From: a virus
Taxonomy: Duplodnaviria > Heunggongvirae > Uroviricota > Caudoviricetes
Length of the DNA: 64,000 nucleotides
Direction: 5' to 3' (one strand)
Virus record (IMG/VR): IMGVR_UViG_3300032007_000048
Coordinates: 1 to 64,000 of that record
The translations under genes and the position numbers were made by a program. Shown one piece after another: positions 1-64,000 of this stretch. Numbering within the stretch: the stretch's first letter is position 1; every line of letters starts with the position of its first letter. The notes below the pieces were generated by a model that was not told where the DNA came from, did not search any database, and saw only the letters and a program-made list of their open reading frames with translations.

Positions 1-417
1 ACTATCTCTGACGATGCAATTAGGGAGGGCGTTGCTCATTTCGGCATCACACAATATCAGATAGATAATTGGCTAAAAAAACACATCAATGTCATGGAGC
101 AGAAACCTACAGAATGGGGTGAGGAGGATAAAGATTTATTGCTGAGCACTAAATGCATAATTGATGAAGTATGGCACTCTGAAAATACTTTTGGTTATTC
201 AAAAGAAGAGTTAGAAGAAATTTGGAATTGGCTTAATGTGGCTTGGACTAGATTAGAATATCCGAAAGAAAATGATGAGTGGAGTGAGGATGACCTAAAC
301 AGGATTAGAAATCTTATTTTCCTTGTTGAAAACAGTAACGAAGGTAGTGAAACAAAGAAAAATTTTGTAAAATTTCTTCAACGTTTATATATAAAGTCAC
401 AAATAAAAAAAATATAA
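1..417 (+). CDS. hypothetical protein, 5' end probably outside window
   Basis: ORF 94..417 (107 aa). The same frame is open from nt 1 (TISDDAIREGVAHFGITQYQIDNWLKKHINV precedes the Met), so the true start may lie upstream of the window. Confidence 0.4.
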   Translation, partial: TISDDAIREGVAHFGITQYQIDNWLKKHINVMEQKPTEWGEEDKDLLLSTKCIIDEVWHSENTFGYSKEELEEIWNWLNVAWTRLEYPKENDEWSEDDLNRIRNLIFLVENSNEGSETKKNFVKFLQRLYIKSQIKKI

Positions 418-419
418 CT

Positions 420-608
420 ATGGCAAAAGAGAAAAAATTTTATGGTGTTAAGGAACTTGATGGTATGATTTGGAAAACCGAATTGGATGCCAAAGCAGTA
501 AAAGCGATATTTCACGAAGGTGCTGGTTGTGAAATGGGTACGGATGAAATCGTGATAGAATTCAACAATTATACAACGATTACCGTGGACAGAATAATTT
601 GTGAATAA
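420..608 (+). CDS. hypothetical small early protein
   Basis: 62-aa ORF tightly packed (2-nt gap) in a same-strand block; no motif recognised. Confidence 0.35.
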   Translation: MAKEKKFYGVKELDGMIWKTELDAKAVKAIFHEGAGCEMGTDEIVIEFNNYTTITVDRIICE

Positions 609-617
609 CATAACTGT

Positions 618-1046
618 ATGGATGATATAGAACAACAAATACTCGACTTGCTAAACCGCAATTACAGCAATATTACATTTGATACTCGCCTATACGAATT
701 ATTTTGTAAGCAGGATGAGGCTGTCAAGCAATACATCAAGGTAGGAAGAAAGTTTTGGCATTATGACGGTGAAAAAATGGCATGGAGAAAATTAACTGTC
801 ACATATGTTAGGTCTAATGTCATGTTTTTTACTTTTGATGATGAGCCTGATGTGGAACATGCTTGGTTTATGGGTAGTATGAATTGTTTGATGATGCATG
901 TTGCGGAAATATACCCGTATGAGATTGGGAATATCCTTTCTGAGTGGTATCCTGAGACAGCAAACGATTTTCCTGACATTTGCAAGCAATGCAAGTGGGA
1001 TGACTGTGATGGGGAAATAACAGTGGAAGTAATTTGGGAAAAATAA
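618..1046 (+). CDS. hypothetical protein
   Basis: 142-aa ORF in same-strand block; no motif recognised. Confidence 0.45.
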   Translation: MDDIEQQILDLLNRNYSNITFDTRLYELFCKQDEAVKQYIKVGRKFWHYDGEKMAWRKLTVTYVRSNVMFFTFDDEPDVEHAWFMGSMNCLMMHVAEIYPYEIGNILSEWYPETANDFPDICKQCKWDDCDGEITVEVIWEK

Positions 1047-1068
1047 AATTAGGGGCAACTGTTCATTT

Positions 1069-1084
1069 TGGCACGTTTTTTGTA
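1069..1084 (+). promoter_or_regulatory. sigma-54-like -24/-12 motif (TGGCACG-N4-TTGTA)
   Basis: tggcacgttttttgta lies 39 nt upstream of ATG 1123. Confidence 0.4.
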
Positions 1085-1122
1085 GATAGTGAACTACCAA
1101 TAAATTAAAAACTAAGAAAATT

Positions 1123-1380
1123 ATGGAGAAAAAGTTTTATCCGGTATTTAGTGTGGACATTTGTTTCACCGGTTATGCGATGCACTATGTTCTTATTGGT
1201 GCGGAGAGTGTGGAAGATTTGATTGCCCATATTCATGACATTCTAACAGATAATGACCTTGATTATGGTACTGTAAGTGTTGATGAACTTGCTTATGAGA
1301 CTTCTAGGTTTGAAGAAGTAAAGAATATGTACACTGATAAACCTTATGTTGTTCTTGACAGATATTCTTATTATGAATAA
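1123..1380 (+). CDS. hypothetical protein
   Basis: 85-aa ORF preceded by sigma-54-like motif at 1069..1084. Confidence 0.4.
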   Translation: MEKKFYPVFSVDICFTGYAMHYVLIGAESVEDLIAHIHDILTDNDLDYGTVSVDELAYETSRFEEVKNMYTDKPYVVLDRYSYYE

Positions 1381-1434
1381 TAAAAATTTAAAAGATAAGG
1401 ATTTATGAATAATAAAAATTTAAAAGATAAGGAT
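1373..1434 (+). repeat. 30-nt perfect direct repeat x2 (atgaataataaaaatttaaaagataaggat)
   Basis: Copies at 1373..1402 and 1405..1434. The first overlaps the stop of gene 1123..1380 out of frame; the second is the start of gene 1405..1650. Confidence 0.8.
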
Positions 1435-1650
1435 GTTAAAGTTGGATTGAGAATTAAATTCGCAATGCCAACAAAGTGGTGTCAGGTCGTTGACAGTTCC
1501 CCATTTATTTGGTTTAAAGGGAGAATTATTGAGCATCACAATGAAATGATTATAGTATGTGGTAAAAATAGGAAACACAAGATGTATCTTGATAGAATAA
1601 TGTGCTTTTCCAAAAACGGAGAATATCATAGAATAAAAAAACAAAAATGA
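1405..1650 (+). CDS. hypothetical protein
   Basis: 81-aa ORF; its first 30 nt are a perfect copy of 1373..1402. Confidence 0.4.
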   Translation: MNNKNLKDKDVKVGLRIKFAMPTKWCQVVDSSPFIWFKGRIIEHHNEMIIVCGKNRKHKMYLDRIMCFSKNGEYHRIKKQK

Positions 1651-2123
1651 TGGAAGAAGATTATGTAAGTTTTGAGATAGCCAAACTCTTGAAAGAGAAA
1701 GGATTTAAACGTTGGTGGTGTTATAAGAGTTATGGTACCGCGGTATATTATAAAGGTGTACCTTTAAGTGTTGATGAAGAATATGACCTAATATCAAAAG
1801 GTCATAAGAATGAAATTGAATACGTTGAAGGTGGGTATCTTTATGATTTCGGTAGTAACAATAATGATGATGACACGAAGGCATGGGCTGCTCCTACTCT
1901 TCAAAGGGCGATGAAATGGCTGAGGGAAATACATCATTACTATATTCAAGTAATGCTTGATTCTTGGGCTTGTGGAGGACATACAGGTTACTATGTTGTA
2001 ATTCAAAGAACTGACAATGATTTTGAAATGATGCTACAAGATGCTGTTGATGAGGTTTTTTATCAAACTTATGAGGAAGCCTGTGAAGCGGCAATTAGAT
2101 ATTGTTTAGAAAATTTGATTTGA
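1647..2123 (+). CDS. hypothetical protein, tandem paralog 1
   Basis: 158 aa. N-terminus MMEEDYVSFEIAKLLKEKGF and C-terminus YEEACEAAIRYCLENLI are shared with the next gene. Confidence 0.5.
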   Translation: MMEEDYVSFEIAKLLKEKGFKRWWCYKSYGTAVYYKGVPLSVDEEYDLISKGHKNEIEYVEGGYLYDFGSNNNDDDTKAWAAPTLQRAMKWLREIHHYYIQVMLDSWACGGHTGYYVVIQRTDNDFEMMLQDAVDEVFYQTYEEACEAAIRYCLENLI

Positions 2124-2125
2124 CT

Positions 2126-2509
2126 ATGATTGAAGAAGATTACGTTTCTTTCGAAACAGCCAAACTCCTTAAAGAAAAGGGGTTTGACATAATGGGTTAT
2201 GCCTCAATAAAAGTATTTGGTGGAAACACATATGAAGTAAACGAGGAATGGATAACTCCTACAGAAGACACTATAATTCCAACTCTCCAGATGGCAATGA
2301 AGTGGTTGAGGGAAATGCATCATATTGTCATTACGACAAATTATGCAAATATTTGTGGACTTGGATTTACATATGTCGCATCTGTTATTAAGATAAATGA
2401 CAATCATGAAATAGAAGAAGGCCCTGGTTTGAATGCTTGCATGTACGGTGCTTCTTATGAGGAAGCTTGTGAAGCAGCGATTAGATATTGTTTAGAAAAT
2501 TTGATTTAA
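2126..2509 (+). CDS. hypothetical protein, tandem paralog 2
   Basis: ORF track starts at 2102; the paralog alignment suggests the real start is ATG 2126 (MIEEDYVSFETAKLLKEKGF). The last ~55 nt are nearly identical to the 3' end of 1647..2123. Confidence 0.5.
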   Translation: MIEEDYVSFETAKLLKEKGFDIMGYASIKVFGGNTYEVNEEWITPTEDTIIPTLQMAMKWLREMHHIVITTNYANICGLGFTYVASVIKINDNHEIEEGPGLNACMYGASYEEACEAAIRYCLENLI

Positions 2510-2512
2510 AAT

Positions 2513-2749
2513 ATGTGTGATATTGAATTTCCGCATTTTGGCGCATCATATCCTGATGCCCATTGCATAGATGGTTATCTGTATGACATGGATTCTTATG
2601 AAAATGGTTTCTACACCATTGGTGGTGATGACCCATGTCCTTTTTGTAATACAGAGGAATGGTTAAAAGATGTTCTTGATGACGAAATCTTTGAGACAAA
2701 GGAAGAAGCACTTGAATGGGTAGAGAAAATGAGAAAAAAATATGAGTAA
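2513..2749 (+). CDS. hypothetical small Cys-containing protein
   Basis: 78-aa ORF with CPFC motif. Confidence 0.4.
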   Translation: MCDIEFPHFGASYPDAHCIDGYLYDMDSYENGFYTIGGDDPCPFCNTEEWLKDVLDDEIFETKEEALEWVEKMRKKYE

Positions 2750-2770
2750 TTGTCACAAAAATGATTAGTT

Positions 2771-2786
2771 TGGCATGAACTTTGTA
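2771..2786 (+). promoter_or_regulatory. sigma-54-like -24/-12 motif (TGGCATG-N4-TTGTA)
   Basis: tggcatgaactttgta lies 38 nt upstream of ATG 2824. Confidence 0.4.
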
Positions 2787-2823
2787 TGTATAGAAAAGTG
2801 TTATTTAAAAATAATGTGGAAAC

Positions 2824-3060
2824 ATGGTTACGGAAAAGCGATTAATATCTGTGTATAATAAGGTTCTTGAATATGAAAACAAATTATCAGGCGCATTGGG
2901 TGAACTTGGAAAACTTGTAAGTTCAATTTATGACGAGGAGATAACAGCAGACCTTTGTAACGATGGTGAGATAGAATTTCGCAAACTTTTTAGTCGTGAT
3001 GAAGATAAAATTGCTATTCGAATTGAAGATGTTATTGCAAAATTGAAGAAAATTGATTAG
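2824..3060 (+). CDS. hypothetical protein
   Basis: 78-aa ORF preceded by sigma-54-like motif 2771..2786; TAG stop. Confidence 0.4.
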   Translation: MVTEKRLISVYNKVLEYENKLSGALGELGKLVSSIYDEEITADLCNDGEIEFRKLFSRDEDKIAIRIEDVIAKLKKID

Positions 3061-3062
3061 TT

Positions 3063-3078
3063 TAGCACGGATTTTGTA
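3063..3078 (+). promoter_or_regulatory. sigma-54-like -24/-12 motif (TAGCACG-N4-TTGTA)
   Basis: tagcacggattttgta lies 35 nt upstream of ATG 3113. Confidence 0.35.
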
Positions 3079-3112
3079 AGTATGGAAAGTGTTTACAAAA
3101 AAAATATAAATT

Positions 3113-3400
3113 ATGACAATTAAAGACATTTTGGAACTTGGTTTTGGTATTGATTTTAATACCCTATCTTTCAATCTCATCAAAGATGATTTTGATAGTA
3201 AAACAACTGTAAACGATGTTAAGAACATGTTGGAAAACTACCCAATCACTATTTCTAAAGAGTACTTCAGTAAAGAGGACGAGGCTTTTGTTGATGAGGT
3301 GTTTGACCCTAATGATTTTATGATTGAAGATATGCTTGTACAACTATTTATTAGTGATGAAGATGAACTAAGTGATGAAGATGAACTAATCGACTGTTAA
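3113..3400 (+). CDS. hypothetical acidic protein
   Basis: 95-aa ORF preceded by sigma-54-like motif 3063..3078; acidic C-terminus. Confidence 0.4.
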   Translation: MTIKDILELGFGIDFNTLSFNLIKDDFDSKTTVNDVKNMLENYPITISKEYFSKEDEAFVDEVFDPNDFMIEDMLVQLFISDEDELSDEDELIDC

Positions 3401-3426
3401 AATTTGGAATATTAATAATTATTTTG

Positions 3427-3434
3427 TATATTTG
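3427..3434 (+). promoter_or_regulatory. Bacteroidetes-type -7 box TATATTTG with TTTG at -33 (3403..3406)
   Basis: ttttgtatatttgtaaaaaa is the reverse complement of the core of the minus-strand promoter element seen at 28580, 30311 and 31591. Confidence 0.4.
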
Positions 3435-3469
3435 TAAAAAAGATACTATTTATATATAAACATAGTATT

Positions 3470-3580
3470 TTTATAGAGGTGAAGGACTATAAAAATAAGA
3501 ATTATGGAAATCTAACGGATTGCAGTTATAGTATCCCTCCTTCACATTATGGTACTGACTGTTTTCCGTTTTTTTTTTAT
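3470..3580 (+). ncRNA. structured leader or small RNA candidate ending in a U-tract
   Basis: Long imperfect hairpin (gtgaagg...ccttcac outer stem 3479..3485 / 3539..3545, inner stem ctata/tatag), followed by a tttttttttt run at 3569..3579. It lies between the promoter at 3427 and the MTase start at 3613. Confidence 0.3.
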
Positions 3581-3612
3581 TGAAATTATTATACTAAAAA
3601 TGTTAAACAAAA

Positions 3613-4875
3613 ATGAAAACATTTAATAACCCAAACATCAAAGTTCCGCAGGGATTTGAACTCTTCTTCAACACTCTTACGGGTAATTGGGCACTCCGCC
3701 CCGTGAAGGGTTATTCTACCATCTACTATAAGAAGGATACATTTGTTCCGAAGAAGAAAGAAGAAGGGGCGAAAATCTTTTCCGAAGAAGAAGTAGAGGA
3801 GAAGAGCACAAGGAACTCCAATCTTACAAAGGCAAAGAAAGCAAAGAATGACGAATTTTACACTCGTCTTGCCGACATCGTGGATGAACTCAAACATTAT
3901 GAAGAACACTTTAAGGGTAAAGTAATCTATTGCCCTTGCGACAAGTTGTTCAATGAGGGACAGAGCAATTTCGGCAGGTATTTTATCTGCAAGTTTCATA
4001 AACTTGGGGTTAAGAAACTTATCTGTACCCAATGGAATCCCAATGGTGTCGGTGTGGTAAAGGAGTACGATTTTGAGAAGTGCGGAATCAAGTGGGAATA
4101 CAACGGAGAGAAAGAGGATAGTGAATATGTTGATGAAAGCGACATTGATACCTATTTCCTCAAGGGCAACGGCTCGTTTGATAGCGACGAGTGCAAGGAG
4201 ATTATGAGGAACTGCGACATCGTAGTAACGAATCCTCCGTTCAGTCTGTTCCGTCAGTTTGTGGAACAGATTATGACGATGGGTAAGAAATTCATCATTG
4301 TCGGCAACCACTCCGCAATCACCTATAAGGAGATTTTCCCTTACCTTAAAGACAATAAGATGTGGCTCGGCTACAAACCTCTCGGTGGAGAAATGTATTT
4401 CCACATTACTGACGAGTACAAGGAAGAAATCGTCAAGACGAAGAAAGAAGGAACTGGTTGGGTAGAGATTGGCGGAGAAGTTATGGCGAGGGTTACACAA
4501 GCTTGTTGGTTTACCAACCTTGAGCATAGCAAAAGAAGGGCGTTCATCGGCCTGACAAAGAAGTACAACCCTACTGACTATCCTAAATACGATAACTATG
4601 ATGCTATTGAGGTTGGCAGGGTTGAGGATATTCCGAAGGACTATGATGGGGTGATAGGTGTTCCTATTACTTATTTTGGCAAACACAATCCCAATCAATT
4701 TGAAGTCATTGGAATTACCGAAAAGTCTGAAGATATGAAGTCTCTATATATAGAAGGTAACGAAAAATATGATAGGCCATATCTAAATGGCAAAAGAATG
4801 ACTGCAAGGCTTCTCATTCGTAAGGTCAAAGAACTCCCTACAGAGGAAAAAGTAAAACCTCTGATGGAATCATAA
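3613..4875 (+). CDS. DNA amino-methyltransferase (N6-adenine or N4-cytosine), gamma-class like
   Basis: 420 aa. DIVVTNPPFS matches amino-MTase motif IV ((D/N/S)PP(Y/F) after a hydrophobic strand). Motif I is not clearly recognisable. Confidence 0.55.
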   Translation: MKTFNNPNIKVPQGFELFFNTLTGNWALRPVKGYSTIYYKKDTFVPKKKEEGAKIFSEEEVEEKSTRNSNLTKAKKAKNDEFYTRLADIVDELKHYEEHFKGKVIYCPCDKLFNEGQSNFGRYFICKFHKLGVKKLICTQWNPNGVGVVKEYDFEKCGIKWEYNGEKEDSEYVDESDIDTYFLKGNGSFDSDECKEIMRNCDIVVTNPPFSLFRQFVEQIMTMGKKFIIVGNHSAITYKEIFPYLKDNKMWLGYKPLGGEMYFHITDEYKEEIVKTKKEGTGWVEIGGEVMARVTQACWFTNLEHSKRRAFIGLTKKYNPTDYPKYDNYDAIEVGRVEDIPKDYDGVIGVPITYFGKHNPNQFEVIGITEKSEDMKSLYIEGNEKYDRPYLNGKRMTARLLIRKVKELPTEEKVKPLMES

Positions 4876-4933
4876 AATTTGGTACGATAATTGCAATATA
4901 CTTTATCAATATTAACAATTAAAATTTATTATT

Positions 4934-6319
4934 ATGACAAAGAGAAGAAAAAACATTGGTTTTTATGTTTATGAAGATTTTAACACTGATTCCGTTGCTA
5001 TTGAAGATAGGAATGACATTACCCTTGAGGAACTTGCAGAAGGGTACATTGACAATTCCGAAAACATTGAAGGAGGCGTTTTTGCGTGGAATGGCAAACT
5101 CAATATTCGTCCGAAATTTCAAAGAGCTTATGTTGTTGAAAATAATGAGGTGTGGAAGGCAGCTCTTGCGAGGAGTGTTGTTAACGGTCAACCAATAGGT
5201 ACAATCTATTTTGGTGAAACTGAAGAGGGTAAAAAGTATATCAATATTGATGGCCAACAGAGGCTTATGACCCTTCTATCATTCATTAACGGTCAAGATA
5301 CCATTAAAATGTTTGATGGAACAAAAGATAAAGATGTGATGTTTGAAGAACTTTCTGATAAAATGCAGAGAAGGTTTAAACTGTATCGACCGTCTATCAA
5401 GATTTGTAGAGGTACAGAAAAAGCACTCCTAGAGTGGTTCAAGACTATCAATCAACCCACAACTGTTCTTACCCCACAAGAACTGCGTAATGCTGCTTTC
5501 AATGGAATGTGGTGTGAACATATCAAGATGTATTTCTCAAAAGTCAAGGCATCTGCAACTGCAACTGAATATAATGCAGATTTTCTCTATAAGGGTGGCG
5601 AATATTTTTATGGTGATTTTTCCCTCCCTCTTGACCCTACAAGACAGGATGTTCTTGAAATGGCACTCGATTGGGCATCTATGCAAGTATTCGGTGTTAA
5701 TGCTGACCTTACAAAAGATGAACGAATTGAGTCTTATATGGCTATGTATGCGAACCCTGAAATATCTGTAAATGTTGAAGATAATGGAACTGACCTCGTT
5801 AATCGTTATAAGGCGGTTATAGATTGGGCAAGAAAGATGTTTTGTTCTGAGTATCTTGACCAAAAATGTGCAAAGAACGTTGAATGGGGTCGTCTTTATG
5901 CAACATATGGTGAAAATGAATATGACATCGTGAAACTCAATGCTGATGTTGACAAATATATTATGGATGAGGAAGTTACTGCTAACTCAGCTGTTTTTGA
6001 GTATGCATTGATGGGCTGCCCTATAGAGAAGCGCAGTATGCTTGTTCTCCGTTCTTTCAAAGTACCCGAAAAGATGAAGATGTATAAGATGCAGGGCGGA
6101 ATTGACCCCATTGATGGTTGTAAATATAAATTTGAAGATATGGATGCACATCACATTGTTGCGTGGGAAAATGGGGGTAAAACTGAAATTTCAAACGGCG
6201 TAATGATTTCCAAAACCAACCACAAGAAGGTTCTTCATGCAGAACTGACATATAATGCTGAACAGATTCGTCAGAAACGAGATGAACTTATTGAAAGGAT
6301 AAAATCCACCAAAAATTAA
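4934..6319 (+). CDS. DUF262/DUF1524 (GmrSD-like) nuclease
   Basis: 461 aa. The N-terminal DGQQR motif (NIDGQQRLMTLL) is typical of the DUF262 ParB-like domain. The C-terminal HHIVAWENGG...N...H HNH-like motif is typical of DUF1524. Confidence 0.65.
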   Translation: MTKRRKNIGFYVYEDFNTDSVAIEDRNDITLEELAEGYIDNSENIEGGVFAWNGKLNIRPKFQRAYVVENNEVWKAALARSVVNGQPIGTIYFGETEEGKKYINIDGQQRLMTLLSFINGQDTIKMFDGTKDKDVMFEELSDKMQRRFKLYRPSIKICRGTEKALLEWFKTINQPTTVLTPQELRNAAFNGMWCEHIKMYFSKVKASATATEYNADFLYKGGEYFYGDFSLPLDPTRQDVLEMALDWASMQVFGVNADLTKDERIESYMAMYANPEISVNVEDNGTDLVNRYKAVIDWARKMFCSEYLDQKCAKNVEWGRLYATYGENEYDIVKLNADVDKYIMDEEVTANSAVFEYALMGCPIEKRSMLVLRSFKVPEKMKMYKMQGGIDPIDGCKYKFEDMDAHHIVAWENGGKTEISNGVMISKTNHKKVLHAELTYNAEQIRQKRDELIERIKSTKN

Positions 6320-6333
6320 AAACAATAAAGCAT

Positions 6334-6681
6334 ATGAAAGAAGAACAAAGAAGAAGAATTGCAAGAGAATATCTTGAAAAAAATTTTGGTAAGTATGGTG
6401 TAAGATTTTACTCTTTTAATGATGTCACACTGCCTATTAGTAAACCACCATTTGAACTTTGGAAATGTTATGAATCAATGGAACCAGGTTCTTGGGAATC
6501 AAGGGCATTTCGTGTTATTGACGCTCCTTATATATCAAATTCAAGTAATCCTGTTATAATTGTTTCTGACAACAAAGAAGAGTTGTTTGAAATCGCTAAA
6601 ATCGTTATTTCCGAAGAAAGATGGGAAACGGGTTCACCTGAATTTGATAGATTTAAAAACTACTATGTTATGTTTGATTAA
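6334..6681 (+). CDS. hypothetical protein
   Basis: 115-aa ORF; last gene of the block before terminator 6704..6737. Confidence 0.45.
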   Translation: MKEEQRRRIAREYLEKNFGKYGVRFYSFNDVTLPISKPPFELWKCYESMEPGSWESRAFRVIDAPYISNSSNPVIIVSDNKEELFEIAKIVISEERWETGSPEFDRFKNYYVMFD

Positions 6682-6703
6682 AAATATTACTATTTAATAA
6701 TAA

Positions 6704-6737
6704 AAGCCGTAGATGTTTATTCTACGGCTTTATTTTT
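6704..6737. terminator. bidirectional intrinsic terminator between convergent blocks
   Basis: Stem agccgtaga / tctacggct with 7-nt loop, flanked by A-run and T-run. Confidence 0.6.
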
Positions 6738-6796
6738 AAAAGGGACTCTACAAATGCTATATATTATTTTGGGGAAAACAGTATACTCGTTTACAC

Positions 6797-7507
6797 CTAG
6801 TTATCCTGTTTAGCAATAAAAGCGAACCTATAACAATTGGCACCTTTGTGATTGATGTCGTTTTTCTCATAGAAAGAAGGTGATGTGCCTTCCATTGGAA
6901 CGCAGAAGTCACCTGCTGTAAGTCCATTATACAACTCACAAGTTCCGCCTTTAACAAAGTTTCTCTCAAATGCTTTCACATCAGCGATGTCCTCATCGTC
7001 AAGACCGCTGTAATCACCGTTGACAAGTGCGTTTAATGCCCACTCAGGGACAATGACATCATAATAGTTTTCACCGAATTTTGAAAGTTCCTCATCTGAG
7101 ATGTTATCAAATTGGTTTCCACTAAGGAAATCCTCATTAATCACCTCAGTGAGACATTCCTTGATAAGCGAGTTAAGTTTAGACTCAGACACCCTGATTT
7201 TAGACTCATTAAAGTAACCGTCAGAGGGTTGGAAATTTCCGTATTGTTCTTGGTATTCCCTGTTCAATTTGTCGGCATATTTCCAAGCGATTTCCTCGTT
7301 GTTTGTTGTTTTGATGATATCAAAATCGTCTATGGTATAGGATTTGTTCTCAATATATCTGCCGTTAGCGTCAAACATATCAGATGACAAGACATTATAA
7401 GTGCCACCGTCATCCACCACATAATATCTCACTAAAGATTCTTTTAGGATTTTTTTGACGGATTCCATTACCATATATTGTATATCGTTTTCAGTGAACT
7501 TTGCCAT
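6797..7507 (-). CDS. hypothetical protein carrying the shared N-terminal motif
   Basis: 236 aa. N-terminus ENDIQYMVMESVKKILKE matches the recurrent motif (see findings). Confidence 0.5.
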   Translation of the reverse strand: MAKFTENDIQYMVMESVKKILKESLVRYYVVDDGGTYNVLSSDMFDANGRYIENKSYTIDDFDIIKTTNNEEIAWKYADKLNREYQEQYGNFQPSDGYFNESKIRVSESKLNSLIKECLTEVINEDFLSGNQFDNISDEELSKFGENYYDVIVPEWALNALVNGDYSGLDDEDIADVKAFERNFVKGGTCELYNGLTAGDFCVPMEGTSPSFYEKNDINHKGANCYRFAFIAKQDN

Positions 7508-7508
7508 A

Positions 7509-8225
7509 CTAGTTACCCATTAAATAAACATTTATTTGTGACGCGTAGATTTGCATTTGTTTGATAACATCCCTTGATGTTGGTGTTATCCCATCTTCAT
7601 TGGTTTTGAAAATCACACCCAAACAAGCGGTTGGCAAACCGTTTTTACCATGCATGACAAACATACCCATGTAGGCGACATCCTCATTTTTAAGCCTGTA
7701 ATACAGTTCAGGGTCACTTTCCATACAGTCCTCAATAGGACCGAACCAATAACCGTGTTCTATGACATATGATGCCCATGGGTATCTTGATAGTCTGAAA
7801 TTCTTATATTCGGACTCAATATAGTCATATCTGTTTCTTGGGTCCATATAAGTAAGGTCTGCATATAAAAACGGAAGATTGTTAAGGTTTGTGCCACCAT
7901 TGTGTGCCTCAAGAATATATGCCCTGTCAGCGTTGACTGATGTCCTGAAATCAGCAAGAAGAACACGTATATGTGGGTCTGCCTCCAATCTTTGTTTTAT
8001 TCCTTCCTCGTGTTTTTCGATATTGTACTCTTGGAATTTCTCAAAAACAACGCCAGGATTAAGAACGAAAAAACCTATACAAGCGGCCACAAACATTATG
8101 AGTAATGTTGAGAATGTGCCTTTCAAACCATGTTTGTCAATAAAACCCCTGAAGCTTCTCATGTTACCAATTTGCTCGTCCATTTGCTCATTGGTGGTTT
8201 TCATTTTGTTATAAATCTCTTCCAT
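7509..8225 (-). CDS. hypothetical membrane-anchored protein
   Basis: 238 aa; one predicted N-terminal TM helix (FSTLLIMFVAACIGFFVL). Confidence 0.45.
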   Translation of the reverse strand: MEEIYNKMKTTNEQMDEQIGNMRSFRGFIDKHGLKGTFSTLLIMFVAACIGFFVLNPGVVFEKFQEYNIEKHEEGIKQRLEADPHIRVLLADFRTSVNADRAYILEAHNGGTNLNNLPFLYADLTYMDPRNRYDYIESEYKNFRLSRYPWASYVIEHGYWFGPIEDCMESDPELYYRLKNEDVAYMGMFVMHGKNGLPTACLGVIFKTNEDGITPTSRDVIKQMQIYASQINVYLMGN

Positions 8226-8445
8226 ATTTCTTAACTATTAATGCTTGTATACCAATTATTGTTAAAATAAGGGCTACCAACACTATTATGCCCAAAACAG
8301 GTTTAGCACTTATAAGCATACCCACCAAGAAAAACAACGTGAAAATAATGCCAAGTGTCGCCACACAGATTAAAAGGTTTCTCAAAAACTTTTTCCAACC
8401 GATACCTTTAAAAAAACCAACCAAAAATTTAAAAAATCTCTTCAT
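8209..8445 (-). CDS. small two-TM membrane protein (holin-like candidate)
   Basis: 78 aa with two hydrophobic helices. The holin assignment is only by size and topology. Confidence 0.35.
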   Translation of the reverse strand: MKRFFKFLVGFFKGIGWKKFLRNLLICVATLGIIFTLFFLVGMLISAKPVLGIIVLVALILTIIGIQALIVKKYGRDL

Positions 8446-8446
8446 A

Positions 8447-9331
8447 TTACATCAGTTTTCTAATTTTATTTAAAGTTTCTTGGAATTTCTCATCATTTTC
8501 GTTTAATCTTCCAGAAACACTTGTTTTTGTGTCTTTCACCTGATAAGACATAAGTTCTTTCATTCTGTTGAACTCATTGTTTGTCTGTGTCTTGTTTTCA
8601 TGCAGAAGGACATTCGCTTTGTTGTTTTTCCACTCAACAAGATATATGTTACCGTCCATATCCTTCATTTTGAACTTAAGGCCATTAACTTTAAAGTCAT
8701 CAGGAATTTTGTCAATCATATGGTTTTCGGTGATAAATTTTGTCCTTTTATAGAAGACGGTTTTGATGTTCTCATTTATTGGCTTGTTAGCCTCCACCTC
8801 AATTGATTTAAGGTGGTTCATCATCTGTCTCATGTTAAAACCCTCTTTACTTTCGTACATGTTGTCCCTATCAAATGTCTCATCAGGAAGTTCTCTTGCC
8901 TGTAAACCTGATTTTCTGAAGTCTTTCATGTTTTTCTGCATTTCCTCACCTGATTTTTTAAGACCCTGATAAATGTTCTCACCGTCAGAGTAGTCATTGG
9001 ATTTTTCAAGACCGTTGTTCATTTCCTGTTCAGATGTATAACCTTTAACTTGCGCGTGTACTCTTTTTTTGTACTCAGGCGTGACATTTTCAGGTTCATA
9101 GTCCAAAGTGGTCTTGTTCTCATCCTGTTTTTCGTATTTCGGTTTCTTTTCCAAAACCTCATCAGCCAAACCACCGTCAAAGTCCTTGGCTCTCTTTTCT
9201 GACTCTTTGTAAGCCTTACCGTTGATTTCCTTATCTTTTTCTTCAACACCTTGTCCAAGTTTTGCCTTGAACTCGTTTGAACTTTCCCTGATAAGTTTAT
9301 TCATCTCACTTTTAGTATAAGTCATTTCCAT
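8447..9331 (-). CDS. hypothetical highly charged (K/E-rich) protein
   Basis: 294-aa ORF; low-complexity charged composition. Confidence 0.45.
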   Translation of the reverse strand: MEMTYTKSEMNKLIRESSNEFKAKLGQGVEEKDKEINGKAYKESEKRAKDFDGGLADEVLEKKPKYEKQDENKTTLDYEPENVTPEYKKRVHAQVKGYTSEQEMNNGLEKSNDYSDGENIYQGLKKSGEEMQKNMKDFRKSGLQARELPDETFDRDNMYESKEGFNMRQMMNHLKSIEVEANKPINENIKTVFYKRTKFITENHMIDKIPDDFKVNGLKFKMKDMDGNIYLVEWKNNKANVLLHENKTQTNNEFNRMKELMSYQVKDTKTSVSGRLNENDEKFQETLNKIRKLM

Positions 9332-9346
9332 TTTATTACATTTTTA

Positions 9347-9823
9347 TTAGTTATTTTCGCTATTAAGGTAATTTACCGCTTCCTGGTGATTATATGTTAA
9401 CACCAATGTGTCATCATCATATTTACCATCTATTGTTCCGAACACACTGTATGTGCCGTATTTGTCTTTGGCTGCGGCTTCTATTGCCAAGTCTTCAGCA
9501 TCGCTTGATGTTTGTCTTTGTTTGTCCAAATCCGTTACTGTATCAACACTGAAAGACCCAATCAAAGAGCCATCAGAGTCATTGATGACGACATATGAAT
9601 CAAATTCTTCGTTCTCAATCCTTCTCTGTCTCTCATCAACAGGGTTTTCTTCTTCCTCCTCATCGTCCCATTCGTCACCGTCATAGTCATAATCACCGTT
9701 GGGTAATCTTCTGTAAATGGGTTTTCTTAGTTCCTTAAGAATCTTCTTAACAGATTCGTTAACCATATATTGTATGTCTTCAACTGTCAGTTTCATTTTT
9801 ACCAAGGTATATTTCTTCTCCAA
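9347..9823 (-). CDS. hypothetical acidic protein with shared N-terminal motif
   Basis: 158 aa. LTVEDIQYMVNESVKKILKE near the N-terminus; poly-E/D tract. Confidence 0.45.
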   Translation of the reverse strand: MEKKYTLVKMKLTVEDIQYMVNESVKKILKELRKPIYRRLPNGDYDYDGDEWDDEEEEENPVDERQRRIENEEFDSYVVINDSDGSLIGSFSVDTVTDLDKQRQTSSDAEDLAIEAAAKDKYGTYSVFGTIDGKYDDDTLVLTYNHQEAVNYLNSENN

Positions 9824-9999
9824 TTATTATATGTTCCGCTATTTAGTTCCATTCCCCTGTAAAGTTGTTGCATTTCCAATTCCAACAATTTTTTCTTATC
9901 TGGTTTGTCTGAGTTTCTTTCCTCTTCCATTTTTTCATGGATTTTCGACAAATCTTTTAAAACATCAGGGTTAAAATCACCATAGTTATTCATTTTCAA
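9799..9999 (-). CDS. hypothetical small protein
   Basis: 66-aa ORF overlapping both neighbours by a few codons, operon-style. Confidence 0.3.
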   Translation of the reverse strand: MKMNNYGDFNPDVLKDLSKIHEKMEEERNSDKPDKKKLLELEMQQLYRGMELNSGTYNNWRRNIPW

Positions 10000-11233
10000 T
10001 ACTTTTTTTAATCATGTTCTTATGGTCATACGCAGGGTCTTTTTTCCTTTTGAGAGGCGGTGCGTCATATCCAAAATCACCGAAGGCCGTATCCATCTCA
10101 ACCGCTTCTTTCAGTTTGTCAACTTGCTCTTGCGTTAAATAAACCGTTTTTCTTTTTATGGGTTTACCAAAGAGAGGTTGTACAAAAGCACCTGAGGCAT
10201 CAGCGGATGTGGCACCACCACCATCCTCTTCTGTCATCATGTCCTCTTGTTGTACGGGCATAATGTCTTTTTTATATTTAATATCAGACAAATCATTGAA
10301 CGCTTTTTTCAAAGTTGACTTCATTTCTTTTTTGTTATCCCATTGATTCAACCAGTCATTGTTGTGGTACAATCCTTTTAACTGTTCTTTCGCAAAATCA
10401 ATTGCCTGACTACACTCATCACTAAAAATCAGTTCATCTTCCTTATATTTCGTAATAAAATCAATTAATACACCCAGTTTAGCCCAAATATTATTAGCGT
10501 CCTGTTCTTGTTGTATGTCAGCCATCATTTTTTTGAGACTTTCAATGCCAAAAGCACTTTGGTAATCAAGTGCGGAGTCATTTTGTAATATTCCTGTTCC
10601 CCACGCTCCTTCCGTTATAGGTTCTGTTGACACCGTTAAATCATAGACATCATCAAGTGTGTCAATATTAGTCTTGTCAATATAAACATTATTGTTTTTG
10701 GATAGTTTCTTTATGTCTTTTCCGATTTTGATAAGTTCATCTGACAACCCCCAACCGTTTTTTCCAAACTCATAGGTAATTTTATTGTTGTTTGTTTTTT
10801 TTATGATTTTTGAGTCAAGAGTGTTGGCGTTCATCTCATTTAAAGTGTTACCGTCAATAATATGTGATTCGAAAGCGTTAATGTAAAGGTTTCTCATCTT
10901 TTTCATATAATCTTTCCTTGGTAACTTGTATTTGATGACAAATCTGTCTTTGGGTTTAACGCCGTTGTTAATATCTTCCTCTGACAGTTTCTGAGGTCTG
11001 ATTTTCTCAGTTCTGATAAGAACCGCGCTTGTCTCATCGGATGGGTCTGTTCTTTTAAGTAACAAAGACAACGCCTTGGGGGAATCAATGTTGTGTTTTG
11101 TGAGATATGAGTCAACCTTGGCTGTTTTGGGGTCAGTCAAGAGTTGTTTGATATACGATTCCATATGTGATATGAAACCGTATCTTGTCATCTCGTCCTC
11201 AGGATAATATGTCTCTATTAACAACTTTTCCAT
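9986..11233 (-). CDS. hypothetical protein
   Basis: 415-aa ORF; no motif recognised. Confidence 0.5.
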   Translation of the reverse strand: MEKLLIETYYPEDEMTRYGFISHMESYIKQLLTDPKTAKVDSYLTKHNIDSPKALSLLLKRTDPSDETSAVLIRTEKIRPQKLSEEDINNGVKPKDRFVIKYKLPRKDYMKKMRNLYINAFESHIIDGNTLNEMNANTLDSKIIKKTNNNKITYEFGKNGWGLSDELIKIGKDIKKLSKNNNVYIDKTNIDTLDDVYDLTVSTEPITEGAWGTGILQNDSALDYQSAFGIESLKKMMADIQQEQDANNIWAKLGVLIDFITKYKEDELIFSDECSQAIDFAKEQLKGLYHNNDWLNQWDNKKEMKSTLKKAFNDLSDIKYKKDIMPVQQEDMMTEEDGGGATSADASGAFVQPLFGKPIKRKTVYLTQEQVDKLKEAVEMDTAFGDFGYDAPPLKRKKDPAYDHKNMIKKSIENE

Positions 11234-11235
11234 AA

Positions 11236-11487
11236 TTAAATATTATTGTTCCAAGTTTGACTTCTTTGCCACAATGTCTTGAATAGGTTCTCAACTGATT
11301 TGGCGACAATTTTCTTAATCTCTTTTTCAATGTCCTTATCTTTTTTGACAGCATCAAGAGTGATGTCTTTGACTTCTTTTTTAAATTCCCTGTTTTTAAG
11401 GATGTCATCAACACCAGATTCATTTATGATACCCTCAGATACCAATCTTTTTGCCATTGATTCAGATATTATTATTTTTTTTGCCAT
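11236..11487 (-). CDS. hypothetical small protein
   Basis: 83-aa ORF; first gene of the minus-strand block. Confidence 0.4.
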   Translation of the reverse strand: MAKKIIISESMAKRLVSEGIINESGVDDILKNREFKKEVKDITLDAVKKDKDIEKEIKKIVAKSVENLFKTLWQRSQTWNNNI

Positions 11488-11596
11488 AAAACAATATATT
11501 TTTACTATGATAAATAGTCCAATGGTTTGAAAAAGAACATAAAATAGTTGTTTTTTTGAGTTTTATTTTGTATTTTTGCTAAAAATAAAATGCCTT

Positions 11597-11612
11597 TGGC
11601 ATGTTTTTTGTA
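11597..11612 (+). promoter_or_regulatory. sigma-54-like -24/-12 motif (TGGCATG-N4-TTGTA)
   Basis: tggcatgttttttgta lies 27 nt upstream of ATG 11639. It is one of five copies. Confidence 0.4.
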
Positions 11613-11638
11613 AATAAAAACAGCAAAAAATATAAAAC

Positions 11639-13231
11639 ATGAAAAATTTGTTTAAAATATCGGAAGGTAGTAATCCTAACTATCTGGCAACCATTTGCCG
11701 TATTGGTGAAACGTTCCCTATTGAGGGTGCTGACAGACTTCTCAGAACCACTGTTAACGGTGCTGACATTGTTATTGGTAACACAATGAAAACCAATGAT
11801 ATTGTGGTTTATGTACCTGTGGAAAGCGCGCTTTCTGAAAAGTTTTTGTCGGCCAACAATCTTTATGAGATTGGTGAATGGGAGAAAAATGCTAACGCTC
11901 CTGAAATTGGTATTATGATGGCGAAATACAATGACCTCAAAAACACCGGAAAAACCGATGAGGCTGACGAACTTTACAAGGAAATTAAGTCACAAGTCGG
12001 TTACTTTAACAAAAGGAACAGGGTAAGGATTATCACTCTTAGGGGTTGTGTTTCCAACGGTTTTATCGCAGGTGTTAACTCACTTGTCAACTATAATCCT
12101 GACCTTGCTGATGTTAATTGGGAGGAAATGGTTGGAACCTCATTTAATTATATTGGTGATGATGAATTTTGTAAAAAGTATATTCCACCAATTAAGACTT
12201 CTGAACAGAATACAGGACAGAAAGGTTTTAATAAGAGGATGAAGAAAATTAAGAGGTTTGATAAACTGGTCGAAGGTCAATTCACCTATCATTATGACAC
12301 ACAGCGTATTGATTCAACCAATATTAAGGGATTGCTTTCACCGGAGGATATTGTTACCATAACAGTCAAGGTCCATGGAACATCAGTAATTTTGTCCAAT
12401 ATTCTTGTTAATAAAAAACTTACTTTTTTTGAAAGAGTTAAGAAGTTTTTCGGTATGAATGTAAAAACAACTGAATATGGTAACATTTATTCAAGTAGGT
12501 CTGTAATTAAGAACAGATATATAACAGGTAAGGACAGTAATGATTTCTACGGTGTTGATATTTGGGGTTGTGTGAACAGGGATTTTTCACCTTATCTTTC
12601 AGAGGGTATGACTGTGTATGGTGAGATTGCAGGTTATCTTGAAGGGTCGGACAAGATGATACAGAAACGTCATGACTATGGTTGTGAGGTTGGACATTGG
12701 AAGTTTATGCCTTATCGTATAACTGAGACGGATGCCAATGGTAATGTTAAGGAATGGAATGTGCTTGATGTTGACAAGTGGACAAGAAACCTTGTTGCCG
12801 AACACCCTGAACTTAGTGACAAGGTTCTTAATCTTGAAGTGCTTTACCACGGTAAACTTTGTGATTTGTATCCTGACATTGTGGTTGACGACATGTGGTA
12901 CGACAATTTCCTTACAAGACTGCACAACGATGACAATTTCTATATGGAGCAAAAAGAGCCTATGTGTCATTTGTATGAAAAGGAAGCACTTGCGGCTAAG
13001 GCTGTTCTTGACAATGCCAAAAAGAAAGGCGAAAGTAAGAAAGTGATTTCAAAATTGACCAAGGACTATGAGAAATATGAGTCAATGAGGGCACCAAGAG
13101 AGGGTGTTGTCATTAGGATTGATGATGACCCTAAGTCTGAGGCTTTTAAAGTTAAAACTAATCTCCACTACGGATTAGTTGAATGTGCACAACATGATGC
13201 AGGTGAAGTTGATATTGAGGAGACAGCGTAA
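11639..13231 (+). CDS. ATP-dependent RNA ligase, Rnl5/DraRnl-like
   Basis: 530 aa. Motif I KVHGTS (the KxHG variant seen in the Deinococcus DraRnl family), motif III-like VYGEIAG, motif V-like REGVVIRID. There is an extra N-terminal domain. Confidence 0.55.
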   Translation: MKNLFKISEGSNPNYLATICRIGETFPIEGADRLLRTTVNGADIVIGNTMKTNDIVVYVPVESALSEKFLSANNLYEIGEWEKNANAPEIGIMMAKYNDLKNTGKTDEADELYKEIKSQVGYFNKRNRVRIITLRGCVSNGFIAGVNSLVNYNPDLADVNWEEMVGTSFNYIGDDEFCKKYIPPIKTSEQNTGQKGFNKRMKKIKRFDKLVEGQFTYHYDTQRIDSTNIKGLLSPEDIVTITVKVHGTSVILSNILVNKKLTFFERVKKFFGMNVKTTEYGNIYSSRSVIKNRYITGKDSNDFYGVDIWGCVNRDFSPYLSEGMTVYGEIAGYLEGSDKMIQKRHDYGCEVGHWKFMPYRITETDANGNVKEWNVLDVDKWTRNLVAEHPELSDKVLNLEVLYHGKLCDLYPDIVVDDMWYDNFLTRLHNDDNFYMEQKEPMCHLYEKEALAAKAVLDNAKKKGESKKVISKLTKDYEKYESMRAPREGVVIRIDDDPKSEAFKVKTNLHYGLVECAQHDAGEVDIEETA

Positions 13232-13434
13232 TGAAGAGAATAGTTAAATATACCGCAGTTGACCCTTATTATAGTGACCAAACATTGACTTATATTGGTT
13301 CGAACGCCGAAGAAATTGATAATATTCAATTTGAAACCGAAAAACACATGGCAAGGGAACATTGTAGTTTGTCAATGATATATAAATTAGAAATAATTTT
13401 TGACAATTCTGAAATTTTCTGTCATGATTTTTGA
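13231..13434 (+). CDS. hypothetical small protein
   Basis: 67-aa ORF; start overlaps the stop of the ligase gene. Confidence 0.3.
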   Translation: MKRIVKYTAVDPYYSDQTLTYIGSNAEEIDNIQFETEKHMAREHCSLSMIYKLEIIFDNSEIFCHDF

Positions 13435-13448
13435 ATGTACTAAAAATA

Positions 13449-13491
13449 ACAATAAAAACTAATAAAACTAAAACAATAAAAACTAATAAAA
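13449..13491. repeat. 18-nt direct repeat caataaaaactaataaaa x2 in intergenic region
   Basis: Copies at 13449..13466 and 13474..13491. Confidence 0.5.
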
Positions 13492-13494
13492 GCA

Positions 13495-14010
13495 ATGCGA
13501 CAAAAACTAATACTTACAGATGAGCATATCAAATTAATCAAGGCGATTAAATTTGATGAGTTTGACATGGGTGAGAATTTTAACACTGAGTTCATCACCA
13601 ATTCAATAGAAGAGATTGAGTCCACACCTGAAAACATGAAAAAGTATGGTCAGTTAAGAGACCAACTGATTAGGGCAAGGGACAAGATGAAAACCATATC
13701 TGATTTGAAGGAGTGTCATGCGTGGGGTGTTGACCAATGGAACCTTTTTGGTGGTACATATGTCATGGAAGATGTGGCTATGATTCTTGGACATTATGAG
13801 GATTTTATTGAAGGCACAGAGGAAAGTCCCATGGGCAAGCAATATCCCAAGGAATTGGAAGACCACTGGTGGGAGTTATATCTTTATATTGTTGCCAACA
13901 TGAAAAACATATTGTCTTTAATATTGGAATATGTTAATAAGGGTGGTTTGACACCAGGTGAGTATGTGTTTGACAATAAAAGTTATTCTTGGAAAAAAGT
14001 GGTGAACTAA
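13495..14010 (+). CDS. hypothetical protein
   Basis: 171-aa ORF. Confidence 0.45.
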   Translation: MRQKLILTDEHIKLIKAIKFDEFDMGENFNTEFITNSIEEIESTPENMKKYGQLRDQLIRARDKMKTISDLKECHAWGVDQWNLFGGTYVMEDVAMILGHYEDFIEGTEESPMGKQYPKELEDHWWELYLYIVANMKNILSLILEYVNKGGLTPGEYVFDNKSYSWKKVVN

Positions 14011-14011
14011 C

Positions 14012-14431
14012 ATGATATTACTGATAATTTTAATTGTTTTTGCTTTGTTTTGCCTTTGGGGGCTAATCAAAGTGTGTAAAGATAATGACGGTGCTATACC
14101 TTTTTTAATGTATTTTTGTATTATCTCTTTTTTCGTTTTTGGTTTTACAATTAATGGTTTGACCAATAATAATTCGGAACTAACATCTTTTAGGTTAGAA
14201 TATAAAAAAGTGGAATATCTGATTCAAACATATGACAAGGAAAAAGACGAAAAGGGAGACATTTTGTTTGATATTAAAAAACATGTTGATAATATCAACA
14301 GAAGGATAACACAAGAACAAAAAGGACTAAATAGAGTATTGGTAAAAGAGATGTATGTTAAAGAAATCGCTGAGACAGAACCAATAAAGTTTGATTTTAA
14401 TAATTTAATAAAAGAAGATAAACATGAGTGA
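14012..14431 (+). CDS. hypothetical membrane protein
   Basis: 139 aa; N-terminal TM helix, coiled-coil-like remainder. Confidence 0.4.
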   Translation: MILLIILIVFALFCLWGLIKVCKDNDGAIPFLMYFCIISFFVFGFTINGLTNNNSELTSFRLEYKKVEYLIQTYDKEKDEKGDILFDIKKHVDNINRRITQEQKGLNRVLVKEMYVKEIAETEPIKFDFNNLIKEDKHE

Positions 14432-14723
14432 AATTTGTGGAAGTGAAAAAATTGAGGGAAAATGCCCTAATGCTGAATCCCATTTGAAGAAAATGTGTAT
14501 TAACTGTATTTCATGTGATTGCACAAGTGAAGGTGAACATTTCTGTGCTAACGAACAGAATTTAAGTGATGCTGTTGAAAAACTTAAAGCGAATGTTCCA
14601 CCTGGTTATGCAATAGAAAATGTTGAACTTAAACCACTTGCGCTGAAAGACATCACAAAAAAATGTAAGAGGTGGTCAATAGACAAGCAAAAAGTTTTGG
14701 ATGAGTTTGATGCGCTGGTATAG
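14424..14723 (+). CDS. hypothetical Cys-rich protein
   Basis: 99 aa with CPNAESH...CINCISCDC...C cysteine cluster. Confidence 0.4.
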   Translation: MSEICGSEKIEGKCPNAESHLKKMCINCISCDCTSEGEHFCANEQNLSDAVEKLKANVPPGYAIENVELKPLALKDITKKCKRWSIDKQKVLDEFDALV

Positions 14724-15060
14724 TTTTTGCGGTAGTTTAATTGTTATATCTCTATTTTTCCCTAATAATTATCATTGGATAAGGGAAAGTCAAAATCCTT
14801 ATGGTAAAATTGTTTATACGATTGACCGTAATTTTATTAGAAAAGGTGAAACAATTTGGGGAAAAATAGAGTATAATATAGACGGAAAATATATTAGAGA
14901 GGGACAGACTTCTTACGGTAAAATTTTATATAATATAGATGGAAAATATATTAGAAAGGGTCAAAACCCTTATGGTAAAATTTTATATAATATAGATGGA
15001 AATTACATCAGAGAAGGCCAAACCTCTTATGGCAAAATTTTGTTTAATTTAAGTAAATAA
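14701..15060 (+). CDS. repeat protein (five 20-aa YGKILYNIDGKYIR.GQ repeats), signal/TM N-terminus
   Basis: 119 aa. Hydrophobic N-terminus, then tandem 20-residue repeats encoded by 60-nt DNA repeats. Confidence 0.45.
   Translation: MSLMRWYSFCGSLIVISLFFPNNYHWIRESQNPYGKIVYTIDRNFIRKGETIWGKIEYNIDGKYIREGQTSYGKILYNIDGKYIRKGQNPYGKILYNIDGNYIREGQTSYGKILFNLSK
14797..15045 (+). repeat. tandem repeat, 60-nt period, about 4 copies, coding
   Basis: The unit ccttatggtaaaattttatataatatagatggaaaatatattagaaagggtcaaaac is repeated with minor variation. Confidence 0.7.
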
Positions 15061-15078
15061 TTTTTTAAATTTTTATAT

Positions 15079-15942
15079 ATGGACATTAAGACTATTAAAG
15101 GGAATCTTATTGAGAGGAGTGACACACTTGCAAGGTATTTTAGGGAAATCAATAAATATCCCGTACTTTCAGCGGAGGAGGAGTATGACCTTATACTTAA
15201 AATAAAAAATGGGGACAATGAGGCGAAAGAAAAACTCATAAACAGTAATCAGAGATTTGTTGTGGCTATTGCGAAAAGGTATGCCAACAACGATAACATC
15301 ATGGATTTAATTGACGAGGGTAACCTCGGTCTTATGTCAGTCATAAATGATATTGACAAATATGATACTACTAAGGGAACAAGGTTTTTGTCATATGCTG
15401 TTTGGTACATCAGGAGAAGTATTCAGTATTACATAATGAACACCAATATGTTTGTCAGAAGAACAAACAACATTAAATTGGGTAACAAAATGACCAAGGT
15501 TAAAAACAAGTATTTTGGTCTTAATGGCAGGTATCCAACCGAAGATGAGATAATTGATATGTTGAAAAAAGATTTTGACATCACAATACTCAAACAGAGT
15601 GATGTGTTTGACATCACAACTGAGTCAGTTAATGAGTACATTGACGAAGACCAGAACACTTTGGAAGACACTAAAGCATTTACTGACAAAACCGCAAGTT
15701 ATAATGAGTATGAGGAGACAATTGACAAGGAATATACCAAAACACTTGTCAGCAAATTGTTGTCCATGCTTAATGAAAGAGATAGAACAATAGTCAAAAT
15801 GTACTTTGGCATTGGTTATGACAAAGAGTATAATAACTATGAAATCGGTGAGGAACTTGGACTGACATCGGAAAGGATTAGGCAAGTTATTAATGATGTG
15901 ACTAAAAAGTTGCATAGGGCACTTAGTTTTGTTAAAGTCTAA
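15079..15942 (+). CDS. RNA polymerase sigma-70 family factor
   Basis: 287 aa. Region 2 DLIDEGNLGLMSVINDIDKYDTTKGTRFLSYAVWYIRRSIQYYI and a region-4 HTH (YEIGEELGLTSERIRQVINDVTKKLHR). Confidence 0.8.
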   Translation: MDIKTIKGNLIERSDTLARYFREINKYPVLSAEEEYDLILKIKNGDNEAKEKLINSNQRFVVAIAKRYANNDNIMDLIDEGNLGLMSVINDIDKYDTTKGTRFLSYAVWYIRRSIQYYIMNTNMFVRRTNNIKLGNKMTKVKNKYFGLNGRYPTEDEIIDMLKKDFDITILKQSDVFDITTESVNEYIDEDQNTLEDTKAFTDKTASYNEYEETIDKEYTKTLVSKLLSMLNERDRTIVKMYFGIGYDKEYNNYEIGEELGLTSERIRQVINDVTKKLHRALSFVKV

Positions 15943-15981
15943 ACTATTTATTAAAAAATAAGCGACAAAAAAACCGAAACA

Positions 15982-16722
15982 ATGCAACGCATTATACTAA
16001 CAGAAAAACAATTAAACAAAATAATTACAGATTCTTTAGCGAAAATTTTAAAAGAAAATAGCGGTTGTTTTGTGAAATTAACTTTTGATAAAATTTCCAC
16101 CATTACTTACCAAAACAATAAATCCACACAAATAAACGAAGAAAGTAACTGGATATTAAAATCTAAAAATTGGGAAAAGAACAATTATGAGAGATTTCTT
16201 TCAATTGTTAATATGACACCTAAAAAATATAAAGGTTATCTCACATATCATGGTTTAGATGAGATTAAAGGTAATGATTGGATAACATACACATTGAAAG
16301 GACATAATGTCGCTTTTGCTTTACATTACATAGAACCAGGAAAAATTGATTTGTGTAATTTTGTTAACAACTCCGATTTAAAAGGAATTGGTGATTTGGT
16401 TCTGCAATTTGCCAAAAACCAAGGTGCGACACAAATGGACAACTATAGGGGCTTTCCATCTGAAAAAGACCCTGAAGGACATGGCAAACTTGGAAATCTA
16501 TATAGGAGAAACGGTTTCAATAAACAAACATGGCATGATGAGTTTAATCCTGAATTTCAACCTGCTGACGAAGAATGGCAGTTAGACAAATCAAATTTCC
16601 AAAATGGAAAAGGTCCTGATGTGGAAGGTTTGGAATTGTCAAGACATAGAGCGAAATATAATAACCCGCAAAGAGCATATAGAAAAAAATTTGATGATAG
16701 AATTGGTAGTAAATTTAAATAA
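15982..16722 (+). CDS. hypothetical protein with shared N-terminal motif
   Basis: 246 aa. N-terminus ILTEKQLNKIITDSLAKILKEN. Confidence 0.45.
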   Translation: MQRIILTEKQLNKIITDSLAKILKENSGCFVKLTFDKISTITYQNNKSTQINEESNWILKSKNWEKNNYERFLSIVNMTPKKYKGYLTYHGLDEIKGNDWITYTLKGHNVAFALHYIEPGKIDLCNFVNNSDLKGIGDLVLQFAKNQGATQMDNYRGFPSEKDPEGHGKLGNLYRRNGFNKQTWHDEFNPEFQPADEEWQLDKSNFQNGKGPDVEGLELSRHRAKYNNPQRAYRKKFDDRIGSKFK

Positions 16723-16728
16723 TATAAC

Positions 16729-17430
16729 ATGAGAAATATTGTTTTGAACATACCACATAGTTCAATTAACGGTGTGTATGACAAGAACTTTGGTAAATGG
16801 CAATGTAACCCATATTTTATGGATGATTGTCTTAAGAAATGGACAGATTGGTATACTGATATGCTGTTTAACCCTCTGTCAAGAAAAGAAAACGTGGAAA
16901 CCATTGTTTTTCCTTACTCACGCTTTGTTTGTGATGTCGAAAAACTTAAGAATGACCCTTTGGAAAATATTGGTCAGGGCATTATATATACCGAATTTGA
17001 CGGTTATAAACGTAACTTGACTGAAGAACAAAAGAAAAACATAATGGAACTTTGGGAAGAACACCAGGCAAATCTTCAGACAGCGATTAAGGACGAAAAT
17101 ACAGTTCTTATTGATTGTCACTCTTTTCCAAGTTACTTGGCTAACAATGACATTTGCATTGGGTATAATGAAGACTGGTCATATAACAAGAAACTTGTTG
17201 ATGGTATTGTAAAAAAATTTAAAAAGCAAGGTTATTCAGTTGAGGAAAATATACCTTATTCTAATTCCATTACACCTGAAAAAAATTTCTCATATTGTTC
17301 TGTAATGATTGAGGTTAATAAGCGTATATATATGAACGAAAACCTGATGGTTTTGGAAAAAAACGCAAGACAATGGATGAGGTGGAGCGGAACTTTGGAA
17401 AAAATTTATGATTTTATTCAAAATTTTTAA
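16729..17430 (+). CDS. N-formylglutamate amidohydrolase-family zinc hydrolase (putative)
   Basis: 233 aa. NIPHSSING and LIDCHSFPS resemble the two conserved His motifs of the FGase family. Confidence 0.4.
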   Translation: MRNIVLNIPHSSINGVYDKNFGKWQCNPYFMDDCLKKWTDWYTDMLFNPLSRKENVETIVFPYSRFVCDVEKLKNDPLENIGQGIIYTEFDGYKRNLTEEQKKNIMELWEEHQANLQTAIKDENTVLIDCHSFPSYLANNDICIGYNEDWSYNKKLVDGIVKKFKKQGYSVEENIPYSNSITPEKNFSYCSVMIEVNKRIYMNENLMVLEKNARQWMRWSGTLEKIYDFIQNF

Positions 17431-17434
17431 TTTT

Positions 17435-17450
17435 TGGCACGGTTGTTGTA
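17435..17450 (+). promoter_or_regulatory. sigma-54-like -24/-12 motif (TGGCACG-N4-TTGTA)
   Basis: tggcacggttgttgta lies 52 nt upstream of ATG 17502. Confidence 0.4.
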
Positions 17451-17501
17451 AGATAAAAAGATGTAATTTTAAATTTTTGTTTTTATAAATTTTATTTTAT
17501 T

Positions 17502-18362
17502 ATGACGGACACAATAATTTCTTTCAGGTCAAATGACATCAGTACACATTTTCTTTCCAATGATGAGCTTAGGGCTAAATGTCCTTATGCGTTCATGACC
17601 GAACCGACCAACCCAAATGTTTCTAACAGGTACACTATGGCCACAACAATTGATGTTGTCAATGACATGGAGAAACTTGGTTGGTATCCTGTTGAGGCTA
17701 AGCAGTGCAAGACAAAAAAGAATTCAAGCGGAATTAAATCTTTCCATATGATTGCGTTTCAGAATCCGAACATCAAGATTTTGAACGACAAGACAAATAA
17801 TGTAGAGGCGTTTCCAAGAATCATTCTTCAAAACAGTCATGACGGTTTCAATAGTTTTAAGTTTATGTGCGGCATCTATCGCGTTATTTGTGGCAATGGA
17901 CTCATCATTGCTGACGCTGAGTTTGCCAAACTGTCAATTAGACATATTAACTATGAGTTTGAGGAACTAAGGACTGTTGTCATTAAGATGATTGATGAAC
18001 TTCCCAATAAGATTAATGTTATTAACGCCATGAGAATGACAAATTTGTCTGAAGAGCAGAAGATTGATTTTGCTACAAAGATAGTTAAACTCAGAAAGAA
18101 TGTTCCTTTTGAGAAGACGCTTGAAATAAGCAGTAACACTATTCGTGATATTCTCACACCTGTCCGTAAAGAAGATGAGGGGAACTCATTGTGGAATGTG
18201 TTTAATATCCTGCAAGAGAAGGTGATGAAAGGTGGGTTCTCATATGCCAAGGACGACAATTCTAAGGCAAGAAAAATGAGGGTGATTACCAGTCCTATTA
18301 AGGACATAAATCTTAATACCGATATGTTTGCTTTGGCTAATACTTATTTGAAAACAGCATAA
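17502..18362 (+). CDS. hypothetical protein, possibly DUF932-like
   Basis: 286 aa. NSHDGFNSFKF...CGNG resembles the conserved core of the DUF932 phage/plasmid family. This is a weak motif-only call. Confidence 0.35.
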   Translation: MTDTIISFRSNDISTHFLSNDELRAKCPYAFMTEPTNPNVSNRYTMATTIDVVNDMEKLGWYPVEAKQCKTKKNSSGIKSFHMIAFQNPNIKILNDKTNNVEAFPRIILQNSHDGFNSFKFMCGIYRVICGNGLIIADAEFAKLSIRHINYEFEELRTVVIKMIDELPNKINVINAMRMTNLSEEQKIDFATKIVKLRKNVPFEKTLEISSNTIRDILTPVRKEDEGNSLWNVFNILQEKVMKGGFSYAKDDNSKARKMRVITSPIKDINLNTDMFALANTYLKTA

Positions 18363-18366
18363 AAAC

Positions 18367-19020
18367 ATGGAAAATAATTTTAAGGAAATAATTAGGAAAA
18401 GGATTGATAGATTTAACAATCTTTGGAACACCGCTGTTGGTTATTCATTTGAGGACAGTGATGATATTCTCAAAAAGAAATTCAATGAAGAAAATGAGGG
18501 GTGGTTGGTAAAGGCTAATGAAGCCGCCAAAAACCATGGTTTTGGTTCATTTGAGGATTACCTTGACTGTAAGTATGACGATGACCCATGCGAATCAATT
18601 GATGAGTTAGACGCGCTTGAAAACATCAGGCCAAGATATAGTGGCGGTTTGTATCATTATGAAATGGCCGTAATTAACCAAGCGGAAAGTATCGCCAATT
18701 TTATTCTCAAAAAGTTTAATGAACTTAGTGAGGATTTACCAGATGAACTTGGTGTGGATTTGGATTATGCTTGGGACAGGTATGCCAAGGGCAGTAACGG
18801 TGATTATGTTGACGCGTTTACGTTTGTTAAAAAGATGAAAAACGATGGGTACAATGAGTGGGACGAGGGACACAGTGGTAACAGTGGTGGTATGGCTGTG
18901 ATGTTTGCAAATTGCCTTTTGTTTAAACCTGAAATCTTTCCATATCTGCATGGTGCGTTGTCTCCTTTGGTTGGTGATGAAGGCTACTATGATGACAGGA
19001 AAGATGTACCCCAATTTTAA
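18367..19020 (+). CDS. hypothetical protein
   Basis: 217-aa ORF. Confidence 0.45.
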   Translation: MENNFKEIIRKRIDRFNNLWNTAVGYSFEDSDDILKKKFNEENEGWLVKANEAAKNHGFGSFEDYLDCKYDDDPCESIDELDALENIRPRYSGGLYHYEMAVINQAESIANFILKKFNELSEDLPDELGVDLDYAWDRYAKGSNGDYVDAFTFVKKMKNDGYNEWDEGHSGNSGGMAVMFANCLLFKPEIFPYLHGALSPLVGDEGYYDDRKDVPQF

Positions 19021-19701
19021 ATGAAAAAACATATGAAAAACAAAGAGGATGTTTTTAAGAAAGCGGTGATTTGGTACTCTAAAGGTGGTGACTATAGAAA
19101 AGCGGCACTTGAACTGTATGATGAGGACAAACTTAAAAAAGAACTGCAAAATGTGGAAAAAGAACAACACAATATTGTTGTAAAAAACAGGGAAAAGGAA
19201 CTTAAGGAAAAATTAGATAGATGTACGAAACTTTTTCCAATTGGCACACTTATTGATAGTGATGATGGGAGTGACAAGTGTCTTAATATTGTGGTTGGAA
19301 AACCGTATATTGGAGAGGAGGATTACCACTGGCCAAACTATTGTAATGTTCCAACATGGGAACTTGGAAATCATAAAACTGTTCTGATTAAAACAGTTCG
19401 TGTTTCGTTCAATGAAGTTATTGGTAAATCAATTGTATGCCTTGAAAATCTTCTTCAGTTTATGGATAATCCCTCAAAAGATTTTTTACCAAAAAGAGGT
19501 ATAGTCAATTTGAAGGATTATGTGAATCAGAAAAACGAAATGAGAAGGAAAGAAATTGACAGGATTAATAAGGAGATTGATAAAGTCGAAATGGAAGTTA
19601 GTCTTCTTAAGTCTGAATTTTCTTTATACGATTCTTATAAACCGGAAGAATTTACCCAAGAAAAGATTGATGAAATTGTAAAAAAATACAAAAATTTTTA
19701 A
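19021..19701 (+). CDS. hypothetical protein, coiled-coil C-terminus
   Basis: 226-aa ORF. Confidence 0.45.
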   Translation: MKKHMKNKEDVFKKAVIWYSKGGDYRKAALELYDEDKLKKELQNVEKEQHNIVVKNREKELKEKLDRCTKLFPIGTLIDSDDGSDKCLNIVVGKPYIGEEDYHWPNYCNVPTWELGNHKTVLIKTVRVSFNEVIGKSIVCLENLLQFMDNPSKDFLPKRGIVNLKDYVNQKNEMRRKEIDRINKEIDKVEMEVSLLKSEFSLYDSYKPEEFTQEKIDEIVKKYKNF

Positions 19702-19702
19702 T

Positions 19703-20011
19703 ATGGATAATTATAGAAAAAAAACTTTTTTTGTTGACAATCGCGGTGTGCATTATGGTGTAAGGTCTCTTAATCCCAAATGGTACAAACAGTTTAGAGA
19801 AGAAGCCATTAAAAACATACAAATTTGGAAAAAGCCAAATGGATACTATGTGGCAAGAAATGTGATTGATGACAGTGGAAGACAGTATGCGGAAGAGACA
19901 ATATTTTTCGGTAACAACCTTAACAAAGCCAAAGATTATTGTAATGAGTTGAGAAGAGAATATATTTTGTCTGAGGTAAGGTATAAAAAAAGAAATAAGG
20001 TGGTTTATTAA
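19703..20011 (+). CDS. hypothetical protein
   Basis: 102-aa ORF. Confidence 0.4.
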   Translation: MDNYRKKTFFVDNRGVHYGVRSLNPKWYKQFREEAIKNIQIWKKPNGYYVARNVIDDSGRQYAEETIFFGNNLNKAKDYCNELRREYILSEVRYKKRNKVVY

Positions 20012-20023
20012 AACAACGCTAAA

Positions 20024-20425
20024 ATGTATAAGAAACTGACAGAAGAAGAGAAGAAACTCCTTGAGAAATATCCCAAGTATGACGATACTAAACCTGAGAT
20101 TTGGGTTGGAAGTAGGGATTATTATGAGGCTGTTTTTGAAACAGAAACTAATCGTGACCCTGAACTTCATGACGCGTTTTCTGATTTGCATGAGCAAATA
20201 GTTAACCTTGTAATCAATTTTTGTAAGGAACATAATCTTACTGATGTAGATGAATTCACTGTTGGTGCTGATGGAATTAAAGGTAGTATTCCTTATGGTG
20301 TATGGTGCCCTTGTACCGATTCTAATATGAGTATTATCAAATTGGTTGAAAATACCGAAGAAGCATCTAAAGAACATTGGCCTGAATTACCAGACAGAGA
20401 ACACCCTTTTCTTTATGAGATTTAA
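20024..20425 (+). CDS. hypothetical protein
   Basis: 133-aa ORF. Confidence 0.4.
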   Translation: MYKKLTEEEKKLLEKYPKYDDTKPEIWVGSRDYYEAVFETETNRDPELHDAFSDLHEQIVNLVINFCKEHNLTDVDEFTVGADGIKGSIPYGVWCPCTDSNMSIIKLVENTEEASKEHWPELPDREHPFLYEI

Positions 20426-20436
20426 AAATAAAATAT

Positions 20437-20895
20437 ATGGAAACAATACCTGAAATCGGAAAATATTATTATTTTTGGGACGATGGTAAGTCATCACCCT
20501 CAAGACATTACATTTGTAAATGTGAAAGGGTCATCACACCTGATGAGGCGAAAAACATTATGGTTAATGTTCCTTATGATGATGACCTGACAATAGAGAC
20601 AACATTGTATGACCATTGGCTTGAGTCAGAAATGCCTGAACATGATTGGCTATATGCCAAAGAGACAGATTATTTCGTTGAGTGTTCATGTCCAAAATAT
20701 GATGAGAATAACCTTTGGTTCGTGAGGACAAGGGATGGGGGATGGTTCAGCATGAATATACAAAACTGGTGGCAAGGTGGTACACTTGATGTGGATGAAA
20801 AAATACTTGACGGAATAATTGAAAATATCAAAAAATATCCTGAGTGGTATCCTAACCAAGAGGAATGGATAAAAAAATATACTTGTTTATACTAA
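20437..20895 (+). CDS. hypothetical Cys-containing protein
   Basis: 152-aa ORF with CKCE...CSCP pairs. Confidence 0.4.
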   Translation: METIPEIGKYYYFWDDGKSSPSRHYICKCERVITPDEAKNIMVNVPYDDDLTIETTLYDHWLESEMPEHDWLYAKETDYFVECSCPKYDENNLWFVRTRDGGWFSMNIQNWWQGGTLDVDEKILDGIIENIKKYPEWYPNQEEWIKKYTCLY

Positions 20896-20908
20896 ATAAG
20901 AAATATTA

Positions 20909-20924
20909 CCCATTGGTGTGTGGG
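20909..20924 (+). other. GC hairpin CCCA-N8-TGGG just after the stop of the upstream gene
   Basis: cccattggtgtgtggg. It is related in form to the hairpins at 22331..22348 and 31337..31356. Confidence 0.5.
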
Positions 20925-20960
20925 TTAATGCTCGGAAAATCAATTTGATAGAACGAGAAA

Positions 20961-21124
20961 GTTGTAATTCCATTTAATTTATGGTTGACTAACACCTAGT
21001 CTAACAAACCTAAAAAGCCTGACAGGTTGTAATTCCATTTAATTTATGGTTGACTAACATCTGCCATGAGGCATCTTGACAAGAACAGAAGTTGTAATTT
21101 TATTTACTTTTTTACATTAATAAA
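20961..21124 (+). CRISPR. CRISPR-like mini-array: three 34-nt repeats (third degenerate), two 31-nt spacers
   Basis: R1 20961..20994 and R2 21026..21059 are identical (GTTGTAATTCCATTTAATTTATGGTTGACTAACA). The spacers 20995..21025 (cctagtctaacaaacctaaaaagcctgacag) and 21060..21090 (tctgccatgaggcatcttgacaagaacagaa) are unique and equal in length. R3 from 21091 keeps GTTGTAATT and then diverges. The array lies 51 nt upstream of the TnpB-like gene on the same strand. Confidence 0.6.
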
Positions 21125-21162
21125 CTATTTATAAATAGAAAAAATAAAAATCTATTCATCTT

Positions 21163-22323
21163 ATGACAAGAGCATATAAATATAAACTTAAACCAACTGT
21201 GAAACAACAAAAATTGTTTTCACAAGCCTTTGGTAATGCTCGCTTTATCTATAATTGGGGACTTAATCGTAAAAAAGAAACCTGGGAAAAGGAACATAAA
21301 AATGTTACATATATACAACTGGCCAAAGAACTTACTTTACTTAAAAAAGACGGTGAACATGATTGGCTGAAACAATGTGCTAACGTTTGTCTACAACAAT
21401 CACTTAGAAACCTTGATAATGCCTATACCAGATTCTTTAAAGCAAAAAAAGGCTTTCCTAAATTTAAATCAAAGAAAAATAGTGTTGATTCTGTTAAATA
21501 CATTGCTGCTGTTCACTTTGATTTTGAAACCATGAGAGTATCAGTGCCATGTATAGGTAAAGTTAAATTTCTTAAAAATTGCGAATTTGATGTAAACACA
21601 GTAAAATTGGGTACTTTAACTGTTACAAAAGATAAATGTGGTGATTATTGGTGTACCATAGTAGTTGATGACAATAAACCAAACGTATCGAAAACCAAGA
21701 TATGTGAGGAAAAAACTGTTGGCATTGACTTAGGTGTTAAAGATTATGCAATTCTATCTGACGGTACAAAGTACGGAAATCCTAAGTATCTTGAAGCAAA
21801 ACAACAACAGTTAGCAAAAGCACAACAATGGCTTTCCAGAACACAAAAAAATAGTAAACGTCATGAAAAAGCAAAATTATATGTAGCAAAGTTACATAGA
21901 AAAATTGCTAACAGAAGAAATGATTTTCTTCATAAGTTAACAACCATGTTGATTAATGGTGAATATGACACATTTTGTATGGAGAATCTTAACATTACTG
22001 GTATGACACAGAATCATAATCTTGCAAAGAGTATAAATAGTGTTGCATGGAATGAATTTGTTAGACAATTGACATACAAGTGTGAATGGTGTGGAAAGAA
22101 CATTGTATTCATTGGTAGATATGAACCAAGTAGTAAGACATGTAACAAATGTGGATACATTGACAAGGAACTGAAGTTATCTGATAGAGAATGGATATGT
22201 CCAATATGTGGTGAACATCATGATAGAGATGTAAATGCAGCAATTAATATTAAGAACATGGGGTTACATCCACAGGCATTAATTGGCATTGAACAAAAAA
22301 TAGAAGAAATTAATAATAAATAA
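21163..22323 (+). CDS. TnpB-like RuvC/zinc-finger nuclease (IS605 OrfB family; candidate compact type V effector)
   Basis: 386 aa. RuvC-I VGIDLGVKDYA, RuvC-II FCMENLNITGM, zinc finger CNKCG...CPICG, RuvC-III HDRDVNAAINI. The OrfB-type N-terminus is present. No TnpA gene is nearby. Confidence 0.8.
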   Translation: MTRAYKYKLKPTVKQQKLFSQAFGNARFIYNWGLNRKKETWEKEHKNVTYIQLAKELTLLKKDGEHDWLKQCANVCLQQSLRNLDNAYTRFFKAKKGFPKFKSKKNSVDSVKYIAAVHFDFETMRVSVPCIGKVKFLKNCEFDVNTVKLGTLTVTKDKCGDYWCTIVVDDNKPNVSKTKICEEKTVGIDLGVKDYAILSDGTKYGNPKYLEAKQQQLAKAQQWLSRTQKNSKRHEKAKLYVAKLHRKIANRRNDFLHKLTTMLINGEYDTFCMENLNITGMTQNHNLAKSINSVAWNEFVRQLTYKCEWCGKNIVFIGRYEPSSKTCNKCGYIDKELKLSDREWICPICGEHHDRDVNAAINIKNMGLHPQALIGIEQKIEEINNK

Positions 22324-22446
22324 ATGGAATCCCCATCGGGAAGTGGGGCTATGAACGGAATCGAAAGTAAACGTTAAGATAGTAAATCTTGTGCAAACAA
22401 GTATATCATTCCCTAAAAAAGTATAAAGAAAAAAAAATATTAGTAT
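22324..22446 (+). ncRNA. candidate guide-scaffold RNA region (omegaRNA or tracrRNA-like) downstream of the TnpB-like gene
   Basis: A 123-nt non-coding gap begins with the GC hairpin ccccatcgggaagtgggg (22331..22348) immediately after the stop codon. Its position is analogous to TnpB right-end omegaRNA. This is inference only. Confidence 0.3.
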
Positions 22447-23160
22447 ATGGGAAAATTAAAGGTAATCGTTACCAGTGATTTACACGGAAATTTACCGGTG
22501 ATTATATCACCATTTGATTTGTTTCTTATATGTGGTGATAATTGTCCAGCACATAGTCATTACTACTCATTTCAATCAGAGTGGTTTAAAACTGATTTCG
22601 CTGATTGGATAAACACACTTCCATTTAAAAACGAATGGAGTAAAGTTGTGATGATTTGGGGTAACCATGATTACGTTGGCAAAAGACTTCATGAGGAGGA
22701 TTTGCATATATTCAACGAAAAAACAAAAAACAGGGTTGTTATATTGAACAATAACACATACGATTATGAGTATCTGACCGATAACGGTATTGAGACACTA
22801 AAAATATTTGGGACACCGTATTGTAAAATATTCGGTAATTGGGCTTTCATGGTTAATGATGAGCAACTTGGATATTATTATAACGAAATGCCTTACGATT
22901 GTGATATTGTGATTTCACATGACTCCCCATCAATAAATGGATTGGGAACCATTAACCAAGGTTGGAACAATGGTTATGACGCTGGAAATGAGGTGCTTGA
23001 TGAGTACATAAAACAACGAAAACCGAAATATTTTTTCAGCGGCCATATCCATAGTGGAAACCATAACTTTGAGGATGTCAATGGCACTATGATGGCAAAT
23101 GTCTCATATATTGATGAACATTATAAGCCAAAATATCTGCCACTTGAATTTGAAATCTAA
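22447..23160 (+). CDS. calcineurin-like metallophosphoesterase
   Basis: 237 aa. Motifs DLHGN, GDN, GNHDY and GHIHSG match the D-x-H / GD / GNH(D/E) / GH-x-H set. Confidence 0.75.
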   Translation: MGKLKVIVTSDLHGNLPVIISPFDLFLICGDNCPAHSHYYSFQSEWFKTDFADWINTLPFKNEWSKVVMIWGNHDYVGKRLHEEDLHIFNEKTKNRVVILNNNTYDYEYLTDNGIETLKIFGTPYCKIFGNWAFMVNDEQLGYYYNEMPYDCDIVISHDSPSINGLGTINQGWNNGYDAGNEVLDEYIKQRKPKYFFSGHIHSGNHNFEDVNGTMMANVSYIDEHYKPKYLPLEFEI

Positions 23161-23172
23161 AAGAAAAGAAAA

Positions 23173-23203
23173 AGAGAGATAGATACCTATCTCTCTTTTT
23201 TTG
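23173..23203. terminator. bidirectional intrinsic terminator
   Basis: gagagatag / ctatctctc stem with 4-nt loop, followed by TTTTTTT and preceded by an A-run. Confidence 0.65.
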
Positions 23204-23222
23204 TCTTTTATTGTTTGTTAAC

Positions 23223-23984
23223 CTAAACATTATCCTGTACTGTCCAACCTGTCGGAATACCACTTGTACCTGTTGTCCAAGATGCCATTGATGAGTGTTT
23301 AACAAATGTACCTGTACTTGCTACACTATTTACCCAATTATATGTACAATTACTTGCTGATATATCAGTTGCAAGACATTTAATATAGTTAAGATTTGTA
23401 CAACCTTCGAACATCTGATAATAACAATAATCTGTTAATGTTGTTGCAGGTAATTCAGGTGCTGTGGTTAGATTTGTACAACCAATGAACATTTCATAAT
23501 AACAGCCTTCTGTTAATGTAGTTGCAGGTAACGAAGGTGCTGTAGTTAAACTTTCACAACCTTGGAACATACTACCATAACAACTCTGTGTCAATGTTGT
23601 TGCAGGTAACAGTAGTTCACTTGCATCGGTTAAACCTGTACAATGAGTAAATAATCCATAAAATGTATAAGCATTTTCCAATGTGGTTAATGTACCAAAA
23701 TTAATACTATTAATCAACGACATTATATTACCTTTTACTTTGAATCCTGCCGTACTACTCATGAATCCGTTAAATGATATTTTTTTTCCCCCTGAAGGAT
23801 ATGTTGCATAATTTGCGTTATTTCCACGGAATTGTAAGGTGTCACCTGAAACAACTTGTATAAGTGTTTCACCTCTTGTGGAAGTTATGGATGTCCATGT
23901 TGAGCCATTATCTTTACTATACTCAATAGTTCTGGTAAAACCGGTGCCCAGTGTCCCCCAATAGATTATACCGTCATTAGTTAT
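23223..23984 (-). CDS. LRR (BspA/LRR_5-like) receptor-binding module B, in frame with upstream gene across a TAG codon
   Basis: The ORF track gives 23223..23762 (179 aa, starts MSSTAGF). A further 74 sense codons (23763..23984, ITNDGIIYW...FRGNNANYATY...) continue upstream in the same frame, with no ATG/GTG/TTG, back to the TAG stop of the 424-aa gene. The extension is homologous to the N-domain of paralogs. The frame was verified base by base. Confidence 0.5.
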   Translation of the reverse strand: MTNDGIIYWGTLGTGFTRTIEYSKDNGSTWTSITSTRGETLIQVVSGDTLQFRGNNANYATYPSGGKKISFNGFMSSTAGFKVKGNIMSLINSINFGTLTTLENAYTFYGLFTHCTGLTDASELLLPATTLTQSCYGSMFQGCESLTTAPSLPATTLTEGCYYEMFIGCTNLTTAPELPATTLTDYCYYQMFEGCTNLNYIKCLATDISASNCTYNWVNSVASTGTFVKHSSMASWTTGTSGIPTGWTVQDNV

Positions 23985-25259
23985 CTAAAATGTTAAAGGT
24001 TGGGATTTTTCATTTATTCTATTCCAATTAACAGGTATACCGTTAACACCTATTGTCCAATCAACACCGTCATTTGCCGCAACAAATGTACCTGATGATG
24101 CCACACTTTCTACCCAATCCAATGTACAATCAGTTGCTGATATATCAGTAGCAAGACATTTAATATAATTAAGTTCAGTACACCATCCGAACATACCTCT
24201 ATAACATTCATTTACTAATGTTGTTGCAGGTAACTCAGGTGCGGTTGTAAGACTTGTGCAACCATAGAACATCCTATAATAACAACCATCAGCTAATGTA
24301 GTCGCAGGTAACTCAGGTGCAGTGGTTAAGCCTGTACATTCCCTGAACATATAATAATAACATCTATTAGCTAATGTGGTCGCAGGTAATTCAGGTGTTG
24401 TTGTTAGACTTGTACAACCCCTGAACATCTGACTATAACAATTATTTGCTAATGTTGTTGCAGGTAATACTAACCCACTTGCGTCAGTTAAACCAGTGTC
24501 AGACGCAAACATAAAATCATAACAGTTACTTGCTAATGTTGTCGCAGGTAGTTCAGGTACTGTGGTAAGATTTGTACAATCATGGAACATACCGTTGTAA
24601 CAACCTTCACCGAGGTTCATTGCAGGTAGTTTAGGCACACCAACAAGGTTTGAACAATTTGCGAACATTTCCCTATAACATTCAACGGTCAAGTTATCTG
24701 CCGGTAAAATAAGTTTACTTGCATCAGTCAAACCCGTACAATACCTGAACAAACAAGTAAAAACCAAGGAAGCTGTCAACGAGGACATCGTGCTGAAATT
24801 ATTTGCGTCAAGCAGTGACATAACATTACCTTTAACGTTGAAAGTGCAAGTACAACCGCTAAAAAAATTAGCTTTTTCATATGTGTCACTTAATGTTGTA
24901 TATGTAACACCTTGCGGTGCTCTAAAAAGCACTGTATCGCCTGACGACACCGTGATAGAGGTACCACCAGTGCTTGAGGTGATTGTTACCCAATCCTCAT
25001 CGTTTTTTTTGTATTCTATTGTTCGTAAACTGTTATCTGATTTTGCTTTCCAATAAATATCACCATCACCTGTTATTTCAAATGTAAGCGGTGTTGAGAA
25101 TTTTCTTTCTTCCTCAGTCATATTATAATTAACCTTGGTGTTATCCTCAGTATAACTTACCCAAGGCTCAAGATAATCAAAATTTCTTTTTGTATTATAT
25201 TCGTTTTCAGTTTCAAATAAATGGATGTATTCTTTTACTTCTCCCATATAATTTAACAA
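23985..25259 (-). CDS. LRR (BspA/LRR_5-like) tail/receptor-binding protein, module A
   Basis: 424 aa. An N-terminal beta-rich domain (YLEPWVSYTEDNTKV...PLTFEITGDG), then about seven 23-aa repeats (LPATTLAxxCYxxMFxxCTxLTTAPE), then the conserved C-terminus NYIKCLATDISA. The annotated start codon is TTG; ATG 25247 is a more likely start. Confidence 0.6.
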   Translation of the reverse strand: MLNYMGEVKEYIHLFETENEYNTKRNFDYLEPWVSYTEDNTKVNYNMTEEERKFSTPLTFEITGDGDIYWKAKSDNSLRTIEYKKNDEDWVTITSSTGGTSITVSSGDTVLFRAPQGVTYTTLSDTYEKANFFSGCTCTFNVKGNVMSLLDANNFSTMSSLTASLVFTCLFRYCTGLTDASKLILPADNLTVECYREMFANCSNLVGVPKLPAMNLGEGCYNGMFHDCTNLTTVPELPATTLASNCYDFMFASDTGLTDASGLVLPATTLANNCYSQMFRGCTSLTTTPELPATTLANRCYYYMFRECTGLTTAPELPATTLADGCYYRMFYGCTSLTTAPELPATTLVNECYRGMFGWCTELNYIKCLATDISATDCTLDWVESVASSGTFVAANDGVDWTIGVNGIPVNWNRINEKSQPLTF

Positions 25260-25260
25260 T

Positions 25261-25305
25261 TTTTCCTTATTATTATAATATTAAATATTACAATAATAAG
25301 GAAAA
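25261..25305. repeat. near-perfect 21-bp-arm palindrome
   Basis: ttttccttattattataatat taa atattacaataataaggaaaa, one mismatch. It sits between the stop of 25350..25799 and the start of the LRR gene. Confidence 0.7.
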
Positions 25306-25349
25306 ATCACTACTCTCACGAAAAATATTCTTTGGTTTTTTTAAAACTT

Positions 25350-25799
25350 TTAGTCCTTCAAAAAAGTCCTCTCTATTCTTTTAGAAAGCCAGTCCACAGC
25401 TTCTTCTCTTGTCTTGTAGTTGTCGAATAATTCGTCAAGACAGTCACCAACACCATGTCTTTTTTTCGAAACCAAATCCACAATGTCATCAGCATCAAGT
25501 TCATCGAAAACATCAGACGCAAGGCCATTACTCAACACATATTCGACTACATCGTAGTCAGAATTAACCAAATCAAGCAATTCACCATCGGTATAGTTTT
25601 CTTTGATGTAATCTTCGATTTCGTCAGTATCATTCACGTTAAGATAACCGCGTTCTTTTAATGTGGTTTGTTCGTCAAACTCATAATCATCAATGATGTT
25701 GTCAGTTAACACATCTAAAAAGTCGGCTTTGTCCCATGGAGTCAAATTTTCTATTTTCTCCATTATTTCCTTAATTTCTTTTTTCTCTAAAATATCCAT
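25350..25799 (-). CDS. hypothetical acidic protein
   Basis: 149-aa ORF, D/E-rich. Confidence 0.45.
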   Translation of the reverse strand: MDILEKKEIKEIMEKIENLTPWDKADFLDVLTDNIIDDYEFDEQTTLKERGYLNVNDTDEIEDYIKENYTDGELLDLVNSDYDVVEYVLSNGLASDVFDELDADDIVDLVSKKRHGVGDCLDELFDNYKTREEAVDWLSKRIERTFLKD

Positions 25800-25805
25800 A
25801 TGCTT

Positions 25806-27023
25806 TTATTTTTTGTATGCTATTTTTCTTGCTTCCAGCAAAAGATTATTAACGAAGTCAACATTAATTTCACTTGGAAGTTTTGTTGTTTTCACGGCTT
25901 CATCAAACTTGTTTTTTAACAATGTCGCCTCAGCCATCACCTCATCGTAAGAGAACTCATGATTTCTTATGGCAAGAAGGTGTTTGACATCATCACCTGT
26001 TCTTCTGACATTAAATCCCTTACCCTCAGCAAGTTCAACACCCATTTCCATTAGTCTAATCATGTGAAGGAAGTTTTTGCTGTCATAGTTATAACCTCTA
26101 TTGTTTTCATATCTCACAGGATTTCTATGTTTTTTCCACTCTGTCCAATCCTTGTAATCTTTACAGTGTTTGGTATATGCGTCCTTATTATATACCATAT
26201 AACAAATGGGCAGTTCACCCTTAGGTATTGATGACAATCTAACCTCATTTGATTTGGTAATCTCATCCGGATAAACAATACCTGAGTAATGGAAAAACTC
26301 TTTATTGTTGATTCTGTCTATGATGGACTGTTTGTCCATACCTTCACCAATTATTCTACAAAAAGGATACTTAACACCTTCAATCTGAAAATCAGCGCAG
26401 TACCAATCAATACCCTCAAATTTAAAATAAGCAGCAAAATCATAGTACACACCATAGGTGTCTTTCATGTTGGGTATGTTAACAAGGCCACAATATCTTT
26501 GGTCAAGATGGTATTCATCAAGAAATTCCTTTATTGGTTGGCTACCTTGATTTTTAAAGGTATAACAAAAATCAAGAATATCTTTTCTTTGGAAATCCTC
26601 AGGTATGTTACATTTCTTGTTATATCCACTTGCTTTTTGCAGTTGTTGAAACGCGTATCCCAAAATAGGATTGAGGCATTGTTTAGTTAAAAAGGCTTCC
26701 TTATGATTAAGAATATGTTGCACGGCAGGATGTATATCACCTATAATGCAATCATCAGGAATAAACAATGACTCCATGGATGTGGGGTTTGATTTAAGAA
26801 GTAACTCAACCCACCTTCCCAACTCATAAAAAACGACATCAGATTTTTCATCATTGACTTGTTCAACATATTTGTCTCTTAAACCGTACAAATCGGTCTC
26901 AGGGCAAATAAAAACGCCACCAATGTCCTTGTCACTGGTTTCAGTAAATGTACCATATGCATGTGAACCTCTAATATATTCGTATGCGATTAGGTTATTT
27001 TCTCTAAGATAGTCAATTGTCAT
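25806..27023 (-). CDS. nucleotidyltransferase (pol-beta superfamily) domain protein
   Basis: 405 aa. N-terminal GSHAYGTFTETSDKDIGGVF matches the hG[GS]x9-13Dh[DE]h NTase motif. Confidence 0.55.
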   Translation of the reverse strand: MTIDYLRENNLIAYEYIRGSHAYGTFTETSDKDIGGVFICPETDLYGLRDKYVEQVNDEKSDVVFYELGRWVELLLKSNPTSMESLFIPDDCIIGDIHPAVQHILNHKEAFLTKQCLNPILGYAFQQLQKASGYNKKCNIPEDFQRKDILDFCYTFKNQGSQPIKEFLDEYHLDQRYCGLVNIPNMKDTYGVYYDFAAYFKFEGIDWYCADFQIEGVKYPFCRIIGEGMDKQSIIDRINNKEFFHYSGIVYPDEITKSNEVRLSSIPKGELPICYMVYNKDAYTKHCKDYKDWTEWKKHRNPVRYENNRGYNYDSKNFLHMIRLMEMGVELAEGKGFNVRRTGDDVKHLLAIRNHEFSYDEVMAEATLLKNKFDEAVKTTKLPSEINVDFVNNLLLEARKIAYKK

Positions 27024-27129
27024 GTTTCAAAATTTTAATTGTACTCATTTTTTTTTTACAAATAAACAAAAATATTTTCATTAATAAAAATCTTCGGAAT
27101 AAATCATTCTGTATTTAAACTGTCCATAG

Positions 27130-28383
27130 TTAATTTCTAAAAATGTATAAATTATTACCACACTCAAAAAAATCTGGCCAGTCAAAGTTCTCAATCATTT
27201 TTTCAAATGTCTCTTTACTGAAACCGTCATTTTTTCTTCTTTCAATGTTTTTTTCGATACCCTTAGCCTCAACATATAAGTAATCGGTTATAACGTTATA
27301 CTCTTTTGAGAGTGTGTTAACTATTTCTTCCCTGTATTTCTTTTTAAGGTTTATGTTATTGATAACAATATCATGGCCACATGATGCCGCATGTAACATT
27401 CTTTGGTTGAAAATTTCGGTTACCTTATCTTCCTGTTCCTTTGTGCCGACAATTTTTTGACCATCAGCGCAAAATCCCAATTCTGCTCTAATATCATCCC
27501 TTGACAGGATTTCAGTCTTCCCTTCTTGGAACCTATATAGAAACTCATCACCGTCATACAACGTTATTGTTTTATTATCATCAAACAAATCATCAATAAG
27601 GGTGTTTTTTCCTGAACCAGGCAAACCAATCATCATGAACAAATTAACACTTGGTTTTTTGATGTTAAGTTCATAATCATTAAGATTAAAAAGATACTTG
27701 TTACAAAAATATGGCTTAGTCTCTGAAAGTTTTAAAAAATCAACCAACCTAGTGAAATGGTTTAAAATTCTCATTTCATCGCACTTGATTTCAGAACTAT
27801 GTTCAGACCCCATACAGTCAGCATATTTAAGTCTATATAGTTGCAACAGATTGACTTGACAAGACAACCTTATAATCTCCTCTATATAGTTCTTATGTTT
27901 GATTATATTAAGTGGAAGCATGTGGTATTTAACTAACGCGCATACTTTTTCCCTAAAAGACAAATCCTCATCCCATAACAATCTTCTTGTTATTTTCTCA
28001 CCCTCAAATTCGTGACCATAACTGTGCCAATTACCATCCTTACCTATTTTTGTGGTTACGCCTTTACCGATGTCATGAAAAAGGGCGGCAGTCAAAAGAA
28101 CATCAGCGTCCTCAATCTCAGCGGCTAAACATCTTCCCCTCCAATTTAGTATCATGTCAATGACAACATCACAAACCTTCATAGTATGTGTCATGACATC
28201 GCCTTCACTATGCCATTTAGGATTTTGCTCACAGTTTTTCAAAACGGCAAATTCAGGAACCTGCTCTACCGCTTCCCAATTTATAGAACAATTGGTAAAA
28301 TCAATTAAATCTGATGCTTTCATTTTTTTTTCTTTAAATAACCTGACAAAAAATACCGTAGTCATAATACAAAGTATCCTCAA
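27130..28383 (-). CDS. HD-domain phosphohydrolase / P-loop kinase fusion (polynucleotide kinase-phosphatase-like)
   Basis: 417 aa. An H...HD motif (KWHSEGDVMTH ... ALFHDIGK) is in the N-terminal half, and Walker A GLPGSGKNT is in the C-terminal half. Confidence 0.55.
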   Translation of the reverse strand: MRILCIMTTVFFVRLFKEKKMKASDLIDFTNCSINWEAVEQVPEFAVLKNCEQNPKWHSEGDVMTHTMKVCDVVIDMILNWRGRCLAAEIEDADVLLTAALFHDIGKGVTTKIGKDGNWHSYGHEFEGEKITRRLLWDEDLSFREKVCALVKYHMLPLNIIKHKNYIEEIIRLSCQVNLLQLYRLKYADCMGSEHSSEIKCDEMRILNHFTRLVDFLKLSETKPYFCNKYLFNLNDYELNIKKPSVNLFMMIGLPGSGKNTLIDDLFDDNKTITLYDGDEFLYRFQEGKTEILSRDDIRAELGFCADGQKIVGTKEQEDKVTEIFNQRMLHAASCGHDIVINNINLKKKYREEIVNTLSKEYNVITDYLYVEAKGIEKNIERRKNDGFSKETFEKMIENFDWPDFFECGNNLYIFRN

Positions 28384-28558
28384 GGTCTTCTATGTTTTTG
28401 CATGAGTACTTCTCAAGGTACTTGTTGACATTTTCTGAATAAATTCTCATAACGCCATTGTCCAAATCAATGAAATCCTGATGAGAGATAATGTCATTTT
28501 TAAACTCACTGTTATTAATAAGTGTTTCTTTAAACGCGTCAAGTGTAAATGTTTTCAT
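28334..28558 (-). CDS. hypothetical small protein
   Basis: 74-aa ORF; a Bacteroidetes-type promoter motif lies immediately upstream on the minus strand. Confidence 0.4.
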   Translation of the reverse strand: MKTFTLDAFKETLINNSEFKNDIISHQDFIDLDNGVMRIYSENVNKYLEKYSCKNIEDLEDTLYYDYGIFCQVI

Positions 28559-28582
28559 GTTTTTTTACTTTTGTTACAATTA

Positions 28583-28590
28583 CAAATATA
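28583..28590 (-). promoter_or_regulatory. Bacteroidetes-type -7 box TATATTTG (minus strand)
   Basis: Plus-strand caaatata within the conserved element ttacaaatatacaaaaatcgtgccgaaaaacaaaa, about 25 nt upstream of ATG 28558. Confidence 0.45.
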
Positions 28591-28612
28591 CAAAAATCGT
28601 GCCGAAAAACAA

Positions 28613-28640
28613 AAATGTCTCAGATTATTCTGAGACATTT
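28613..28640 (-). terminator. hairpin terminator of gene 28625..28858; the stop codon is in the loop
   Basis: aatgtctcaga ttat tctgagacatt (11-bp stem), followed on the minus strand by a T-rich stretch. Confidence 0.55.
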
Positions 28641-28858
28641 TCAACATAGTCACCGTTAAAGTCCTTGTCCATTTCCTCAACAACATGTTCAGCAAGTTCA
28701 AGTCCCTGTCTGAATCTGCTACTTGGTCCCAAGTCAACCAAACGATGTTCGAACTCCGCTCTCACCTTATGTAACTCATGGTGCTCAGCATAGTGCCATG
28801 TGGTAAAACACCCCACAATCAAAATAACAATAAAAAGAACAATCCAAAACATAATCAA
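28625..28858 (-). CDS. small membrane protein (N-terminal TM)
   Basis: 77 aa; MIMFWIVLFIVILIVGCF hydrophobic helix. Confidence 0.45.
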   Translation of the reverse strand: MIMFWIVLFIVILIVGCFTTWHYAEHHELHKVRAEFEHRLVDLGPSSRFRQGLELAEHVVEEMDKDFNGDYVENVSE

Positions 28859-28864
28859 TATATT

Positions 28865-29707
28865 TTACTTTTGCTTAATGTCCCACATTTGTGTGGAATT
28901 GCCAAGAAGAACATCCACATTCACATTTTCCTTGTTCTTAATCATCTCAACTTTCTCCAACTCAATCTCAGCATATCTTAGTTTGATAAAAGCGTCAGAG
29001 GACAATCCCATTGAGTTCATATATGACTTATCAGCATAAGCCCTTTTTTGTTCGGTAATGGCACGTTGCTCCTCCATTTCCTGTTGTCTTTCCTGAGTGA
29101 TTTTCTGCTGAGCCATGGCAGCGGTCTTGTTAAGTTCCTCAAGAACCATATCGTTCGGCTTAGCCTTGTCCACAACAACGTTCACAATCTCAATTGGAAA
29201 TTCAGCGATACCGTTAAGTTTGTCAAAATATGCTTGCATCTTCTGAGTAATATCAAGTTTTACTTGGTCATATACTTCCCTATCAGAAACAAGTGTATAC
29301 ATATTGTATGTACTGATAAAGTTTCTAACAATTTCTCTGAAATTTTCTTTAACATTATTGTTATACCAATCAGTACCGTAATTCTTGTGTAGAATCGGTG
29401 ACTTACCGTCCTTAATTTTAAGTGTGATATGCGCGCTCAAATCAAGTGGTGTGTTGTCATCACAGAAAACATCATCAAACTGTTCGGTATATTTGACAGG
29501 GATTTTCTTGTACCTGACAAAACTTGTTGTCCATACTCTCCACTCCGAACCTTGCGTAAGTGCCCTTTCCTGAACACCACCATGTCCGAAAAACATGGGC
29601 TTCATGATAAACACACCTTCCTCATCACCATCAACAGTTGACAAAGAACAACTGTTTACTGTAAACATCGCCATAACCATGGCCAAAAAGCAAAAAATTC
29701 TCTTCAT
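28865..29707 (-). CDS. lipoprotein, SPFH/band-7-like (putative)
   Basis: 280 aa. Signal peptide with lipobox (FTVNSC). The Q/E/R/A-rich C-terminal helix is reminiscent of SPFH/HflK proteins. Confidence 0.4.
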   Translation of the reverse strand: MKRIFCFLAMVMAMFTVNSCSLSTVDGDEEGVFIMKPMFFGHGGVQERALTQGSEWRVWTTSFVRYKKIPVKYTEQFDDVFCDDNTPLDLSAHITLKIKDGKSPILHKNYGTDWYNNNVKENFREIVRNFISTYNMYTLVSDREVYDQVKLDITQKMQAYFDKLNGIAEFPIEIVNVVVDKAKPNDMVLEELNKTAAMAQQKITQERQQEMEEQRAITEQKRAYADKSYMNSMGLSSDAFIKLRYAEIELEKVEMIKNKENVNVDVLLGNSTQMWDIKQK

Positions 29708-29727
29708 AATAAATGTTTTTTAAAAAT

Positions 29728-30306
29728 TTAAATTCTTTTGTACTTTTCCTTTTCAATGGCATACGCAAGCTCGTTTGCCTGTCTCACAACTGTAGCCAAT
29801 ACGCATTCAAAATATTTACCACCTTTTTCTTCATTTTCCTTGTCAAGACATCTGATAGCTTCAAATTCTTCCGCTGACAAGGTTATGCCCCTGTTCATGG
29901 CGTTAAGGATACTTCTCTCACCGAACTTCAACTTACCCTCAGTTTCGGCGAATTTGTAATTCAAACCTCTCTTGTCAATTTCCCATTGGTTGTCATTAGG
30001 CTCAAACATCTCTATTTTTGACAAATGCATAAGCAAACATACCCTTAACAATGAGATGGTGTTTATATTAAATGTCCCACTAATCATTTTCGCAATTCTT
30101 GTTGCCAACGCAGTTATCAGATTAATGTGAACAATTAACGCACCAGGATATGCGCATCCTGTGTCATCACTTAAGGCACATGACGCAATTTTCAATTGTG
30201 CTTTCAGTGTCTCAATGTCATAGAACCTGTCAAGACCTACCTCTCTTATATTATTATAAAAGGTAGTCCATTCTTTTTCAAAATCACTTGTAAGTACTGT
30301 TTTCAT
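29728..30306 (-). CDS. hypothetical protein
   Basis: 192-aa ORF. The -7 box caaatata (plus 30318..30325) lies 12 nt upstream of its ATG on the minus strand. Confidence 0.45.
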   Translation of the reverse strand: MKTVLTSDFEKEWTTFYNNIREVGLDRFYDIETLKAQLKIASCALSDDTGCAYPGALIVHINLITALATRIAKMISGTFNINTISLLRVCLLMHLSKIEMFEPNDNQWEIDKRGLNYKFAETEGKLKFGERSILNAMNRGITLSAEEFEAIRCLDKENEEKGGKYFECVLATVVRQANELAYAIEKEKYKRI

Positions 30307-30330
30307 CTTTTTTTTTACAAATATATAAAA

Positions 30331-31179
30331 CTATTTTTTTAAAGCAAAATAATCAAGAACAATTTCGTTGTTGTCATAGTATTTCACATTACCTTCGTCA
30401 TCACAATAAAAAGCTGTTCTCAAATCAACACAGTATCTTTGGTTTTTAAGGTTAATGGCAAAATTTTTCAAATATGTGTGACCAAAAACTTGCACATAAT
30501 TCAATTTGCTTTCAAAATCAGGATTGGACAACTCAAAATAGTGCTCATTTACATCAGCCCATATTAGACTACCATAACGGTCATAACCACCCCTGCTATA
30601 TGACATTTCTTTCATTAAAGCCCAAAATTGTAGGTATTCCTCATCATCTTTAAATGATAAAAAGTATTTGTTGTTAATAAAGTCACATATATTATCAGCC
30701 TTTAAATCATGGGACTTTAGCCAACCGTCAGTTATACCTGCGTGTGAGAACAAAAAATCCTTACCACCTATTTTTTTCTGAAAACAAATTTGAAACTGTT
30801 CCTGATTTTTACAGTAAAGACTGATATTTCTTCCTTGGTTCTCATAGTCATAACGGCATTCACAAACACTAAGGGGTCCAATACAACAACCATCATGATT
30901 ACCAACTAACAAATGGATTCTTTCTGGATTTTGTTTCTTTAAATCAATTATTTCCTTAAGATATTCAAAACCATTGTCCAAACACTCTTTTCTTAATTTG
31001 TTGTCCCATGTACCGGTAAATGTGTCGTAACCATCCCATTCAAATGGGTATGGTGACAGATAATCACCCAAAAACACTATATCGGACTCAGGGTGATTAG
31101 ACAGTGTGTCATATACAGGTTTTCTCCAAAAATCCCTGCAATGGACATCAGGTATTATCAATGTGTTTATTTTTCTCAT
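30331..31179 (-). CDS. calcineurin-like metallophosphoesterase
   Basis: 282 aa. DVHCRDF, FLGDY and LVGNHD motifs. Confidence 0.65.
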   Translation of the reverse strand: MRKINTLIIPDVHCRDFWRKPVYDTLSNHPESDIVFLGDYLSPYPFEWDGYDTFTGTWDNKLRKECLDNGFEYLKEIIDLKKQNPERIHLLVGNHDGCCIGPLSVCECRYDYENQGRNISLYCKNQEQFQICFQKKIGGKDFLFSHAGITDGWLKSHDLKADNICDFINNKYFLSFKDDEEYLQFWALMKEMSYSRGGYDRYGSLIWADVNEHYFELSNPDFESKLNYVQVFGHTYLKNFAINLKNQRYCVDLRTAFYCDDEGNVKYYDNNEIVLDYFALKK

Positions 31180-31307
31180 TTGTTTCTAACAAAATATGTA
31201 TTGTGTATACTCGGTAACCTTAAAACTTTCAGGATATCTTTTCTCAAAATATTCAATTTGTTCCATTTCTGACAGCCAATTGAAAATATAACCTTCAAGT
31301 ATGTCAT
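31176..31307 (-). CDS. small ORF (43 aa) not in the supplied track
   Basis: MTYLKVIFSIGCQKWNKLNILRKDILKVLRLPSIHNTYFVRNK. Its stop overlaps the ATG of 30331..31179 (ATGA). Translated by hand. Confidence 0.25.
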   Translation of the reverse strand: MTYLKVIFSIGCQKWNKLNILRKDILKVLRLPSIHNTYFVRNK

Positions 31308-31336
31308 TATTAGTTATTTCTGTGTTATGTGAACTA

Positions 31337-31356
31337 CCCCCACTTAAAGTTGGGGG
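31337..31356. other. GC hairpin CCCCCA-N8-TGGGGG
   Basis: cccccacttaaagttggggg. It has the same architecture as the hairpins at 20909 and 22331. Confidence 0.5.
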
Positions 31357-31475
31357 CTTCTGTTTTCAATGGCATCAAAAAAATTTCGGACATTGTAACC
31401 TTTTTTAATATTGTTAATATATTTTGTGAAATCAATTCCATCAAGAATTTTAATGTTGTCTTCTGTTTTGTCCAT
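31344..31475 (-). CDS. small ORF (43 aa) not in the supplied track
   Basis: MDKTEDNIKILDGIDFTKYINNIKKGYNVRNFFDAIENRSPQL. Its stop codon lies in the loop of the GC hairpin 31337..31356. Confidence 0.25.
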   Translation of the reverse strand: MDKTEDNIKILDGIDFTKYINNIKKGYNVRNFFDAIENRSPQL

Positions 31476-31596
31476 AATTTATTTTTCTTTTTTAATTATG
31501 TTTTTAGTCACTACAAAGTACACCACACACAGACTGCCCACAATAACGGTAACCGATGTCGTTAAATGTTTTCATAATAATATTTTTACTTTTTTA

Positions 31597-31604
31597 CAAA
31601 TATA
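31597..31604 (-). promoter_or_regulatory. Bacteroidetes-type -7 box TATATTTG (minus strand)
   Basis: Plus-strand caaatata within tttttacttttttacaaatatataaaaatcatgcagaaaaacaaaa, a copy of the 28561..28616 element. It lies upstream of the small minus-strand ORFs. Confidence 0.4.
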
Positions 31605-31659
31605 TAAAAATCATGCAGAAAAACAAAAACAATGGTAAAAATAATAAGGAATATTTTTC

Positions 31660-32649
31660 GTGAGGATGATGATTTTCCTTATTGTTAAAATATTTATTAT
31701 TATAATAACAAGTAAAATTACTAAATTAATTATGAGTAGATACATCCACAAATTTGACACAGTTACCGAATATACAACGGCAAGAAATAATAATTATCTT
31801 GAGCCTTGGGTATCTTATACTGAGGAAAATACCAAAGTTGATTATAATAAAGAAAAGTGGCCTTTTGGTTTACTTGAGACACCACTTACATTTGAGATAA
31901 CGGGTGGCGGTAATATTGTTTGGAATGCACGTAACACCGCATTAACTAAAACCATTGAATATAGTAAAGATAATGGTGCGACATGGACATCCATTACAAG
32001 TAATACCGGCTCATCAGTACCAAGTATATCAGTTGTGTCAGGTGACACCTTACAGTTCCGTGGAAATAACACCACATATGGCACATCATCTTATTATAAC
32101 ACATTCAGCGGTAGTACTGCACAATTCAAGGTTAAGGGTAATATAATGTCTTTGATTAACTCAACTAATTTCAGTGGACTGACCACATTCGAAAGTGATT
32201 ATACATTTTATATCTTATTTGCTGCTTGTACCGGTTTAACTGATGCAAGTAAACTACTGTTACCTGCAACTACATTAACAGAAAGTTGTTATAATGGTAT
32301 GTTCCAAGATTGTACAAGTCTAACAACAGCACCACAGTTACCTGCAACAACATTAGCAAAGATTTGTTATAGTAGTATGTTCTATGGTTGTACAAGCCTT
32401 ACCACCGCGCCTGAACTTCCTGCTACTACATTGGCAAATTATTGTTATAGTAGTATGTTCCAAGGTTGTACTAATCTTAATTATATTAAATGTCTTGCCA
32501 CAGATATATCAGCAAGTGATTATACAATGTATTGGGTACAAGGTGTCCAAACATCAACAGGTACATTTGTCACCCCATCAACTACCGATTGGTCATCAAA
32601 AACAGGTACAAGTGGTATTCCAAATGGTTGGACAAGGGTTGATGCTTAG
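31660..32649 (+). CDS. LRR (BspA/LRR_5-like) tail/receptor-binding protein
   Basis: 329 aa. N-terminal TM/signal, the N-domain (YLEPWVSYTEENTKV...PLTFEITGGG), three or four 23-aa LPATTLxxxCYxxMF repeats, and the C-terminus NYIKCLATDISAS. TAG stop. Confidence 0.6.
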   Translation: MRMMIFLIVKIFIIIITSKITKLIMSRYIHKFDTVTEYTTARNNNYLEPWVSYTEENTKVDYNKEKWPFGLLETPLTFEITGGGNIVWNARNTALTKTIEYSKDNGATWTSITSNTGSSVPSISVVSGDTLQFRGNNTTYGTSSYYNTFSGSTAQFKVKGNIMSLINSTNFSGLTTFESDYTFYILFAACTGLTDASKLLLPATTLTESCYNGMFQDCTSLTTAPQLPATTLAKICYSSMFYGCTSLTTAPELPATTLANYCYSSMFQGCTNLNYIKCLATDISASDYTMYWVQGVQTSTGTFVTPSTTDWSSKTGTSGIPNGWTRVDA

Positions 32650-32660
32650 TATATAGTAAA

Positions 32661-32696
32661 AAGAGAGGTAAGTAATTACCTCTCTTTTCTTTTGAT
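32661..32696. terminator. bidirectional intrinsic terminator
   Basis: agagaggtaa / ttacctctct 10-bp stem with gtaa loop, followed by tttcttttg. Confidence 0.65.
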
Positions 32697-32699
32697 TAG

Positions 32700-33863
32700 T
32701 TAAATAATCTTTTTTCTTTCCTTAATATATGAGTCATCCTCATAGTTATAAATGTCGGCAAGGGTAAGACCCTTATTTGAGTGTGGTGCGACAAAATCCT
32801 TAGGAAGTTCAGGTATTCCGTTCTCATCCTCATTATCCTCCTCCTTCGCTTTTTCACTATAAATAAATTCAAGAAGATTGTTTGTTTTCTCAACAGTAAG
32901 TGGTTTGAACTCATACTTGCTCACAAGTCTGCCTTTCCTCATAAGGGCACTGTCAATATCATTGACATCAGCGTTAAACGTGCAAATGAATTTAATGCCA
33001 AGGTCATCAGCAAGGAGACCGTCAGACATATTAAGTATGGTTGACACACCTGAGGTCATGCCTGTGTTTTTCCTGTCCCTGATAACTTCCTCACAGTCCT
33101 CAAGAATCACGATATGGTCATTAAGTGTGTTAATGAAGGTCGTAAAGGCAGGTTGTCCAAGAAGGGGAACCAAGTCAGGTGTGACATACACAAATTTTCT
33201 ATCTGGGTTCGTGTTAATAAGGTTCCTGATATAAGTTGTTTTTCCTGTGCCTTTTTCTCCATGAAGGATAATCAGACCACTTTTATCCTTATCAGCGACA
33301 AACCTTCTGATTTTCTCATCCTCATGGGCGAAATCATCATTATATTGTCTTTCTATGGAAAAGTTCTTAACTTCCTTGATTTTGCTTTTTTGAAGGTAAA
33401 AACCAGCGGAAGACTGCGCGATTTTCCAAATGTTACCTTTTTCCTCCTCAGGTGAGACATAAAAGTCATACAGCAAGTTCGTGAAGTTTTTAAGTGACTC
33501 AACATTGTCATGGCCATAAAGAATATAAGACTCATTTATCTGTTTCTCAAACCTTGCGTAGATGTTTTCTTTGAGCAGTTGGATACAGAAACCGAAATTA
33601 TCTTCCTTAGTGTCAATGTTATGTGTCACATATTGAATGTAAGACATCTCTTCTTCATTATATTTCTCTTTCAGAAAATCGAAGAACTTTGCCACATCAA
33701 AATACTTGTCATTGTTCTTATAGTCTTTGGTGAACATATAACAATTGGGGAAGTAGCCGTTGTTGGTGTAGAAAAGGTTCTGCAATGACAGACCGTCAAC
33801 CTCATTGTAAACGCTTGACATTGTTTGGTCAAGCCTCAAATTTTTAAAATTACTATCCTTCAT
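32700..33863 (-). CDS. AAA+ ATPase
   Basis: 387 aa. Walker A GEKGTGKT and Walker B HIVILEDCEE. A -7 box caaatata (plus 33893..33900) lies 30 nt upstream on the minus strand. Confidence 0.65.
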   Translation of the reverse strand: MKDSNFKNLRLDQTMSSVYNEVDGLSLQNLFYTNNGYFPNCYMFTKDYKNNDKYFDVAKFFDFLKEKYNEEEMSYIQYVTHNIDTKEDNFGFCIQLLKENIYARFEKQINESYILYGHDNVESLKNFTNLLYDFYVSPEEEKGNIWKIAQSSAGFYLQKSKIKEVKNFSIERQYNDDFAHEDEKIRRFVADKDKSGLIILHGEKGTGKTTYIRNLINTNPDRKFVYVTPDLVPLLGQPAFTTFINTLNDHIVILEDCEEVIRDRKNTGMTSGVSTILNMSDGLLADDLGIKFICTFNADVNDIDSALMRKGRLVSKYEFKPLTVEKTNNLLEFIYSEKAKEEDNEDENGIPELPKDFVAPHSNKGLTLADIYNYEDDSYIKERKKII

Positions 33864-33924
33864 ATTTTAACAAATTATTGATTTTTCTGTTGCAAATATA
33901 TGACAAAAAAATTAAAAAACAAAA

Positions 33925-34197
33925 CTAAATTTTATCAAAATCAGATTTAATACAGTCAACAGATGCCGTGTACCATGGGTCTTCTTCTGGAACATATGTT
34001 CTGTCAGTGAACTCACTGGTATAGACAACACTTTCCCAATTATTAATATCGTCCCTGTAATCGTCCTCATAATGATGATAATATTGAAGGTTCCATATGT
34101 CACAGGAATAACCTTCAGTGACAAAATCACCATTTTCTTCGTTATATCTCACATTTCTGTAAAGAGTATCAGGTCTCATAAATCTGTTCTTTGACAT
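33925..34197 (-). CDS. hypothetical small protein
   Basis: 90-aa ORF, overlaps the helicase gene by 29 nt. Confidence 0.35.
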   Translation of the reverse strand: MSKNRFMRPDTLYRNVRYNEENGDFVTEGYSCDIWNLQYYHHYEDDYRDDINNWESVVYTSEFTDRTYVPEEDPWYTASVDCIKSDFDKI

Positions 34198-35809
34198 TTT
34201 CTCTTATAGCGTTTAATTCCTTATAAAGCACATCAGTACCTGAATAACTTTTATCCGGTGGAAATTCTTTCTCACTAATAAAATTCAATGTTTTTTTCGC
34301 CCTTGTCCAAGCCACATACACCAAGTTCTTTTCAGATATTATTTCCCAATCTTTTTTGGCCAGTTTGTTTGGCATCAAAGATGGACATAATATGAACACA
34401 TTGTCATTCTCCAAACCTTTCGCCCTATGGACTGTGGACAAATGCACGAAGTTTTTATCTTCAGAACTGATATTTTTTGGTTTGTCAATAAATAGTGTCT
34501 TGATTTTGTTTATCAGTTCATTTTTGTCATTAACACCTTCCGACAACAAATCCAATGTAAGAATCTCATCATATATTGTCACTACATCTGACTCACCCAC
34601 AACACTTTTCAAGTCGGTTTGGTATAGTTCAGCGACATCTTCCCATGTTTTCACCAGGTTTTCTTTAAGTGACAATTTAACTTTATCCAAGTCATCGGTT
34701 TGGAAAGAGTTGATGCTGTTAATGAATTCTTTTCCGATTTCCACACCTTTTATATATACAGGGACATTCTTGTCAATCAGGTTAAGATAGAGTTTAACCA
34801 ATGGTGCCGTAAGTCTACATAAAACCATGTCACCTGGTTTGATTTCAGACAGGCTCACATTATAATTAATGCTTCCTTCTATGGCATTGGAATATGCCTC
34901 AAAATCAGGCACGATTTCCCTTGCTTTCTCAGCGATTGTCTTAGGACATCTATAAGATATGTTCAACACGAATTTCTTGACATTGGCTCTTTTGTTAAAG
35001 GTTTTGAAAGCATCCTCATCACTTCCTGCCCAAGCGTTAATCATTTGGAAACTGTCACCGAACAGGAAAAACCTTGAGTTTCTTTTCATACAGAAATCAA
35101 TAAGGTGTTGTTGAGCCAAAGATGAGTCTTGTGCCTCATCAATAAAAAGATAATCAAATTTGAAATAATTGGCGGTGACTATGCCTTTTTCGTATGGAAG
35201 CCAAATCATATCCGTATAGTCAACACAATCCGTATTCTCACATCCCCATTTCATTAGTTTTCTCACAACTTCACATTCGTTTGAAAAGGTTTTCACACCG
35301 TATTTTACAGCCATTTTAGCGATTTCTTTTTCTGATTGCATCAGGTTGTACCTTGAGTAGTCCAATAGCTTTTCCAAATTTTTAATATATCTACCTTTTT
35401 CCGCATTTGAAAAATCGTCAAAATTTCCAAGGAGTTCACTAATATGTGTGTTGATATATCTTATGTATTTGTTTTCATCCACTTTAATTTCCTTGTTTAA
35501 TGTTGATGTCAACAATCTGTAGCCCAAACTGTGATATGTGTAAACCACCACATTACTCAGTGGTTTTAGTTTTTGTTTCAGATTGTTCGCTATATGGACA
35601 TTATATGCCAATATCAAGACTTTTTTACTTGACGGTATGAAATAAGTTGACAGTTCTATGGTTTTGGATTTGCCACTTCCTGCCCTTGACTCAATGGAAC
35701 CGTTACCTATTCCGTATTTCACGAAATTGAATATTTCCAACTGTGAGGGTGACGGTTCAAAACCGTCACCGCAAACGCGTTTGAATATCTCATTATTTTT
35801 GTCAATCAT
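34169..35809 (-). CDS. SF1 DNA helicase (UvrD/Dda-like)
   Basis: 546 aa. Walker A RAGSGKSKT, motif II FIDEAQDS, motif VI-like TVHRAKGLENDNVFIL. Confidence 0.65.
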   Translation of the reverse strand: MIDKNNEIFKRVCGDGFEPSPSQLEIFNFVKYGIGNGSIESRAGSGKSKTIELSTYFIPSSKKVLILAYNVHIANNLKQKLKPLSNVVVYTYHSLGYRLLTSTLNKEIKVDENKYIRYINTHISELLGNFDDFSNAEKGRYIKNLEKLLDYSRYNLMQSEKEIAKMAVKYGVKTFSNECEVVRKLMKWGCENTDCVDYTDMIWLPYEKGIVTANYFKFDYLFIDEAQDSSLAQQHLIDFCMKRNSRFFLFGDSFQMINAWAGSDEDAFKTFNKRANVKKFVLNISYRCPKTIAEKAREIVPDFEAYSNAIEGSINYNVSLSEIKPGDMVLCRLTAPLVKLYLNLIDKNVPVYIKGVEIGKEFINSINSFQTDDLDKVKLSLKENLVKTWEDVAELYQTDLKSVVGESDVVTIYDEILTLDLLSEGVNDKNELINKIKTLFIDKPKNISSEDKNFVHLSTVHRAKGLENDNVFILCPSLMPNKLAKKDWEIISEKNLVYVAWTRAKKTLNFISEKEFPPDKSYSGTDVLYKELNAIRENVKEQIYET

Positions 35810-35825
35810 TCATAAAAACTTTTTC

Positions 35826-35833
35826 CAAAAATA
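35826..35833 (-). promoter_or_regulatory. Bacteroidetes-type -7 box TATTTTTG (minus strand)
   Basis: Plus-strand caaaaata lies 17 nt upstream of helicase ATG 35809. Confidence 0.3.
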
Positions 35834-35937
35834 CGAAAATAACTTGTACTTTCCAAACCTTGATACTAATTATAGGAAAACAATTTGATTTGAGGATATA
35901 TTTTTCGGTTACTGAGTCCCATTTCTAACAGTTTTTT

Positions 35938-35970
35938 ATGGTGGAAACGCAAAATCCACCATTTTTTTCT
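35938..35970 (+). terminator. hairpin plus T-run upstream of the structural operon (terminator or attenuator)
   Basis: ggtgga aacgcaaaa tccacc followed by atttttttct. There is no plus-strand gene immediately upstream. Confidence 0.4.
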
Positions 35971-36019
35971 ATTCTATAACTATTTATATTAAAATATTGT
36001 ATAAAATTAATATTGGATT

Positions 36020-36619
36020 ATGAGCAAGGTAATTTACAACAAAAATACAAGAACCTCAAGTGAGATTAGTGGTATGTTTGAACCTGGATATCAGTTAGGT
36101 GAAATAGTACTTGATAACAATTCAAACGCGCCTGGTTTGTGGATGACAAAACTTCTTGGCGGTACTCCCACACCGTTCAAACTTAATGATATTAAAAACA
36201 TGGTAGTGGACAGCGCGTTAGACAATACAGCCACCGGTGATGTGGCGGCAGGTGACACTGTTTTCAATGCTTTGTCAAAAGTAGCCAATGGTGCGGAAAA
36301 TAGAAAATTCACTAAGGTCAACACCCTTTCCAACTTAACTTTCAACACATTTTTAACAATAGCCACAATAAACACAGACACAACTTTGACCATATCAACA
36401 GACAGTTTGGTTTCAGTGCCTAACGGCTGTGTCAGGGAAGGACACTTGCTTATAAACAATACCGGTGCGTCAAACATTGCCATAACAATTGGGTCTGACA
36501 GTAGGGTCAGGACAACCAACGGCACGACATTTTCTGTTGAGGCAGGTGGTATAGGTGAGTTAAACGCCCTTGTCATTAATGACAACGGAACTTACACCAT
36601 CTACATTATCACATCATAA
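36020..36619 (+). CDS. hypothetical virion protein
   Basis: 199 aa, T/N/S-rich beta-type composition, first gene of the structural block. Confidence 0.45.
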   Translation: MSKVIYNKNTRTSSEISGMFEPGYQLGEIVLDNNSNAPGLWMTKLLGGTPTPFKLNDIKNMVVDSALDNTATGDVAAGDTVFNALSKVANGAENRKFTKVNTLSNLTFNTFLTIATINTDTTLTISTDSLVSVPNGCVREGHLLINNTGASNIAITIGSDSRVRTTNGTTFSVEAGGIGELNALVINDNGTYTIYIITS

Positions 36620-36677
36620 TTTAAGGATGTGATTTTTGTTTTTTTAAAAGAATTATGCAAAAGAAATTTAAAATATT

Positions 36678-39600
36678 ATGGCAAGAAGAAGGTTATTGTT
36701 CTCATATTTTTATTTAACATATAACAATCAGAAATATGGTGCTGAGTTCACGATATTACCGTTTAGTGAGGACGGTGATAACGCGGTTTTTTCAGTGACA
36801 TCAAGTAAACCTTGGGTATTGGTAAGTAAACCTGAGTGGGTCACATTATCAGCCAATGAGGGTGGAAAAGGTGAGACAACTGTTAATGTCTCTGTGGGTG
36901 TTAATCCTGAAACAGATATCAAAGAGGGTGACATCATCATAAGAACTATTGACGGTAGGTACAACGCAATCGCCCATGTGTCACAAAACGCCAATGTACC
37001 TTATATCCTTATTGATGGTGTTGACGGTGACAAACAGGTTGAGACCGATTTCAGAAGTGTCAGCAGCGCGTTTAACATTGTTGCTAAAGGCGGTTGGGAC
37101 ATTGTATGCACAAACTGTGAATGCGATGTTGACGAGGTGACGGAAACCGCCGTGACAACAACACCTATTATTATAACATATAACCAAAACACTGACACCG
37201 CATCAACTAAGACGCTTACAGCGGTTCTTACAAATAAAACCGACAACAGTATAGTAAGGACAATCACTATAACACAAGCACCTCAATCCTATATTGACTT
37301 AAACAGAACCGCCACCGCCAAAATACCTTACAACGGTGGAACAACAACATTTACGGTTGACACAAATATTGAAAGCACATTGACTGTTCCAAGCAATATC
37401 AGTTTGGATAAAACAAGTGTGTCATCAAGTGACACAATCACAATGACTGTTCCTGCGTTGACAACAGCACAGACAAGTGATATCACATACACCGTTACCG
37501 GTAATACAAGTGATTACAGTATTGTTGACGGTATAGCACAAGACACACTGCAAATCACACAAGAGGCTTATCCTTATTTGGATATAACAAATCTTACGGT
37601 TAACAGCGCAACAACATCAGGTAATATACCTTTTAGCAGTAACTATGGTCTTGTTATTACACTGTCTGACCCAAATCTAAGTAATGTGACAGTAAACAAC
37701 AACAATGTTTCTTTTACAATAAGTGAGGCACCTGCATGGACTGCGCAAACATATACATTAAGAGTTGCCACCACAGGTACTGTCGGTCCTGCGATAAGAA
37801 AGGACATTTCAATAACAAGAGACGCTAAAACCGCATATTTAACAGCGACAGCCAGCACAACAAATAAAAATTACGGGTCTACCTACATTCCAATCTCAAC
37901 TAATGATGATGTCACTGTTGAGATTTTGAGTGGTGGTGACTGGCTTACATTTAAAAATGTGTCTAATGGTAAAGCAAATTTCACTGTACAAGAAAATACG
38001 GGTACTGATGAAAGAGTAGCAAGGATAAGGATAACCACACAACATAACGGCTCAAATGGTGAGCCTGTTGTTGTTGAGACAACGTTAACGCAAACGGGTA
38101 AAGAGATATTATATAAAACCATTAATCTTCTTTTCGAACAAGACAGTAATGGTGATTGGTATGTGACATCAAGTTCAGATATAAGTGACACAATATCTGT
38201 TACTATAAGATATAACTCATATACCACTGTAATTACTGAAAACACAACATCATCAACGAAAGTTATGGGGGTCAATACAGCAACAGGTACTTCCATAGAA
38301 GGACTGTTGACATTTTCACCAGACAGGTATAGTGCCGCTGACTATGTTTATATCTTAACATATAATGACGCATATGTAACTTACACCGCAGTCAGGGAAG
38401 ATATCACAGTCACTTATAACTTAAAACAAGACAGTGACGGTATTTGGTATGTGCAGACATCTTCATCACCTAATGTCAGTATTCCTGTCAATTTCAAATC
38501 AGGCTCTACCACAAGTAGTAACATAAGTAGTGTGTCAAACACATATGTGAGTACCGGTTTTAAAAACAGTGTGGGTAACAACAACCCCAACATTGTCGGT
38601 GGTGTGTCATCATATCTTGACACGGCGGCAAGTAAATTGTATGTTATAACATATAACAAGGGTACAGTCACACCTTATAGTGAGACCCTTACCAATGTAG
38701 TGGCTGATAGCATAACATTACGATATAGTGACACTGATTTCCTTGCCAATGGTTCAGCGTCAACATCATCTATGTACTGTACACCAGAATTGTTTAGTGT
38801 AAATTATACGGCGACATACAGCAATAGTTTTGACAGCACCACAAGAACAGAAGCAGGTAGTACATATGGTAACAATTTAATAAATGAAATTAAATATACA
38901 CTTGCGGCCACTGGAAGAGGCGGTATTCGTGATACTTATAAGGTTTATGCCGCCAATAGAGGTACAACAACAGGTGACCCAAGAAACATTTTAACTATTA
39001 CAGGTGTGTCCTTCACTGTTTTAGGACGGACACTTAGCGGTACTGTGACACCAATCACTTTCACACAGGAAGCAAACAGAGTACAAAGAACTTATGTGGA
39101 AAGCGCAAGTACCGTTACAAGTGCGGCCACAGGCTCACCAACAACAACCTATTCCGATATTGGTTTTACTGTGTCAACAGATTCACCAGGTAATACTTTT
39201 GACGCGGCAGGAAAGGTTGTGGGTAAAACTTGGAGTTCAATTGACTTAACCGTCACTGAGACCGGTAAAACAAATGTTACACAAACTTATCAATACAATA
39301 GTACAAGTGCATTTACCCTAAGTTATACTTCAGGTGCTAAAGGTAATGACACCACAACAGATGCTTGGACTGATAGCATTACAACAGAAGGTCCGAATTA
39401 TTCCAATAGGGCGACATTTGACACCACATCAAAACCAAGTTGGCTTACTGTTTCAACCAAAGGTACTGATAAGTATAATATAACGGCTCTAAATAGAGGT
39501 ACAACAACAGGTGATGAAAGGAGCAAGGAATTAAAATTCAAAAGCACCAAAGATTCTTCTAAAACAACCGGTGTCACAATCACACAGTTACAAAACTACT

Positions 39601-41414
39601 ATGAGACTTCAACATCCACTTCAACAAGAGTTGTCTCTGGAACTACAGTTGATTCAACAACATATAGTGGTGTGACAATTGACCTTGTTTTGACTGAGCA
39701 TAATATTAACGCTGATGGTAACACGCCCAACGGTAAGTCTTCCATTTCAGGTACAGCGACTGAAACAGGCGCGGAAATTAAACATTATGTACAAACAAGA
39801 TACACAGACACAGGTTATACATATACATTTGATTCAGGTGAGATAAGTGCAGGAACAAAAACTGACATAACAGGCGTACGTATTGAAGATAAACTTGTCA
39901 CCTCACCTTATACACTTGATAGAACAAGTTCGATTACTGAAAGTAGTAACCCCACAAGCAGTTTTACTATTTCTTCAACTAGTCCAAGAAGGATTACGGC
40001 ACCGAATAGAGGTACAACGGTAGGTTCGGCAAGAAGTGCAACGTACAAAGTTACAGCACTTCATGATAGTAGTGTGTCCGACAGTGAAACAATTACACAA
40101 CAGAAAAACGAAGTTATAAATAGTGGTGTTACCCCAACCACCGCAACAACACCATATAACACAACATATAGTAATGTGAACATTGTTCTTACATTATCAG
40201 AAAACACATTTAAGGCTGATGGTAATACTTTAAATGGAAACACTGCTGTGACTGCGACCGCAACAGAAACAGGTAACGCTGTTAACCACTATAAGGTGAC
40301 ACGAACAACCGCATATACTTACACTTCAAACGCCACAAGCAGTAGCACAGAATCGTTATCTGATAAAACAGTCACATCTACTTATACGCTTGATAGGACA
40401 AGTGATATTTCCAAAAGTAGTGGTAATAGTAATTTTAGTATTTCTTCAACCAGTGATAACCCAAGAAAAATTACTGTTCCAAGTAGATTTACAACGGTAG
40501 GTTCAGCAAGAAGTGCGACATATAAAGTTACGGCATCGGGTGATAGCAGTGTATCAGACAGCAAGACTGTTACACAACAAGCGAATGAAGTTGTTGGTGA
40601 GAAATACATTGATATTAGAAGTGGTGTTGAAATCAGTGCGGCGACCGCAACCAATTGTCATTTTGAATTAAATTCTAATTCATTTACCGCTAAAACAGGT
40701 AATTTGTCAACAAGTGTGGTTGTTAAATCTTCTATTGATACCCAAAGAATTACAGGTGTTACCGCTGATAGATATGATGTTTACTCATCTAACGCAAGTG
40801 CGTTAACTCATAATGATATGGTGGTATCAGCAAATACTGTTAATCAATATTATGTGCCTATTCAACCGACAGTAACAAAATACGGTTCATACAGTAGCAG
40901 TATTAGTGTCAGTAATCCTACTGTAAGTACAAGTAGTTACACTTATACAATTACTTGTCCAAATTTATCAACTGAAAGTGTAGTTACATTAGGAAATGTG
41001 GAATTTTCAAGTCCTTCCGGTTCATGCAGTAATAGAATTAATTTGTATTACTCTGGTGCCACAAGTACAGTTTATCCAACAGTATCAGCTTCTATGTACA
41101 TAGCCGATGGTTATTGGGGTGTAAATTTAATTTTTGATGCTTTGGACGCAACTACAGGTGTTTCATGGACTTGTGGCGGTTCGTACCAAGTAACAATTAC
41201 TGATGGTGGTAATGATTATCCTTACAGTGGTTACTTTAATGTTACTGGTCATTGTGATGATACGGAACAAGTGGTTATTGACGATGCAAGTGGTGATTTT
41301 TTATCCCACAAAAGAAAGGGCAATTCTATATTTTTAAGAAGTAACCATACAGTAAGTTCAACTGCATATTATTCACATGAAAATGTTTCTTGTAGCCAAC
41401 CAAGTGGCGTATAA
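36678..41414 (+). CDS. giant BACON-domain repeat protein (virion/tail associated)
   Basis: 1578 aa, S/T-rich. Multiple BACON-type repeats (for example PSWLTVSTKGTDKYNITALNRGTTTGDERSKELKF; SPRRITAPNRGTTVGSARSATYKVTA; KPWVLVSKPEWVTLSANEGGKGETTVNVSV). Confidence 0.65.
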   Translation: MARRRLLFSYFYLTYNNQKYGAEFTILPFSEDGDNAVFSVTSSKPWVLVSKPEWVTLSANEGGKGETTVNVSVGVNPETDIKEGDIIIRTIDGRYNAIAHVSQNANVPYILIDGVDGDKQVETDFRSVSSAFNIVAKGGWDIVCTNCECDVDEVTETAVTTTPIIITYNQNTDTASTKTLTAVLTNKTDNSIVRTITITQAPQSYIDLNRTATAKIPYNGGTTTFTVDTNIESTLTVPSNISLDKTSVSSSDTITMTVPALTTAQTSDITYTVTGNTSDYSIVDGIAQDTLQITQEAYPYLDITNLTVNSATTSGNIPFSSNYGLVITLSDPNLSNVTVNNNNVSFTISEAPAWTAQTYTLRVATTGTVGPAIRKDISITRDAKTAYLTATASTTNKNYGSTYIPISTNDDVTVEILSGGDWLTFKNVSNGKANFTVQENTGTDERVARIRITTQHNGSNGEPVVVETTLTQTGKEILYKTINLLFEQDSNGDWYVTSSSDISDTISVTIRYNSYTTVITENTTSSTKVMGVNTATGTSIEGLLTFSPDRYSAADYVYILTYNDAYVTYTAVREDITVTYNLKQDSDGIWYVQTSSSPNVSIPVNFKSGSTTSSNISSVSNTYVSTGFKNSVGNNNPNIVGGVSSYLDTAASKLYVITYNKGTVTPYSETLTNVVADSITLRYSDTDFLANGSASTSSMYCTPELFSVNYTATYSNSFDSTTRTEAGSTYGNNLINEIKYTLAATGRGGIRDTYKVYAANRGTTTGDPRNILTITGVSFTVLGRTLSGTVTPITFTQEANRVQRTYVESASTVTSAATGSPTTTYSDIGFTVSTDSPGNTFDAAGKVVGKTWSSIDLTVTETGKTNVTQTYQYNSTSAFTLSYTSGAKGNDTTTDAWTDSITTEGPNYSNRATFDTTSKPSWLTVSTKGTDKYNITALNRGTTTGDERSKELKFKSTKDSSKTTGVTITQLQNYYETSTSTSTRVVSGTTVDSTTYSGVTIDLVLTEHNINADGNTPNGKSSISGTATETGAEIKHYVQTRYTDTGYTYTFDSGEISAGTKTDITGVRIEDKLVTSPYTLDRTSSITESSNPTSSFTISSTSPRRITAPNRGTTVGSARSATYKVTALHDSSVSDSETITQQKNEVINSGVTPTTATTPYNTTYSNVNIVLTLSENTFKADGNTLNGNTAVTATATETGNAVNHYKVTRTTAYTYTSNATSSSTESLSDKTVTSTYTLDRTSDISKSSGNSNFSISSTSDNPRKITVPSRFTTVGSARSATYKVTASGDSSVSDSKTVTQQANEVVGEKYIDIRSGVEISAATATNCHFELNSNSFTAKTGNLSTSVVVKSSIDTQRITGVTADRYDVYSSNASALTHNDMVVSANTVNQYYVPIQPTVTKYGSYSSSISVSNPTVSTSSYTYTITCPNLSTESVVTLGNVEFSSPSGSCSNRINLYYSGATSTVYPTVSASMYIADGYWGVNLIFDALDATTGVSWTCGGSYQVTITDGGNDYPYSGYFNVTGHCDDTEQVVIDDASGDFLSHKRKGNSIFLRSNHTVSSTAYYSHENVSCSQPSGV

Positions 41415-41427
41415 TGATTTTAATGTT

Positions 41428-41462
41428 AATTCCCTCCTAAAATTAGGAGGGAATTTTTATTA
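41428..41462. terminator. bidirectional intrinsic terminator
   Basis: aattccctcct aaaatt aggagggaatt followed by ttttat. Confidence 0.7.
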
Positions 41463-41690
41463 AATAATACTATTACCGACATTTGTTTTTATTGGACTCA
41501 GGTATTTCCATCCGTTTTTTTCCTCTGTTTCCACAAGTTTATCAAAGTCCTCCTGATAAGCAGGTGGAAGAAGTCCACCGTCCATATAATAGTTTCCGTG
41601 TATTCTGTAAATATCAGTGTTTACTCTGATGCTTCCACCTTCATTAAGGGGAATTTCTTTCACTACAATAAATTGACAATCTTTTTTCAT
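41460..41690 (-). CDS. hypothetical small protein
   Basis: 76-aa ORF. Confidence 0.4.
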   Translation of the reverse strand: MKKDCQFIVVKEIPLNEGGSIRVNTDIYRIHGNYYMDGGLLPPAYQEDFDKLVETEEKNGWKYLSPIKTNVGNSII

Positions 41691-41728
41691 GCTTTTTTGT
41701 TTTTATTTTTTTATTATTCGTGAAGCAT

Positions 41729-42370
41729 TTAATCAACCAATATCAAAGTCACATAATATTGAGGTTTTCCTGTGTGTGAAATATCCATCTCAACACTATC
41801 AATTTTAAATGAGTTAGCTATGACATATGTGTTTAACAATTTGTCATCAACATAAACATCCATCAATATTGTTTTGAAAAATCTGTCCTGAACGGTGGGG
41901 GTATTAGTCAAAAGAAGTCCAAAAAACTCGTTGTAAAGATTATAATGGGGGGATACGGTAAACATCATTTTTCTTCTTAAATTGTTCTCGTACTTGAAAC
42001 TGATGTCATGTATTTCGTCAATTGACGGATATGTGTTTATATCCATTGTTGGCGTGTCGTCAAAATACACCTTACATTTGTACTTTTTTTCCTTGTTGTC
42101 TTTAAGTATTTCGGTGATGGTATCGTCAGAAACATCATAAGTCTCAGGTTTAGTGTAAGTGCAGTTTTCCTTGTTTTCAAACTTTTCTTTTGAGATATTG
42201 TTGGTTAATAGATTTTCATCTATAGTTGTTTCTATGTTATTTTTGGCTGTTTTATCTTTAGCAATATTAGTTCCAATATGCCTGATTTTAATACTGTCAC
42301 TTGTGTTTTCGTGATTGTTTTTGTTACGAATTGTGTCATTCATCTTTTTTATAAATCTTTTGTCATCCAT
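41729..42370 (-). CDS. hypothetical protein
   Basis: 213-aa ORF. Confidence 0.45.
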   Translation of the reverse strand: MDDKRFIKKMNDTIRNKNNHENTSDSIKIRHIGTNIAKDKTAKNNIETTIDENLLTNNISKEKFENKENCTYTKPETYDVSDDTITEILKDNKEKKYKCKVYFDDTPTMDINTYPSIDEIHDISFKYENNLRRKMMFTVSPHYNLYNEFFGLLLTNTPTVQDRFFKTILMDVYVDDKLLNTYVIANSFKIDSVEMDISHTGKPQYYVTLILVD

Positions 42371-42390
42371 AATAATTTAAATTTAATTTG

Positions 42391-43254
42391 TTATTTTATT
42401 ATTTTTTTAATTAAATCAGTTTTATCTGTTGTTGGGATTATCTCATAAGTCCCGTCATCTTTAAGCCAAATAATCCTTCTCCCCAAGACCTTTAAACCAA
42501 TATCTTTGAGACATAGATTATATGCGGACAACTGTATTGTATATCCTCCGAACGGTTCATCATACAAATCATCGAACGGATAATATAACATTTTATGATT
42601 GGTTCTTGAATATTCTTTATATAGTTCCCTATTGGTTTTCCAATCCATGATGATTAAACCGCTTTTACTATCATCAGTTGGATGTTTAAAATAAACCAAC
42701 AAATCAAATGTACCTGCAAAGTTTTTACTATATTGTATATTTGGATTAGCACTTGTGTAAACTTTTGTCTCAGGCAAAACAACCCACATATTGTCAGGAA
42801 ATTCGTTCCAGAATTTTAATGCCGCTTCTTCTTTTGTTCTTGTCGGTATTAACCAATTTTTATCGGCAATGTACTTATACTTATTATCATCAGTAATGTT
42901 TTCAGGATGACCCATATGAAGCCAAGCAAGTGACTCACCGTAACTATGTACTTGTGTTCCGGAAATAGTCGCTTTTAAATTCGTGAATTTCCATTGGTCT
43001 AACCAGTATTCAGGTGTCTCACCGTTTTTTTCGGCATAGGCGATTGCTTTTTGTACCGAATCAAATTCTTCCTCAAATTGTGACACAAATAATGAGACAG
43101 AAATTAGTTCCTTATCACCCAAAAAATATTTGTGTCCCTCATCTATAAACACCAAATTATCGAAAGTGTCTAATATCTTGTTTCTGATATCAGTCACTTC
43201 CTGTGGTTCACCAATAACCTTTACCCTATATTTATCTTCATTCCTTAACGGCAT
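42391..43254 (-). CDS. putative PD-(D/E)XK-family nuclease
   Basis: 287 aa. GTFDLLVY ... IIMDWKTN resembles motifs II and III (D ... D-x-K). This is a weak call. Confidence 0.35.
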   Translation of the reverse strand: MPLRNEDKYRVKVIGEPQEVTDIRNKILDTFDNLVFIDEGHKYFLGDKELISVSLFVSQFEEEFDSVQKAIAYAEKNGETPEYWLDQWKFTNLKATISGTQVHSYGESLAWLHMGHPENITDDNKYKYIADKNWLIPTRTKEEAALKFWNEFPDNMWVVLPETKVYTSANPNIQYSKNFAGTFDLLVYFKHPTDDSKSGLIIMDWKTNRELYKEYSRTNHKMLYYPFDDLYDEPFGGYTIQLSAYNLCLKDIGLKVLGRRIIWLKDDGTYEIIPTTDKTDLIKKIIK

Positions 43255-43420
43255 TCTGTTCTCCTTTTTCCAATTCAGTTATTAATGCGTCAGCCATTCT
43301 AATTGATAATTTGGCAACAATTTTTGGAGCGGCCTCCAATGCGGTACCAAATGTACCACTTTCCAAAATACCTTGCATTGCGTTTACAGCAGCGGTAAAT
43401 CTTTTGTCATCAACACTCAT
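43238..43420 (-). CDS. hypothetical small protein
   Basis: 60-aa ORF overlapping neighbours. Confidence 0.3.
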   Translation of the reverse strand: MSVDDKRFTAAVNAMQGILESGTFGTALEAAPKIVAKLSIRMADALITELEKGEQNAVKE

Positions 43421-44265
43421 TGAATTTTAAATTTGTTCTTTATTGTTATTACGGATGGTGAAACATTGTCAAATGTATAAACAGCGTTTTTCATCCTTGG
43501 GTCAATGTACAGTTTAATGTTTTTGTCTAGTTTAGTTTTATCAATTTCTAACAAGCAATATTCATTTGTTTGTTGTTTGTCGTCTCTTGAGTTATTAAAA
43601 CTATTTGAAATTATAGAAGCGGTGTAATTATCAATTTCTTTAATGAAAAAATAAATTCTGTCAGGATTTGTGAAATCATTTCTTTCTGTATATTTAGGCA
43701 CTATGCCATTTTTAAGTATCTTTTTTATATTTTTACTATTTGTTAAATGATAAAGAAATTTTATACTTTTGTCATTAAAAATATATTCAGTTACATCCGT
43801 ACCGTATTTTTCTTCGTACTGTAATATAATCCAATCATTATATGGTTTTCCTTTAAATGTTAATGTTTTGGAAGCACTATAAAACCATCCATATTTGTTC
43901 ATTTTTTTATCAATTTGTTCTTTGTTAACATCAAGATACTCATTATTGGGCAGGATAATGACGATAACATCTTCTTTTGTTGTAGGTACGGTAGTTTTAT
44001 CTATTAAACCGTCATATTTTGTTTTGTTAGTTAAAAAATCACCTAAATAACACAGTCCAAGTTCTAAATTGTAAATGTCGGCTAATGTGGTAACAACTTT
44101 CTCAATATCATATGTTTCAATTAAACCTTCATTAATAAAAAACGGTACGTCAAAAATAATGGAATCCATTATTTTTGTTTCCACTAAAATTGGTTTCTTT
44201 TTATATTTTTTGTTACCAAATGTTTCTTTAACTATTTCACTAAAAAGTGTTTTTTCTCTTTTCAT
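43417..44265 (-). CDS. hypothetical protein
   Basis: 282-aa ORF. Confidence 0.45.
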   Translation of the reverse strand: MKREKTLFSEIVKETFGNKKYKKKPILVETKIMDSIIFDVPFFINEGLIETYDIEKVVTTLADIYNLELGLCYLGDFLTNKTKYDGLIDKTTVPTTKEDVIVIILPNNEYLDVNKEQIDKKMNKYGWFYSASKTLTFKGKPYNDWIILQYEEKYGTDVTEYIFNDKSIKFLYHLTNSKNIKKILKNGIVPKYTERNDFTNPDRIYFFIKEIDNYTASIISNSFNNSRDDKQQTNEYCLLEIDKTKLDKNIKLYIDPRMKNAVYTFDNVSPSVITIKNKFKIQ

Positions 44266-44597
44266 TATGCTTTCTTTTTTCTCCTATTTATTTCTTCGAC
44301 AACCAACTCATGAAATGTTTTTTCTTCCCTCATGACATAATGGCCAAATTGGTCTTTTCCGTGTATAGGCTTACAATGGTGTTCCATTTCAAGTCTCTTC
44401 GCAAAAACATCCAATAAGAAACGGTTACCGACTTCGTATGGATAATGGTCAGCAAAATGTATTTTTGTTCCGACAGGTGAAGAAAAAAAATCTTGTATAA
44501 GTTCGTCAACAATTCTTGTTGTTCTACCTGTGGCTCTACTGTTAAGTATCATCAGAAGTTCTTCGTCAGACACATATTTCAAACTACTATCTTTCAT
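44265..44597 (-). CDS. hypothetical protein
   Basis: 110-aa ORF. Confidence 0.4.
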   Translation of the reverse strand: MKDSSLKYVSDEELLMILNSRATGRTTRIVDELIQDFFSSPVGTKIHFADHYPYEVGNRFLLDVFAKRLEMEHHCKPIHGKDQFGHYVMREEKTFHELVVEEINRRKKKA

Positions 44598-44958
44598 TTC
44601 TTTTACGTATTGCTTTTATTTTTTCTTTTATTAAGCGTTCCTCTAATTTTTTCTTTATCACATCCCCATGACAAGTTTTGGGCTTACAGAAACAACCAAG
44701 ATAAACTTCCTCACCGTTTTTGTATTTTTCAAAAATCTCATCAACAATATCAGTAAACTCCTTGTTATGGCCATACATAATGTCAAAATATTCACCATAT
44801 TTTTCTATTGTTTCTTCCCTATCAGAACACTGAAACAAAGCAAGTGTTTTCTCAACATCCAAATAAGTGTAAGGATTGGATAAAATACTTGGCCTCCCTA
44901 TATAATAATAGTTCGGATAAGTTGTTTTATCTGTGTTTATGTTTATGATGTTAATCAT
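44587..44958 (-). CDS. hypothetical protein
   Basis: 123-aa ORF. Confidence 0.4.
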   Translation of the reverse strand: MINIININTDKTTYPNYYYIGRPSILSNPYTYLDVEKTLALFQCSDREETIEKYGEYFDIMYGHNKEFTDIVDEIFEKYKNGEEVYLGCFCKPKTCHGDVIKKKLEERLIKEKIKAIRKRNER

Positions 44959-45039
44959 TTTTTACAAAAATACAAATTATTACGGAATTAAACAATACTT
45001 TTATTAAGATTTTGATATTTATGGTTATATAATGTTTTT

Positions 45040-45681
45040 ATGAGTAGAGTAGTTGATATACAGAGTGCCGCGACATTTGCGCCAACATCATATAGTGATA
45101 ATACTTTTACATCAAGCTATTATCAAAATCTTGATAATGGTTTGAATTCGCATGATGGTACCAACAATTATGCAAGGTTTACAATGCGAAATACTGATTA
45201 TCATATTTATTATGATTTTTCAGTAACTGATATTCCGGAAATTGCGACAATAAACTCTGTTACATGTCAAGTAAAAGGGTATGTACAAAACACATCATAT
45301 TACCCGTCCGTTCAACTATACACAAACACAACAGCGAAAGGTTCTGCAACAAGCATAACAAGTACATCTACAAGTAATGTTGTTAACCTCAATGTTGGCT
45401 CTTGGACTTTATCCGAATTACAAAATGCAAGGTTGTACATAAATACAGTTAATGTAACTACAAGGCAAAACCGTTATTTTTATTTTTATGGCGCAACCTT
45501 GACAGTAAACTACTCAGTAAACGGTACAATGTACGAAATCACAACTTCAAGTGAAACTGATTTGGCAACAATTGAACCTGCTTCACAAGAGATATTTGAA
45601 GGTGGTGATGGTACTGTTAAAATAGAAACAGATAATGTTGGTGATATTGTTGTTGAAGAGTATTTCAAGAAATATATTTGA
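45040..45681 (+). CDS. hypothetical virion (fibre-like) protein
   Basis: 213 aa, S/T/N/Y-rich. Confidence 0.45.
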   Translation: MSRVVDIQSAATFAPTSYSDNTFTSSYYQNLDNGLNSHDGTNNYARFTMRNTDYHIYYDFSVTDIPEIATINSVTCQVKGYVQNTSYYPSVQLYTNTTAKGSATSITSTSTSNVVNLNVGSWTLSELQNARLYINTVNVTTRQNRYFYFYGATLTVNYSVNGTMYEITTSSETDLATIEPASQEIFEGGDGTVKIETDNVGDIVVEEYFKKYI

Positions 45682-45706
45682 CACAACAAAAGTATATAAA
45701 ACAGAA

Positions 45707-45738
45707 AAGGTGACAGATTAATCTATCACCTTTTTTGT
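45707..45738. terminator. bidirectional intrinsic terminator
   Basis: ggtgacagat ta atctatcacc followed by ttttttg and preceded by an A-run. Confidence 0.65.
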
Positions 45739-46191
45739 TTAGAGCATGTTGTTATATTCTTCGACTGCGAAGTAAACATTGACCTCAACACAATGGTTAA
45801 AGTCATCAGGTTCGTCATCCATAGGCTCATAAATTTTATATGACACAGTAAAGCCACCTGAACTGATTTCATTACATCTATCTTCAAACAGTTCACAAAG
45901 CAAATTTAATAGGTTTTCTTTGATTTGTTTAATCGTTGGCACTTGGTCACCCGTACAATACCAATGCCAATCAAGTGCTTCCATTGTGTCATGTATTTTC
46001 TGAAAATCAATGGTGTTCATTATCTCTTTTATACAATCAAGCATTTGTCTTTCACCTTCAGGTGTTGAGATGTAGTCGTCAATTGTTTTTAAGACCCTAA
46101 ATGGTTCTGGTTCATTACCTTCTTCTTCAAATGCTTCGTTTTTTTTGTCTAAGTATCTTTCATAATACTTGTCTTTAAGTGTTTTAGCCAT
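45739..46191 (-). CDS. hypothetical protein
   Basis: 150-aa ORF. Confidence 0.45.
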   Translation of the reverse strand: MAKTLKDKYYERYLDKKNEAFEEEGNEPEPFRVLKTIDDYISTPEGERQMLDCIKEIMNTIDFQKIHDTMEALDWHWYCTGDQVPTIKQIKENLLNLLCELFEDRCNEISSGGFTVSYKIYEPMDDEPDDFNHCVEVNVYFAVEEYNNML

Positions 46192-46213
46192 TTTTCTATT
46201 TATGTTTTAGTTA

Positions 46214-46807
46214 TTATTGTTGTTTTCCGCTAATGTTTATAGCAAAATCATATAAGGAAGGATATCTCATTATTTTTTCGCAATTGCTTTTTACCTTCAA
46301 CTCTTCTAAAGAAATGTTCTTGTTATATGGGGCATCTATTATCACACCATATTTTGCGTTACATCCTTCAAAGTTCCAATCATTGTCATCAACAAAATAT
46401 GTTGGGTGTAACAATGTTTTGTCTTTTAAAAAACAAATGCCGTTAGGTATAATGTCATGTTTTTCCAACCATTCCAATGTGTCCTTCTTGTTTTTGTAAC
46501 TTTTTTGATATGTCACTATAATAACATCACCATATTCTTTCAAAATGTCAATAGCCTCTTTTATTTTTGGTAATGCCTCCGATTCAAGAAACAGTTCCGT
46601 GCTATGTTTTTGAAAAAACCATTGAGAGCCAGTCATTCCTGTTTCTGATTTTATTCTTGGGAATGAGTTATCTACCACAAAGTCCGTGATGTCATCATAA
46701 GTAAGGTTATCTTTAAATTCTTTGTTGTACAAAGACACCATATTACTTAATAGTGCCCTAAGTACTTCATCACAATCAATTGCGAATGTTATTTTATTTT
46801 TCGTCAT
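46214..46807 (-). CDS. HAD-superfamily hydrolase, 5'(3')-deoxyribonucleotidase-like (putative)
   Basis: 197 aa. The N-terminal FAIDCDEVL matches HAD motif I DxDx(V/T) in an NT5C-like context. Confidence 0.4.
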   Translation of the reverse strand: MTKNKITFAIDCDEVLRALLSNMVSLYNKEFKDNLTYDDITDFVVDNSFPRIKSETGMTGSQWFFQKHSTELFLESEALPKIKEAIDILKEYGDVIIVTYQKSYKNKKDTLEWLEKHDIIPNGICFLKDKTLLHPTYFVDDNDWNFEGCNAKYGVIIDAPYNKNISLEELKVKSNCEKIMRYPSLYDFAINISGKQQ

Positions 46808-47690
46808 TTTCTATAATGTTTCTAAAATCAATATTGTGTTCTTGTAAAATTTTAATAAGTTTTCTTGTGTACGCTAAATTTTCCCTTATTGTTTCGTTGG
46901 CATAATCTAACTCTTTACTTTTTTTGCTCCAACATTCTTCCCAATATTCATGACTTTCCTTTTCTTTTTCATATTTTTTCATTAAATCAAAATAAGACAA
47001 TTTCTCATTTTCAGGTTTGTTCACCACTTCGTTTAATTGTTCTTTTACTTTGTCTGTTTTTTCTTTTTCATCACCGGCTTTAGTTCTCCAATCTCTGTAA
47101 TTGTAATAAAATTTGTCTGTGAGATTAAGACCCTCAACAGTGTTTTTCTTAGTCGTGAGTTTGGGTGCTGTTTTAACTATCTTAAAATATGGATAATAGG
47201 AAATCATATATATCAAACCGCTGTATTCAGGAACCTCATCTTCTGTAACCAAGTTCTCAGGTACGGCATAATAAAAATATGTGGGTAACATTATCTCACT
47301 GTACTTATATTGTTCAGGATGTTTATCAACAAATTTTGTAAACATTTCCTCATCGTATATTGAATAATTCTTGTATTTTTCCAACATACTATAATATTTT
47401 GGTGTGTACCCATCCAAGTTTTTATATTTGCCTTCAAACAATTGATGCTTGTCAGTCTTATGTTTGAAATCGTTTTTAAAGTCCGCTTTGGATATTTTAA
47501 TCTCAAACTCATAAGTCACGTCAGATTTTGTCATTATCCACAAGTCAGATTCCCATCCATATAGATAAAGATTCTCAGCAATGTACTTAATATTGTTAGG
47601 TGACATGAAATAATTAGACAATCTTTTTTGTATTAATTCTTCCGTATATATAGTTTTTTTAAGGATTCCCATTATTTTGTCTTTTTCCAA
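46794..47690 (-). CDS. hypothetical protein
   Basis: 298-aa ORF. Confidence 0.45.
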   Translation of the reverse strand: MEKDKIMGILKKTIYTEELIQKRLSNYFMSPNNIKYIAENLYLYGWESDLWIMTKSDVTYEFEIKISKADFKNDFKHKTDKHQLFEGKYKNLDGYTPKYYSMLEKYKNYSIYDEEMFTKFVDKHPEQYKYSEIMLPTYFYYAVPENLVTEDEVPEYSGLIYMISYYPYFKIVKTAPKLTTKKNTVEGLNLTDKFYYNYRDWRTKAGDEKEKTDKVKEQLNEVVNKPENEKLSYFDLMKKYEKEKESHEYWEECWSKKSKELDYANETIRENLAYTRKLIKILQEHNIDFRNIIENDEK

Positions 47691-47726
47691 AAATACTGAA
47701 AAAAAACATAAAAATCAAAAAAAAAA

Positions 47727-48527
47727 ATGAATTCAATAGACTATTTATATGTAAAATGTTTAATAATGACAATACAGGAAATTTTTAATAAAATACTTGT
47801 TTTTTTAGGTTTTTCATTTTCAGAAAACAAAAAAAATGAGACAATTGAAGAGACAGTTGAGTCTAATGCCGGTATTGTGGAAAATAGTAAGGAAGATATG
47901 TACAATTATAATGGTAAAGTGATTCTTTTAGACAATGGTCACGCGAGGTCAACAGTGGGGAAAAAAGGACCTTTTTTTGAAGATGGAACAAGATTCTATG
48001 AGTATGAGTTTAATAGGGACATTGTTAAAAGGATTACCGAAAAATTAGATAAATTAGGTGTTAAATATCATGTTATAGTACCTGAGTTGGAAGAGGATAT
48101 ACCGTTGTCCACAAGAGCGAACAGAGCAAACAAATATTGTAACCAATATGGGAAAAATAATTGTTTGTTCATATCTGTTCATTCAAATGCGGCTGGAAAT
48201 GGAAAGGAATGGAAAAACGCAAGGGGTTGGTCAGTATATACAACCAAGGGTATAACCAAATCAGATGATATAGCGACCGTGTTCTGGAATGAGGCAAACA
48301 AATTGTTACCTGAGTATGGTATGACCATGAGAAAAGATATGACCGATGGTGACCCAGATTATGAGGCTAATTTCACTGTGATATATAAGACATTATGTCC
48401 TGCGATATTAACTGAAAATTTATTTTTCGACAATAAGAAAGATTGTGAGTTTCTTATGTCTGACGAGGGTAGAGATGTTATTGCTCAAATACATGTCAAT
48501 GCAATAAAAAGAATATGTTTTGAATAA
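47727..48527 (+). CDS. N-acetylmuramoyl-L-alanine amidase (Amidase_3-type endolysin)
   Basis: 266 aa. DNGHARST, ISVHSNAAG and LTENLFFDN correspond to the His/His/Glu zinc-site motifs of the CwlV/AmiC family. Confidence 0.7.
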   Translation: MNSIDYLYVKCLIMTIQEIFNKILVFLGFSFSENKKNETIEETVESNAGIVENSKEDMYNYNGKVILLDNGHARSTVGKKGPFFEDGTRFYEYEFNRDIVKRITEKLDKLGVKYHVIVPELEEDIPLSTRANRANKYCNQYGKNNCLFISVHSNAAGNGKEWKNARGWSVYTTKGITKSDDIATVFWNEANKLLPEYGMTMRKDMTDGDPDYEANFTVIYKTLCPAILTENLFFDNKKDCEFLMSDEGRDVIAQIHVNAIKRICFE

Positions 48528-48544
48528 AAAAATAACAATATATT

Positions 48545-48919
48545 ATGGGAATAATAGAAAGAATTGGTAAAACACTTTTGATTAAAAGTAATCAGTTAGT
48601 TGGAGGAAAAGCTAAACTGCCTACTACAAGCCAAATTGAGGTGGGTGAGTTAGCTATTAATTATCATAATGGCTATGAGACAATTTCAACCATTAATGAC
48701 AACAATGAAATTGCCACATTCTCATCTGATAGTCAAGTTAAAGATTGGCTTGCTCATGTTAGTGGTTTGCCGGCTGTTACAACTGAGGATAACGGTAAAA
48801 TATTGATTGTTTCCGAAGGTGAGTGGATATTGGCAACACCTTCAACAATTTATACCGGTTCAGGTACACCGGCACAAAACTTGGGAAAAGATGGTGATAT
48901 TTTCTTACAAACTTCATAA
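48545..48919 (+). CDS. hypothetical protein
   Basis: 124-aa ORF between the endolysin and the tailspike. Confidence 0.4.
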   Translation: MGIIERIGKTLLIKSNQLVGGKAKLPTTSQIEVGELAINYHNGYETISTINDNNEIATFSSDSQVKDWLAHVSGLPAVTTEDNGKILIVSEGEWILATPSTIYTGSGTPAQNLGKDGDIFLQTS

Positions 48920-48938
48920 TTTCTAAAACAAAAGCAAA

Positions 48939-51900
48939 ATGGATTATCAGAAAGTAAATAATACATGGAAACCTGTTTCCGGTTATTATAGAAAAAATAA
49001 TGGCGTTTGGGAAACAATAGATGCTACCACATTTGAAAATTTTGTATCATCAAATGTGGTAATGTTTGGTGGTTCTGTTGACGGAAACCACACCTTGACT
49101 ATAGGTGGTATCACAAGCATAAGTGGTGTGTCATGTTCTTTTACCGCAATATATGATAATATGACAAACGTGACAACTGCTGCGACTTGGAGTATTGTTA
49201 GTGGTTCTTCTTATGCCACAATAAGCGCACATACAGGTGAAGTTGAAATTTTGTCTACAGCAAATGAAAGCAATGTTATTATACAGGCATCATATCTTAA
49301 TGTGGCAACCACACAAGAATTAACATTAACTTATTATACAGGTTCAACAAGTGAGACTGAAACTGAAATTGATATAGATGAAAGTGGTAACACAACCACA
49401 ACCACAACAACCACCACAACAAACGAGGATGGTTCATCATCTGTTATCACAACAACAGTTGTCACAGATGAAAGTGGTAACACAATCGGTTCAAGTGAAA
49501 GTAATAAAGATATTAATTCTGATGGTTCATTTAATGCCACAACAACCAACTATGATAGTGAAGGTAATGCCACCGATGGTATTAATCAAAGTGGTGATAC
49601 AAGCGGTAATGTGAGTAGTCAGGAAGTTGAGTACGATGAAAGTGGTAATACAACTGTGACAGGTTATCAAATTGACACTTCAGGTAATCCAGATGGTACT
49701 AAAGAATTTAACGGTGATGGTGTCAACACTGAATACTATGCTTTTGATGTGACACAAGGATTTATCGCTGACATACATTTTGTTATCAATTGTAATAACA
49801 GTCCAACTGGACAAAACGAAAATCACCATAATATACTGACAGCGAAAAGAAGTTCACCTTCACCTTGGTACGGATTCCAATTAAGACAAACACTCACAGC
49901 AAAAACAATTACGTTGGGTACACAGTTCTCTACTGGAAGTAATATTAATACTACAATACAACCAATGCCTACAACAGGTAATAACCTTGAATATAACCTT
50001 AGAATTATATACAACCCTACCGTTTCAACAAATTCTTTTATTTGTAGAAACATGGCAACAGGACAAAATGTATATACAAGTAATGGAAAATTCCCAGACA
50101 TTGATGACCTTAGATATATTAAGGTCACAATTGGTTATGCTATGGATGAGAATGGAGACCCGTTCAGATATTCGGATATTGATGTGAAAAATTTCTCAAT
50201 CAGAAGACTTGAGCAACTTTATACTCCTGTTATATCTTGTAGTCATAATGTTGTTACCATTTCTTGTGAAACAACAGGTGCTGATATATATTACAAACTA
50301 AATCAAACCGGAAGTTTTATGCAATATACATCAGCATTCACAATAAGTGCTGACACAATTGTTGATGCTTATGCGGTATATTGTGATGTTAATAGTGATA
50401 CTGTCACTGAGGTTTGTAGATATGAAGAAGAAGGCGTGAAAGCACCTGTTATTACTTGTGACGGAACAGGTGTTACCATTACTTGTGAAACCGAAGGTGC
50501 AACCATTTATTATAAATGTAACCATGTTGGTGGATACAGTGCATATACACAAACATTCCCAATAACTGCCGATACTTTTGTGGAATCATACTCTATGTTA
50601 GATGAGGAAACAAGTCAGGTTGTCAGTGAAATGTGTATTTATAGTGAAACACATGATTATTCTCTTGACTATCTTACCTTTAGGGTTAAATCTGGCGGAA
50701 CAATTTCTTGGAATTCTGTTGGCACACAACAAGTGAAGGCAATTCAGTATAGTCTAAACAATGGTTCATGGACATATTTAGTGCCATCATCTGTTGGTTC
50801 ATCTGTTTCAATAACTGTGTCTGAGGATGATGTGGTAAGAATCAAGGGTTCTAATGCATCTTATGGTACAACCAATGAGGATTACATGGGATTCAGTGGT
50901 GGAACTGCGGTGTTTGATGTCGAAGGTAACATAATGAGTCTTGTTTACGGTGATAACTTTGTTGGAAATACCGCACTTACAGGAACATTTAACTTCTGTT
51001 CATTGTTTAAGCAAGCAAATGTTATATCAGCAGAAAACCTCGTCTTACCAGCAACCACTTTGACACCATACTGTTATCGTGCATTATTTGCCAATAGTGA
51101 AACAGTAGCAATTGCACCTGCGTTACCGGCAACAACACTTGCGGAAGGTTGCTATCGTTATATGTTCCAATATAATGCAATAAGAACCGCACCTGAACTT
51201 CTTGCACCTGTGTTGGTTTATGATTGTTATGAAGGAATGTTTAACAATTGTCATAACTTGAATTATATTAAATGTTTAGCCACTGATATTTCTGCATCAG
51301 CAGCAACTGCTAATTGGGTTACAGGTGTGGCATCATCAGGTACATTTATTAAAAATGCCAGTACAGAATGGGTTCTTGGTATTAGTGGTATTCCTACAAG
51401 ATGGGATGTTATTGATGAGGGACTTCAAGCACCTGTCATATCTTGTGATGGTCTCCATATAACTTTGGTATGTTCAACACAAGGTGCAAGCATTTATTAC
51501 AAATTGAATAGTCAAGGTGATTACGCATTATATTCCACACCTATATCAATTTCTGCTGATACTTTCATTGAAGCATACTCTATGTTAGATGAGGAAACAA
51601 GTGAGGTTGTCAGTGAAACTTGTATATATGATGATGGAATTGATGAACCTGTTATATATTGTGATGGTGAGTATGTCACCATATCTTGTGCAACAGGAGG
51701 TGCGTCAATCTATTATAAGTTTGATTTAGACCCTATTTATAATCCATATGATTCAGCAATTGCGATTTCAGCAGACACAGTATGTTATGCATATTCTGAA
51801 ATTGACGGTAGACAAAGTGAAGTTGTCTCAGCCACTTGTGTTTATGATGATTCACTTAAAGCACCTATCATTGAATGCAATGGAACTGTAGTTACAATTA

Positions 51901-54900
51901 CATGTCACACAGTAGGTGCTGATATAAACTATAGATTAAACGAAGAAGGAACATATTCCTTATATAATGCACCAATAGTTATTTCAGCAGACACAATAGT
52001 TGAGGCATATTCTGAGAAAGATAGTGTAGTAAGTACTATCGTAAGTGCATTTTGTGAATATAGTGATGTTCATGACTATTCCCTTGATTATCTTACGTTC
52101 AGAGTTCTTTCAGATGGTACAATCGGTTGGAATTTAGTTGGAACCGGTTTTTCTAAAACAATTCAATATAGTAAAAATGATGGTGCATGGACAACTTTAA
52201 CACCAAGTACTTCAACTACAATATCGGTTGTAACAGGAGATGTTATAAGGTTCAAAGGAACTAACATATCATACGCAAATGATAAATCAAATTATTCAGC
52301 GTTTGGTTCATCCGAAGCCAATGTAGGTGGTGGAACCGGCGCAACATTTAATATAGAAGGTAACATAATGAGTCTTGTTTACGGTGATAACTTTGTTGGA
52401 AACACCGCACTTACAGGAACATATAACTTCTGTTCATTGTTTAAATTAACAAATGTTGTATCAGCAGAAAACCTCGTCTTACCTGCAACCACATTAAAAG
52501 AGTATTGCTATCGTGCAATGTTTAGTAGATGTTATGAGTTAGTTAAAGTTGTCGAATTACCGGCAACAACGTTAGCAAAAGGTTGTTATTGGTATATGTT
52601 TGACAAATCAGCATCATTTGAGGTAGCACCTGAATTACCTGCCACAACACTTGTTGCGGAATGTTATGGACATATGTTCGAGGAATGTACAAGTCTTAAT
52701 TATATTAAATGTATGGCAACTACAGGATTTACCGCAAATAATTGTAAAGCATCATGGACAAGTGGTGTTTCCGCTACAGGTACATTTGTTAAAGACAGTT
52801 CTGCATCCACATCCACTTGGTCTAAAGGTGCAAGCGGCATTCCTACAGGTTGGTTAGTATATGATGATGTGGCAATTGATGCTCCTGTCATTTCCTGTGA
52901 CGGATATAACAACGTAACCATTACTTGTGATACAACAGGTGCTACAATTTATTACAAACTTAATGGCGAAGATAATTATGCCACATATAACACACCAATA
53001 GTCATATCTGCAACCACTGTTGTAGAGGCATATTCTGAAAAAGATGGCCAAGAAAGTAGAGTTGTTTCACAAACTTGCGAATACATAAGTGATGTTCCTT
53101 TGGAAGCATGTAACAGGGATTTAACCAAATGGACTTACAGCAATCAGGAAATAACAACACCATATTCTGTTAATAGAATAGATGGCCATAGTGCAAGTTA
53201 TGCAAAGGGAACATTCAATTTTGAGACAAGTTTCGCTTTGCGTGAGGTACAGCCAACATATTTATGGTTCCAACATGCAGACCAATCTGCCACAATATAT
53301 GTGGATGATGTTTTAGTGGAAAAACACTGGGGTGGTTATGCTGCGTTTTCAGTTGACATATCAGAGTTTGTTCATAGCGGAACAAACAGAGTAAAGGTTG
53401 CTCTTAAAAATAATGAGGGAAACAACCTTGCTCCTGCGAGTGCTGACTTTAACTTCAACGCCACACTTGGTAATGTTAAACTTTATACAAGTCCTGTAGT
53501 ACCTGATATGATTTATGGATATGACGGATTCCATGTCACTTCGGATGTGGCGTTATCTTCCGCAACCATTGAAGTTAAAACAAGTGTTCCTACAGGTGCA
53601 ACCGTAACTTGTGAGATAAGTGATGGTACATATCATTATGGTGCGTCAGGTAGTAGTACAGGTGAAGAAATGATATTTAGTGCAACTGTTACCAATCCTC
53701 ATCTATGGAATGGTACAACTGACCCTCACTTATATAACATAACACTTAATGTTTATCATAATGGTGATTTGTATCACACATATCAAAGACCTTATGGTTT
53801 GAGATTCTATAGTTATGTAATCAATGAAACTGTCAATGGAGACACATATACAGGCTTCTTACTTAATGGGCAACCATATTTGTTAAGGGGTTGCTGTATG
53901 CATGATGATATTGATGGAAAGGCTAACGCATTGGATGATGATGATTATACACAGACATTCAGCATTATTCAAGAACTTGGTGCTAATTTCCTACGCCTTG
54001 CACACTATCCACATCCAAAGGAAACCTATGATTGGTGTGATAGATTAGGTATTATTGTACAGACAGAAGGACCTTGTGTTAATAAAATGCAGTCAACAAT
54101 GCCAGCTGATTATTATACACACCTTATTGGACAATATAATGACATGGTAAATCAGCATTATAATCACCCATGTATTTGCTTCTGGGGATTAAGTAACGAA
54201 ACCACAACTGATGATAAGGCTTTTGCAAAAGAAAAGATAAATGGTTATATTGCACAAATTAAAGCCTTAGATTCAGAGCGTATGGTAGGTTATGTTATGG
54301 CTCAAGGTCCTGGTTCTGACCCAAGTGCATATTATAATAATCCAGATGCTGATTGGTTCGGTTGTAACATTTACGAAGGTTGGTATAGTAGCCCCAATTC
54401 AAATAATCCATCAACTCAGATAAACACTCGTGTTAAGAACGTTATAACCAATAAGAGTAAGGCTCTTGCTTATTCAGAGTATGGTTGTGGCGGTACGCAA
54501 CATTGTCACTCTGACGATTATATGACAACAACAACAAGGGGTAATCGTGAAAGGCATGATATTGAGTATATGATGTGGTTACATGAAGGTCATATAGCGG
54601 CAATTAAGAACTATCCTCAACTATTATTCACTTCACAATGGCAATTATTTGATATCGCAGTGTCTAACAGAAATGAAGGTTATACTGTATGTCTTGACGG
54701 TGTTATTACATCTACAAATGATAATTTAAGGAGATTAAATGACAAGGGTCTTGTTGAAAGAGACCATCGTACAAAGAAGGATGTTTTCTATCTTTACAAG
54801 GCATGGTGGAACACAACAGATATATTTGTACATATTTGTGGTAAAGACTATACCAAGATGACAGATAGGGTTATTAAATGTTATACTAACTATAATAATA

Positions 54901-55046
54901 GTTTATCACTTTATGTAAATGATACTTTTGTTGAGACTGTTTCCGTAACTGACAATATTGCAACATTTACTGCAAGAACTTTCAGTGCAGGTGATGTGGT
55001 TAGAGTTGAAGGTGGTTCAATTAATGACACATTCACTTTTAAATAA
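48939..55046 (+). CDS. giant tail/tailspike protein: Ig-like (CHB_HEX_C/Fn3-like) repeats, two LRR modules, C-terminal GH2-type glycoside hydrolase
   Basis: 2035 aa. Thr-run and DESGNT low-complexity region. About 7 repeats of APVI(S/T)CDG..VTI(T/S)C.T.GA.IYYK. Two LPATTL..CY..MF modules, each ending NYIKC(L/M)AT. C-terminus: GH2 sugar-binding signature IYVDDVLVEKHWGGYAAFSVDISEFV, TIM-barrel signature FLLNGQPYLLRGCCMHDDIDG...GANFLRLAHYPHPKETYDWCDRLGIIVQTE, and acid/base WGLSNE. Confidence 0.7.
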   Translation: MDYQKVNNTWKPVSGYYRKNNGVWETIDATTFENFVSSNVVMFGGSVDGNHTLTIGGITSISGVSCSFTAIYDNMTNVTTAATWSIVSGSSYATISAHTGEVEILSTANESNVIIQASYLNVATTQELTLTYYTGSTSETETEIDIDESGNTTTTTTTTTTNEDGSSSVITTTVVTDESGNTIGSSESNKDINSDGSFNATTTNYDSEGNATDGINQSGDTSGNVSSQEVEYDESGNTTVTGYQIDTSGNPDGTKEFNGDGVNTEYYAFDVTQGFIADIHFVINCNNSPTGQNENHHNILTAKRSSPSPWYGFQLRQTLTAKTITLGTQFSTGSNINTTIQPMPTTGNNLEYNLRIIYNPTVSTNSFICRNMATGQNVYTSNGKFPDIDDLRYIKVTIGYAMDENGDPFRYSDIDVKNFSIRRLEQLYTPVISCSHNVVTISCETTGADIYYKLNQTGSFMQYTSAFTISADTIVDAYAVYCDVNSDTVTEVCRYEEEGVKAPVITCDGTGVTITCETEGATIYYKCNHVGGYSAYTQTFPITADTFVESYSMLDEETSQVVSEMCIYSETHDYSLDYLTFRVKSGGTISWNSVGTQQVKAIQYSLNNGSWTYLVPSSVGSSVSITVSEDDVVRIKGSNASYGTTNEDYMGFSGGTAVFDVEGNIMSLVYGDNFVGNTALTGTFNFCSLFKQANVISAENLVLPATTLTPYCYRALFANSETVAIAPALPATTLAEGCYRYMFQYNAIRTAPELLAPVLVYDCYEGMFNNCHNLNYIKCLATDISASAATANWVTGVASSGTFIKNASTEWVLGISGIPTRWDVIDEGLQAPVISCDGLHITLVCSTQGASIYYKLNSQGDYALYSTPISISADTFIEAYSMLDEETSEVVSETCIYDDGIDEPVIYCDGEYVTISCATGGASIYYKFDLDPIYNPYDSAIAISADTVCYAYSEIDGRQSEVVSATCVYDDSLKAPIIECNGTVVTITCHTVGADINYRLNEEGTYSLYNAPIVISADTIVEAYSEKDSVVSTIVSAFCEYSDVHDYSLDYLTFRVLSDGTIGWNLVGTGFSKTIQYSKNDGAWTTLTPSTSTTISVVTGDVIRFKGTNISYANDKSNYSAFGSSEANVGGGTGATFNIEGNIMSLVYGDNFVGNTALTGTYNFCSLFKLTNVVSAENLVLPATTLKEYCYRAMFSRCYELVKVVELPATTLAKGCYWYMFDKSASFEVAPELPATTLVAECYGHMFEECTSLNYIKCMATTGFTANNCKASWTSGVSATGTFVKDSSASTSTWSKGASGIPTGWLVYDDVAIDAPVISCDGYNNVTITCDTTGATIYYKLNGEDNYATYNTPIVISATTVVEAYSEKDGQESRVVSQTCEYISDVPLEACNRDLTKWTYSNQEITTPYSVNRIDGHSASYAKGTFNFETSFALREVQPTYLWFQHADQSATIYVDDVLVEKHWGGYAAFSVDISEFVHSGTNRVKVALKNNEGNNLAPASADFNFNATLGNVKLYTSPVVPDMIYGYDGFHVTSDVALSSATIEVKTSVPTGATVTCEISDGTYHYGASGSSTGEEMIFSATVTNPHLWNGTTDPHLYNITLNVYHNGDLYHTYQRPYGLRFYSYVINETVNGDTYTGFLLNGQPYLLRGCCMHDDIDGKANALDDDDYTQTFSIIQELGANFLRLAHYPHPKETYDWCDRLGIIVQTEGPCVNKMQSTMPADYYTHLIGQYNDMVNQHYNHPCICFWGLSNETTTDDKAFAKEKINGYIAQIKALDSERMVGYVMAQGPGSDPSAYYNNPDADWFGCNIYEGWYSSPNSNNPSTQINTRVKNVITNKSKALAYSEYGCGGTQHCHSDDYMTTTTRGNRERHDIEYMMWLHEGHIAAIKNYPQLLFTSQWQLFDIAVSNRNEGYTVCLDGVITSTNDNLRRLNDKGLVERDHRTKKDVFYLYKAWWNTTDIFVHICGKDYTKMTDRVIKCYTNYNNSLSLYVNDTFVETVSVTDNIATFTARTFSAGDVVRVEGGSINDTFTFK

Positions 55047-55123
55047 TTGACACTATTTATAATAAAACTAAATTGTTAAATATAGATTTTTATGACACAA
55101 ATTAAACTAACAGAACAACAATA

Positions 55124-55281
55124 AGAAAGATTGTGAATTTCTTATGTCTGATAAGGGTAGGGATGTGATAGCGCAAATACATGTTAAAGGAAGAAACGGT
55201 TGGTACACAATAGAAGATTATAGTATTTTGAGTGAATTGTTACCAAAAGATAGGATTTACAAAACCAAAAAATTAGAATGA
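55124..55281 (+). pseudogene. remnant of an amidase gene 3' end
   Basis: 55124..55185 is 89 percent identical to the endolysin 3' end 48435..48496 (both encode KKDCEFLMSD.GRDVIAQIHV). The open frame continues to the TGA at 55279..55281 without a plausible start. Confidence 0.45.
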
Positions 55282-55400
55282 GAATATTTTTTTTAAGGTA
55301 ACACTTAATCTGACTAAGTATGACTATAAAATACTAACATTTAGTGGTGTTTTTTCTTTTATTTAACTATTTATAATATAACAAAAAAGTTTTTATTATT

Positions 55401-55853
55401 ATGGAGTCAGTTAAAATTAGTGAGAAACAATTGTATTCGATAATATCTGAATCAATAGTAAAGATATTGAGAGAAGAAAGAAGTGAAAACATAGATAATG
55501 ATATTATTGAACTAATATCATATTTACACAATATGCAAAAACCTTTAAGGGAAATTCATTGGAATACCAATGAGTATTCCACACATATGGTAACTGATGA
55601 GACCATTGATGATGTCATTGAATGGGAAGACACATTAGCTGAAGCCTTTGTCAGTAACACTAATATTGAATTAACTATTAGTGATGTGAAACCTTCATCA
55701 GATTACAAAACATTAATGGAGGAATTAATCAATAAGGCAAGCACAATTAAAGACAATATTTCAGATAACAAGGAATATGACAGTATATGTGCTGTTTTGG
55801 ATGAGATTATTGAGAAATCAAATCAATTGTTATATAAGAGTCAATTAAAATAG
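55401..55853 (+). CDS. hypothetical protein with shared N-terminal motif
   Basis: 150 aa. N-terminus ISEKQLYSIISESIVKILREE. Confidence 0.45.
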   Translation: MESVKISEKQLYSIISESIVKILREERSENIDNDIIELISYLHNMQKPLREIHWNTNEYSTHMVTDETIDDVIEWEDTLAEAFVSNTNIELTISDVKPSSDYKTLMEELINKASTIKDNISDNKEYDSICAVLDEIIEKSNQLLYKSQLK

Positions 55854-55860
55854 TAATATC

Positions 55861-56577
55861 ATGCCAGCGAAAAGCAAATCACAACAAAGGTTGTTCGGAA
55901 TGGTACATGCTTATCAAAAAGGTGAGTTGAAAAATCCATCGTCAGAGATAAAGTCAATTGCGAAATCAATATCCAAAAAAGACGCGGAAGATTTTGCGGA
56001 AACAAAACATAAAGGTTTACCAAACAAGGTTAAAACCAAGAAAAATGAGGAAAGGAATATGGGTAAAAATAAAGTTAATGAAAGCTATGGAATTGGTTAT
56101 AAAGGACAATTCATCAAAAAAGGTGGATGGGGACCGACATTTACATCATTTCCTGAGGATGCCATAAAGTTCAGAACACCTGAACAAGCACAGCAATATA
56201 TGGAAGAAAATCTTGGTGATGACTTTGGCGCATCAGTTGTCTCTTTACCTTTACAAGAAAACAAGAATGTGGTTAGAATCAATGAAAACCAGTTACATAG
56301 TTTAATTGCTGAATCAATAAAAAGAGTTCTTAAAGAACAATGGGATTTTGATGACGAAGACGATACATTCACACCTCAGGGGTACAAAACTGATTCCAAT
56401 TGGGGAGGTACTGAAATACAGATAAACAAAAACGGTGATGCCGCAAGACTTAGAGACAATCACGGTACACCAGGAACACCTACTGATTGGATGGAGATTC
56501 AGTTTGATGAAAACGGTGTCGCATATGTTGAGACTGAGAATGGGACAGTTCGATTAGATGAGTTTATGAGAGTATAA
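55861..56577 (+). CDS. hypothetical protein with internal copy of the shared motif
   Basis: 238 aa. INENQLHSLIAESIKRVLKEQ occurs at residue ~145. The N-terminus is basic. Confidence 0.45.
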   Translation: MPAKSKSQQRLFGMVHAYQKGELKNPSSEIKSIAKSISKKDAEDFAETKHKGLPNKVKTKKNEERNMGKNKVNESYGIGYKGQFIKKGGWGPTFTSFPEDAIKFRTPEQAQQYMEENLGDDFGASVVSLPLQENKNVVRINENQLHSLIAESIKRVLKEQWDFDDEDDTFTPQGYKTDSNWGGTEIQINKNGDAARLRDNHGTPGTPTDWMEIQFDENGVAYVETENGTVRLDEFMRV

Positions 56578-56580
56578 AAA

Positions 56581-56611
56581 AAGCCACTGAATATTCAGTG
56601 GCTTTTTTTAT
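56581..56611. terminator. bidirectional intrinsic terminator
   Basis: Perfect palindrome aagccactgaata tattcagtggctt, flanked by aaaaa and ttttt. Confidence 0.7.
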
Positions 56612-56625
56612 TAACATAGCATATT

Positions 56626-57714
56626 TTAATCAACATCAAACTCTTCGATAGTAAGAACAGCGGCTCTTGATGTCTGAACACTGTTACCTGCATCAAAACT
56701 TGTTGAAAGTCTAAAAGTACTCGCAGGGACATTAAGTTCATAAATAAGCACATCCTTAACTGCCTTAGCCCTGTTCTCAGCAAGTGTGGTGTTTCTGCTC
56801 TCAGTACCTGTTCCACTGTCTGCTGAGCCAACGATATGGACAACCATATTGTCCTTAATCTGCTTTGAGAACTCAACAATCTTAGCATGTTCGGTAGGTG
56901 AAAGCACATCACTGTTCAAGTCAAAAGTAATGAAAGTCTTACCAACAAATGTGGGGATAGGGGTCTCTACCTGCTTCTCAACAACCCTCTCAGTCACAAC
57001 TTCCTTAACAACAGGCTCCTTATTCAAAGCCTCATTAAGCTTAGCCTGAAGAGCGTCATAATCGGCCTGACTGTACCTATAGTCGTTGGTCACAAAATTA
57101 TGGGAATTGACCCTATGGTTCTTAAACTTGTAAGTAAAACCAACCTCACAAACAAAGATAGCCCTTGTTCTGTTAAGATTATAGAAATTGTCGTAAGTCA
57201 ACCAAGTAACGGTAGGCTTGAAATTAATCTGTGCAGCCCTTGCCTTTCCAAGATTAACATTAAGTTCACCACCAAGGTTATAGTTCAAGGTATTGTGATG
57301 TGTGACAGGCTTGCCATAACCATGTCCCCAACCAAAACCAGGAACAGCAACAACCTCTACCCTTCTTGGTGCGCCCTTATAACCGCCAAAGAAATTGGAC
57401 ATATTAACCTTTGCGTTGGCGATAACATTACTCTCATCAAAGAAAGTGTATGAACCTGTGGTGTTAAAGAAGCCTCTACCAACAACGCTGAAACCGTAAA
57501 CAGGGGTAACCCAAGTACCAATCTCAACTGATGCGGTTGGTCTGAAAGCGTCAATAAAATCACCGAAACTGTCAGCACTCAAAGGTGACGCTCCACCAAA
57601 ATTAACGCTAAAATAAGGCATTCCAAATGAGCCTACATACTCATAATTCTGATTCTGTGCAAATCCCATAATCCCTATGGTAAATGCGATAATTAAACTA
57701 ATAATTTTCTTCAT
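56626..57714 (-). CDS. OmpA-family outer-membrane protein
   Basis: 362 aa. Signal peptide MKKIISLIIAFTIGIMGFA, a beta-rich middle, and a C-terminal OmpA-like peptidoglycan-binding domain (VVHIVGSADSGTGTESRNTTLAENRAKAVKDVL). Confidence 0.6.
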   Translation of the reverse strand: MKKIISLIIAFTIGIMGFAQNQNYEYVGSFGMPYFSVNFGGASPLSADSFGDFIDAFRPTASVEIGTWVTPVYGFSVVGRGFFNTTGSYTFFDESNVIANAKVNMSNFFGGYKGAPRRVEVVAVPGFGWGHGYGKPVTHHNTLNYNLGGELNVNLGKARAAQINFKPTVTWLTYDNFYNLNRTRAIFVCEVGFTYKFKNHRVNSHNFVTNDYRYSQADYDALQAKLNEALNKEPVVKEVVTERVVEKQVETPIPTFVGKTFITFDLNSDVLSPTEHAKIVEFSKQIKDNMVVHIVGSADSGTGTESRNTTLAENRAKAVKDVLIYELNVPASTFRLSTSFDAGNSVQTSRAAVLTIEEFDVD

Positions 57715-57742
57715 TTTTTCTTTTCTTTTTTTTGATTTTTAT

Positions 57743-58156
57743 TTAGTATCTTTTATTAAATAACTCATTTTTAATTTCATCCTTTATTGAATCTCTAAAA
57801 GAAGAACCCCATATAATATTATTCATACCATTAAGTAATATGTCCATAAAAAGACTTTTCATTAGTTTTTCAATATTTTCATCTTTCTTTAGATATTCTT
57901 TAATGGTATTCGTCACTTCATTAAATTCTTCCTTAAAATCTATTTTGTTTATTGTGCTTTCTAATAGATAAGAGGGTTTTTTGTTACCCCAACTGTCACA
58001 AGTAACTAATAAATTTTTTATGTTGTTCTCATCTATCAGATATTGTTTCATTGCGTCAAGTATTATTTGGCGTATGTCTTCTGATGTTATTTTACTAATC
58101 TCATCATTTAATAGTGCGGCGAATTTTTCTTCATTTAAATCAAACTTTACTTCCAT
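57743..58156 (-). CDS. hypothetical protein
   Basis: 137-aa ORF. Confidence 0.4.
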   Translation of the reverse strand: MEVKFDLNEEKFAALLNDEISKITSEDIRQIILDAMKQYLIDENNIKNLLVTCDSWGNKKPSYLLESTINKIDFKEEFNEVTNTIKEYLKKDENIEKLMKSLFMDILLNGMNNIIWGSSFRDSIKDEIKNELFNKRY

Positions 58157-58201
58157 GGTTTTGCAAATCTAATATTTTTATTTTAAAAAGTCAAATATTT
58201 T

Positions 58202-58747
58202 TTAAGAAATTTTAATATGACATGATTTCATGACCTCAATCGCAGCGTCATTATTTTCTTTACTTAAACCTGCGATACAATTTGAATCAACTGAAATTTC
58301 AGCCCTGTCAAATAACGCTGTTTTAAGTAACAAAGCGTTGGTAACAACACAGATACTGCTAACAAAACCAACAATCTCAATGTCCAAATTACCTTGGATA
58401 TTTCTTATTTTTTCCATTAATTCAGTTGAACCGAATGTAGGTTTATTCACATAGTGAATTATCACACCTGATTCAGATAACTCATGTTTGTGCAATGCCT
58501 CTGTTATTCGTTTATCAATAAACCAACCGTTTGTTTTGAATATACAGTGTTCAATAGGTAAATGCTTACCTTCAATTGTGTCAAGATAATCCTCATCATG
58601 TGTGTCTCTTGTTACAAAAATATAATCACCATCAAAGTCAGTTATTTTTTTGACTATGTTTGGGACTTTCTTGTCAGCTTCTTCATTGGCTAATGACCCG
58701 TTTATGAAGTCAACTTGTGGGTCAATGACTATTAGAATCTTTTTCAC
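58202..58747 (-). CDS. isochorismatase-family cysteine hydrolase (nicotinamidase-like)
   Basis: 181 aa. KKILIVIDPQVDFINGSLA matches the N-terminal signature with the catalytic Asp. VGFVSSICV matches the catalytic Cys motif. Confidence 0.6.
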   Translation of the reverse strand: MKKILIVIDPQVDFINGSLANEEADKKVPNIVKKITDFDGDYIFVTRDTHDEDYLDTIEGKHLPIEHCIFKTNGWFIDKRITEALHKHELSESGVIIHYVNKPTFGSTELMEKIRNIQGNLDIEIVGFVSSICVVTNALLLKTALFDRAEISVDSNCIAGLSKENNDAAIEVMKSCHIKIS

Positions 58748-59529
58748 GGCTTTATATATTTTAAAATATTATTTATTTTGGTCACATCAATATAGTTTGT
58801 TTTTCTGTAATTTACAATACTACAACCTGTAATACCTAAATAATGATGTTCATGCGGAAAGTCCAAAATAAACCTTATTTGGGTTTTGTCATCATTATAT
58901 TCATAAGAGACAATGTTGAAATCATCAATAAATGGATTGATAAAATTGTTGTAATATGTCGCAGTATTAAAATCGGATGAACTTTTTCTTTTTTCATCTT
59001 CTTTAATAAGGTCTTTTTCCTTGTCGGTCAGAGTATCATAAATTTCATTTCTGAGCATTGAGACAAACTCTTTTTCGTTTTTGAGAATTTCAGATAATGT
59101 TTCTTTGAATCTTTCCTTCAAATCTTGTTGTTTTTTTATCTCGTTCTCACAAAAACGTATTGAATCAATACAATGAGTTATATCATTAACCGTGTTTTTT
59201 ACCGGTTCACCCAGTTCAAACAATAGTTTTTTGTTTTCTCTTTTTATATTTATAATGTAAAAATCATTACATTTAAACCCAACAGATAAAAAAGGTCCAC
59301 CTGATGGGTCAATCGCAGTTGGGTTATCATAAGAACCGATTAACCTGTAAGGCATCTCCGTGTTACCTAAAACTAATTCGTATTGGTTTTTTTTAACTTT
59401 TTTTAAAATGTTCACATCACCATACCTATTATATGGTATTAAATACTGATTTTTCATCTTTTTTTTTGCAAACATACACATAAAAAAAATAAAAAACAAA
59501 ACCAAAACGAAAAAATATACAAAAAACAA
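58744..59529 (-). CDS. hypothetical membrane-anchored protein
   Basis: 261 aa, N-terminal TM helix. Confidence 0.45.
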   Translation of the reverse strand: MFFVYFFVLVLFFIFFMCMFAKKKMKNQYLIPYNRYGDVNILKKVKKNQYELVLGNTEMPYRLIGSYDNPTAIDPSGGPFLSVGFKCNDFYIINIKRENKKLLFELGEPVKNTVNDITHCIDSIRFCENEIKKQQDLKERFKETLSEILKNEKEFVSMLRNEIYDTLTDKEKDLIKEDEKRKSSSDFNTATYYNNFINPFIDDFNIVSYEYNDDKTQIRFILDFPHEHHYLGITGCSIVNYRKTNYIDVTKINNILKYIKP

Positions 59530-59683
59530 ATAACTAGTAATTAATATAAGTAATTTATTATTAACAATTTATATATTTTTTAAAAGAAATTTTTTATTTA
59601 ATAAAATTAATTACCAGGACCTATAAGTTACTTATTAACAGAAATTTCATTATAAAATTTTTGTTTTTAGGAAATATAATTAG

Positions 59684-59691
59684 TATTTTTG
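59684..59691 (+). promoter_or_regulatory. Bacteroidetes-type -7 box TATTTTTG
   Basis: tatttttg lies 17 nt upstream of ATG 59708 in the AT-rich divergent region. Confidence 0.35.
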
Positions 59692-59707
59692 TAAAAAGAT
59701 TTTGAAA

Positions 59708-60412
59708 ATGAATTACAAATTAAAAAGGTTTTTGACTTGGCCTTACAGGGCAACTAAGTCAAGTTATTTATGTATTAGATTTCCGTTTCTATATCCAAGA
59801 AACAGATTTACGGGTAACCATTACGATTGTTGGGCTTTAGTTGACTATCATAGAGATAATTATCAAAAGGCATACAGATTTGGCGGTAAAGATGAGGGTT
59901 TTAAAGCGATTTGTATTGACAAATGGTGGGCATTTAAGATAAAGGTCGCTGATTTTCTAAATGATTGGGTGTTACAGATTTTCCATTGTGTTCCAACATA
60001 TACTGAGTTAAATGGTATGGATGGTGGTTGGAGAAAGGCATTTGGAATACAGATGTGTAAAGAGATTAAGAGAGCCTTGTTGGACGCAGGTGGAAGAAAA
60101 GCGTTACATAGATATAGGATAATGCAGATTAAAGAGAAATATGGTTCTTTAAGGTGGTATGACCAAGGTGCGCCTAAAGATGTTAATAAAATAGTGGAAA
60201 AATATGGGTATATCTCAGAACATACTTGTGTGAATTGTGGTAGACCTGCTGATTATATAACATCCGGTTATATATTACCTTATTGTGAGAAATGTATTCC
60301 TGAAAAGGCCAAAGAAAGTGCCGATAAATTTTATTATGACATACCTTTTTATGGTATTAAAACTGTGAGGTTTGACAAAAAAGAAGAAGAAAAAGGAGGT
60401 TGTAATGACTAA
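59708..60412 (+). CDS. hypothetical Cys-rich protein
   Basis: The ORF track starts at TTG 59702; the first ATG is at 59708. Contains CVNCG...CEKC. Confidence 0.45.
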   Translation: MNYKLKRFLTWPYRATKSSYLCIRFPFLYPRNRFTGNHYDCWALVDYHRDNYQKAYRFGGKDEGFKAICIDKWWAFKIKVADFLNDWVLQIFHCVPTYTELNGMDGGWRKAFGIQMCKEIKRALLDAGGRKALHRYRIMQIKEKYGSLRWYDQGAPKDVNKIVEKYGYISEHTCVNCGRPADYITSGYILPYCEKCIPEKAKESADKFYYDIPFYGIKTVRFDKKEEEKGGCND

Positions 60413-61400
60413 TTTTTACGATAAACTTTTATTGTTTCACTTAATACATGAGTTTACTTACGGAAATGTAAGCAAGAAAATCTTGTCTGAAACAAGAGGT
60501 ATTGTACCTAATATTGATAATATAGTGAAAACATTTGTGTCTAATATTGGTATGCAAATTTATTCGGCGTTCAATGATGAAAATTACTTTTCAAATGTTG
60601 TGACTTCTGAATACACAGAAAAAGAAATACCATTGCCAAAAGATTGCTTTTTTAACCAATTTTATTTGAAAATAAGTATTGAGAAAAACAACGAAGTTAC
60701 ATATCATGGCGGTATGTATCCCATTAAGTCTTTTATTATAAACAAAAATGGTGATGGTTTTGTTTTTAGACCATATATAGTTTTACATATAGAAGGGGAA
60801 TCAATACAAACTGTTGTGAACAAATTGTCTATAGCGTTATCGCATGAACTGACACATGCGTATGACTATTATATGTATTTTCAAAAAAATGGTTTCCCAC
60901 AATCAGTGGATGATATTGAAAAAAGTGGTACTAAAAGATTCACGGATGCCATGCGTGGAAATCACAGTATTGAAAGAGTAATTGGTGACATAATGTACAG
61001 GTTGTCACAAAAAGAATTAAATGCATATTTAGGGCAATTAAGAACAGAGTTAAAATTTGTTGCAACAAAAATACAAGATGCTAAAACAGCATTTAAAGCA
61101 ATAAAAGAAACTTCATCATACCAAAAAACATACAAGTTTTTAGAGGACGAAATATCTTATATTGTTAACAATGTTGAACGTGAAGATTATCAACACTTAA
61201 TTATTAAATATACTAATAGTGTGGCAAACAAAAACTTTACTAACTATCAGCAAGTAGTTAAATACTATTTTAACAGGTGGTATAAATGGTCAGAAACATA
61301 TCTAACAAAAGCAAGTAAAATTGCCTTTGATGTTTTTAGTGAATCCAGTAATATTGGTTATGAGGATGATAAAACAAATAGTTTGAAAGATACTATTTAA
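60372..61400 (+). CDS. hypothetical protein, possible HExxH metallopeptidase
   Basis: 342 aa. Single HELTH motif (ALSHELTHAYDY). Weak call. Confidence 0.35.
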   Translation: MTKKKKKKEVVMTNFYDKLLLFHLIHEFTYGNVSKKILSETRGIVPNIDNIVKTFVSNIGMQIYSAFNDENYFSNVVTSEYTEKEIPLPKDCFFNQFYLKISIEKNNEVTYHGGMYPIKSFIINKNGDGFVFRPYIVLHIEGESIQTVVNKLSIALSHELTHAYDYYMYFQKNGFPQSVDDIEKSGTKRFTDAMRGNHSIERVIGDIMYRLSQKELNAYLGQLRTELKFVATKIQDAKTAFKAIKETSSYQKTYKFLEDEISYIVNNVEREDYQHLIIKYTNSVANKNFTNYQQVVKYYFNRWYKWSETYLTKASKIAFDVFSESSNIGYEDDKTNSLKDTI

Positions 61401-61800
61401 CAAATAACCATACAAGAACACCAACAATGTTATATAATATATTTACCTTTTTTTCCTGAGGGTAATTTAAATCAACATCTTTGGTTCTATTACGTTCAAA
61501 GTTGATTTTATAACAGAAATTATGTGTTGCCCATTCAAGCATCATACTTTTAATTTTTCTGTTTTTAAATACAATATTGTCTGGATACTCAGATTTTATA
61601 GTATTGAGTATTTCTTTGAAATTCTTTTTGGAGACTAAATAACTATCTTTAATATTAATATTGTTAGTAGATACTGTATAATTTATGTTTTCCATATTTT
61701 TAACATTTTTATATAAATATTTTGTTTTTATTAAAAATGTATGTATATTTGCATTGGTAATTTGTGAAAGGAAAAAAATGTGGCTCAATTCCACACACAA
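61393..61800 (-). CDS. hypothetical protein
   Basis: 135-aa lone minus-strand ORF between plus-strand genes. Confidence 0.3.
   Translation of the reverse strand: MCVELSHIFFLSQITNANIHTFLIKTKYLYKNVKNMENINYTVSTNNINIKDSYLVSKKNFKEILNTIKSEYPDNIVFKNRKIKSMMLEWATHNFCYKINFERNRTKDVDLNYPQEKKVNILYNIVGVLVWLFVK
61743..61750 (+). promoter_or_regulatory. Bacteroidetes-type -7 box TATATTTG
   Basis: tatatttg upstream of the SSB gene. Confidence 0.35.
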
Positions 61801-61833
61801 ATCAAATTAAATTTTTTAAAACTTTTATTTTTT

Positions 61834-62325
61834 ATGATTAATGTTGTAATTGGTCGGCTTGGAAAGGATGCCGAAATTGGTGAAACCAGTGGTGGAACCA
61901 AGTATGTAAAGTTTACTGTTGCGGAAAACAATTATCGTAATGGAGAAGACAAGACCACATGGTATGATGTTACTTCTTATGACAATTTTGTTGTTAATAC
62001 GCAAATTAAAGTACTAAAAAAGGGTGCTTTTGTTGTAATTGTTGGTGATGTTGATAGCAAGATTAATGTTGGTAAGAACGGAAAGATTTATCTTAACCAT
62101 AACATTACTGCTTCGGCAATCAAAGTTCCGAATCTTGGAAATAATAACAGGACAAGTGAACCTGAAAACAACGTAACCAAAACTACAATCGAAAGTGTTT
62201 CAGTTGGGAACTTGCCTCCAACTACCACATCAACACCTCAGGTGGCTGTACCTGAAGTTCATCCGGTTGTACAGCAGGTTATAAACGAAGTTATTCCTGA
62301 TGATGGTGATGACCTTCCTTTTTAA
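61834..62325 (+). CDS. ssb: single-stranded DNA-binding protein
   Basis: OB-fold start MINVVIGRLGKDAEI and the acidic C-terminal tail DDGDDLPF typical of SSB. The ORF track begins at GTG 61780; ATG 61834 fits the SSB N-terminus. Confidence 0.75.
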   Translation: MINVVIGRLGKDAEIGETSGGTKYVKFTVAENNYRNGEDKTTWYDVTSYDNFVVNTQIKVLKKGAFVVIVGDVDSKINVGKNGKIYLNHNITASAIKVPNLGNNNRTSEPENNVTKTTIESVSVGNLPPTTTSTPQVAVPEVHPVVQQVINEVIPDDGDDLPF

Positions 62326-62342
62326 TTTTTAACTTTGTTACT

Positions 62343-62380
62343 ATTATTTTGGAAAAGCAAGTAAAATCACTTGCTTTTTC
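62343..62380 (+). terminator. intrinsic terminator
   Basis: aaagcaagt aaaatc acttgcttt followed by ttcttttttttat. Confidence 0.65.
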
Positions 62381-62417
62381 TTTTTTTTATTAGTATTTTA
62401 GTAAAAAAAAATATATT

Positions 62418-62729
62418 ATGGTTACAATTAAAAAGATTAACTCATTAGATGAGTATAAGAGTATGATTAAAGGGTGCGCAGTGATAAAGTTTTCAGCGGT
62501 GTGGTGCGCTCCTTGTAGGTTTTTGGCTGAAACAATAAAAGGTTTGGACACAACAGTTCCATTTGGGGAAATTGATGTGGATGATGAATTTGCCGATGCT
62601 ATCACGGCAGACCTTAATATAAGAGGTATTCCGGTACTTATTTTCTTTAAGGACGGAAAAGAGGTAAGTAGGACTGTCGGCGCGGTACCTGTTGATAAAA
62701 TAATTGAGAACCTTAAAGGACTTGAATAA
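62418..62729 (+). CDS. trx: thioredoxin
   Basis: 103 aa with the WCAPC active site (FSAVWCAPCRFLAE). Confidence 0.8.
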   Translation: MVTIKKINSLDEYKSMIKGCAVIKFSAVWCAPCRFLAETIKGLDTTVPFGEIDVDDEFADAITADLNIRGIPVLIFFKDGKEVSRTVGAVPVDKIIENLKGLE

Positions 62730-62935
62730 TGTTTGCATTAAAATATATTTGCGCTATTATTGCGGTGTTTTGCACACTATTGTTCGTGAGTAACATTATT
62801 ACTAATATGACATCTTCACAAGTGATATTTAGTAAGGATGATAATGTCACCAATAATAACATGTACTATGCCGCACTCAGACTTATTTTAATATTAATAA
62901 TGTCAATAACCTGGCCATTGGTCTTTATGTTATAA
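62729..62935 (+). CDS. small two-TM membrane protein
   Basis: 68 aa, two hydrophobic helices. Confidence 0.4.
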   Translation: MFALKYICAIIAVFCTLLFVSNIITNMTSSQVIFSKDDNVTNNNMYYAALRLILILIMSITWPLVFML

Positions 62936-62938
62936 AAT

Positions 62939-63184
62939 ATGGAATGGTTAAACGATATTATTAAAGATGTTCCAAGTAAAAAGAAATTCTATTTGTTTAT
63001 TAAATTGTTTCTTTTTAAATGGAAAGGTTTGCGTTATAAAGAAATGTATTTGATTTTAAAAACATTATATAAAACCAAACAGATTGATGAGGAAATAGCC
63101 AATAAAAAGGCGTTTGAGGAAATAGTCAGAATATATTATTATAATAATAATAAATCTTATCCAAAAGGACTAAATAATGAGTGA
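62939..63184 (+). CDS. hypothetical small protein
   Basis: 81-aa ORF. Confidence 0.35.
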   Translation: MEWLNDIIKDVPSKKKFYLFIKLFLFKWKGLRYKEMYLILKTLYKTKQIDEEIANKKAFEEIVRIYYYNNNKSYPKGLNNE

Positions 63185-63923
63185 TGATTACAACTTTTTC
63201 ACCGCAATTGTCGCAGGTGAAAAACCTGAAGACATCATTAATGAATATGATAAAAATAAAACGGTGACACCATATGTGGTTTATCATTATAAGGACGCGC
63301 ATAACTTGAAAAACATTTATGTTGATTCTTGTAAAGACGAACTTAACGAAAATGGTATATCTGATAGTGAGAAAGATGTCATTAATGATGAAATCAATTA
63401 TGTCAATTCGTTGTCAGATGATGAGTTTTTTGACTATTTCACCGTTGAATACGACCTTGATAATGAAGGTAACGCTGTAACGGACAAAAACAAAAAAGGC
63501 AAATACTCATATCATCAAATAGGAAAAATGTTTTGTGTGCCGTTCATTACTCTTGACGGTAATGAGGTCTTCCAAGCAAGAAAAAAAGATATTGATTGGA
63601 ACAGAATACATTTATTTGGGCAGGAAATTTACCGAAGGGCATGGGAAATGGTTATGGAAAAAAGTGAACCTATGACAGACCAGGAAAAAAACATATTTGA
63701 AAACATGAAAAACAGGACAGCCTATTTTGAAAAGTTCAAAGACAAAAAGAGATATGTCACTTATGCGACCGCTTTTTGGGGCTATGCTTTTGTTGATGAT
63801 AACAAATGGATTGACATGGATTCGGAAAAGGATGGTTATGATTGGGTATCCAATTTCTATGAGCGTTTTATTGTCCCACTTGACGACAATACATTATTAA
63901 CAATGTATGAATGTCGTAAATAA
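63177..63923 (+). CDS. hypothetical protein
   Basis: 248-aa ORF. Confidence 0.45.
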   Translation: MSDDYNFFTAIVAGEKPEDIINEYDKNKTVTPYVVYHYKDAHNLKNIYVDSCKDELNENGISDSEKDVINDEINYVNSLSDDEFFDYFTVEYDLDNEGNAVTDKNKKGKYSYHQIGKMFCVPFITLDGNEVFQARKKDIDWNRIHLFGQEIYRRAWEMVMEKSEPMTDQEKNIFENMKNRTAYFEKFKDKKRYVTYATAFWGYAFVDDNKWIDMDSEKDGYDWVSNFYERFIVPLDDNTLLTMYECRK

Positions 63924-63963
63924 CAAAAAAAGAGAGGCTGTTTCCCAACCTCTCTTTTTTATT
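63924..63963. terminator. intrinsic terminator
   Basis: agagagg (11-nt loop) cctctct followed by tttttt and preceded by aaaaaaa. Confidence 0.6.
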
Positions 63964-64000
63964 ATAGTGTTTTTATTATCCCTGTGGCTCCTCACCGAAA

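Follow-up and report, generated by a model that had tools for sequence, protein, structure and literature searches.

Predicted sigma-54-type -24/-12 promoters ahead of gene cassettes in a Bacteroidota phage genome

Results

A recurrent -24/-12 motif in intergenic DNA

The motif TGGCAYG-N4-TTGTA, which recurs in the 64,000-nt stretch of phage DNA analysed here (the window), probably marks core promoters of the sigma-54 (RpoN) -24/-12 type in the genome of a Bacteroidota phage, read by the host polymerase carrying sigma-54. This sequence-based reading agrees with the separate -24/-12 regulatory class proposed in the initial annotation, and is supported by the intergenic and co-oriented placement of the sites, their conservation, their ranking by a host-derived matrix and the recurrence of the motif in unrelated phages. 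The phage host is probably a gut or rumen member of the Bacteroidales.

Searching the window with at most one mismatch returned 7 matches against 0.81 expected (sd 1.0), the chance level being taken from 100 dinucleotide shuffles, none of which reached 7, and a looser pattern gave 10 matches against 2.7 expected. The five plus-strand copies listed by the initial annotation were all found at their positions and on that strand, four without mismatch (1069, 2771, 11597 and 17435) and one, at 3063, with a single mismatch (TAGCACG), while two further sites, at 4880 (+) and 28604 (-), had been overlooked. These seven sites are exclusively intergenic, in a window where intergenic DNA makes up only 4,078 of the 64,000 bases (6.4%). 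Each faces the following gene, whose ATG begins 26-51 nt past the end of the motif. The distance, previously called constant, is narrow rather than constant: the gaps at the five listed sites are 38, 37, 34, 26 and 51 nt, in agreement with the 27-52 nt range given for them. The remaining one-mismatch match, at 45954 (-), lies within a gene and is probably due to chance. A gap of exactly 4 nt always separates the two motif blocks, giving the GG-N10-G(C/T) arrangement that typifies sigma-54 promoters, and the -12 position is T at six of the seven sites.

Individual sites and the genes behind them

The predicted promoter at 1069..1084 (+), an exact match (TGGCACG-TTTT-TTGTA; extended form cattTTGGCACG), obtained the window's best score with the host-derived matrix described below, 22.4 bits, and heads a cassette at 1123-2749 of five small ORFs, two of them phrog_12005 paralogs. 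The next predicted promoter, at 2771..2786 (+; TGGCATG-AACT-TTGTA, exact match, 16.9 bits), is separated by 37 nt from the ATG at 2824 of a 78-aa ORF. At this site a 10-nt spacer and one further base are followed by a G, near the expected start position. The candidate at 3063..3078 (+; TAGCACG-GATT-TTGTA, 16.1 bits) has a weakened -24 element, with AG in place of GG, overlaps the preceding gene's stop codon and lies 34 nt from the ATG at 3113 of a 95-aa ORF; since its flanks (gattagtt...TTGTA.gtat.gaaagtgtt) are similar to those of site 2771, it seems to be a duplicated cassette. The added plus-strand candidate at 4880..4895 (TGGTACG-ATAA-TTGCA, TGGTACGATAATTGCA, 14.4 bits) carries the canonical -12 GC and stands 38 nt from the ATG at 4934 of a gene for a GmrSD_N and HNH protein, which is followed by an ORF at 6334-6681; no relatives turned up in which its conservation could be assessed. 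The predicted promoter at 11597..11612 (+; TGGCATG-TTTT-TTGTA, exact match, 20.6 bits) precedes an RNA-ligase gene by 26 nt and heads an operon at 11639-17430 that includes a phage sigma gene, and a TATTTTTG box is present at 11571, 20 nt upstream of it. The one at 17435..17450 (+; TGGCACG-GTTG-TTGTA, exact match, 21.8 bits) lies 51 nt from a DUF932 gene and heads an operon at 17502-20895. As judged from their gene content, the downstream genes may be early genes, as they had been labelled.

The minus-strand site at 28589..28604 (CGGCACG-ATTT-TTGTA, CGGCACGATTTTTGTA, one mismatch, 18.3 bits) is ambiguous, possibly dual. It is 30 nt from the ATG at 28558 and precedes the gene at 28558-28334, then HD/kinase and RlaP genes, but it overlaps a sigma-A-type TTTG-N19-TATATTTG promoter and belongs to the direct-repeat family D5 of sigma-A-type promoters, a 92%-identical copy of it at 31594-31629 having neither the GG nor the -13 G; it is better explained as a sigma-A promoter. 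One weak extra candidate, TGGCACACTTATTGAT at 19242..19257 (+; 16.9 bits), lies within the ORF 19021-19701, which runs uninterrupted across it, and is probably a chance match or an internal site.

Match to host-phylum sigma-54 promoters

For the comparison with host-type RpoN motifs that had been proposed, a weight matrix was trained solely on 77 Bacteroidales groES upstream sites, a group to which the phage host probably belongs, with the GG, the A and the -13 G fixed by the site-picking procedure; it scored the seven phage sites at 14-22 bits and placed them among the window's top matches, at ranks 1-4, 6, 7 and 10, with 7 matches of at least 16 bits in the window versus 0.4 in shuffles. The groES flanks also agree with the phage motif, having TTT ahead of GGCA and a T-rich spacer. 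The initial annotation had treated T instead of C at -12 as an exception to the consensus. This did not hold: the -12 base of the 77 groES sites is C in 39, T in 28, A in 8 and G in 2, so that TTGTA is normal for Bacteroidota sigma-54 promoters. In the part of the F. psychrophilum study used here, the sigma-54 (SM4) promoters with mapped starts carry T, A, A, T and T at -12, and C in none of the five (PMC9723704).

Conservation in relatives

Related phages retain the motif, with variation at the Y and N4 positions, while the DNA around it has diverged or been swapped. On the upstream side the flanking sequences are unrelated, and homology between relatives starts exactly at the motif. The ortholog of site 1069 in locus L297, at 1280, reads TGGCACGTTTTTTGTT, and site 2771 is identical to a site at 6098 of the same locus, which holds four co-oriented sites, one with TTGCT, and differs from the window in its cassettes as close relatives do. 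Site 11597 is conserved, with unrelated upstream flanks, as TGGCATGATTTTTGTA (L005), TGGCACGATTTTTGTA (L293) and TGGCACGAATATTGTA (L006), while the motif is absent upstream of the RNA-ligase orthologs in L294 and L295 (58% identical). Site 17435 is identical in L001, and a related site, TGGTATGATTTTTGCA, is found ~270 nt upstream of the DUF932 ortholog in L002. The motif was absent from the closest cultured phages checked, Chryseobacterium MA9V-3 and the first 50 kb of Bacteroides SJC03, and from the faecal contig MT835470.

The same motif in other phages

Other IMG/VR phages yielded 81 additional, non-ascertained matches. Their arrays are strand-pure (same/opposite strand: L116 19/0, L083 7/0, L107 7/0, L073 5/0), the largest comprising 19 copies within 8.4 kb of the 302-kb contig L116, and the distance to the ATG is usually 31-40 nt. 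In L116 a GT(G/A) trinucleotide comes ~10 nt after most sites, close to the distance at which a sigma-54 start is expected, and many sites in these phages end in TTGCA or TTGCT. In complete phi29-like genomes of 11.7 kb, the motif is repeated in tandem 3-4 times within each terminal inverted repeat, and in the phi29-like locus L068 neither Pfam on 10 ORFs nor tblastn of the whole locus found a sigma, RNA-polymerase or enhancer-binding-protein gene. That such genomes bear the motif with no transcription gene found argues for a host reader.

A phage sigma factor and other promoter classes

The operon headed by site 11597 contains a gene, overlooked in the initial annotation, for a 287-aa sigma-70-family sigma factor with regions 1.2, 2 and 4 (15079..15942, +; Pfam; phrog_351, 1.6e-47; PDB SigA/RpoS matches, 3e-33). 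A 47%-identical homolog is encoded in the jumbo-phage locus L024, downstream of same-strand motifs. The TAnnTTTG boxes said to serve the rest of the genome do precede about a dozen genes, but a third motif, ACTATTTAT, is over-represented as well (12 matches versus 1.6 expected in the window), and this promoter-like motif is found before large structural-looking genes. The sigma gene in a motif-driven operon, together with ACTATTTAT before the large genes, suggests a transcription cascade of which the sigma is likely the next step.

Discussion

A working model

In the proposed mechanism, host RNA polymerase with sigma-54 would bind (T)TTGGCAYG-N4-TTG(T/C)A and start transcription ~11-12 nt downstream of the T/C. 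Each site would control one compact gene group, a cassette or an operon, within the leftmost ~20 kb of the window: small ORFs of unassigned function, a GmrSD-like nuclease, and the operons of the RNA-ligase and DUF932 genes. The phage sigma-70-family factor would then probably switch on the ACTATTTAT class.

Sigma-54 has been described as strictly activator-dependent, ATP-dependent activation being normally needed. The statement that the window holds no enhancer-binding-protein gene was borne out: its six-frame translation contains no GAFTGA or RpoN box, and tblastn with NtrC, PspF and the RpoN C-terminus gave no matches in it. Homologs of enhancer-binding proteins were likewise absent from the 10 kb to its right and from ~1 Mb of motif-bearing phage loci, no k-mer common to the seven sites rose above background in the 220 nt preceding them, and no shared upstream activator site was found. 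Promoter opening would have to depend on a host activator that works with no enhancer close by, on an unrecognised phage protein, or on reduced activator dependence due to the non-consensus -12 element.

Alternative readings

That the motif is read by a phage-encoded factor, either the sigma at 15079-15942 or an unrecognised protein, is unlikely. The window does encode its own sigma, the L024 homolog sits among same-strand motifs, and a sigma-70-type reader needs no enhancer-binding protein, of which none was found; however, the blocks are 4 nt apart, which is at odds with the ~17 nt that separate the -35 and -10 elements recognised by sigma-70-family factors, and the sigma gene is itself preceded by a motif site. 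Motif-bearing phi29-like genomes, of which the complete ones measure ~11.7 kb, lack a homolog of this sigma, L003/L006 keeps the motif with no sigma homolog in the syntenic stretch, and the sites are recovered by a matrix that was trained exclusively on host promoters. It is less likely still that the sites bind sigma-54 holoenzyme unproductively, as roadblocks or insulators between cassettes or to titrate it from the chaperone and envelope regulon. The narrow distance to the next ATG and strict co-orientation speak for promoters, several cassettes have no other recognisable promoter, and the terminal-repeat arrays are the sole promoter-like candidates noticed in phi29-like phages, where this was the promoter type searched for. 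Tandem arrays in terminal repeats, sites that immediately follow the stop codon of the gene before them and the lack of any enhancer-binding protein or upstream activator site found would nonetheless suit such a role, and closed complexes of the sigma-54 holoenzyme are stable without activator and can repress or compete where bound (PMC4551910).

Homology between relatives begins at the motif, which therefore marks module boundaries, and close relatives differ in cassettes, as expected of a regulator binding site or a recombination or module-junction signal whose likeness to sigma-54 promoters is coincidental. We consider this very improbable: the motif lacks symmetry and keeps a single orientation with respect to the genes, the host sigma-54 matrix is matched in both blocks, spacing and flanks, the motif recurs in unrelated phage types, and mosaic-module boundaries are common promoter positions anyway. 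Equally little credence is given to Bacteroidota sigma-A promoter variants, in which TTTGTA would form the end of a -7 box and the TTTG before GGCA a -33 box. Several sites do have TTTG and then TA, and site 28604 (-) overlaps TTTG-N19-TATATTTG and belongs to a sigma-A-type repeat family, but at the six main sites the TA of TAnnTTTG is never in register, TTTG is missing altogether from site 17435, and the motif closes with TTGCA or TTGCT at site 4880 and at many places in other phages. The simplest reader is host sigma-54.

Relation to known systems

Canonical proteobacterial sigma-54 promoters (glnAp2, pspA) combine TGGCACG-N4-TTGCW with an enhancer and an AAA+ enhancer-binding protein. The phage sites share their GG-N10-G geometry, TGGCAYG block and co-oriented upstream placement, but have T rather than C at -12 in six of seven cases, with no enhancer or activator gene detectable in the window; this C is reported to be conserved among bacterial sigma-54 promoters, at 96% (PMC4551910). 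Closer are the Bacteroidota promoters of chaperone, protease and envelope genes (F. psychrophilum SM4: groES, clpB, remF; PMC9723704), which resemble the phage sites in the -24 block TTGGCA(C/T), in spacing, in having a T-rich spacer and in a -12 block whose G is conserved and whose next base varies, often being T or A. In Bacteroidota sigma-54 drives a chaperone and envelope regulon (PMC9723704, PMC12316311), whereas the phage sites are on a virus genome before cassettes of unknown function and nucleic-acid-metabolism genes, and lack the array of TGTC repeats at ~11-nt intervals upstream of -24 in host groES promoters.

Among phages, a sigma-54-like promoter is known from the virulent Pseudomonas phage YuA (Ceyssens et al. 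2008, cited in PMC10914365), for which the cited passages describe one such region (P015) besides a sigma-70-like promoter and a phage-specific motif; the window has 6-7 sites in 29 kb as a class of their own, and Bacteroidota-type phages, both related and unrelated, have up to 19 in 8.4 kb. The IMG/VR loci L191-L205 likewise exploit sigma-54, but encode their own enhancer-binding protein with a single canonical TGGCACGAAGGTTGCTT site right after it, whereas in the window and its relatives the sites are numerous and an activator gene is missing. Phage sigma cascades are exemplified by SPO1 (gp28, then gp33/34) and T4 (gp55). The window resembles them in that its phage sigma gene belongs to an operon headed by one type of promoter and another motif precedes structural-looking genes, but its proposed upstream class is sigma-54-type, not primary-sigma-type, and the sigma would be linked to ACTATTTAT by inference only.

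To our knowledge, a sigma-54 route has rarely been reported for phages. A group of phages appears to use this host transcription route, and the same design recurs in unrelated phages.

Candidate sigma-54-type sites upstream of transcription units

The initial annotation had listed five plus-strand copies of a -24/-12 motif, TGGCAYG-N4-TTGTA, at 1069, 2771, 3063, 11597 and 17435. Using a pattern search of the window, all five were confirmed at these positions, four as exact matches and the one at 3063 with TAG for TGG, and the distances that had been given from them to the downstream ATGs proved correct on checking the sequence. With up to one mismatch allowed, seven matches to the pattern were found against 0.81 expected, and none of 100 dinucleotide shuffles reached seven. 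This search added a minus-strand site at 28604-28589 (CGGCACGATTTTTGTA), 30 nt upstream of the ATG at 28558, and the other one-mismatch matches in the window lie within genes. A further plus-strand site at 4880-4895 (TGGTACGATAATTGCA), 38 nt upstream of the ATG at 4934 and carrying the canonical GC at -12, was recovered only after the pattern was relaxed to TGGYAYG-N4-TTGYA. All seven sites fall inside intergenic DNA, which accounts for 4,078 of the 64,000 bases in a hand-curated gene map, and all are co-oriented with the next gene and stand upstream of a transcription unit, whose start is predicted ~12 nt downstream of the -12 element. They are confined to the left 29 kb, and no site was found in the right 35 kb of the window or in the 10 kb past its right end (L208).

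The composition of the sites is nearly constant. GG is present at -24/-25 in six of the seven, with AG at 3063, a site that resembles a duplicate of the 2771 cassette; the following CA(C/T)G is likewise present in six, including 3063 after its AG, and reads TACG at 4880. The GG-N10-G spacing, which leaves 4 nt between the TGGCACG-type and TTG(C/T) blocks, is the same in all seven window sites; other phage loci share it, but their matches were gathered with fixed-spacing patterns. At 11597 a separate TATTTTTG box lies 20 nt upstream of the site. Expression of the downstream genes as early genes is suggested by their content alone, namely small ORFs and anti-restriction-like and RNA-repair genes.

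Gene content of the window

The window, part of a phage genome, has 34% GC and encodes an RNA ligase, a superfamily-1 helicase, an exonuclease and a DUF932 protein, together with proteins of 1,578 aa, containing BACON domains, and 2,035 aa, containing a GH2 module. The best protein matches, at ~30-34% identity, are to Bacteroides phages DAC/SJC03, Chryseobacterium phage MA9V-3, Prevotella Lak megaphages and human faecal phage contigs. The BACON domains and these matches argue for a Bacteroidota host, which probably belongs to the Bacteroidales. The protein encoded at 94-417, on the left flank of the window, is not on record, and scanning the window for tRNAs and Rfam families found nothing.

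An EcoRI-type adenine methyltransferase (3613-4875; Pfam, 6.6e-110) adjoins a GmrSD_N+HNH nuclease-like protein (4934-6319), and the two proteins likely act in phage-host restriction conflicts. An RNA-repair set consists of the RNA ligase (11639-13231) and of an RlaP nucleotidyltransferase and an HD/P-loop (polynucleotide-kinase-like) protein, encoded at 25806-27023(-) and 27130-28365(-); the RNA-repair operons are headed by two motif sites, one of them ambiguous, and the rtcBA RNA-repair operon of E. coli is also sigma-54-dependent. A TnpB-like transposase (21163-22323; phrog_506, 6e-117) is followed by a GC-richer stretch of 123 nt (22324-22446), possibly its guide RNA region, and an IS element in a phage genome could aid host identification. 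The genes at 23223-25247(-) and 31666-32649(+) are inverted paralogs built of 78-nt (26-aa) repeats, ~8 kb apart, with arms that are 79% identical over up to 450 nt; variable surface or receptor-binding proteins are their possible products.

Retention of the motif in related phages

Conservation in related phages, whose lack the initial annotation had named as a refutation, was found in the relatives L005, L293, L006 and L297 (IMG/VR or metagenome loci). The RNA-ligase gene is preceded in the window by TGGCATGTTTTTTGTA (11597, plus strand), and in the relatives by TGGCATGATTTTTGTA (L005, 96% protein identity), TGGCACGATTTTTGTA (L293, 90%) and TGGCACGAATATTGTA (L006, 67%), with both blocks fixed across the relatives and variation at the Y and N4 positions. 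In an alignment of three phages, cTTTGGCA marks the exact point at which similarity starts, and the flanks upstream of it are unrelated. The left arm of L297, whose proteins share only ~59% identity with the window proteins, carries four co-oriented sites: orthologs of 1069 and of 2771, a new site, and a site with TTGCT at its end. Since the motif is kept across relatives with diverged flanks and cassettes, it behaves like a movable unit of promoter plus cassette.

At two RNA-ligase loci that are more distant (58% identity), the gene is internal to an operon and the motif is missing, and for the site at 4880 a search of IMG/VR found nothing related to the GmrSD-like gene. A megablast search of INPHARED with the first 20 kb of the window returned no near-identical phage. 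The motif was not found in the 100 of 103 kb scanned of Chryseobacterium phage MA9V-3, in the first 50 kb of Bacteroides phage SJC03 or in the 30 kb scanned of faecal contig MT835470, and a blastn search of phages with the motif-bearing loci L035 and L116 yielded no relative of use.

Comparison with sigma-54 promoters of the host phylum

The initial annotation had also described a uniform T at -12, which held for six of the seven window sites, the base at 4880 being C; by the canonical -12 C of sigma-54 promoters the window sites therefore fail (C in one of seven). Across bacteria as a whole this C is reported to be conserved in 96% of sigma-54 promoters, and activator-bypass transcription correlates with non-consensus -12 sequences (PMC4551910). 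A transcription-start map of Flavobacterium psychrophilum assigned its motif SM4 to sigma-54; SM4 lies upstream of groES-groEL, lon, clpB, a dnaK set and remF, its conserved bases were validated at remF by mutagenesis, and the promoter strings for mapped starts in the supplement have T, A, A, T and T at the position of the consensus -12 C (PMC9723704).

For comparison within the phylum, 80 Bacteroidales groES loci were collected with a GroES query that is 99% identical to a Bacteroidaceae protein. A [T/A]GG[C/T]A with a correctly spaced G was present upstream of groES at 77 of the 80 loci, a proportion that is informative in itself, and these 77 sites, in which the GG, the A and the -13 G were fixed by selection, gave the consensus TTTGGCAC(G/A)nTTTTnG(C/T)(A/T). 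Their -12 base is C in 39, T in 28, A in 8 and G in 2, that is, C in only half. When both strands of the window were scored with a log-odds matrix built from these host sites, 1069, 17435, 11597 and 28604(-) took ranks one to four, and 2771, 3063 and 4880 were sixth, seventh and tenth; matches of at least 16 bits numbered seven against 0.4 in Markov shuffles. A match of 16.9 bits at 19242 lies within an uninterrupted ORF. On the groES-derived matrix and the -12 frequencies, the phage motif is indistinguishable from host-phylum sigma-54 promoters, and the groES frequencies together with the F. psychrophilum strings place TTGTA within the normal range for the phylum. Measured against host-phylum promoters, the sequences of the putative window promoters pass the geometry and sequence tests for the sigma-54 family.

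Motif arrays in other phages

An exact scan of IMG/VR for TTTGGCACG-N4-TTGTA returned at least 119 stretches. Looser patterns and the host matrix revealed that many of those loci hold several further sites; 81 additional sites are independent of the search pattern, with C at -12 in 42, T in 21 and A in 18. The sites form strand-pure arrays: on a 302-kb jumbo-phage contig (L116) all 19 are on one strand within 8.4 kb, and the same was found for 7 of 7 on a 361-kb jumbo contig (L083), 7 of 7 on a further jumbo contig (L107) and 5 of 5 in L073. A 217-kb jumbo contig (L024/L035/L039/L047/L091) carries arrays in several stretches, and on it, as on L116, L083 and L107, many of the small genes each have a sigma-54-type site to themselves. 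The majority of sites in L116, L035 and L024 stand 31-40 nt upstream of an ATG, two are only 10-14 nt from it, and one L116 site has no ORF in range. At the majority of L116 sites GT(G/A) follows ~10 nt past the motif, near the expected sigma-54 start.

Six small phi29-like podovirus contigs of 7-11.7 kb from one IMG/VR sample (3300045988; L021, L052, L068, L101, L121 and L124) carry two to four tandem copies of TTTGGCACG-N4-TTG(C/T) per end. In the five contigs of ~10.7-11.7 kb these ends are terminal inverted repeats, with the copies facing inward. Of the phi29-like gene set, L068 encodes a protein-primed PolB, a phi29-type capsid protein, a connector and a gp16 ATPase. Neither Pfam searches of 10 of its ORFs nor tblastn over the whole locus found a sigma factor, an RNA polymerase or an enhancer-binding protein.

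Which sigma factor reads the motif

The sites are probably read by the host sigma-54 holoenzyme. A host reader is by far the simplest account because unrelated phages share the motif, because the motif equals the host sigma-54 consensus and because one of the phages has no room for transcription machinery. The alternative reader is a phage protein: the window encodes at 15079-15942 (+) a sigma-70-family sigma factor of 287 aa with Pfam regions 1.2, 2 and 4 (phrog_351, 1.6e-47; PDB SigA/RpoS, 3e-33), which might itself recognise the -24/-12 motif. Its gene belongs to the operon that the 11597 site heads, and a homolog with 47% identity (L024 2597-3430(-), on the 217-kb contig) is found downstream of same-strand motif sites. 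Against a role of this sigma as reader, the conserved blocks are 4 nt apart, a misfit with sigma-70-family recognition, where -35 and -10 elements are ~16-19 nt apart, and no further conserved block was found 17 nt downstream. Moreover, the phi29-like phages carry the motif and have no such sigma gene, and in the L003/L006 stretch of the relatives the motif is kept and the sigma homolog is absent nearby.

Reading by the host housekeeping sigma was considered as well. Bacteroidota sigma-A promoters have TAnnTTTG ~7 nt upstream of the start and TTTG ~19-21 nt further upstream, and a reading as -33 TTTG and -7 TAnnTTTG was rejected for 1069, 2771, 3063, 4880, 11597 and 17435, where it is out of register. 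The site at 28604(-) fits the sigma-A arrangement, overlapping TTTG-N19-TATATTTG, and is therefore ambiguous. It lies within a minus-strand direct-repeat family, D5 (27056, 28580, 30315 and 31594), with a sigma-A-type TTTG-N19-TA(t/a)ATTTGTAA; the copy at 28580-28615 scores as a sigma-54-type site too, and neither the GG nor the -13 G is present in the copy at 31594-31629, which is 92% identical to it. On these sequence features, 28604(-) is treated as a putative sigma-A promoter or dual promoter.

A second motif, (a)ACTATTTAT(a), has 12 matches against 1.6 expected and is a candidate promoter class of the phage sigma. It occurs in the window at 3445, 11518(-), 15943, 21124, 35979, 47740, 55052 and 55366, standing 30-40 nt upstream of the ATGs at 11487(-), 15982, 21163, 36020 and 55401; the genes that it precedes include large, structural-looking ones. 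Beyond the right end it is found at L208 7180(-) and 10472(-), upstream of large genes, and it is conserved in the relatives L002 (1030(-)), L003 (1126/1096(-)) and L004 (4138(-)). A cascade in which a sigma-54-type promoter drives the phage sigma, which in turn would serve the ACTATTTAT promoters, is plausible, and we infer it only from this arrangement. The match at 3445 lies in a 212-nt non-coding gap (3401-3612), where it is followed by hairpins and a T-run; the segment 3460-3585 folds at -28.5 kcal/mol (z = -2.5) and has no Rfam match, and the gap is a candidate small RNA.

The activation step

The sigma-54 holoenzyme normally requires an AAA+ enhancer-binding protein (PF00158, GAFTGA), which in most cases binds to an upstream activator sequence. 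That no gene for such a protein was recognised in the window by the initial annotation was borne out, since a six-frame search for GAFTGA and RpoN-box peptides was empty, and tblastn with NtrC, PspF and the RpoN C-terminus as queries gave no match to the window, to L208 or to ~1 Mb of loci that carry the motif. The sole AAA protein of the window, 32700-33863(-), was rejected as a hidden activator, being of the classical AAA type (AFG2/Rpt) and not PF00158.

The 220-nt stretches upstream of the seven sites have no k-mer in common above background. Host groES promoters (L211-L290) carry TGTC repeats at about -17, -27, -38, -49 and -59 relative to the TGG, with an 11-nt period, which form a candidate regulator array. 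TGTC is present within -35 to -8 in 50% of the host groES promoters; at the phage sites it is present in 12%, against 8% in a control interval. The empty upstream searches and the absence of the TGTC array indicate that the predicted core promoters at the phage sites are bare.

Phage contigs with NtrC/PspF-like enhancer-binding proteins do exist in IMG/VR (L191-L205 and others), and they are not the motif-bearing contigs. A scan with two peptide patterns found 105 such loci, of which 80 were listed; judged by contig name, no listed locus is on a motif-rich contig, which with two patterns only is weak evidence of absence. Many of these phage enhancer-binding-protein genes are followed after ~170 nt by a canonical TGGCACGAAGGTTGCTT, an arrangement that suggests a self-contained activator-promoter pair. 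At the bare phage sites, the closed complex could be opened by a host activator acting from solution or by an unrecognised phage protein, or activator dependence might be reduced through the relaxed -12 element.

Implications

Sigma-54 promoters as such are of a well-known kind. To our knowledge, sigma-54 is regarded as the sole bacterial sigma unable to start transcription without an ATP-driven, enhancer-bound activator, and phage dependence on it has almost never been reported. A passage of PMC10914365 reports a sigma-54-like promoter for Pseudomonas phage YuA. No description of a sigma-54-type promoter class on Bacteroidota phages was found in the full-text literature searched. What is new here is the predicted service of enhancer-less sigma-54-type core promoters as a phage promoter class, sigma-54 promoters themselves being known.

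The broader proposition, which we advance tentatively and hold to be doubtful, is that at least three unrelated phage lineages, apparently infecting Bacteroidota, would use bare, enhancer-less sigma-54 core promoters as a principal class, opened by an undescribed route. The three lineages are ~90-kb phages like that of the window, 217-360-kb jumbo phages and ~11.7-kb phi29-like phages, and in the last the motif copies are the only promoter-like elements seen. If bare sigma-54 promoters are a principal class, the opening route must be one so far undescribed, whether an unrecognised phage activator, a host activator in solution or activator-independent initiation via the relaxed -12.

If the promoters function as proposed, the motif would be a simple signature for transcription-unit annotation and host assignment in uncultured phage genomes, and the sites would be compact candidate promoters for Bacteroidota genetics. 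It would offer a direct handle on sigma-54 activation in Bacteroidota, where the regulon concerns chaperones and the envelope and the -12 C, elsewhere usually invariant, is relaxed, and rpoN or its activators would be predicted as host factors for infection. A sizeable group of Bacteroidota phages, probably of gut, rumen and environmental origin, would then run whole gene classes by sigma-54, without visible enhancers or activator genes.

Follow-up and report, generated by a model that had tools for sequence, protein, structure and literature searches.

TnpB transposons are considered the source from which type V CRISPR systems emerged repeatedly, their arrays originating through duplication of omegaRNA segments; in most of the intermediates described so far (TranC, V-U) this process has already reached its end state, and the array follows the gene. 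TranC (transposon-CRISPR intermediate) systems were reportedly introduced by Jin and colleagues in Cell in 2025. TranC effectors measure about 300–600 aa, and an ultra-compact phage-borne clade, represented by CauTranC9, averages 414 aa and has a 38-bp repeat (bioRxiv 10.1101/2025.09.28.678669; 10.64898/2026.03.27.714800). For type V-U systems, serial duplication of omegaRNA segments has been proposed as the origin of the array, and the array lies 3' of the gene in nearly all conserved Cas12-array associations (Altae-Tran et al. 2023, PMC10691335). In the omegaRNA of ISDra2 TnpB, a pseudoknot adjoins the guide and is separated from it by a single nucleotide (PMC10097598).

Here we describe a TnpB element in a phage genome in which a CRISPR array seems to be caught early in its formation from a transposon. 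The element lies in the window, the whole 64,000-nucleotide stretch of viral DNA analysed (IMG/VR record IMGVR_UViG_3300032007_000048, positions 1 to 64,000), and its features are listed in Table 1. In our best reading it is a TranC-like transposon-CRISPR intermediate within a phage transposon, a variant of the kind described in 2025.

Table 1 Features of the TnpB element and its mini-array, in coordinates of the window.
Feature	Coordinates	Strand	Description
Decayed left-end terminus	20862..20905	+	GGAATGGATAAAAAAATATACTTGTTTATAC...; overlaps last codons of ORF 20437-20895
Left-end omegaRNA-like scaffold (leader + repeat 1)	20906..20997	+	Covariance model, RNAalifold, pair counts
Repeat 1	20961..20997	+	GTTGTAATTCCATTTAATTTATGGTTGACTAACACCT; end of left-end scaffold
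Spacer 1	20998..21025	+	AGTCTAACAAACCTAAAAAGCCTGACAG; unique
Repeat 2	21026..21062	+	Single change, C to T at 21060
Spacer 2	21063..21090	+	GCCATGAGGCATCTTGACAAGAACAGAA
Terminal repeat remnant	21091..21107	+	GTTGTAATTTTATTTAC; 14/17 positions match repeat start
Conserved tnpB 5' region	21108..21162	+	TTTTTTACATTAATAAACTATTTATAAATAGAAAAAA...; directly 5' of the ATG in every family member
tnpB	21163..22323	+	386 aa, ISDra2-type RNA-guided nuclease; RuvC triad D189, E274, D356 and zinc finger intact
Canonical right-end omegaRNA scaffold	22329..22414	+	Intact; covariance-model match 101.8 bits; marks transposon right end
Putative right-end guide DNA (flank)	22415..22434	+	Position relative to scaffold end

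The initial annotation had recognized the ORF as a TnpB of 386 aa, and the motifs it named (VGIDLG, FCMENL, CNKC...CPIC and HDRDVNAAINI) are all present in the translation. The protein, which has roughly 7,000 homologues, matches the Pfam families HTH_OrfB_IS605, OrfB_IS605 and Cas12f1-like_TNB, and the three residues of its catalytic triad do not vary among 25 homologues. Of the solved structures, the nearest is that of ISDra2 TnpB (E 2e-75), with which it is colinear without insertions over residues 3–368; the match to LaTranC, the only solved TranC member, is distant and partial (E 9e-36). Judged by homology, the protein is an ordinary ISDra2-type TnpB and not a distinct Cas12-like effector, and with its TnpB domains and intact catalytic triad it looks active. 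The REC and WED accretion and the loss of transposon features that distinguish type V effectors are not seen, as omegaRNA and transposon ends are kept. The earlier likening to type V effectors accordingly needs correction, and the remark that 386 aa would be smaller than described Cas12f effectors and the phage-encoded CasPhi/Cas-lambda has been overtaken by the size range of TranC effectors.

The flanking ORFs encode a 152-aa protein without a Pfam match and a Metallophos protein, neither of which is a TnpA. No TnpA adjoins the element in the window or its counterparts in about 12 related contexts, and no Cas family, cas1 and cas2 included, was found among the scanned window ORFs of at least 250 aa, in agreement with the first reading that tnpA and cas genes are missing. 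Stand-alone tnpB elements are common, so the absence of TnpA does not exclude membership in IS200/IS605.

The omegaRNA scaffold downstream of tnpB consists of hairpin H1 with loop GGGAA (22338-42), S2, a GAUA/UAUC stem, H3 and a tail UUCCC (22409-13) followed by U. It is conserved in alignment with covariation, and the sequence 3' of its end varies between copies; by analogy, the adjoining flank would serve as the guide of this right-end omegaRNA. A covariance model built from right-end scaffolds only also matched the region upstream of tnpB at 20906-20997 over its full length (34.1 bits, E 5.5e-5; next-best match in the window 12.9 bits), with the 3' end of the model aligned to the end of repeat 1. 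Full-length matches of 30–48 bits were obtained for all 14 loci with a left-end region, and the model gave no false match in about 470 kb or in other phage TnpB loci totalling 322 kb.

The left-end scaffold comprises H1 at 20908-20925 (loop GGUGU, 20915-19), S2, a 4-bp stem, H3 and a tail ACACC (20992-96), followed by U. Applied to each scaffold set independently, RNAalifold returned the same topology for left and right. In both scaffolds a pseudoknot next to the guide shows compensatory changes, GGGAA/UUCCC on the right versus GGUGU/ACACC on the left; this pseudoknot, which is not part of the model, is 100% paired, and three of its five pairs have changed on both sides. Standard pairs form in 97.9% of scaffold cells, compared with 47% or less when the partners are slid, and the covariation counts reflect few events, mainly the left-end/right-end split and some distant right ends, rather than many independent changes. 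G-U pairs are tolerated on the + strand only, an indication that the RNA is read in the direction of tnpB. Folding energies of scaffold and repeat are no better than those of shuffled sequence (z about -0.9), and structural support comes from covariation and the covariance model; Rfam has no family matching the array/tnpB region. Taken on this comparative evidence, the left-end scaffold and the right-end omegaRNA are paralogues, and the repeat is the 3' module of the duplicated scaffold.

The mini-array spans 20961-21107, upstream of tnpB and on the same strand, and consists of two repeats of 36–37 nt and a 17-nt remnant with a period of 65 nt. The repeat unit is GTTGTAATTCCATTTAATTTATGGTTGACTAACA[C/T]CT, with its boundaries set by comparison with related loci and one position differing between the two copies; the pair is absent from shuffled versions of the window (0/100 shuffles with two matches). 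The change in repeat 2 would turn a G-C pair of the pseudoknot into G-U. The third copy holds only the first 17 nt of the repeat and then passes into the conserved tnpB 5' region, and a similarly truncated terminal repeat is found in four related loci (L001, L002, L053 and L054). The initial annotation had described three 34-nt repeats, two of them identical, separated by 31-nt spacers. The repeats are real, but two are longer and differ by one base, the third is the remnant, and the related loci place the spacers at 28–29 nt. The distance from array to ORF, previously given as 51 nt, is 55 nt from the end of the remnant to the ATG, or 38 nt if a 34-nt third repeat is assumed.

Thus delimited, the last 36–37 nt of the left scaffold (4-bp stem, hairpin, pseudoknot tail ACACC and U) have been reiterated into a CRISPR-like mini-array, and the 28–31-nt spacers sit exactly at the omegaRNA guide position. 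The internal repeats lack H1 and S2 and would have to rely on trans pairing over only about 5 bp, which counts against reading them as guides. The conserved region preceding the ATG probably holds the promoter and 5' UTR of tnpB; in a scan that covered sigma-70-type but not Bacteroidota-type promoters, matches were no commoner than in shuffles. A 13-nt complement of the repeat at 22318-22330 was considered as a tracrRNA anti-repeat and rejected as a chance match, since conservation is lacking in the 88–96% relatives L016, L053 and L054. A 9-mer, AGCCTGACA, is common to spacer 1 of the window and spacer 1 of L002, a match too short to be given any meaning.

In related phage contigs, at least eight related elements (68–97% protein identity) keep leader and repeat and carry 0–3 mutually unrelated spacers, mostly of 28–31 nt. 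Three spacers are present in L001, L002 and L053, two in L136 and one each in L054, L142 and L042; L010 has a single short spacer (16 nt), one spacer of L002 is 14 nt long, and L018 has a repeat remnant. In L055 and L140, a single repeat with no spacer is followed directly by the tnpB promoter region, and for this reason the left scaffold may first have had another role. Between loci, repeats are 92% identical and leaders 89–96%, and similarity between spacers equals that of shuffled sequence (0.35 for both). Spacer length is 29–34 nt in 15 of 17 when the conserved T after the repeat is counted with the spacer. Closely related copies carry different spacers, so that the turnover over conserved repeats anticipated in the initial annotation is indeed seen. 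Spacer GC, 0.41 against a phage background of 0.34 and reaching 60% in one spacer, points to a foreign origin. An assembly artefact is ruled out by recurrence of the same arrays in independent assemblies, from three samples for L010, L011 and L012 and from four for L136-L139.

Leader and repeat are conserved together with the gene over 68–97% protein identity, and the alternative first offered, an orphan TnpB that had landed beside unrelated repeats, is rejected. It had also been proposed that a CRISPR-like reading would fail if the protein were an ordinary TnpB with a 3' omegaRNA and homologous insertions lacked the repeats; the former was found, but the repeats are kept in homologous insertions.

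The transposon encloses the array, which is placed between its left end and tnpB. The carrier contigs are phage-like, and no adaptation genes were seen with the array, as expected for the phage-carried, adaptation-free array envisaged earlier. The position of the element relative to shared genes varies among related phage contigs, indicating that it moves as a unit. In a by-eye comparison of L013, L055, L010, L136 and L142, the left end of intact relatives is GGGAATGATATACTNGTTTAC, the reverse complement of the right end. The left terminus of the window copy is decayed, with a weak minus-strand covariance-model match at 20877-20909, and this copy may therefore be immobile. The DNA 5' of intact left ends had no consistent target-adjacent motif by eye, and a megablast search of the locus against 50,697 phage records returned no match.

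Like TranC systems, the element combines a TnpB-sized nuclease of the IS605 lineage with a short adjacent array, lacks cas1/cas2 and retains the right-end RNA. The link between nuclease and array is consistent, with 1–3-spacer arrays in at least eight lineages at 68–100% identity. The repeat corresponds to the guide-proximal part of an omegaRNA scaffold, as in TranC, but its homologue is the duplicated scaffold at the left end, where the pseudoknot has a partner of its own (GGUGU/ACACC), and not the right-end RNA itself, which has not been split. The tracr-like part of this scaffold would be used in trans by the window array. Further differences from TranC are the placement of the array upstream of the gene, within the transposon, and the distant relationship of the protein to LaTranC, the sole TranC sequence compared.

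The likeness to ISDra2 TnpB/omegaRNA (PDB 8BF8, 8EX9, 8H1J; PMC10097598, PMC8612924) extends from the colinear protein to an omegaRNA 3' of the gene that reaches the right end, and to a scaffold with a guide-adjacent pseudoknot and one nucleotide before the guide. Unlike ISDra2, the window element has no tnpA, carries at its left end an additional scaffold whose array holds internal, heritable spacers, and has ends that look like 21-nt inverted repeats, which is atypical of IS605. Type V-U and miniature type V systems (Cas12f, Cas12n, V-U6 to V-U45) share with it a TnpB-derived effector, short arrays and the lack of adaptation genes, and an array with variable spacers stands beside a RuvC effector here too. 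In contrast to these systems, the window array precedes its gene, the protein lacks REC and WED accretion and stands nearer TnpB than any Cas12, and transposon ends are retained.

We consider it probable, with some reserve, that the locus at 20862-22414 is a TnpA-less IS605-family TnpB/omegaRNA element in a phage genome whose left scaffold has grown into a guide array following a TranC-like logic. In this proposal, transcription of leader and array would follow the tnpB strand, with leader, repeat 1 and spacer 1 making up a complete omegaRNA-like guide and later repeat-spacer units serving as crRNAs whose tails pair with the GGUGU loop of the leader-derived, tracr-like 5' part (H1 and S2). TnpB with array RNAs would cut spacer-matching DNA next to a target-adjacent motif, and the right-end omegaRNA would keep the usual transposon-retention cutting. 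The spacers would presumably be captured in trans by host Cas1-Cas2, or by another route, and the targets would most likely be competing phages, other mobile elements or the host. The lack of adaptation genes with the array counts against this proposal as regards spacer origin. The protospacer search suggested by the initial annotation also came back empty: no protospacer for any spacer was found in the window, in related loci totalling about 450 kb, in INPHARED phages or in PLSDB plasmids, and exact 19–20-mers of window spacers 1 and 2, L002 spacer 3 and L001 spacer 1 returned self matches or nothing from IMG/VR. This absence from the databases searched counts against guide function, and the earlier idea of a weapon against competing mobile elements gained no support from these searches.

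Phage mini-arrays without cas genes are known, and several host systems typically combine a 36-nt repeat with spacers of roughly 30 nt. The array could on these grounds be a solitary phage mini-array that borrows the CRISPR-Cas effector and adaptation of the host, with TnpB a mere neighbour. One relative (L052) even adjoins a Cas9 gene with its own 36-nt-repeat mini-array, which has the same 65-nt period and the start GTTGTA; its repeat, however, is a different sequence. A search of 185,579 GTDB species genomes with one exact degenerate pattern found no host CRISPR array with the window repeat, only chance single matches and L042, so the repeat is not borrowed from a host. Given also that the repeat is integral to an omegaRNA-type scaffold that diverges together with tnpB, we regard dependence on a host system as highly improbable.

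An unlikely, if still credible, explanation is that the array is non-functional debris, in which the left scaffold is real and the extra units, produced by slippage, unequal recombination or aberrant transposition, are not guides. The failure to find protospacers in the collections searched and the lack of cas genes agree with this, as do the zero-spacer relatives L055 and L140 and the very short arrays, some of them eroded-looking (the 14-nt spacer of L002, the 16-nt spacer of L010, the repeat remnant of L018). Debris would, however, sit poorly with nearly identical repeats within arrays, with unrelated spacers whose length is held at about 29–31 nt in at least eight lineages, with an array state that persists over 68–100% protein identity and is stable across samples, and with the foreign origin suggested by spacer GC. 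It is quite improbable that the left scaffold and array serve as a regulatory or decoy RNA, which would titrate TnpB or steer it, without cleavage, to the promoter region of the element or elsewhere, and so govern expression of tnpB or the behaviour of the transposon instead of attacking foreign DNA. The three catalytic residues do not vary, and self-regulation would not need diverse, foreign-looking spacers unrelated to the element or the phage. Consistent with a regulatory role, L055 and L140 have their own conserved tnpB 5' region at the guide position, the window array lies directly upstream of this region, and domesticated TnpB relatives acting as RNA-guided transcription regulators are described (bioRxiv 10.1101/2023.11.30.569447).

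One set of closely related elements (68–100% identity) displays the scaffold alone, a single spacer, and two- and three-spacer arrays, with the canonical omegaRNA and transposon ends still present in the array-bearing family and phages as hosts. The family offers a concrete system for following the conversion of a single guide RNA into an array. It makes testable whether a 37-nt handle and a trans-acting 5' scaffold are enough for the 386-aa nuclease, and how spacers are gained without cas1/cas2. The combination of a very small nuclease with a short crRNA handle and a format that is naturally multi-guide would also be of practical interest. A more speculative idea, which we think unlikely, is that the family preserves successive array-forming stages among its living relatives, from zero to one, two and three spacers, on the duplicated left-end scaffold of a TnpB transposon that is still mobile and hops between phages, with fixed-length capture that proceeds without dedicated Cas1-Cas2, for example through the transposition machinery, TnpB breaks or a hijacked unrelated host integrase. 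If true, CRISPR arrays would have a route of origin other than splitting of the right-end RNA, and spacer capture a new mechanism.

A comparable arrangement was found in two further IMG/VR loci, L061 and L062, which possibly belong to the published TranC clade 9. They resemble the window element in having a phage TnpB (372 aa in L061), an upstream same-strand array, a repeat ending in ...ACCT and an omegaRNA-like region at the 3' side. Sequence similarity between the L061 leader and right end was not significant. Their proteins are 47% identical to the window TnpB, and their repeat differs in sequence, length (38 nt) and period (73 nt). Because intermediate relatives have no array of any kind, the array of L061 and L062 probably arose independently of that in the window family.

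The array in the window has a period of 65 nt, and none of 100 window shuffles contained two repeat matches. The repeats are present as the initial annotation described them, while its lengths of 34 nt (repeat) and 31 nt (spacer) are replaced by 36-37 and 28-29 nt, with boundaries set by comparison with related loci.

Features of the element and of the surrounding window
Feature	Coordinates	Strand	Description
Repeat 1	20961-20997	+	GTTGTAATTCCATTTAATTTATGGTTGACTAACA[C/T]CT
Repeat 2	21026-21062	+	GTTGTAATTCCATTTAATTTATGGTTGACTAACA[C/T]CT
Third, partial repeat	21091-21107	+	first 17 nt of the repeat matched, no more
tnpB	21163-22323	+	386 aa; Pfam HTH_OrfB_IS605, OrfB_IS605, Cas12f1-like_TNB
Right-end omegaRNA scaffold	22329-22414	+	conserved, structured, 3' of the tnpB stop codon
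Giant ORF	36678-41414		1578 aa; BACON domains
Giant ORF	48939-55046		2035 aa; glycoside hydrolase family 2 and chitobiase-type domains
GmrSD_N protein	4934-6319		461 aa; GmrSD_N domain, weak HNH match
Tandem duplication	1371-1434		perfect, 32 nt, TTATGAATAATAAAAATTTAAAAGATAAGGAT x2

The stretch 3' of tnpB is, judged by its sequence, a canonical and intact omegaRNA scaffold. RNAalifold of 11 right-end scaffolds gave hairpin H1, stem S2, a 4-bp stem around hairpin H3 and an unpaired tail, and showed compensatory changes; the same topology came out independently for 13 left-end regions, each comprising the leader and the first repeat. Folding energies were unremarkable. A covariance model trained on right-end sequences alone scored 101.8 bits at the right end in the window. 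Its sole other significant match there was 20906-20997 (34.1 bits, E ~5e-5, model positions 1-86), the next best reaching 12.9 bits. The model matched the left-end region over its full length in 14 of the 14 loci having one (30-48 bits), and on 80 other phage TnpB loci (322 kb) it returned three true right ends and nothing else. The last model position aligns with the final base of repeat 1, and the spacers therefore occupy the exact omegaRNA guide position.

Outside the covariance model, a pseudoknot pairs the loop of H1 with the tail next to the guide. Right ends have GGGAA/UUCCC and left ends GGUGU/ACACC, with GGUAG/UUACC in L056 and GGUAA/UUACC in L143. This pseudoknot was 100% paired in the pair count, and in three of its five pairs both partners had changed; for the structure as a whole, 97.9% of cells were paired versus at most 47% with slid partners. 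This agrees with the solved ISDra2 omegaRNA, in which nt -5 to -3 pair with a 5' segment and one nt lies between pseudoknot and guide (PMC10097598). G-U pairs in several helices are compatible with the + strand alone, so the RNA is read in the tnpB direction and the degenerate repeat is distal. These results show two scaffolds of omegaRNA type in the element; in the left one, the 3' module recurs, interspersed with variable spacers whose length is fixed.

The right end of the transposon reads ...GTATATCATTCCC followed by T, past which copies diverge. The termini are inverted repeats of ~21 nt, GGGAATGATATACTNGTTTAC ... GTAAACAAGTATATCATTCCC (window 20862-20905 against 22393-22413, and intact relatives), an atypical arrangement for IS605-type elements. 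Read on the minus strand, the left terminus looks like the 3' end of an omegaRNA that points outwards. Contigs L143-L147 (P0039, 66% clade) share one TnpB protein and one upstream context, but directly past the end of the omegaRNA (...GGTATATAGTTACC) three different sequences occur; the right-end boundary is therefore a site of genome variation among them.

More than 7,000 homologues of the 386-aa TnpB were found, and loci were fetched for relatives with 62-97% protein identity.

Spacer states among related elements
Locus	Protein identity	Spacers
L002	97%	3
L053	96%	3
L001 (= L016)	94%	3
L054	88%	1
L055	88%	0, single repeat
L010/L011/L012	83%	1, short
L136-L139	73%	2
L042 (= L052)	72%	1
L142	70%	1
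L140	68%	0, single repeat

Leader and repeat are common to all tabulated relatives; L013, L018, L022 and L008 carry one repeat and then 27-48 variable nt, and the leader/repeat region is absent from relatives whose identity does not exceed 66% (L003, L056, L086, L057, L143-147). Inspection of these homologous loci for spacer turnover, as the initial annotation had advised, gave between-locus identities of 92% for repeats and 89-96% for leaders, with spacers no more similar than shuffled sequence. Spacer length was 29-34 nt in 15 of 17 (the conserved T after the repeat counted with the spacer), and mean spacer GC was 0.41 versus 0.34 for the window. Identical arrays recurred in independent samples and are therefore no assembly artefact. 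The carriers are related phages in which the element's position differs relative to common genes; the array thus moves as part of the element, which bears out its proposed tie to TnpB and leads us to reject the alternative of an orphan TnpB beside unrelated repeats. In L026 (Ga0233379_1010872, 1239 nt), a MITE-like derivative, tnpB is deleted except for its last ~90 nt; both the left end and the left omegaRNA-like scaffold survive, as does the omegaRNA of the right end.

By sequence, the 386-aa protein is an ordinary ISDra2-type TnpB (E 2e-75 to ISDra2 TnpB, colinear, residues 3-368), its matches to Cas12n, Cas12f and LaTranC, a solved transposon-CRISPR intermediate (TranC), being far weaker; the idea of a distinct Cas12-like effector is therefore dropped. 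RuvC residues D189, E274 and D356 are invariant among 25 homologues, all TnpB motifs quoted initially occur in the translation, and the nuclease looks active. As first claimed, no TnpA adjoins tnpB in the window and no Cas-like protein was seen among scanned window ORFs of at least 250 aa. The argument from exceptional smallness fails, since TranC effectors of ~300-600 aa, including a phage-borne clade with a mean of 414 aa, are described in two reports (bioRxiv 10.1101/2025.09.28.678669, 10.64898/2026.03.27.714800).

Most likely, leader, repeat 1 and spacer 1 would form one complete guide RNA, and later repeat-spacer units would act as crRNAs with a 37-nt handle, recruiting the leader-derived 5' part (H1 and S2) in trans by way of the 5-bp pseudoknot and the protein; DNA matching the spacers would then be cut by TnpB. 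TranC systems reportedly employ both crRNAs and right-end RNAs, as attributed to Jin et al. in 2025. Such use, the behaviour proposed here, is also described in bioRxiv 10.64898/2026.03.27.714800. Protospacers were found neither in the window and ~450 kb of related loci nor in INPHARED, PLSDB or IMG/VR (the last by exact 19-20-mers of four spacers). A sigma-70-type promoter scan, with Bacteroidota-type promoters outside its scope, was not above chance.

Constrained spacer length, conserved repeats and foreign-looking spacers argue for use of the spacers as guides in array-bearing copies, and it is unlikely that the array is non-functional duplication debris. As an idea about the ancestral state, a regulatory or decoy role gains from the relatives without spacers, in which the element's own promoter region takes the 'guide' position; for the left scaffold and array as a whole we consider it less probable still. 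Dependence of the mini-array on a host system is improbable: one exact degenerate pattern of the repeat found no host array in 185,579 species genomes. No adaptation genes were seen. The 36-nt repeat and ~30-nt spacer format resembles common host systems and the Cas9-linked mini-array in L052, which makes spacer capture in trans by host Cas1-Cas2 plausible.

In function the locus comes nearest to TranC and type V-U systems, in protein family to ISDra2-type TnpB. The locus has the defining features of an OMEGA (TnpB/omegaRNA) element except TnpA, as well as the TranC architectural features, and lacks those of a diverged Cas12. Four points depart from what has been described. The array lies upstream, inside the transposon, whereas Altae-Tran et al. 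(PMC10691335) report a downstream array for almost all conserved associations of Cas12 with arrays; the repeat originates in a duplicate scaffold at the left end, which has a pseudoknot partner of its own; the RNA of the right end is left unaltered; and 0-, 1-, 2- and 3-spacer states coexist among close relatives in phages.

The window looks like phage, with PHROG matches to RNA ligase, helicase, nucleotidyltransferase and methyltransferase. Its further genes, for a sigma factor, an amidase and giant proteins of BACON and GH2 type, suggest a Bacteroidota host; the two giant ORFs are consistent with a Bacteroidota-associated phage. The GmrSD_N protein is possibly a phage-borne nuclease against modified DNA. 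Coding repeats of 78 nt run through 23392-24567 and 32253-32486, spread over three ORFs (23223-23762, 23985-25259, 31660-32649), and encode leucine-rich-repeat-like 26-aa units with a CY..MF...C..L motif.

Other CRISPR-like loci were met among the fetched contigs. At L052:11172-15300 (Bacteroidales MAG JAFURF010000006.1, the L042 record), a 1212-aa Cas9 (Pfam Cas9_a, HNH_4) lies directly downstream of the related TnpB mini-array element; its N-terminal RuvC-I is LGLHLGTSAIGWA, with His at the expected catalytic Asp. It is followed by its own degenerate mini-array (36-nt repeat GTTGTATCTTGATGTAATTTGAGAGTGACATACAAC, period 65-66), with no cas1/cas2 at the locus, in a plasmid- or phage-like neighbourhood (Rep3_N, YopX, RadC). 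Another phage TnpB (372 aa, 47% identical) in L061:1194-1500 and L062 (IMG/VR UViG_3300010281_000249, 3300049698_000263) has an upstream array on the same strand, with 2-5 copies of a 38-nt repeat (GTGCGGATGATAGATACAGGGAAATTATCATAGTACCT, period 73 nt), differing spacers and a retained 3' omegaRNA-like region; these two loci may represent the phage-borne TranC clade 9 already in the literature (38-bp repeat).

What the first reader, a model, noticed from the sequence alone, without database searches (positions are those of the whole stretch)
22324..22446. Non-coding 123-nt tail after the TnpB-like gene with a GC hairpin: omegaRNA or tracrRNA candidate
TnpB guide RNAs are normally made from the 3' end of the gene plus the downstream right end. 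Here the stop codon is followed at once by the GC hairpin ccccatcgggaagtgggg, then by a segment with internal repeats (atggaatcc / acggaatcg) and no ORF before the next gene at 22447. If the upstream array supplies the guides, this region is the obvious place for a tracr-like scaffold. A 7-nt stretch (atggaat) is complementary to part of the repeat, but that is weak. If the locus is instead a plain IS, this would be the omegaRNA and right end.
Basis: inference. Interest (0 to 1): 0.55.

Follow-up and report, generated by a model that had tools for sequence, protein, structure and literature searches.

The report
Right-end guide RNA of phage TnpB
The stretch after the TnpB gene is the right end of a 1.5-kb mobile element and most likely encodes the nuclease's own structured guide RNA (omegaRNA), not a tracrRNA; the upstream mini-array has its own diverged copy of the same scaffold in its leader.

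Summary
The hairpin is real (22331-22348), but the 123 nt are not one unit. An element-free sister phage (L193) shows that 22324-22413/14 is the right end of an inserted ~1.53-kb TnpB element. Bases 22415-22446 are native phage DNA.

The right end is conserved in 19 relatives (55-97% TnpB identity), in a ~115-135-nt TnpB-less mini-element and in solo copies. It folds into three helices plus a pseudoknot between the first hairpin loop (GGGAA) and the last bases before the boundary (TTCCC). Compensatory changes support every helix. This matches a TnpB omegaRNA/reRNA; its guide position (22415 onwards) matches the empty site of L193 over 22 nt.

The tracrRNA reading fails. ATGGAAT occurs at chance frequency and is absent in relatives with the same repeat, and repeat-tail duplex energy is at background.

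A covariance model built from tails alone finds the array leader plus first repeat (20902-21003) as the second-best hit in the window, and in every array-bearing relative. There the pseudoknot reads GGTGT/ACACC, so the repeats match the leader loop, not the tail loop.

The tail itself is an ordinary kind of RNA. The two-scaffold element, with inverted-repeat ends and an upstream array, is an unusual TranC-like variant. No RNA or activity data exist.

The parts
20870..20881 (.). Left copy of the duplicated target sequence (TAAAAAAATATA, one mismatch). The left junction of the inserted element lies at or within it.
   Evidence: Comparison with the empty site in L193.
20877..20897 (+). Left terminal inverted repeat, inner part only (ATATACTTGTTTATACTAAAT). 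The outer AGGGAATG seen in relatives is missing here.
   Evidence: (pair I1). Relatives have 22-30-nt arms that change together with the right arm.
20902..20960 (+). Array leader, a copy of the 5' half of the tail scaffold. It has hairpin ACCCA-TTGGTGTG-TGGGT (20908-25) and stem CTCG(20931-34)/CGAG(20954-57). The loop GGTGT is complementary to the repeat 3' end ACACC. It is the candidate cis/trans scaffold for the array.
   Evidence: A covariance model built from tails only hits 20902-21003 at 34 bits, E ~6e-4, full length. The same unit is found in all array-bearing relatives. MFE fold.
20961..21112 (+). Mini-array: repeat 1 20961-20997, spacer 1 20998-21025, repeat 2 21026-21062, spacer 2 21063-21090, degenerate third repeat from 21091. 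The 37-nt repeat aligns to the last 37 nt of the tail scaffold.
   Evidence: Spacers differ between near-identical elements.
21163..22323 (+). tnpB, 386 aa, with RuvC residues D189/E274/D356 conserved. The closest solved structure is ISDra2 TnpB.
22324..22330 (+). Non-conserved linker ATGGAAT between the stop codon and the scaffold.
22331..22348 (+). Scaffold hairpin 1 (CCCCA/TGGGG). Its loop GGGAA (22338-22342) is the 5' strand of the pseudoknot.
22354..22375 (+). Scaffold stem 2: AACG (22354-57) pairs with CGTT (22372-75).
   Evidence: All four pairs change on both sides among relatives.
22378..22414 (+). 37-nt 3' module of the scaffold: GATAGTAAATC, then the GNRA-loop hairpin CTTGT-GCAA-ACAAG (22388-22401), then TATATCATTCCCT. 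TTCCC (22409-13) is the 3' strand of the pseudoknot. The last ~22 nt are also the right terminal inverted repeat.
22415..22446 (+). Native phage DNA. It holds the guide position of the omegaRNA (AAAAAAGTATAAAGAAAAAAAA is identical over 22 nt to the empty site of L193). It also holds the right copy of the duplicated target (22414-22425) and the upstream region of the next gene.

Best explanation
Shown:
- Window 22324-22413/14 is the right end of a ~1.53-kb element inserted into this phage, roughly 20882-22413.
- Bases 22331-22414 form a conserved, covarying fold on the + strand: hairpin 1, stem 2, a GNRA-loop hairpin, and a 5-bp pseudoknot between the hairpin-1 loop (GGGAA) and the last bases of the element (UUCCC).

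Inferred mechanism:
- This fold is an 84-nt omegaRNA/reRNA scaffold, made from or together with the tnpB transcript.
- The 16-20 nt that follow it (from 22415, native phage DNA) serve as the guide.
- The catalytically intact, ISDra2-like TnpB binds this RNA and cuts DNA that carries the same sequence next to a suitable motif. That is the unoccupied site in element-free sister phages, which favours retention and spread of the element (homing or competitor exclusion).
- The tail is not the tracrRNA of the upstream array. The array leader plus one repeat is a diverged copy of the same scaffold. The repeat corresponds to the 37-nt 3' module, and the pseudoknot there reads GGUGU/ACACC. The repeats therefore match the leader loop, not the tail loop.
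For: Boundary:
- L193 is 97% identical to window 17439-20881 and 91% to 22414-23583, and it lacks everything in between.
- Homology resumes right after ...CATTCCC(T).
- Flanks differ after CCCT in every other locus.

Conservation:
- The same tail follows TnpB relatives of 55-97% identity, with or without an array.
- It also occurs in a TnpB-less mini-element (L176), in a deletion derivative (L175) and as solo copies (L178, L179, L181).

Structure:
- On 19 tails, 92% of cells are paired, with a covariation score of 0.274 against 0.117 in shuffles (0 of 500 reach it) and 0.02-0.09 for slid controls. All 4 pairs of stem 2 change on both sides.
- On the model-based alignment of 30 hits, the pseudoknot, which is not in the model, is 96.4% paired. 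Three of its 5 pairs change on both sides: GGGAA/TTCCC, GGTAA/TTACC, GGTAG/TTACC, GGGAA/TTTCC, GGAAA/TTTCC and GGTGT/ACACC.
- G-U pairs occur, which fits the + strand.
- A pseudoknot formed by the 3' end of the scaffold is described for prokaryotic omegaRNAs (PMC13565253, PMC13639567).

Protein:
- Pfam gives TnpB domains, the RuvC triad D189/E274/D356 is invariant, and the best PDB match is ISDra2 TnpB at E 2e-75.

Guide:
- 22415-22436 is identical to the L193 empty site.

Against a tracrRNA role:
-, and the non-conservation of ATGGAAT.

Leader paralogy:
- Model R1, built from tails only, hits 20902-21003 at 34 bits over its full length. The next hit in the window scores 17.9 bits.
- It hits the same unit at 28-37 bits in all 8 array-bearing relatives tested.
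- It finds nothing below E 0.1 in 253 kb around 63 more distant TnpB genes.
Against: - There are no expression data. The 5' end of the RNA, its processing and its binding by TnpB are inferred.
- Single-sequence folding energy is not exceptional (z -0.9).
- Rfam has no matching family, so homology to characterised omegaRNAs rests on position and architecture, not on a model hit.
- No conserved TAM could be derived from the left flanks.
- The last ~22 nt are also a terminal inverted repeat, so part of the conservation could be a DNA-level transposase site.
- The element ends are symmetrical and there is a duplication at the junctions. This is unlike ISDra2-type IS200/IS605 elements, so the canonical 'peel, paste and re-cut' logic may not apply as such.
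- E-values of R1 are rough because calibration was shortened.
Confidence: 0.8

Rival explanations
1. The tail is the tracrRNA of the upstream mini-array. It would pair with the repeat and supply the scaffold that crRNAs need to load into TnpB.
For: - It lies next to the effector gene, as many type V tracrRNAs do.
- In the window, AAATAAATGGAAT (22318-22330) is 12/13 complementary to ATTCCATTTAATT in the repeat (pairs I9/I10).
- Later units of the array have only the 37-nt repeat and would need the 5' half of a scaffold from somewhere.
Against: - The complementary stretch is absent in L006, L173, L177 and L007, which have the same repeat.
- ATGGAAT is at chance frequency.
- Repeat-tail duplex energy is -14.5 kcal/mol against a background of -13.9 +/- 3.2; 40% of windows are as good.
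- The tail loop GGGAA cannot pair with the repeat end ACACC, whereas the leader loop GGTGT can.
- The tail is equally conserved in array-less relatives: L183, L003, L013, L043 and L189.
Confidence: 0.07
2. The tail works only as DNA. It would be the right terminal inverted repeat plus subterminal binding sites for a transposase supplied in trans, with no RNA function.
For: - Terminal inverted repeats of 22-30 nt whose two arms change together: L187 CCTGTTGGCTAA in both arms, L003 ACTATATAC..TTGAC in both.
- A duplicated target sequence at the junctions.
- A ~115-135-nt mini-element made of the two ends only (L176).
Against: - The inverted repeat covers only the last ~22-30 nt. Hairpin 1, stem 2 and the pseudoknot lie further in and keep pairing through compensatory and G-U changes. 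That is the signature of a folded single strand, not of a duplex protein site.
- The leader copy is in direct, not inverted, orientation.
- The two roles are not exclusive: in all TnpB elements the right end is both.
Confidence: 0.08
3. The tail is an ordinary 3' UTR. The GC hairpin would be the terminator of tnpB, and the rest the promoter region of the next gene.
For: - A GC-rich hairpin lies shortly after the stop codon.
- 22415-22446 really is the native upstream region of the next gene.
Against: - No T-run follows the hairpin on the + strand. The terminator scan reports it only for the - strand.
- Conservation extends 66 nt beyond the hairpin, with covariation.
- The same sequence occurs behind unrelated genes and in a TnpB-less mini-element.
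Confidence: 0.03

Closest known systems
omegaRNA / reRNA of IS200/IS605-family TnpB (ISDra2 type)
   Same: - It is encoded at the 3' end of tnpB and runs to the right boundary of the element.
- The guide is taken from the flanking DNA.
- It is a multi-helix scaffold whose 3' end forms a pseudoknot with an upstream loop.
- The protein is closest to ISDra2 TnpB (PDB 8BF8/8H1J, E 2e-75).
   Different: - The scaffold is short: 84 nt from the first conserved hairpin, and the 5' end is unknown.
- There is no Rfam match.
- The element has ~22-30-nt terminal inverted repeats and a junction duplication instead of asymmetric hairpin ends.
- No tnpA is seen next to any relative.
- It is found in phage or metagenome contigs only; the best species-representative genome hit is 46% identical.
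TranC (transposon-CRISPR intermediates; Jin et al. 2025, as cited in PMC13565253, PMC13639567 and bioRxiv 10.64898/2026.03.27.714800)
   Same: - A TnpB-sized, active-looking nuclease is linked to a short CRISPR-like array while its transposon right-end RNA is still present.
- The repeat corresponds to the 3' part of the ancestral reRNA.
- A phage-borne, TnpB-sized example (CauTranC9: 38-bp repeats, 5 repeats) is described.
   Different: - The array is upstream of the gene, inside the left end of the element.
- It is directly preceded by a full copy of the scaffold's 5' half, so the first unit is a complete cis guide RNA.
- The two scaffolds have different, self-matched pseudoknot sequences.
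- I could not obtain TranC sequences (no supplement held), so identity with a named TranC clade is untested.
- LaTranC is a distant relative: E 9e-36, C-terminal part only.
Type V-U / Cas12f-like systems that arose by 'serial duplication of omegaRNA segments' (Altae-Tran et al. 2023, PMC10691335)
   Same: The repeat aligns to the terminal segment of the omegaRNA. Arrays are short and there is no cas1/cas2/cas4 nearby.
   Different: That survey reports that conserved arrays lie almost always downstream of the effector; here the array is upstream. The protein has no added domains.
Phage mini-arrays that borrow the host's CRISPR repeats (reviewed in PMC11656645)
   Same: One to three spacers in a phage genome, with no adaptation genes.
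   Different: - Here the repeat, with its leader, scores as a copy of the element's own omegaRNA.
- It always travels with this TnpB inside the same inverted repeats.
IS630-linked TnpB elements with symmetrical ends (Altae-Tran et al. 2023, PMC10691335)
   Same: A TnpB inside an element with inverted-repeat ends.
   Different: No DDE transposase is seen in the element. The apparent duplication is ~6-12 bp, not TA. Relationship not tested.

Membership tests
TnpB omegaRNA / reRNA | Lies at the 3' end of tnpB, on the same strand, reaching the right boundary of the element | tested here: met
   The scaffold 22331-22414 starts 7 nt after the stop codon. In L008 the ORF runs into it. The boundary is fixed by the empty site in L193.
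TnpB omegaRNA / reRNA | The scaffold ends sharply at the element boundary, and the guide is the adjacent flanking DNA, which differs between insertions | tested here: met
   Sequences diverge right after CCCT in 13 or more loci. 22415-22436 equals the empty site of L193.
TnpB omegaRNA / reRNA | Conserved secondary structure with a pseudoknot that involves the 3' end of the scaffold | tested here: met
   91-92% of cells paired, and 0 of 500 shuffles reach the covariation score. The pseudoknot is 96-100% paired, with changes on both sides.
TnpB omegaRNA / reRNA | The RNA is expressed, bound by TnpB, and directs TAM-dependent DNA cleavage | not testable with these tools
   No transcript or biochemical data. 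No TAM consensus emerged from the flanks.
TnpB omegaRNA / reRNA | Match to a curated omegaRNA model | tested here: not met
   No Rfam 15 hit at E <= 10 in 22150-22460 or in 20000-24000. Rfam may not hold a model for this clade, so this is weak evidence.
tracrRNA | An anti-repeat with significant, conserved complementarity to the CRISPR repeat | tested here: not met
   Duplex energy is at background. The 13-nt match is specific to the window. ATGGAAT is at chance frequency.
tracrRNA | Presence depends on presence of an array | tested here: not met
   The tail is equally present and structured in the array-less relatives L183, L003, L013, L043 and L189.
IS200/IS605 (ISDra2-like) element | Asymmetric ends with subterminal hairpins, no terminal inverted repeats, no target duplication | tested here: not met
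   There are 22-30-nt terminal inverted repeats in 9 loci. TAAAAAAGTATA is present once in the empty site and at both junctions in the window.
IS200/IS605 (ISDra2-like) element | TnpB protein of the family with an intact RuvC triad | tested here: met
IS200/IS605 (ISDra2-like) element | Y1 TnpA (or an IS607 serine TnpA) in at least some copies | tested here: not met
   No such gene appears next to tnpB in any of the contexts listed. Only ~1.5-2.5 kb on each side was seen.
TranC / type V-U (locus level) | A TnpB-like effector stably linked to an array with variable spacers | tested here: met
   There are 12 different full-length spacers in 5 elements whose TnpB is 88-97% identical to the window's, plus the window's own 2. 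Arrays are also present at 68-83% identity.
TranC / type V-U (locus level) | The guide is split into a separate tracrRNA and crRNA that act with the effector | tested here: inconclusive
   Only a 5-bp leader-loop/repeat-end pairing is available for assembly in trans. There are no RNA data.

The most novel reading that the evidence does not exclude
One TnpB may be served by two orthogonal guide-RNA scaffolds carried in the same small element.
- The first is the classical right-end omegaRNA, whose single guide is fixed by the insertion site.
- The second is a left-end copy of that RNA in which the last 37 nt plus guide have been multiplied into a spacer-variable array.
- The swapped pseudoknot (GGGAA/UUCCC against GGUGU/ACACC) would keep the two from mis-assembling.
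- The leader would act in cis for the first spacer and as a minimal tracr-like partner in trans for the later ones.

That would be a natural, still mobile intermediate of the omegaRNA-to-tracrRNA/crRNA split. It sits upstream of the effector, in a phage, and uses inverted-repeat ends.
Probability: 0.3. Interest if true: 0.8.

Novelty: new variant of a known kind. Interest (0 to 1): 0.55.

Why it matters
The tail alone is an expected component of a TnpB element. Its value is as a reference. Because its fold can be read from covariation, it shows that the array leader and repeat are a second, re-keyed copy of the same RNA.

That gives a concrete, testable example of how a CRISPR-like array can grow out of a transposon guide RNA. 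The repeat is the 3' module, the leader is the 5' module, and the link between them is a 5-bp pseudoknot. The example sits in a 386-aa nuclease that still has its transposon RNA.

The element and an empty site are both in hand. So the predicted target of the right-end guide is known and can be tested directly. The compact protein with two short scaffolds is also of practical interest for genome editing.

Tried and rejected
- Rfam scans of 20000-24000 and 22150-22460 at E <= 10 found nothing in the tail.
- The anti-repeat idea was rejected on frequency, non-conservation and duplex energy.
- The third-best model hit in the window (61236-61332, 17.9 bits, E 0.39) lies inside an ORF with no Pfam family and was dropped as chance.
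- Protospacers were not found:
  - none in the window or in any fetched locus;
  - none in GenBank phages for window spacers 1-2;
  - none in IMG/VR for a 20-mer of spacer 1.
- Megablast of the locus against GenBank phages gave no match. The best protein hits there are 43% identical or less.
- Species-representative genomes gave nothing closer than 46%, so no host could be assigned.
- I considered that the conserved sequence left of TTTAC is a preferred target rather than part of the element. I rejected this because ATATACTTGTTTATAC is absent from the empty site.
- I tried to read a TAM from the left flanks. The candidates (TGGAT, TGGTT, TATAT, AAAAT, AAAAT) give no firm consensus.
- The supplement of the CauTranC9 preprint is not held, and the TranC paper itself is not in the library.
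- Model R1 does not detect tails of TnpB relatives at 47% identity or less.

Full report
**What is at the coordinates**

- The ORF 21163-22323 encodes a 386-aa TnpB with Pfam domains HTH_OrfB_IS605, OrfB_IS605 and Cas12f1-like_TNB.
- Residues D189, E274 and D356 are invariant among 25 relatives.
- The best solved relative is ISDra2 TnpB, E 2e-75 over residues 3-368.
- After the stop codon come the linker ATGGAAT (22324-22330) and the hairpin CCCCA-TCGGGAAG-TGGGG (22331-22348). Another 98 nt follow before the ATG of a metallophosphoesterase gene at 22447.
- Only a 29-aa TTG ORF touches the interval.
ATGGAAT occurs 19 times against 19.6 +/- 4.5 expected.
- The tail's folding energy alone is unremarkable (z -0.9).

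**The tail is the right end of an inserted element**

- IMG/VR contig IMGVR_UViG_3300021255_003464 (L193) is a sister phage. It is 97% identical to window 17439-20881 and 91% identical to 22414-23583, and it lacks everything between.
- Its empty site reads ..gaggaatggaTAAAAAAGTATAaagaaaaaaaatattaatgtATG.
- In the window the left junction is ..ggaTAAAAAAATATA|cttgtttatac.. and the right junction is ..tatcattccc|TAAAAAAGTATAaag...
- The inserted DNA is therefore about 20882-22413. The position is ambiguous by up to 12 nt because of the duplicated sequence.
- Bases 22324-22413/14 belong to the element. Bases 22415-22446 are native: in the empty phage they are the last codons of the upstream gene plus the start region of the next gene.
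- In every other locus the sequence also diverges right after ...GTATATCATTCCCT.

**The right end is conserved and mobile**

- The same tail follows TnpB relatives of 55-97% identity from metagenomes, with or without an upstream array.
- It also occurs without tnpB, all seen:
  - L176 is a ~115-135-nt mini-element in which the array-leader hairpin is fused to the tail hairpin.
  - L175 keeps the left end, leader, one repeat, the last ~100 nt of tnpB and the tail.
  - L178, L179 and L181 carry a solo tail that starts exactly at CCCCATCGGG.
- The clade is not seen in species-representative genomes (best hit 46%) or in GenBank phages (43% or less).

**Structure**

- I aligned 19 tails (A2) and named a structure of four parts:
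  - hairpin 1;
  - stem 2, with an extra inner hairpin in the more distant relatives;
  - a GNRA-loop hairpin;
  - a pseudoknot between the hairpin-1 loop and the last five bases before the final T.
- On A2, 92% of cells pair. The covariation score is 0.274 against 0.117 in column shuffles (0 of 500 reach it), and slid controls give 0.02-0.09.
- All four stem-2 pairs change on both sides: AACG/CGTT, ACCT/TGGT, GCTT/TAGC, GACG/CGTC, GGCA/TGTC, AATG/CATT and GGCG/CGCC.
- The pseudoknot is 100% paired on A2. It reads GGGAA/TTCCC in most tails, GGTAA/TTACC in L189, GGTAG/TTACC in L013 and GGGAA/TTTCC in L008.
- The G-U pairs fit a folded + strand.
- A pseudoknot made by the scaffold's 3' end is a described feature of prokaryotic omegaRNAs.
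- In window coordinates:
  - hairpin 1 is 22331-22348, with the loop GGGAA at 22338-42;
  - stem 2 is 22354-57 with 22372-75;
  - hairpin 3 is 22388-22401;
  - the pseudoknot 3' strand is 22409-13;
  - the guide position starts at 22415.
- Bases 22415-22436 are identical to the empty site of L193. The predicted RNA would therefore direct TnpB to element-free sister genomes. That step is inferred, not shown.

**Is it a tracrRNA for the upstream array?**

The array:
- It holds two 37-nt repeats, two 28-nt spacers and a degenerate third repeat (20961-21112).
- It is a real, variable array. Five elements whose TnpB is 88-97% identical to the window's carry 12 full-length spacers, all different from each other and from the window's two.
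- I found no cas1, cas2 or cas4 within about 7 kb.

Evidence that the tail does not serve it:
- The complementary stretch AAATAAATGGAAT exists only in the window. L006, L173, L177 and L007 read differently at that position; L006, L173 and L007 carry the same repeat.
- The repeat-tail duplex energy is -14.5 kcal/mol against a background of -13.9 +/- 3.2, and 40% of windows are as good. With the gene's 3' end included it is -19.6 against -16.2 +/- 2.9.
- The tail is just as conserved in the array-less relatives L183, L003, L013, L043 and L189.

**The array has its own scaffold**

- Covariance model R1 was built from tails only and does not include the pseudoknot.
- Run over the whole window with filters off, it gives the tail at 102.9 bits. 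The second hit is 20902-21003 on the + strand: 34 bits, E about 6e-4, full length. The next hit scores 17.9 bits.
- The second hit is the array leader plus repeat 1, and it aligns part for part:
  - hairpin ACCCA-TTGGTGTG-TGGGT;
  - stem CTCG/CGAG;
  - the 37-nt repeat on the 37-nt 3' module;
  - both ending in CCT.
- R1 finds the same unit at 28-37 bits in all eight array-bearing relatives tested.
- It finds nothing below E 0.1 in 253 kb around 63 more distant TnpB genes.
- In these leader-repeat units the pseudoknot columns read GGTGT/ACACC. On the combined alignment the pseudoknot is 96.4% paired, and three of five pairs change on both sides.
- The repeats are thus keyed to the leader loop, not to the tail loop (GGGAA).
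- The L176 mini-element, a fusion inside the two hairpins, independently shows that they are homologous.
- I infer that the leader is the cis scaffold for spacer 1 and the only plausible trans partner for later units. Whether 5 bp plus protein contacts suffice is unknown.

**Nature of the element**

- Left and right ends are 22-30-nt imperfect inverted repeats: AGGGAATGATATACnnGTTTAC.. on the left and ..GTAAACnnGTATATCATTCCCT on the right.
- The two arms change together in different lineages (L187, L003, L174).
- In the window the outer 8 nt of the left arm are missing.
- The junction duplication in the window is 6-12 bp. Possible 6-bp duplications flank L011, L174, L176 and L008, but not L175, L184, L187 or L003.
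- No transposase gene is seen next to any copy.
- These features do not fit ISDra2-type IS200/IS605 ends. Symmetrical ends are reported for IS630-linked TnpBs, but I did not test a link.

**Comparison with the literature**

- Altae-Tran et al. 2023 propose arrays born by 'serial duplication of omegaRNA segments' and note that conserved arrays are almost always downstream of the effector.
- TranC systems (Jin et al. 2025, seen only through citing papers) are TnpB-derived intermediates in which the right-end RNA is split into tracrRNA and crRNA.
- A phage-borne, TnpB-sized TranC9 with 38-bp repeats has been reported. I could not obtain its sequence, so I cannot say whether the present clade is the same.
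- The tail itself is therefore a new member of a known kind of RNA.
- The element as a whole is an unusual variant: an upstream array with a cis leader scaffold, two self-matched pseudoknots, a retained right-end RNA and inverted-repeat ends.

**Verdict**

- The omegaRNA/right-end reading is supported and the tracrRNA reading is not.
- Everything about expression, processing, TAM and cleavage remains inference.

Noticed in passing
window 20902-21112: The array leader plus repeat is a diverged copy of the tail scaffold, and the 37-nt repeat corresponds to the last 37 nt of the tail. The leader loop GGTGT is complementary to the repeat end ACACC. Repeat 2 has ACATC, which would weaken that pairing.
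   Followed up: yes
window 20870-20897 and 22393-22425; L193 3424-3470: An empty site in a sister phage shows a 1.53-kb insertion. TAAAAAAGTATA is present at both junctions (one mismatch on the left), and the ends are inverted repeats. The outer 8 nt of the left repeat, present in most relatives, are missing in the window. The insertion replaced the last codons of the upstream gene (..KKYKEKKY* became ..KKYTCLY*).
   Followed up: partly
L176 (- strand) 1933-2050; L175 (- strand) 193-510; L178, L179, L181: There are TnpB-less derivatives. One is a ~115-135-nt mini-element next to tRNA genes, made of the left end fused to the tail inside the two hairpins. One is a deletion whose left junction sits exactly at the end of the repeat (..ACACCT) and joins it to codon N358 of tnpB. 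Three contigs carry a solo tail followed by a terminator.
   Followed up: partly
window 21125-21138: A perfect palindrome CTATTTATAAATAG lies 25 nt upstream of the tnpB start. It is conserved in array-bearing relatives (L006, L007, L008, L184; L011 has CTATTTATGAATAG) and may be a promoter or operator. Array-less relatives instead share TGATATTTAT at that place.
   Followed up: no
L001 and L002 (IMG/VR 3300021426 contigs of 133 kb and 43 kb): Both contigs with the closest relatives end inside tnpB, at residues 314 and 288. That suggests assembly breaks at a sequence present in several genomes or variants of that sample.
   Followed up: no
L189, L190, L191 at 291-401 (- strand): A second, weaker tail-like hit (30-32 bits) lies upstream of the TnpB element in the opposite orientation. 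It has its own matched pseudoknot, GGAAA/TTTCC.
   Followed up: no
window 20998-21025 and L002 2791-2819: Spacer 1 of the window and spacer 1 of L002 share the 9-mer AGCCTGACA near their 3' ends, so they may come from overlapping sites of one target. No protospacer was found for any spacer. Spacers are richer in G+C than the surrounding phage DNA.
   Followed up: partly
window 15079-15942, 25806-28383; L007 1464-2285: The phage encodes its own sigma-70-type factor. It also encodes an RlaP-like nucleotidyltransferase and an HD + AAA_33 kinase-like protein, which are RNA-repair-type genes. A relative carries a Thg1 gene right after the element. Several relatives sit on contigs of 350-415 kb, suggesting very large phages.
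   Followed up: no
window 22326-22330 with 22408-22412: In the window only, GGAAU just before hairpin 1 can pair with AUUCC at the 3' end, and the MFE fold uses this pairing instead of the pseudoknot. It is not conserved in relatives.
   Followed up: yes
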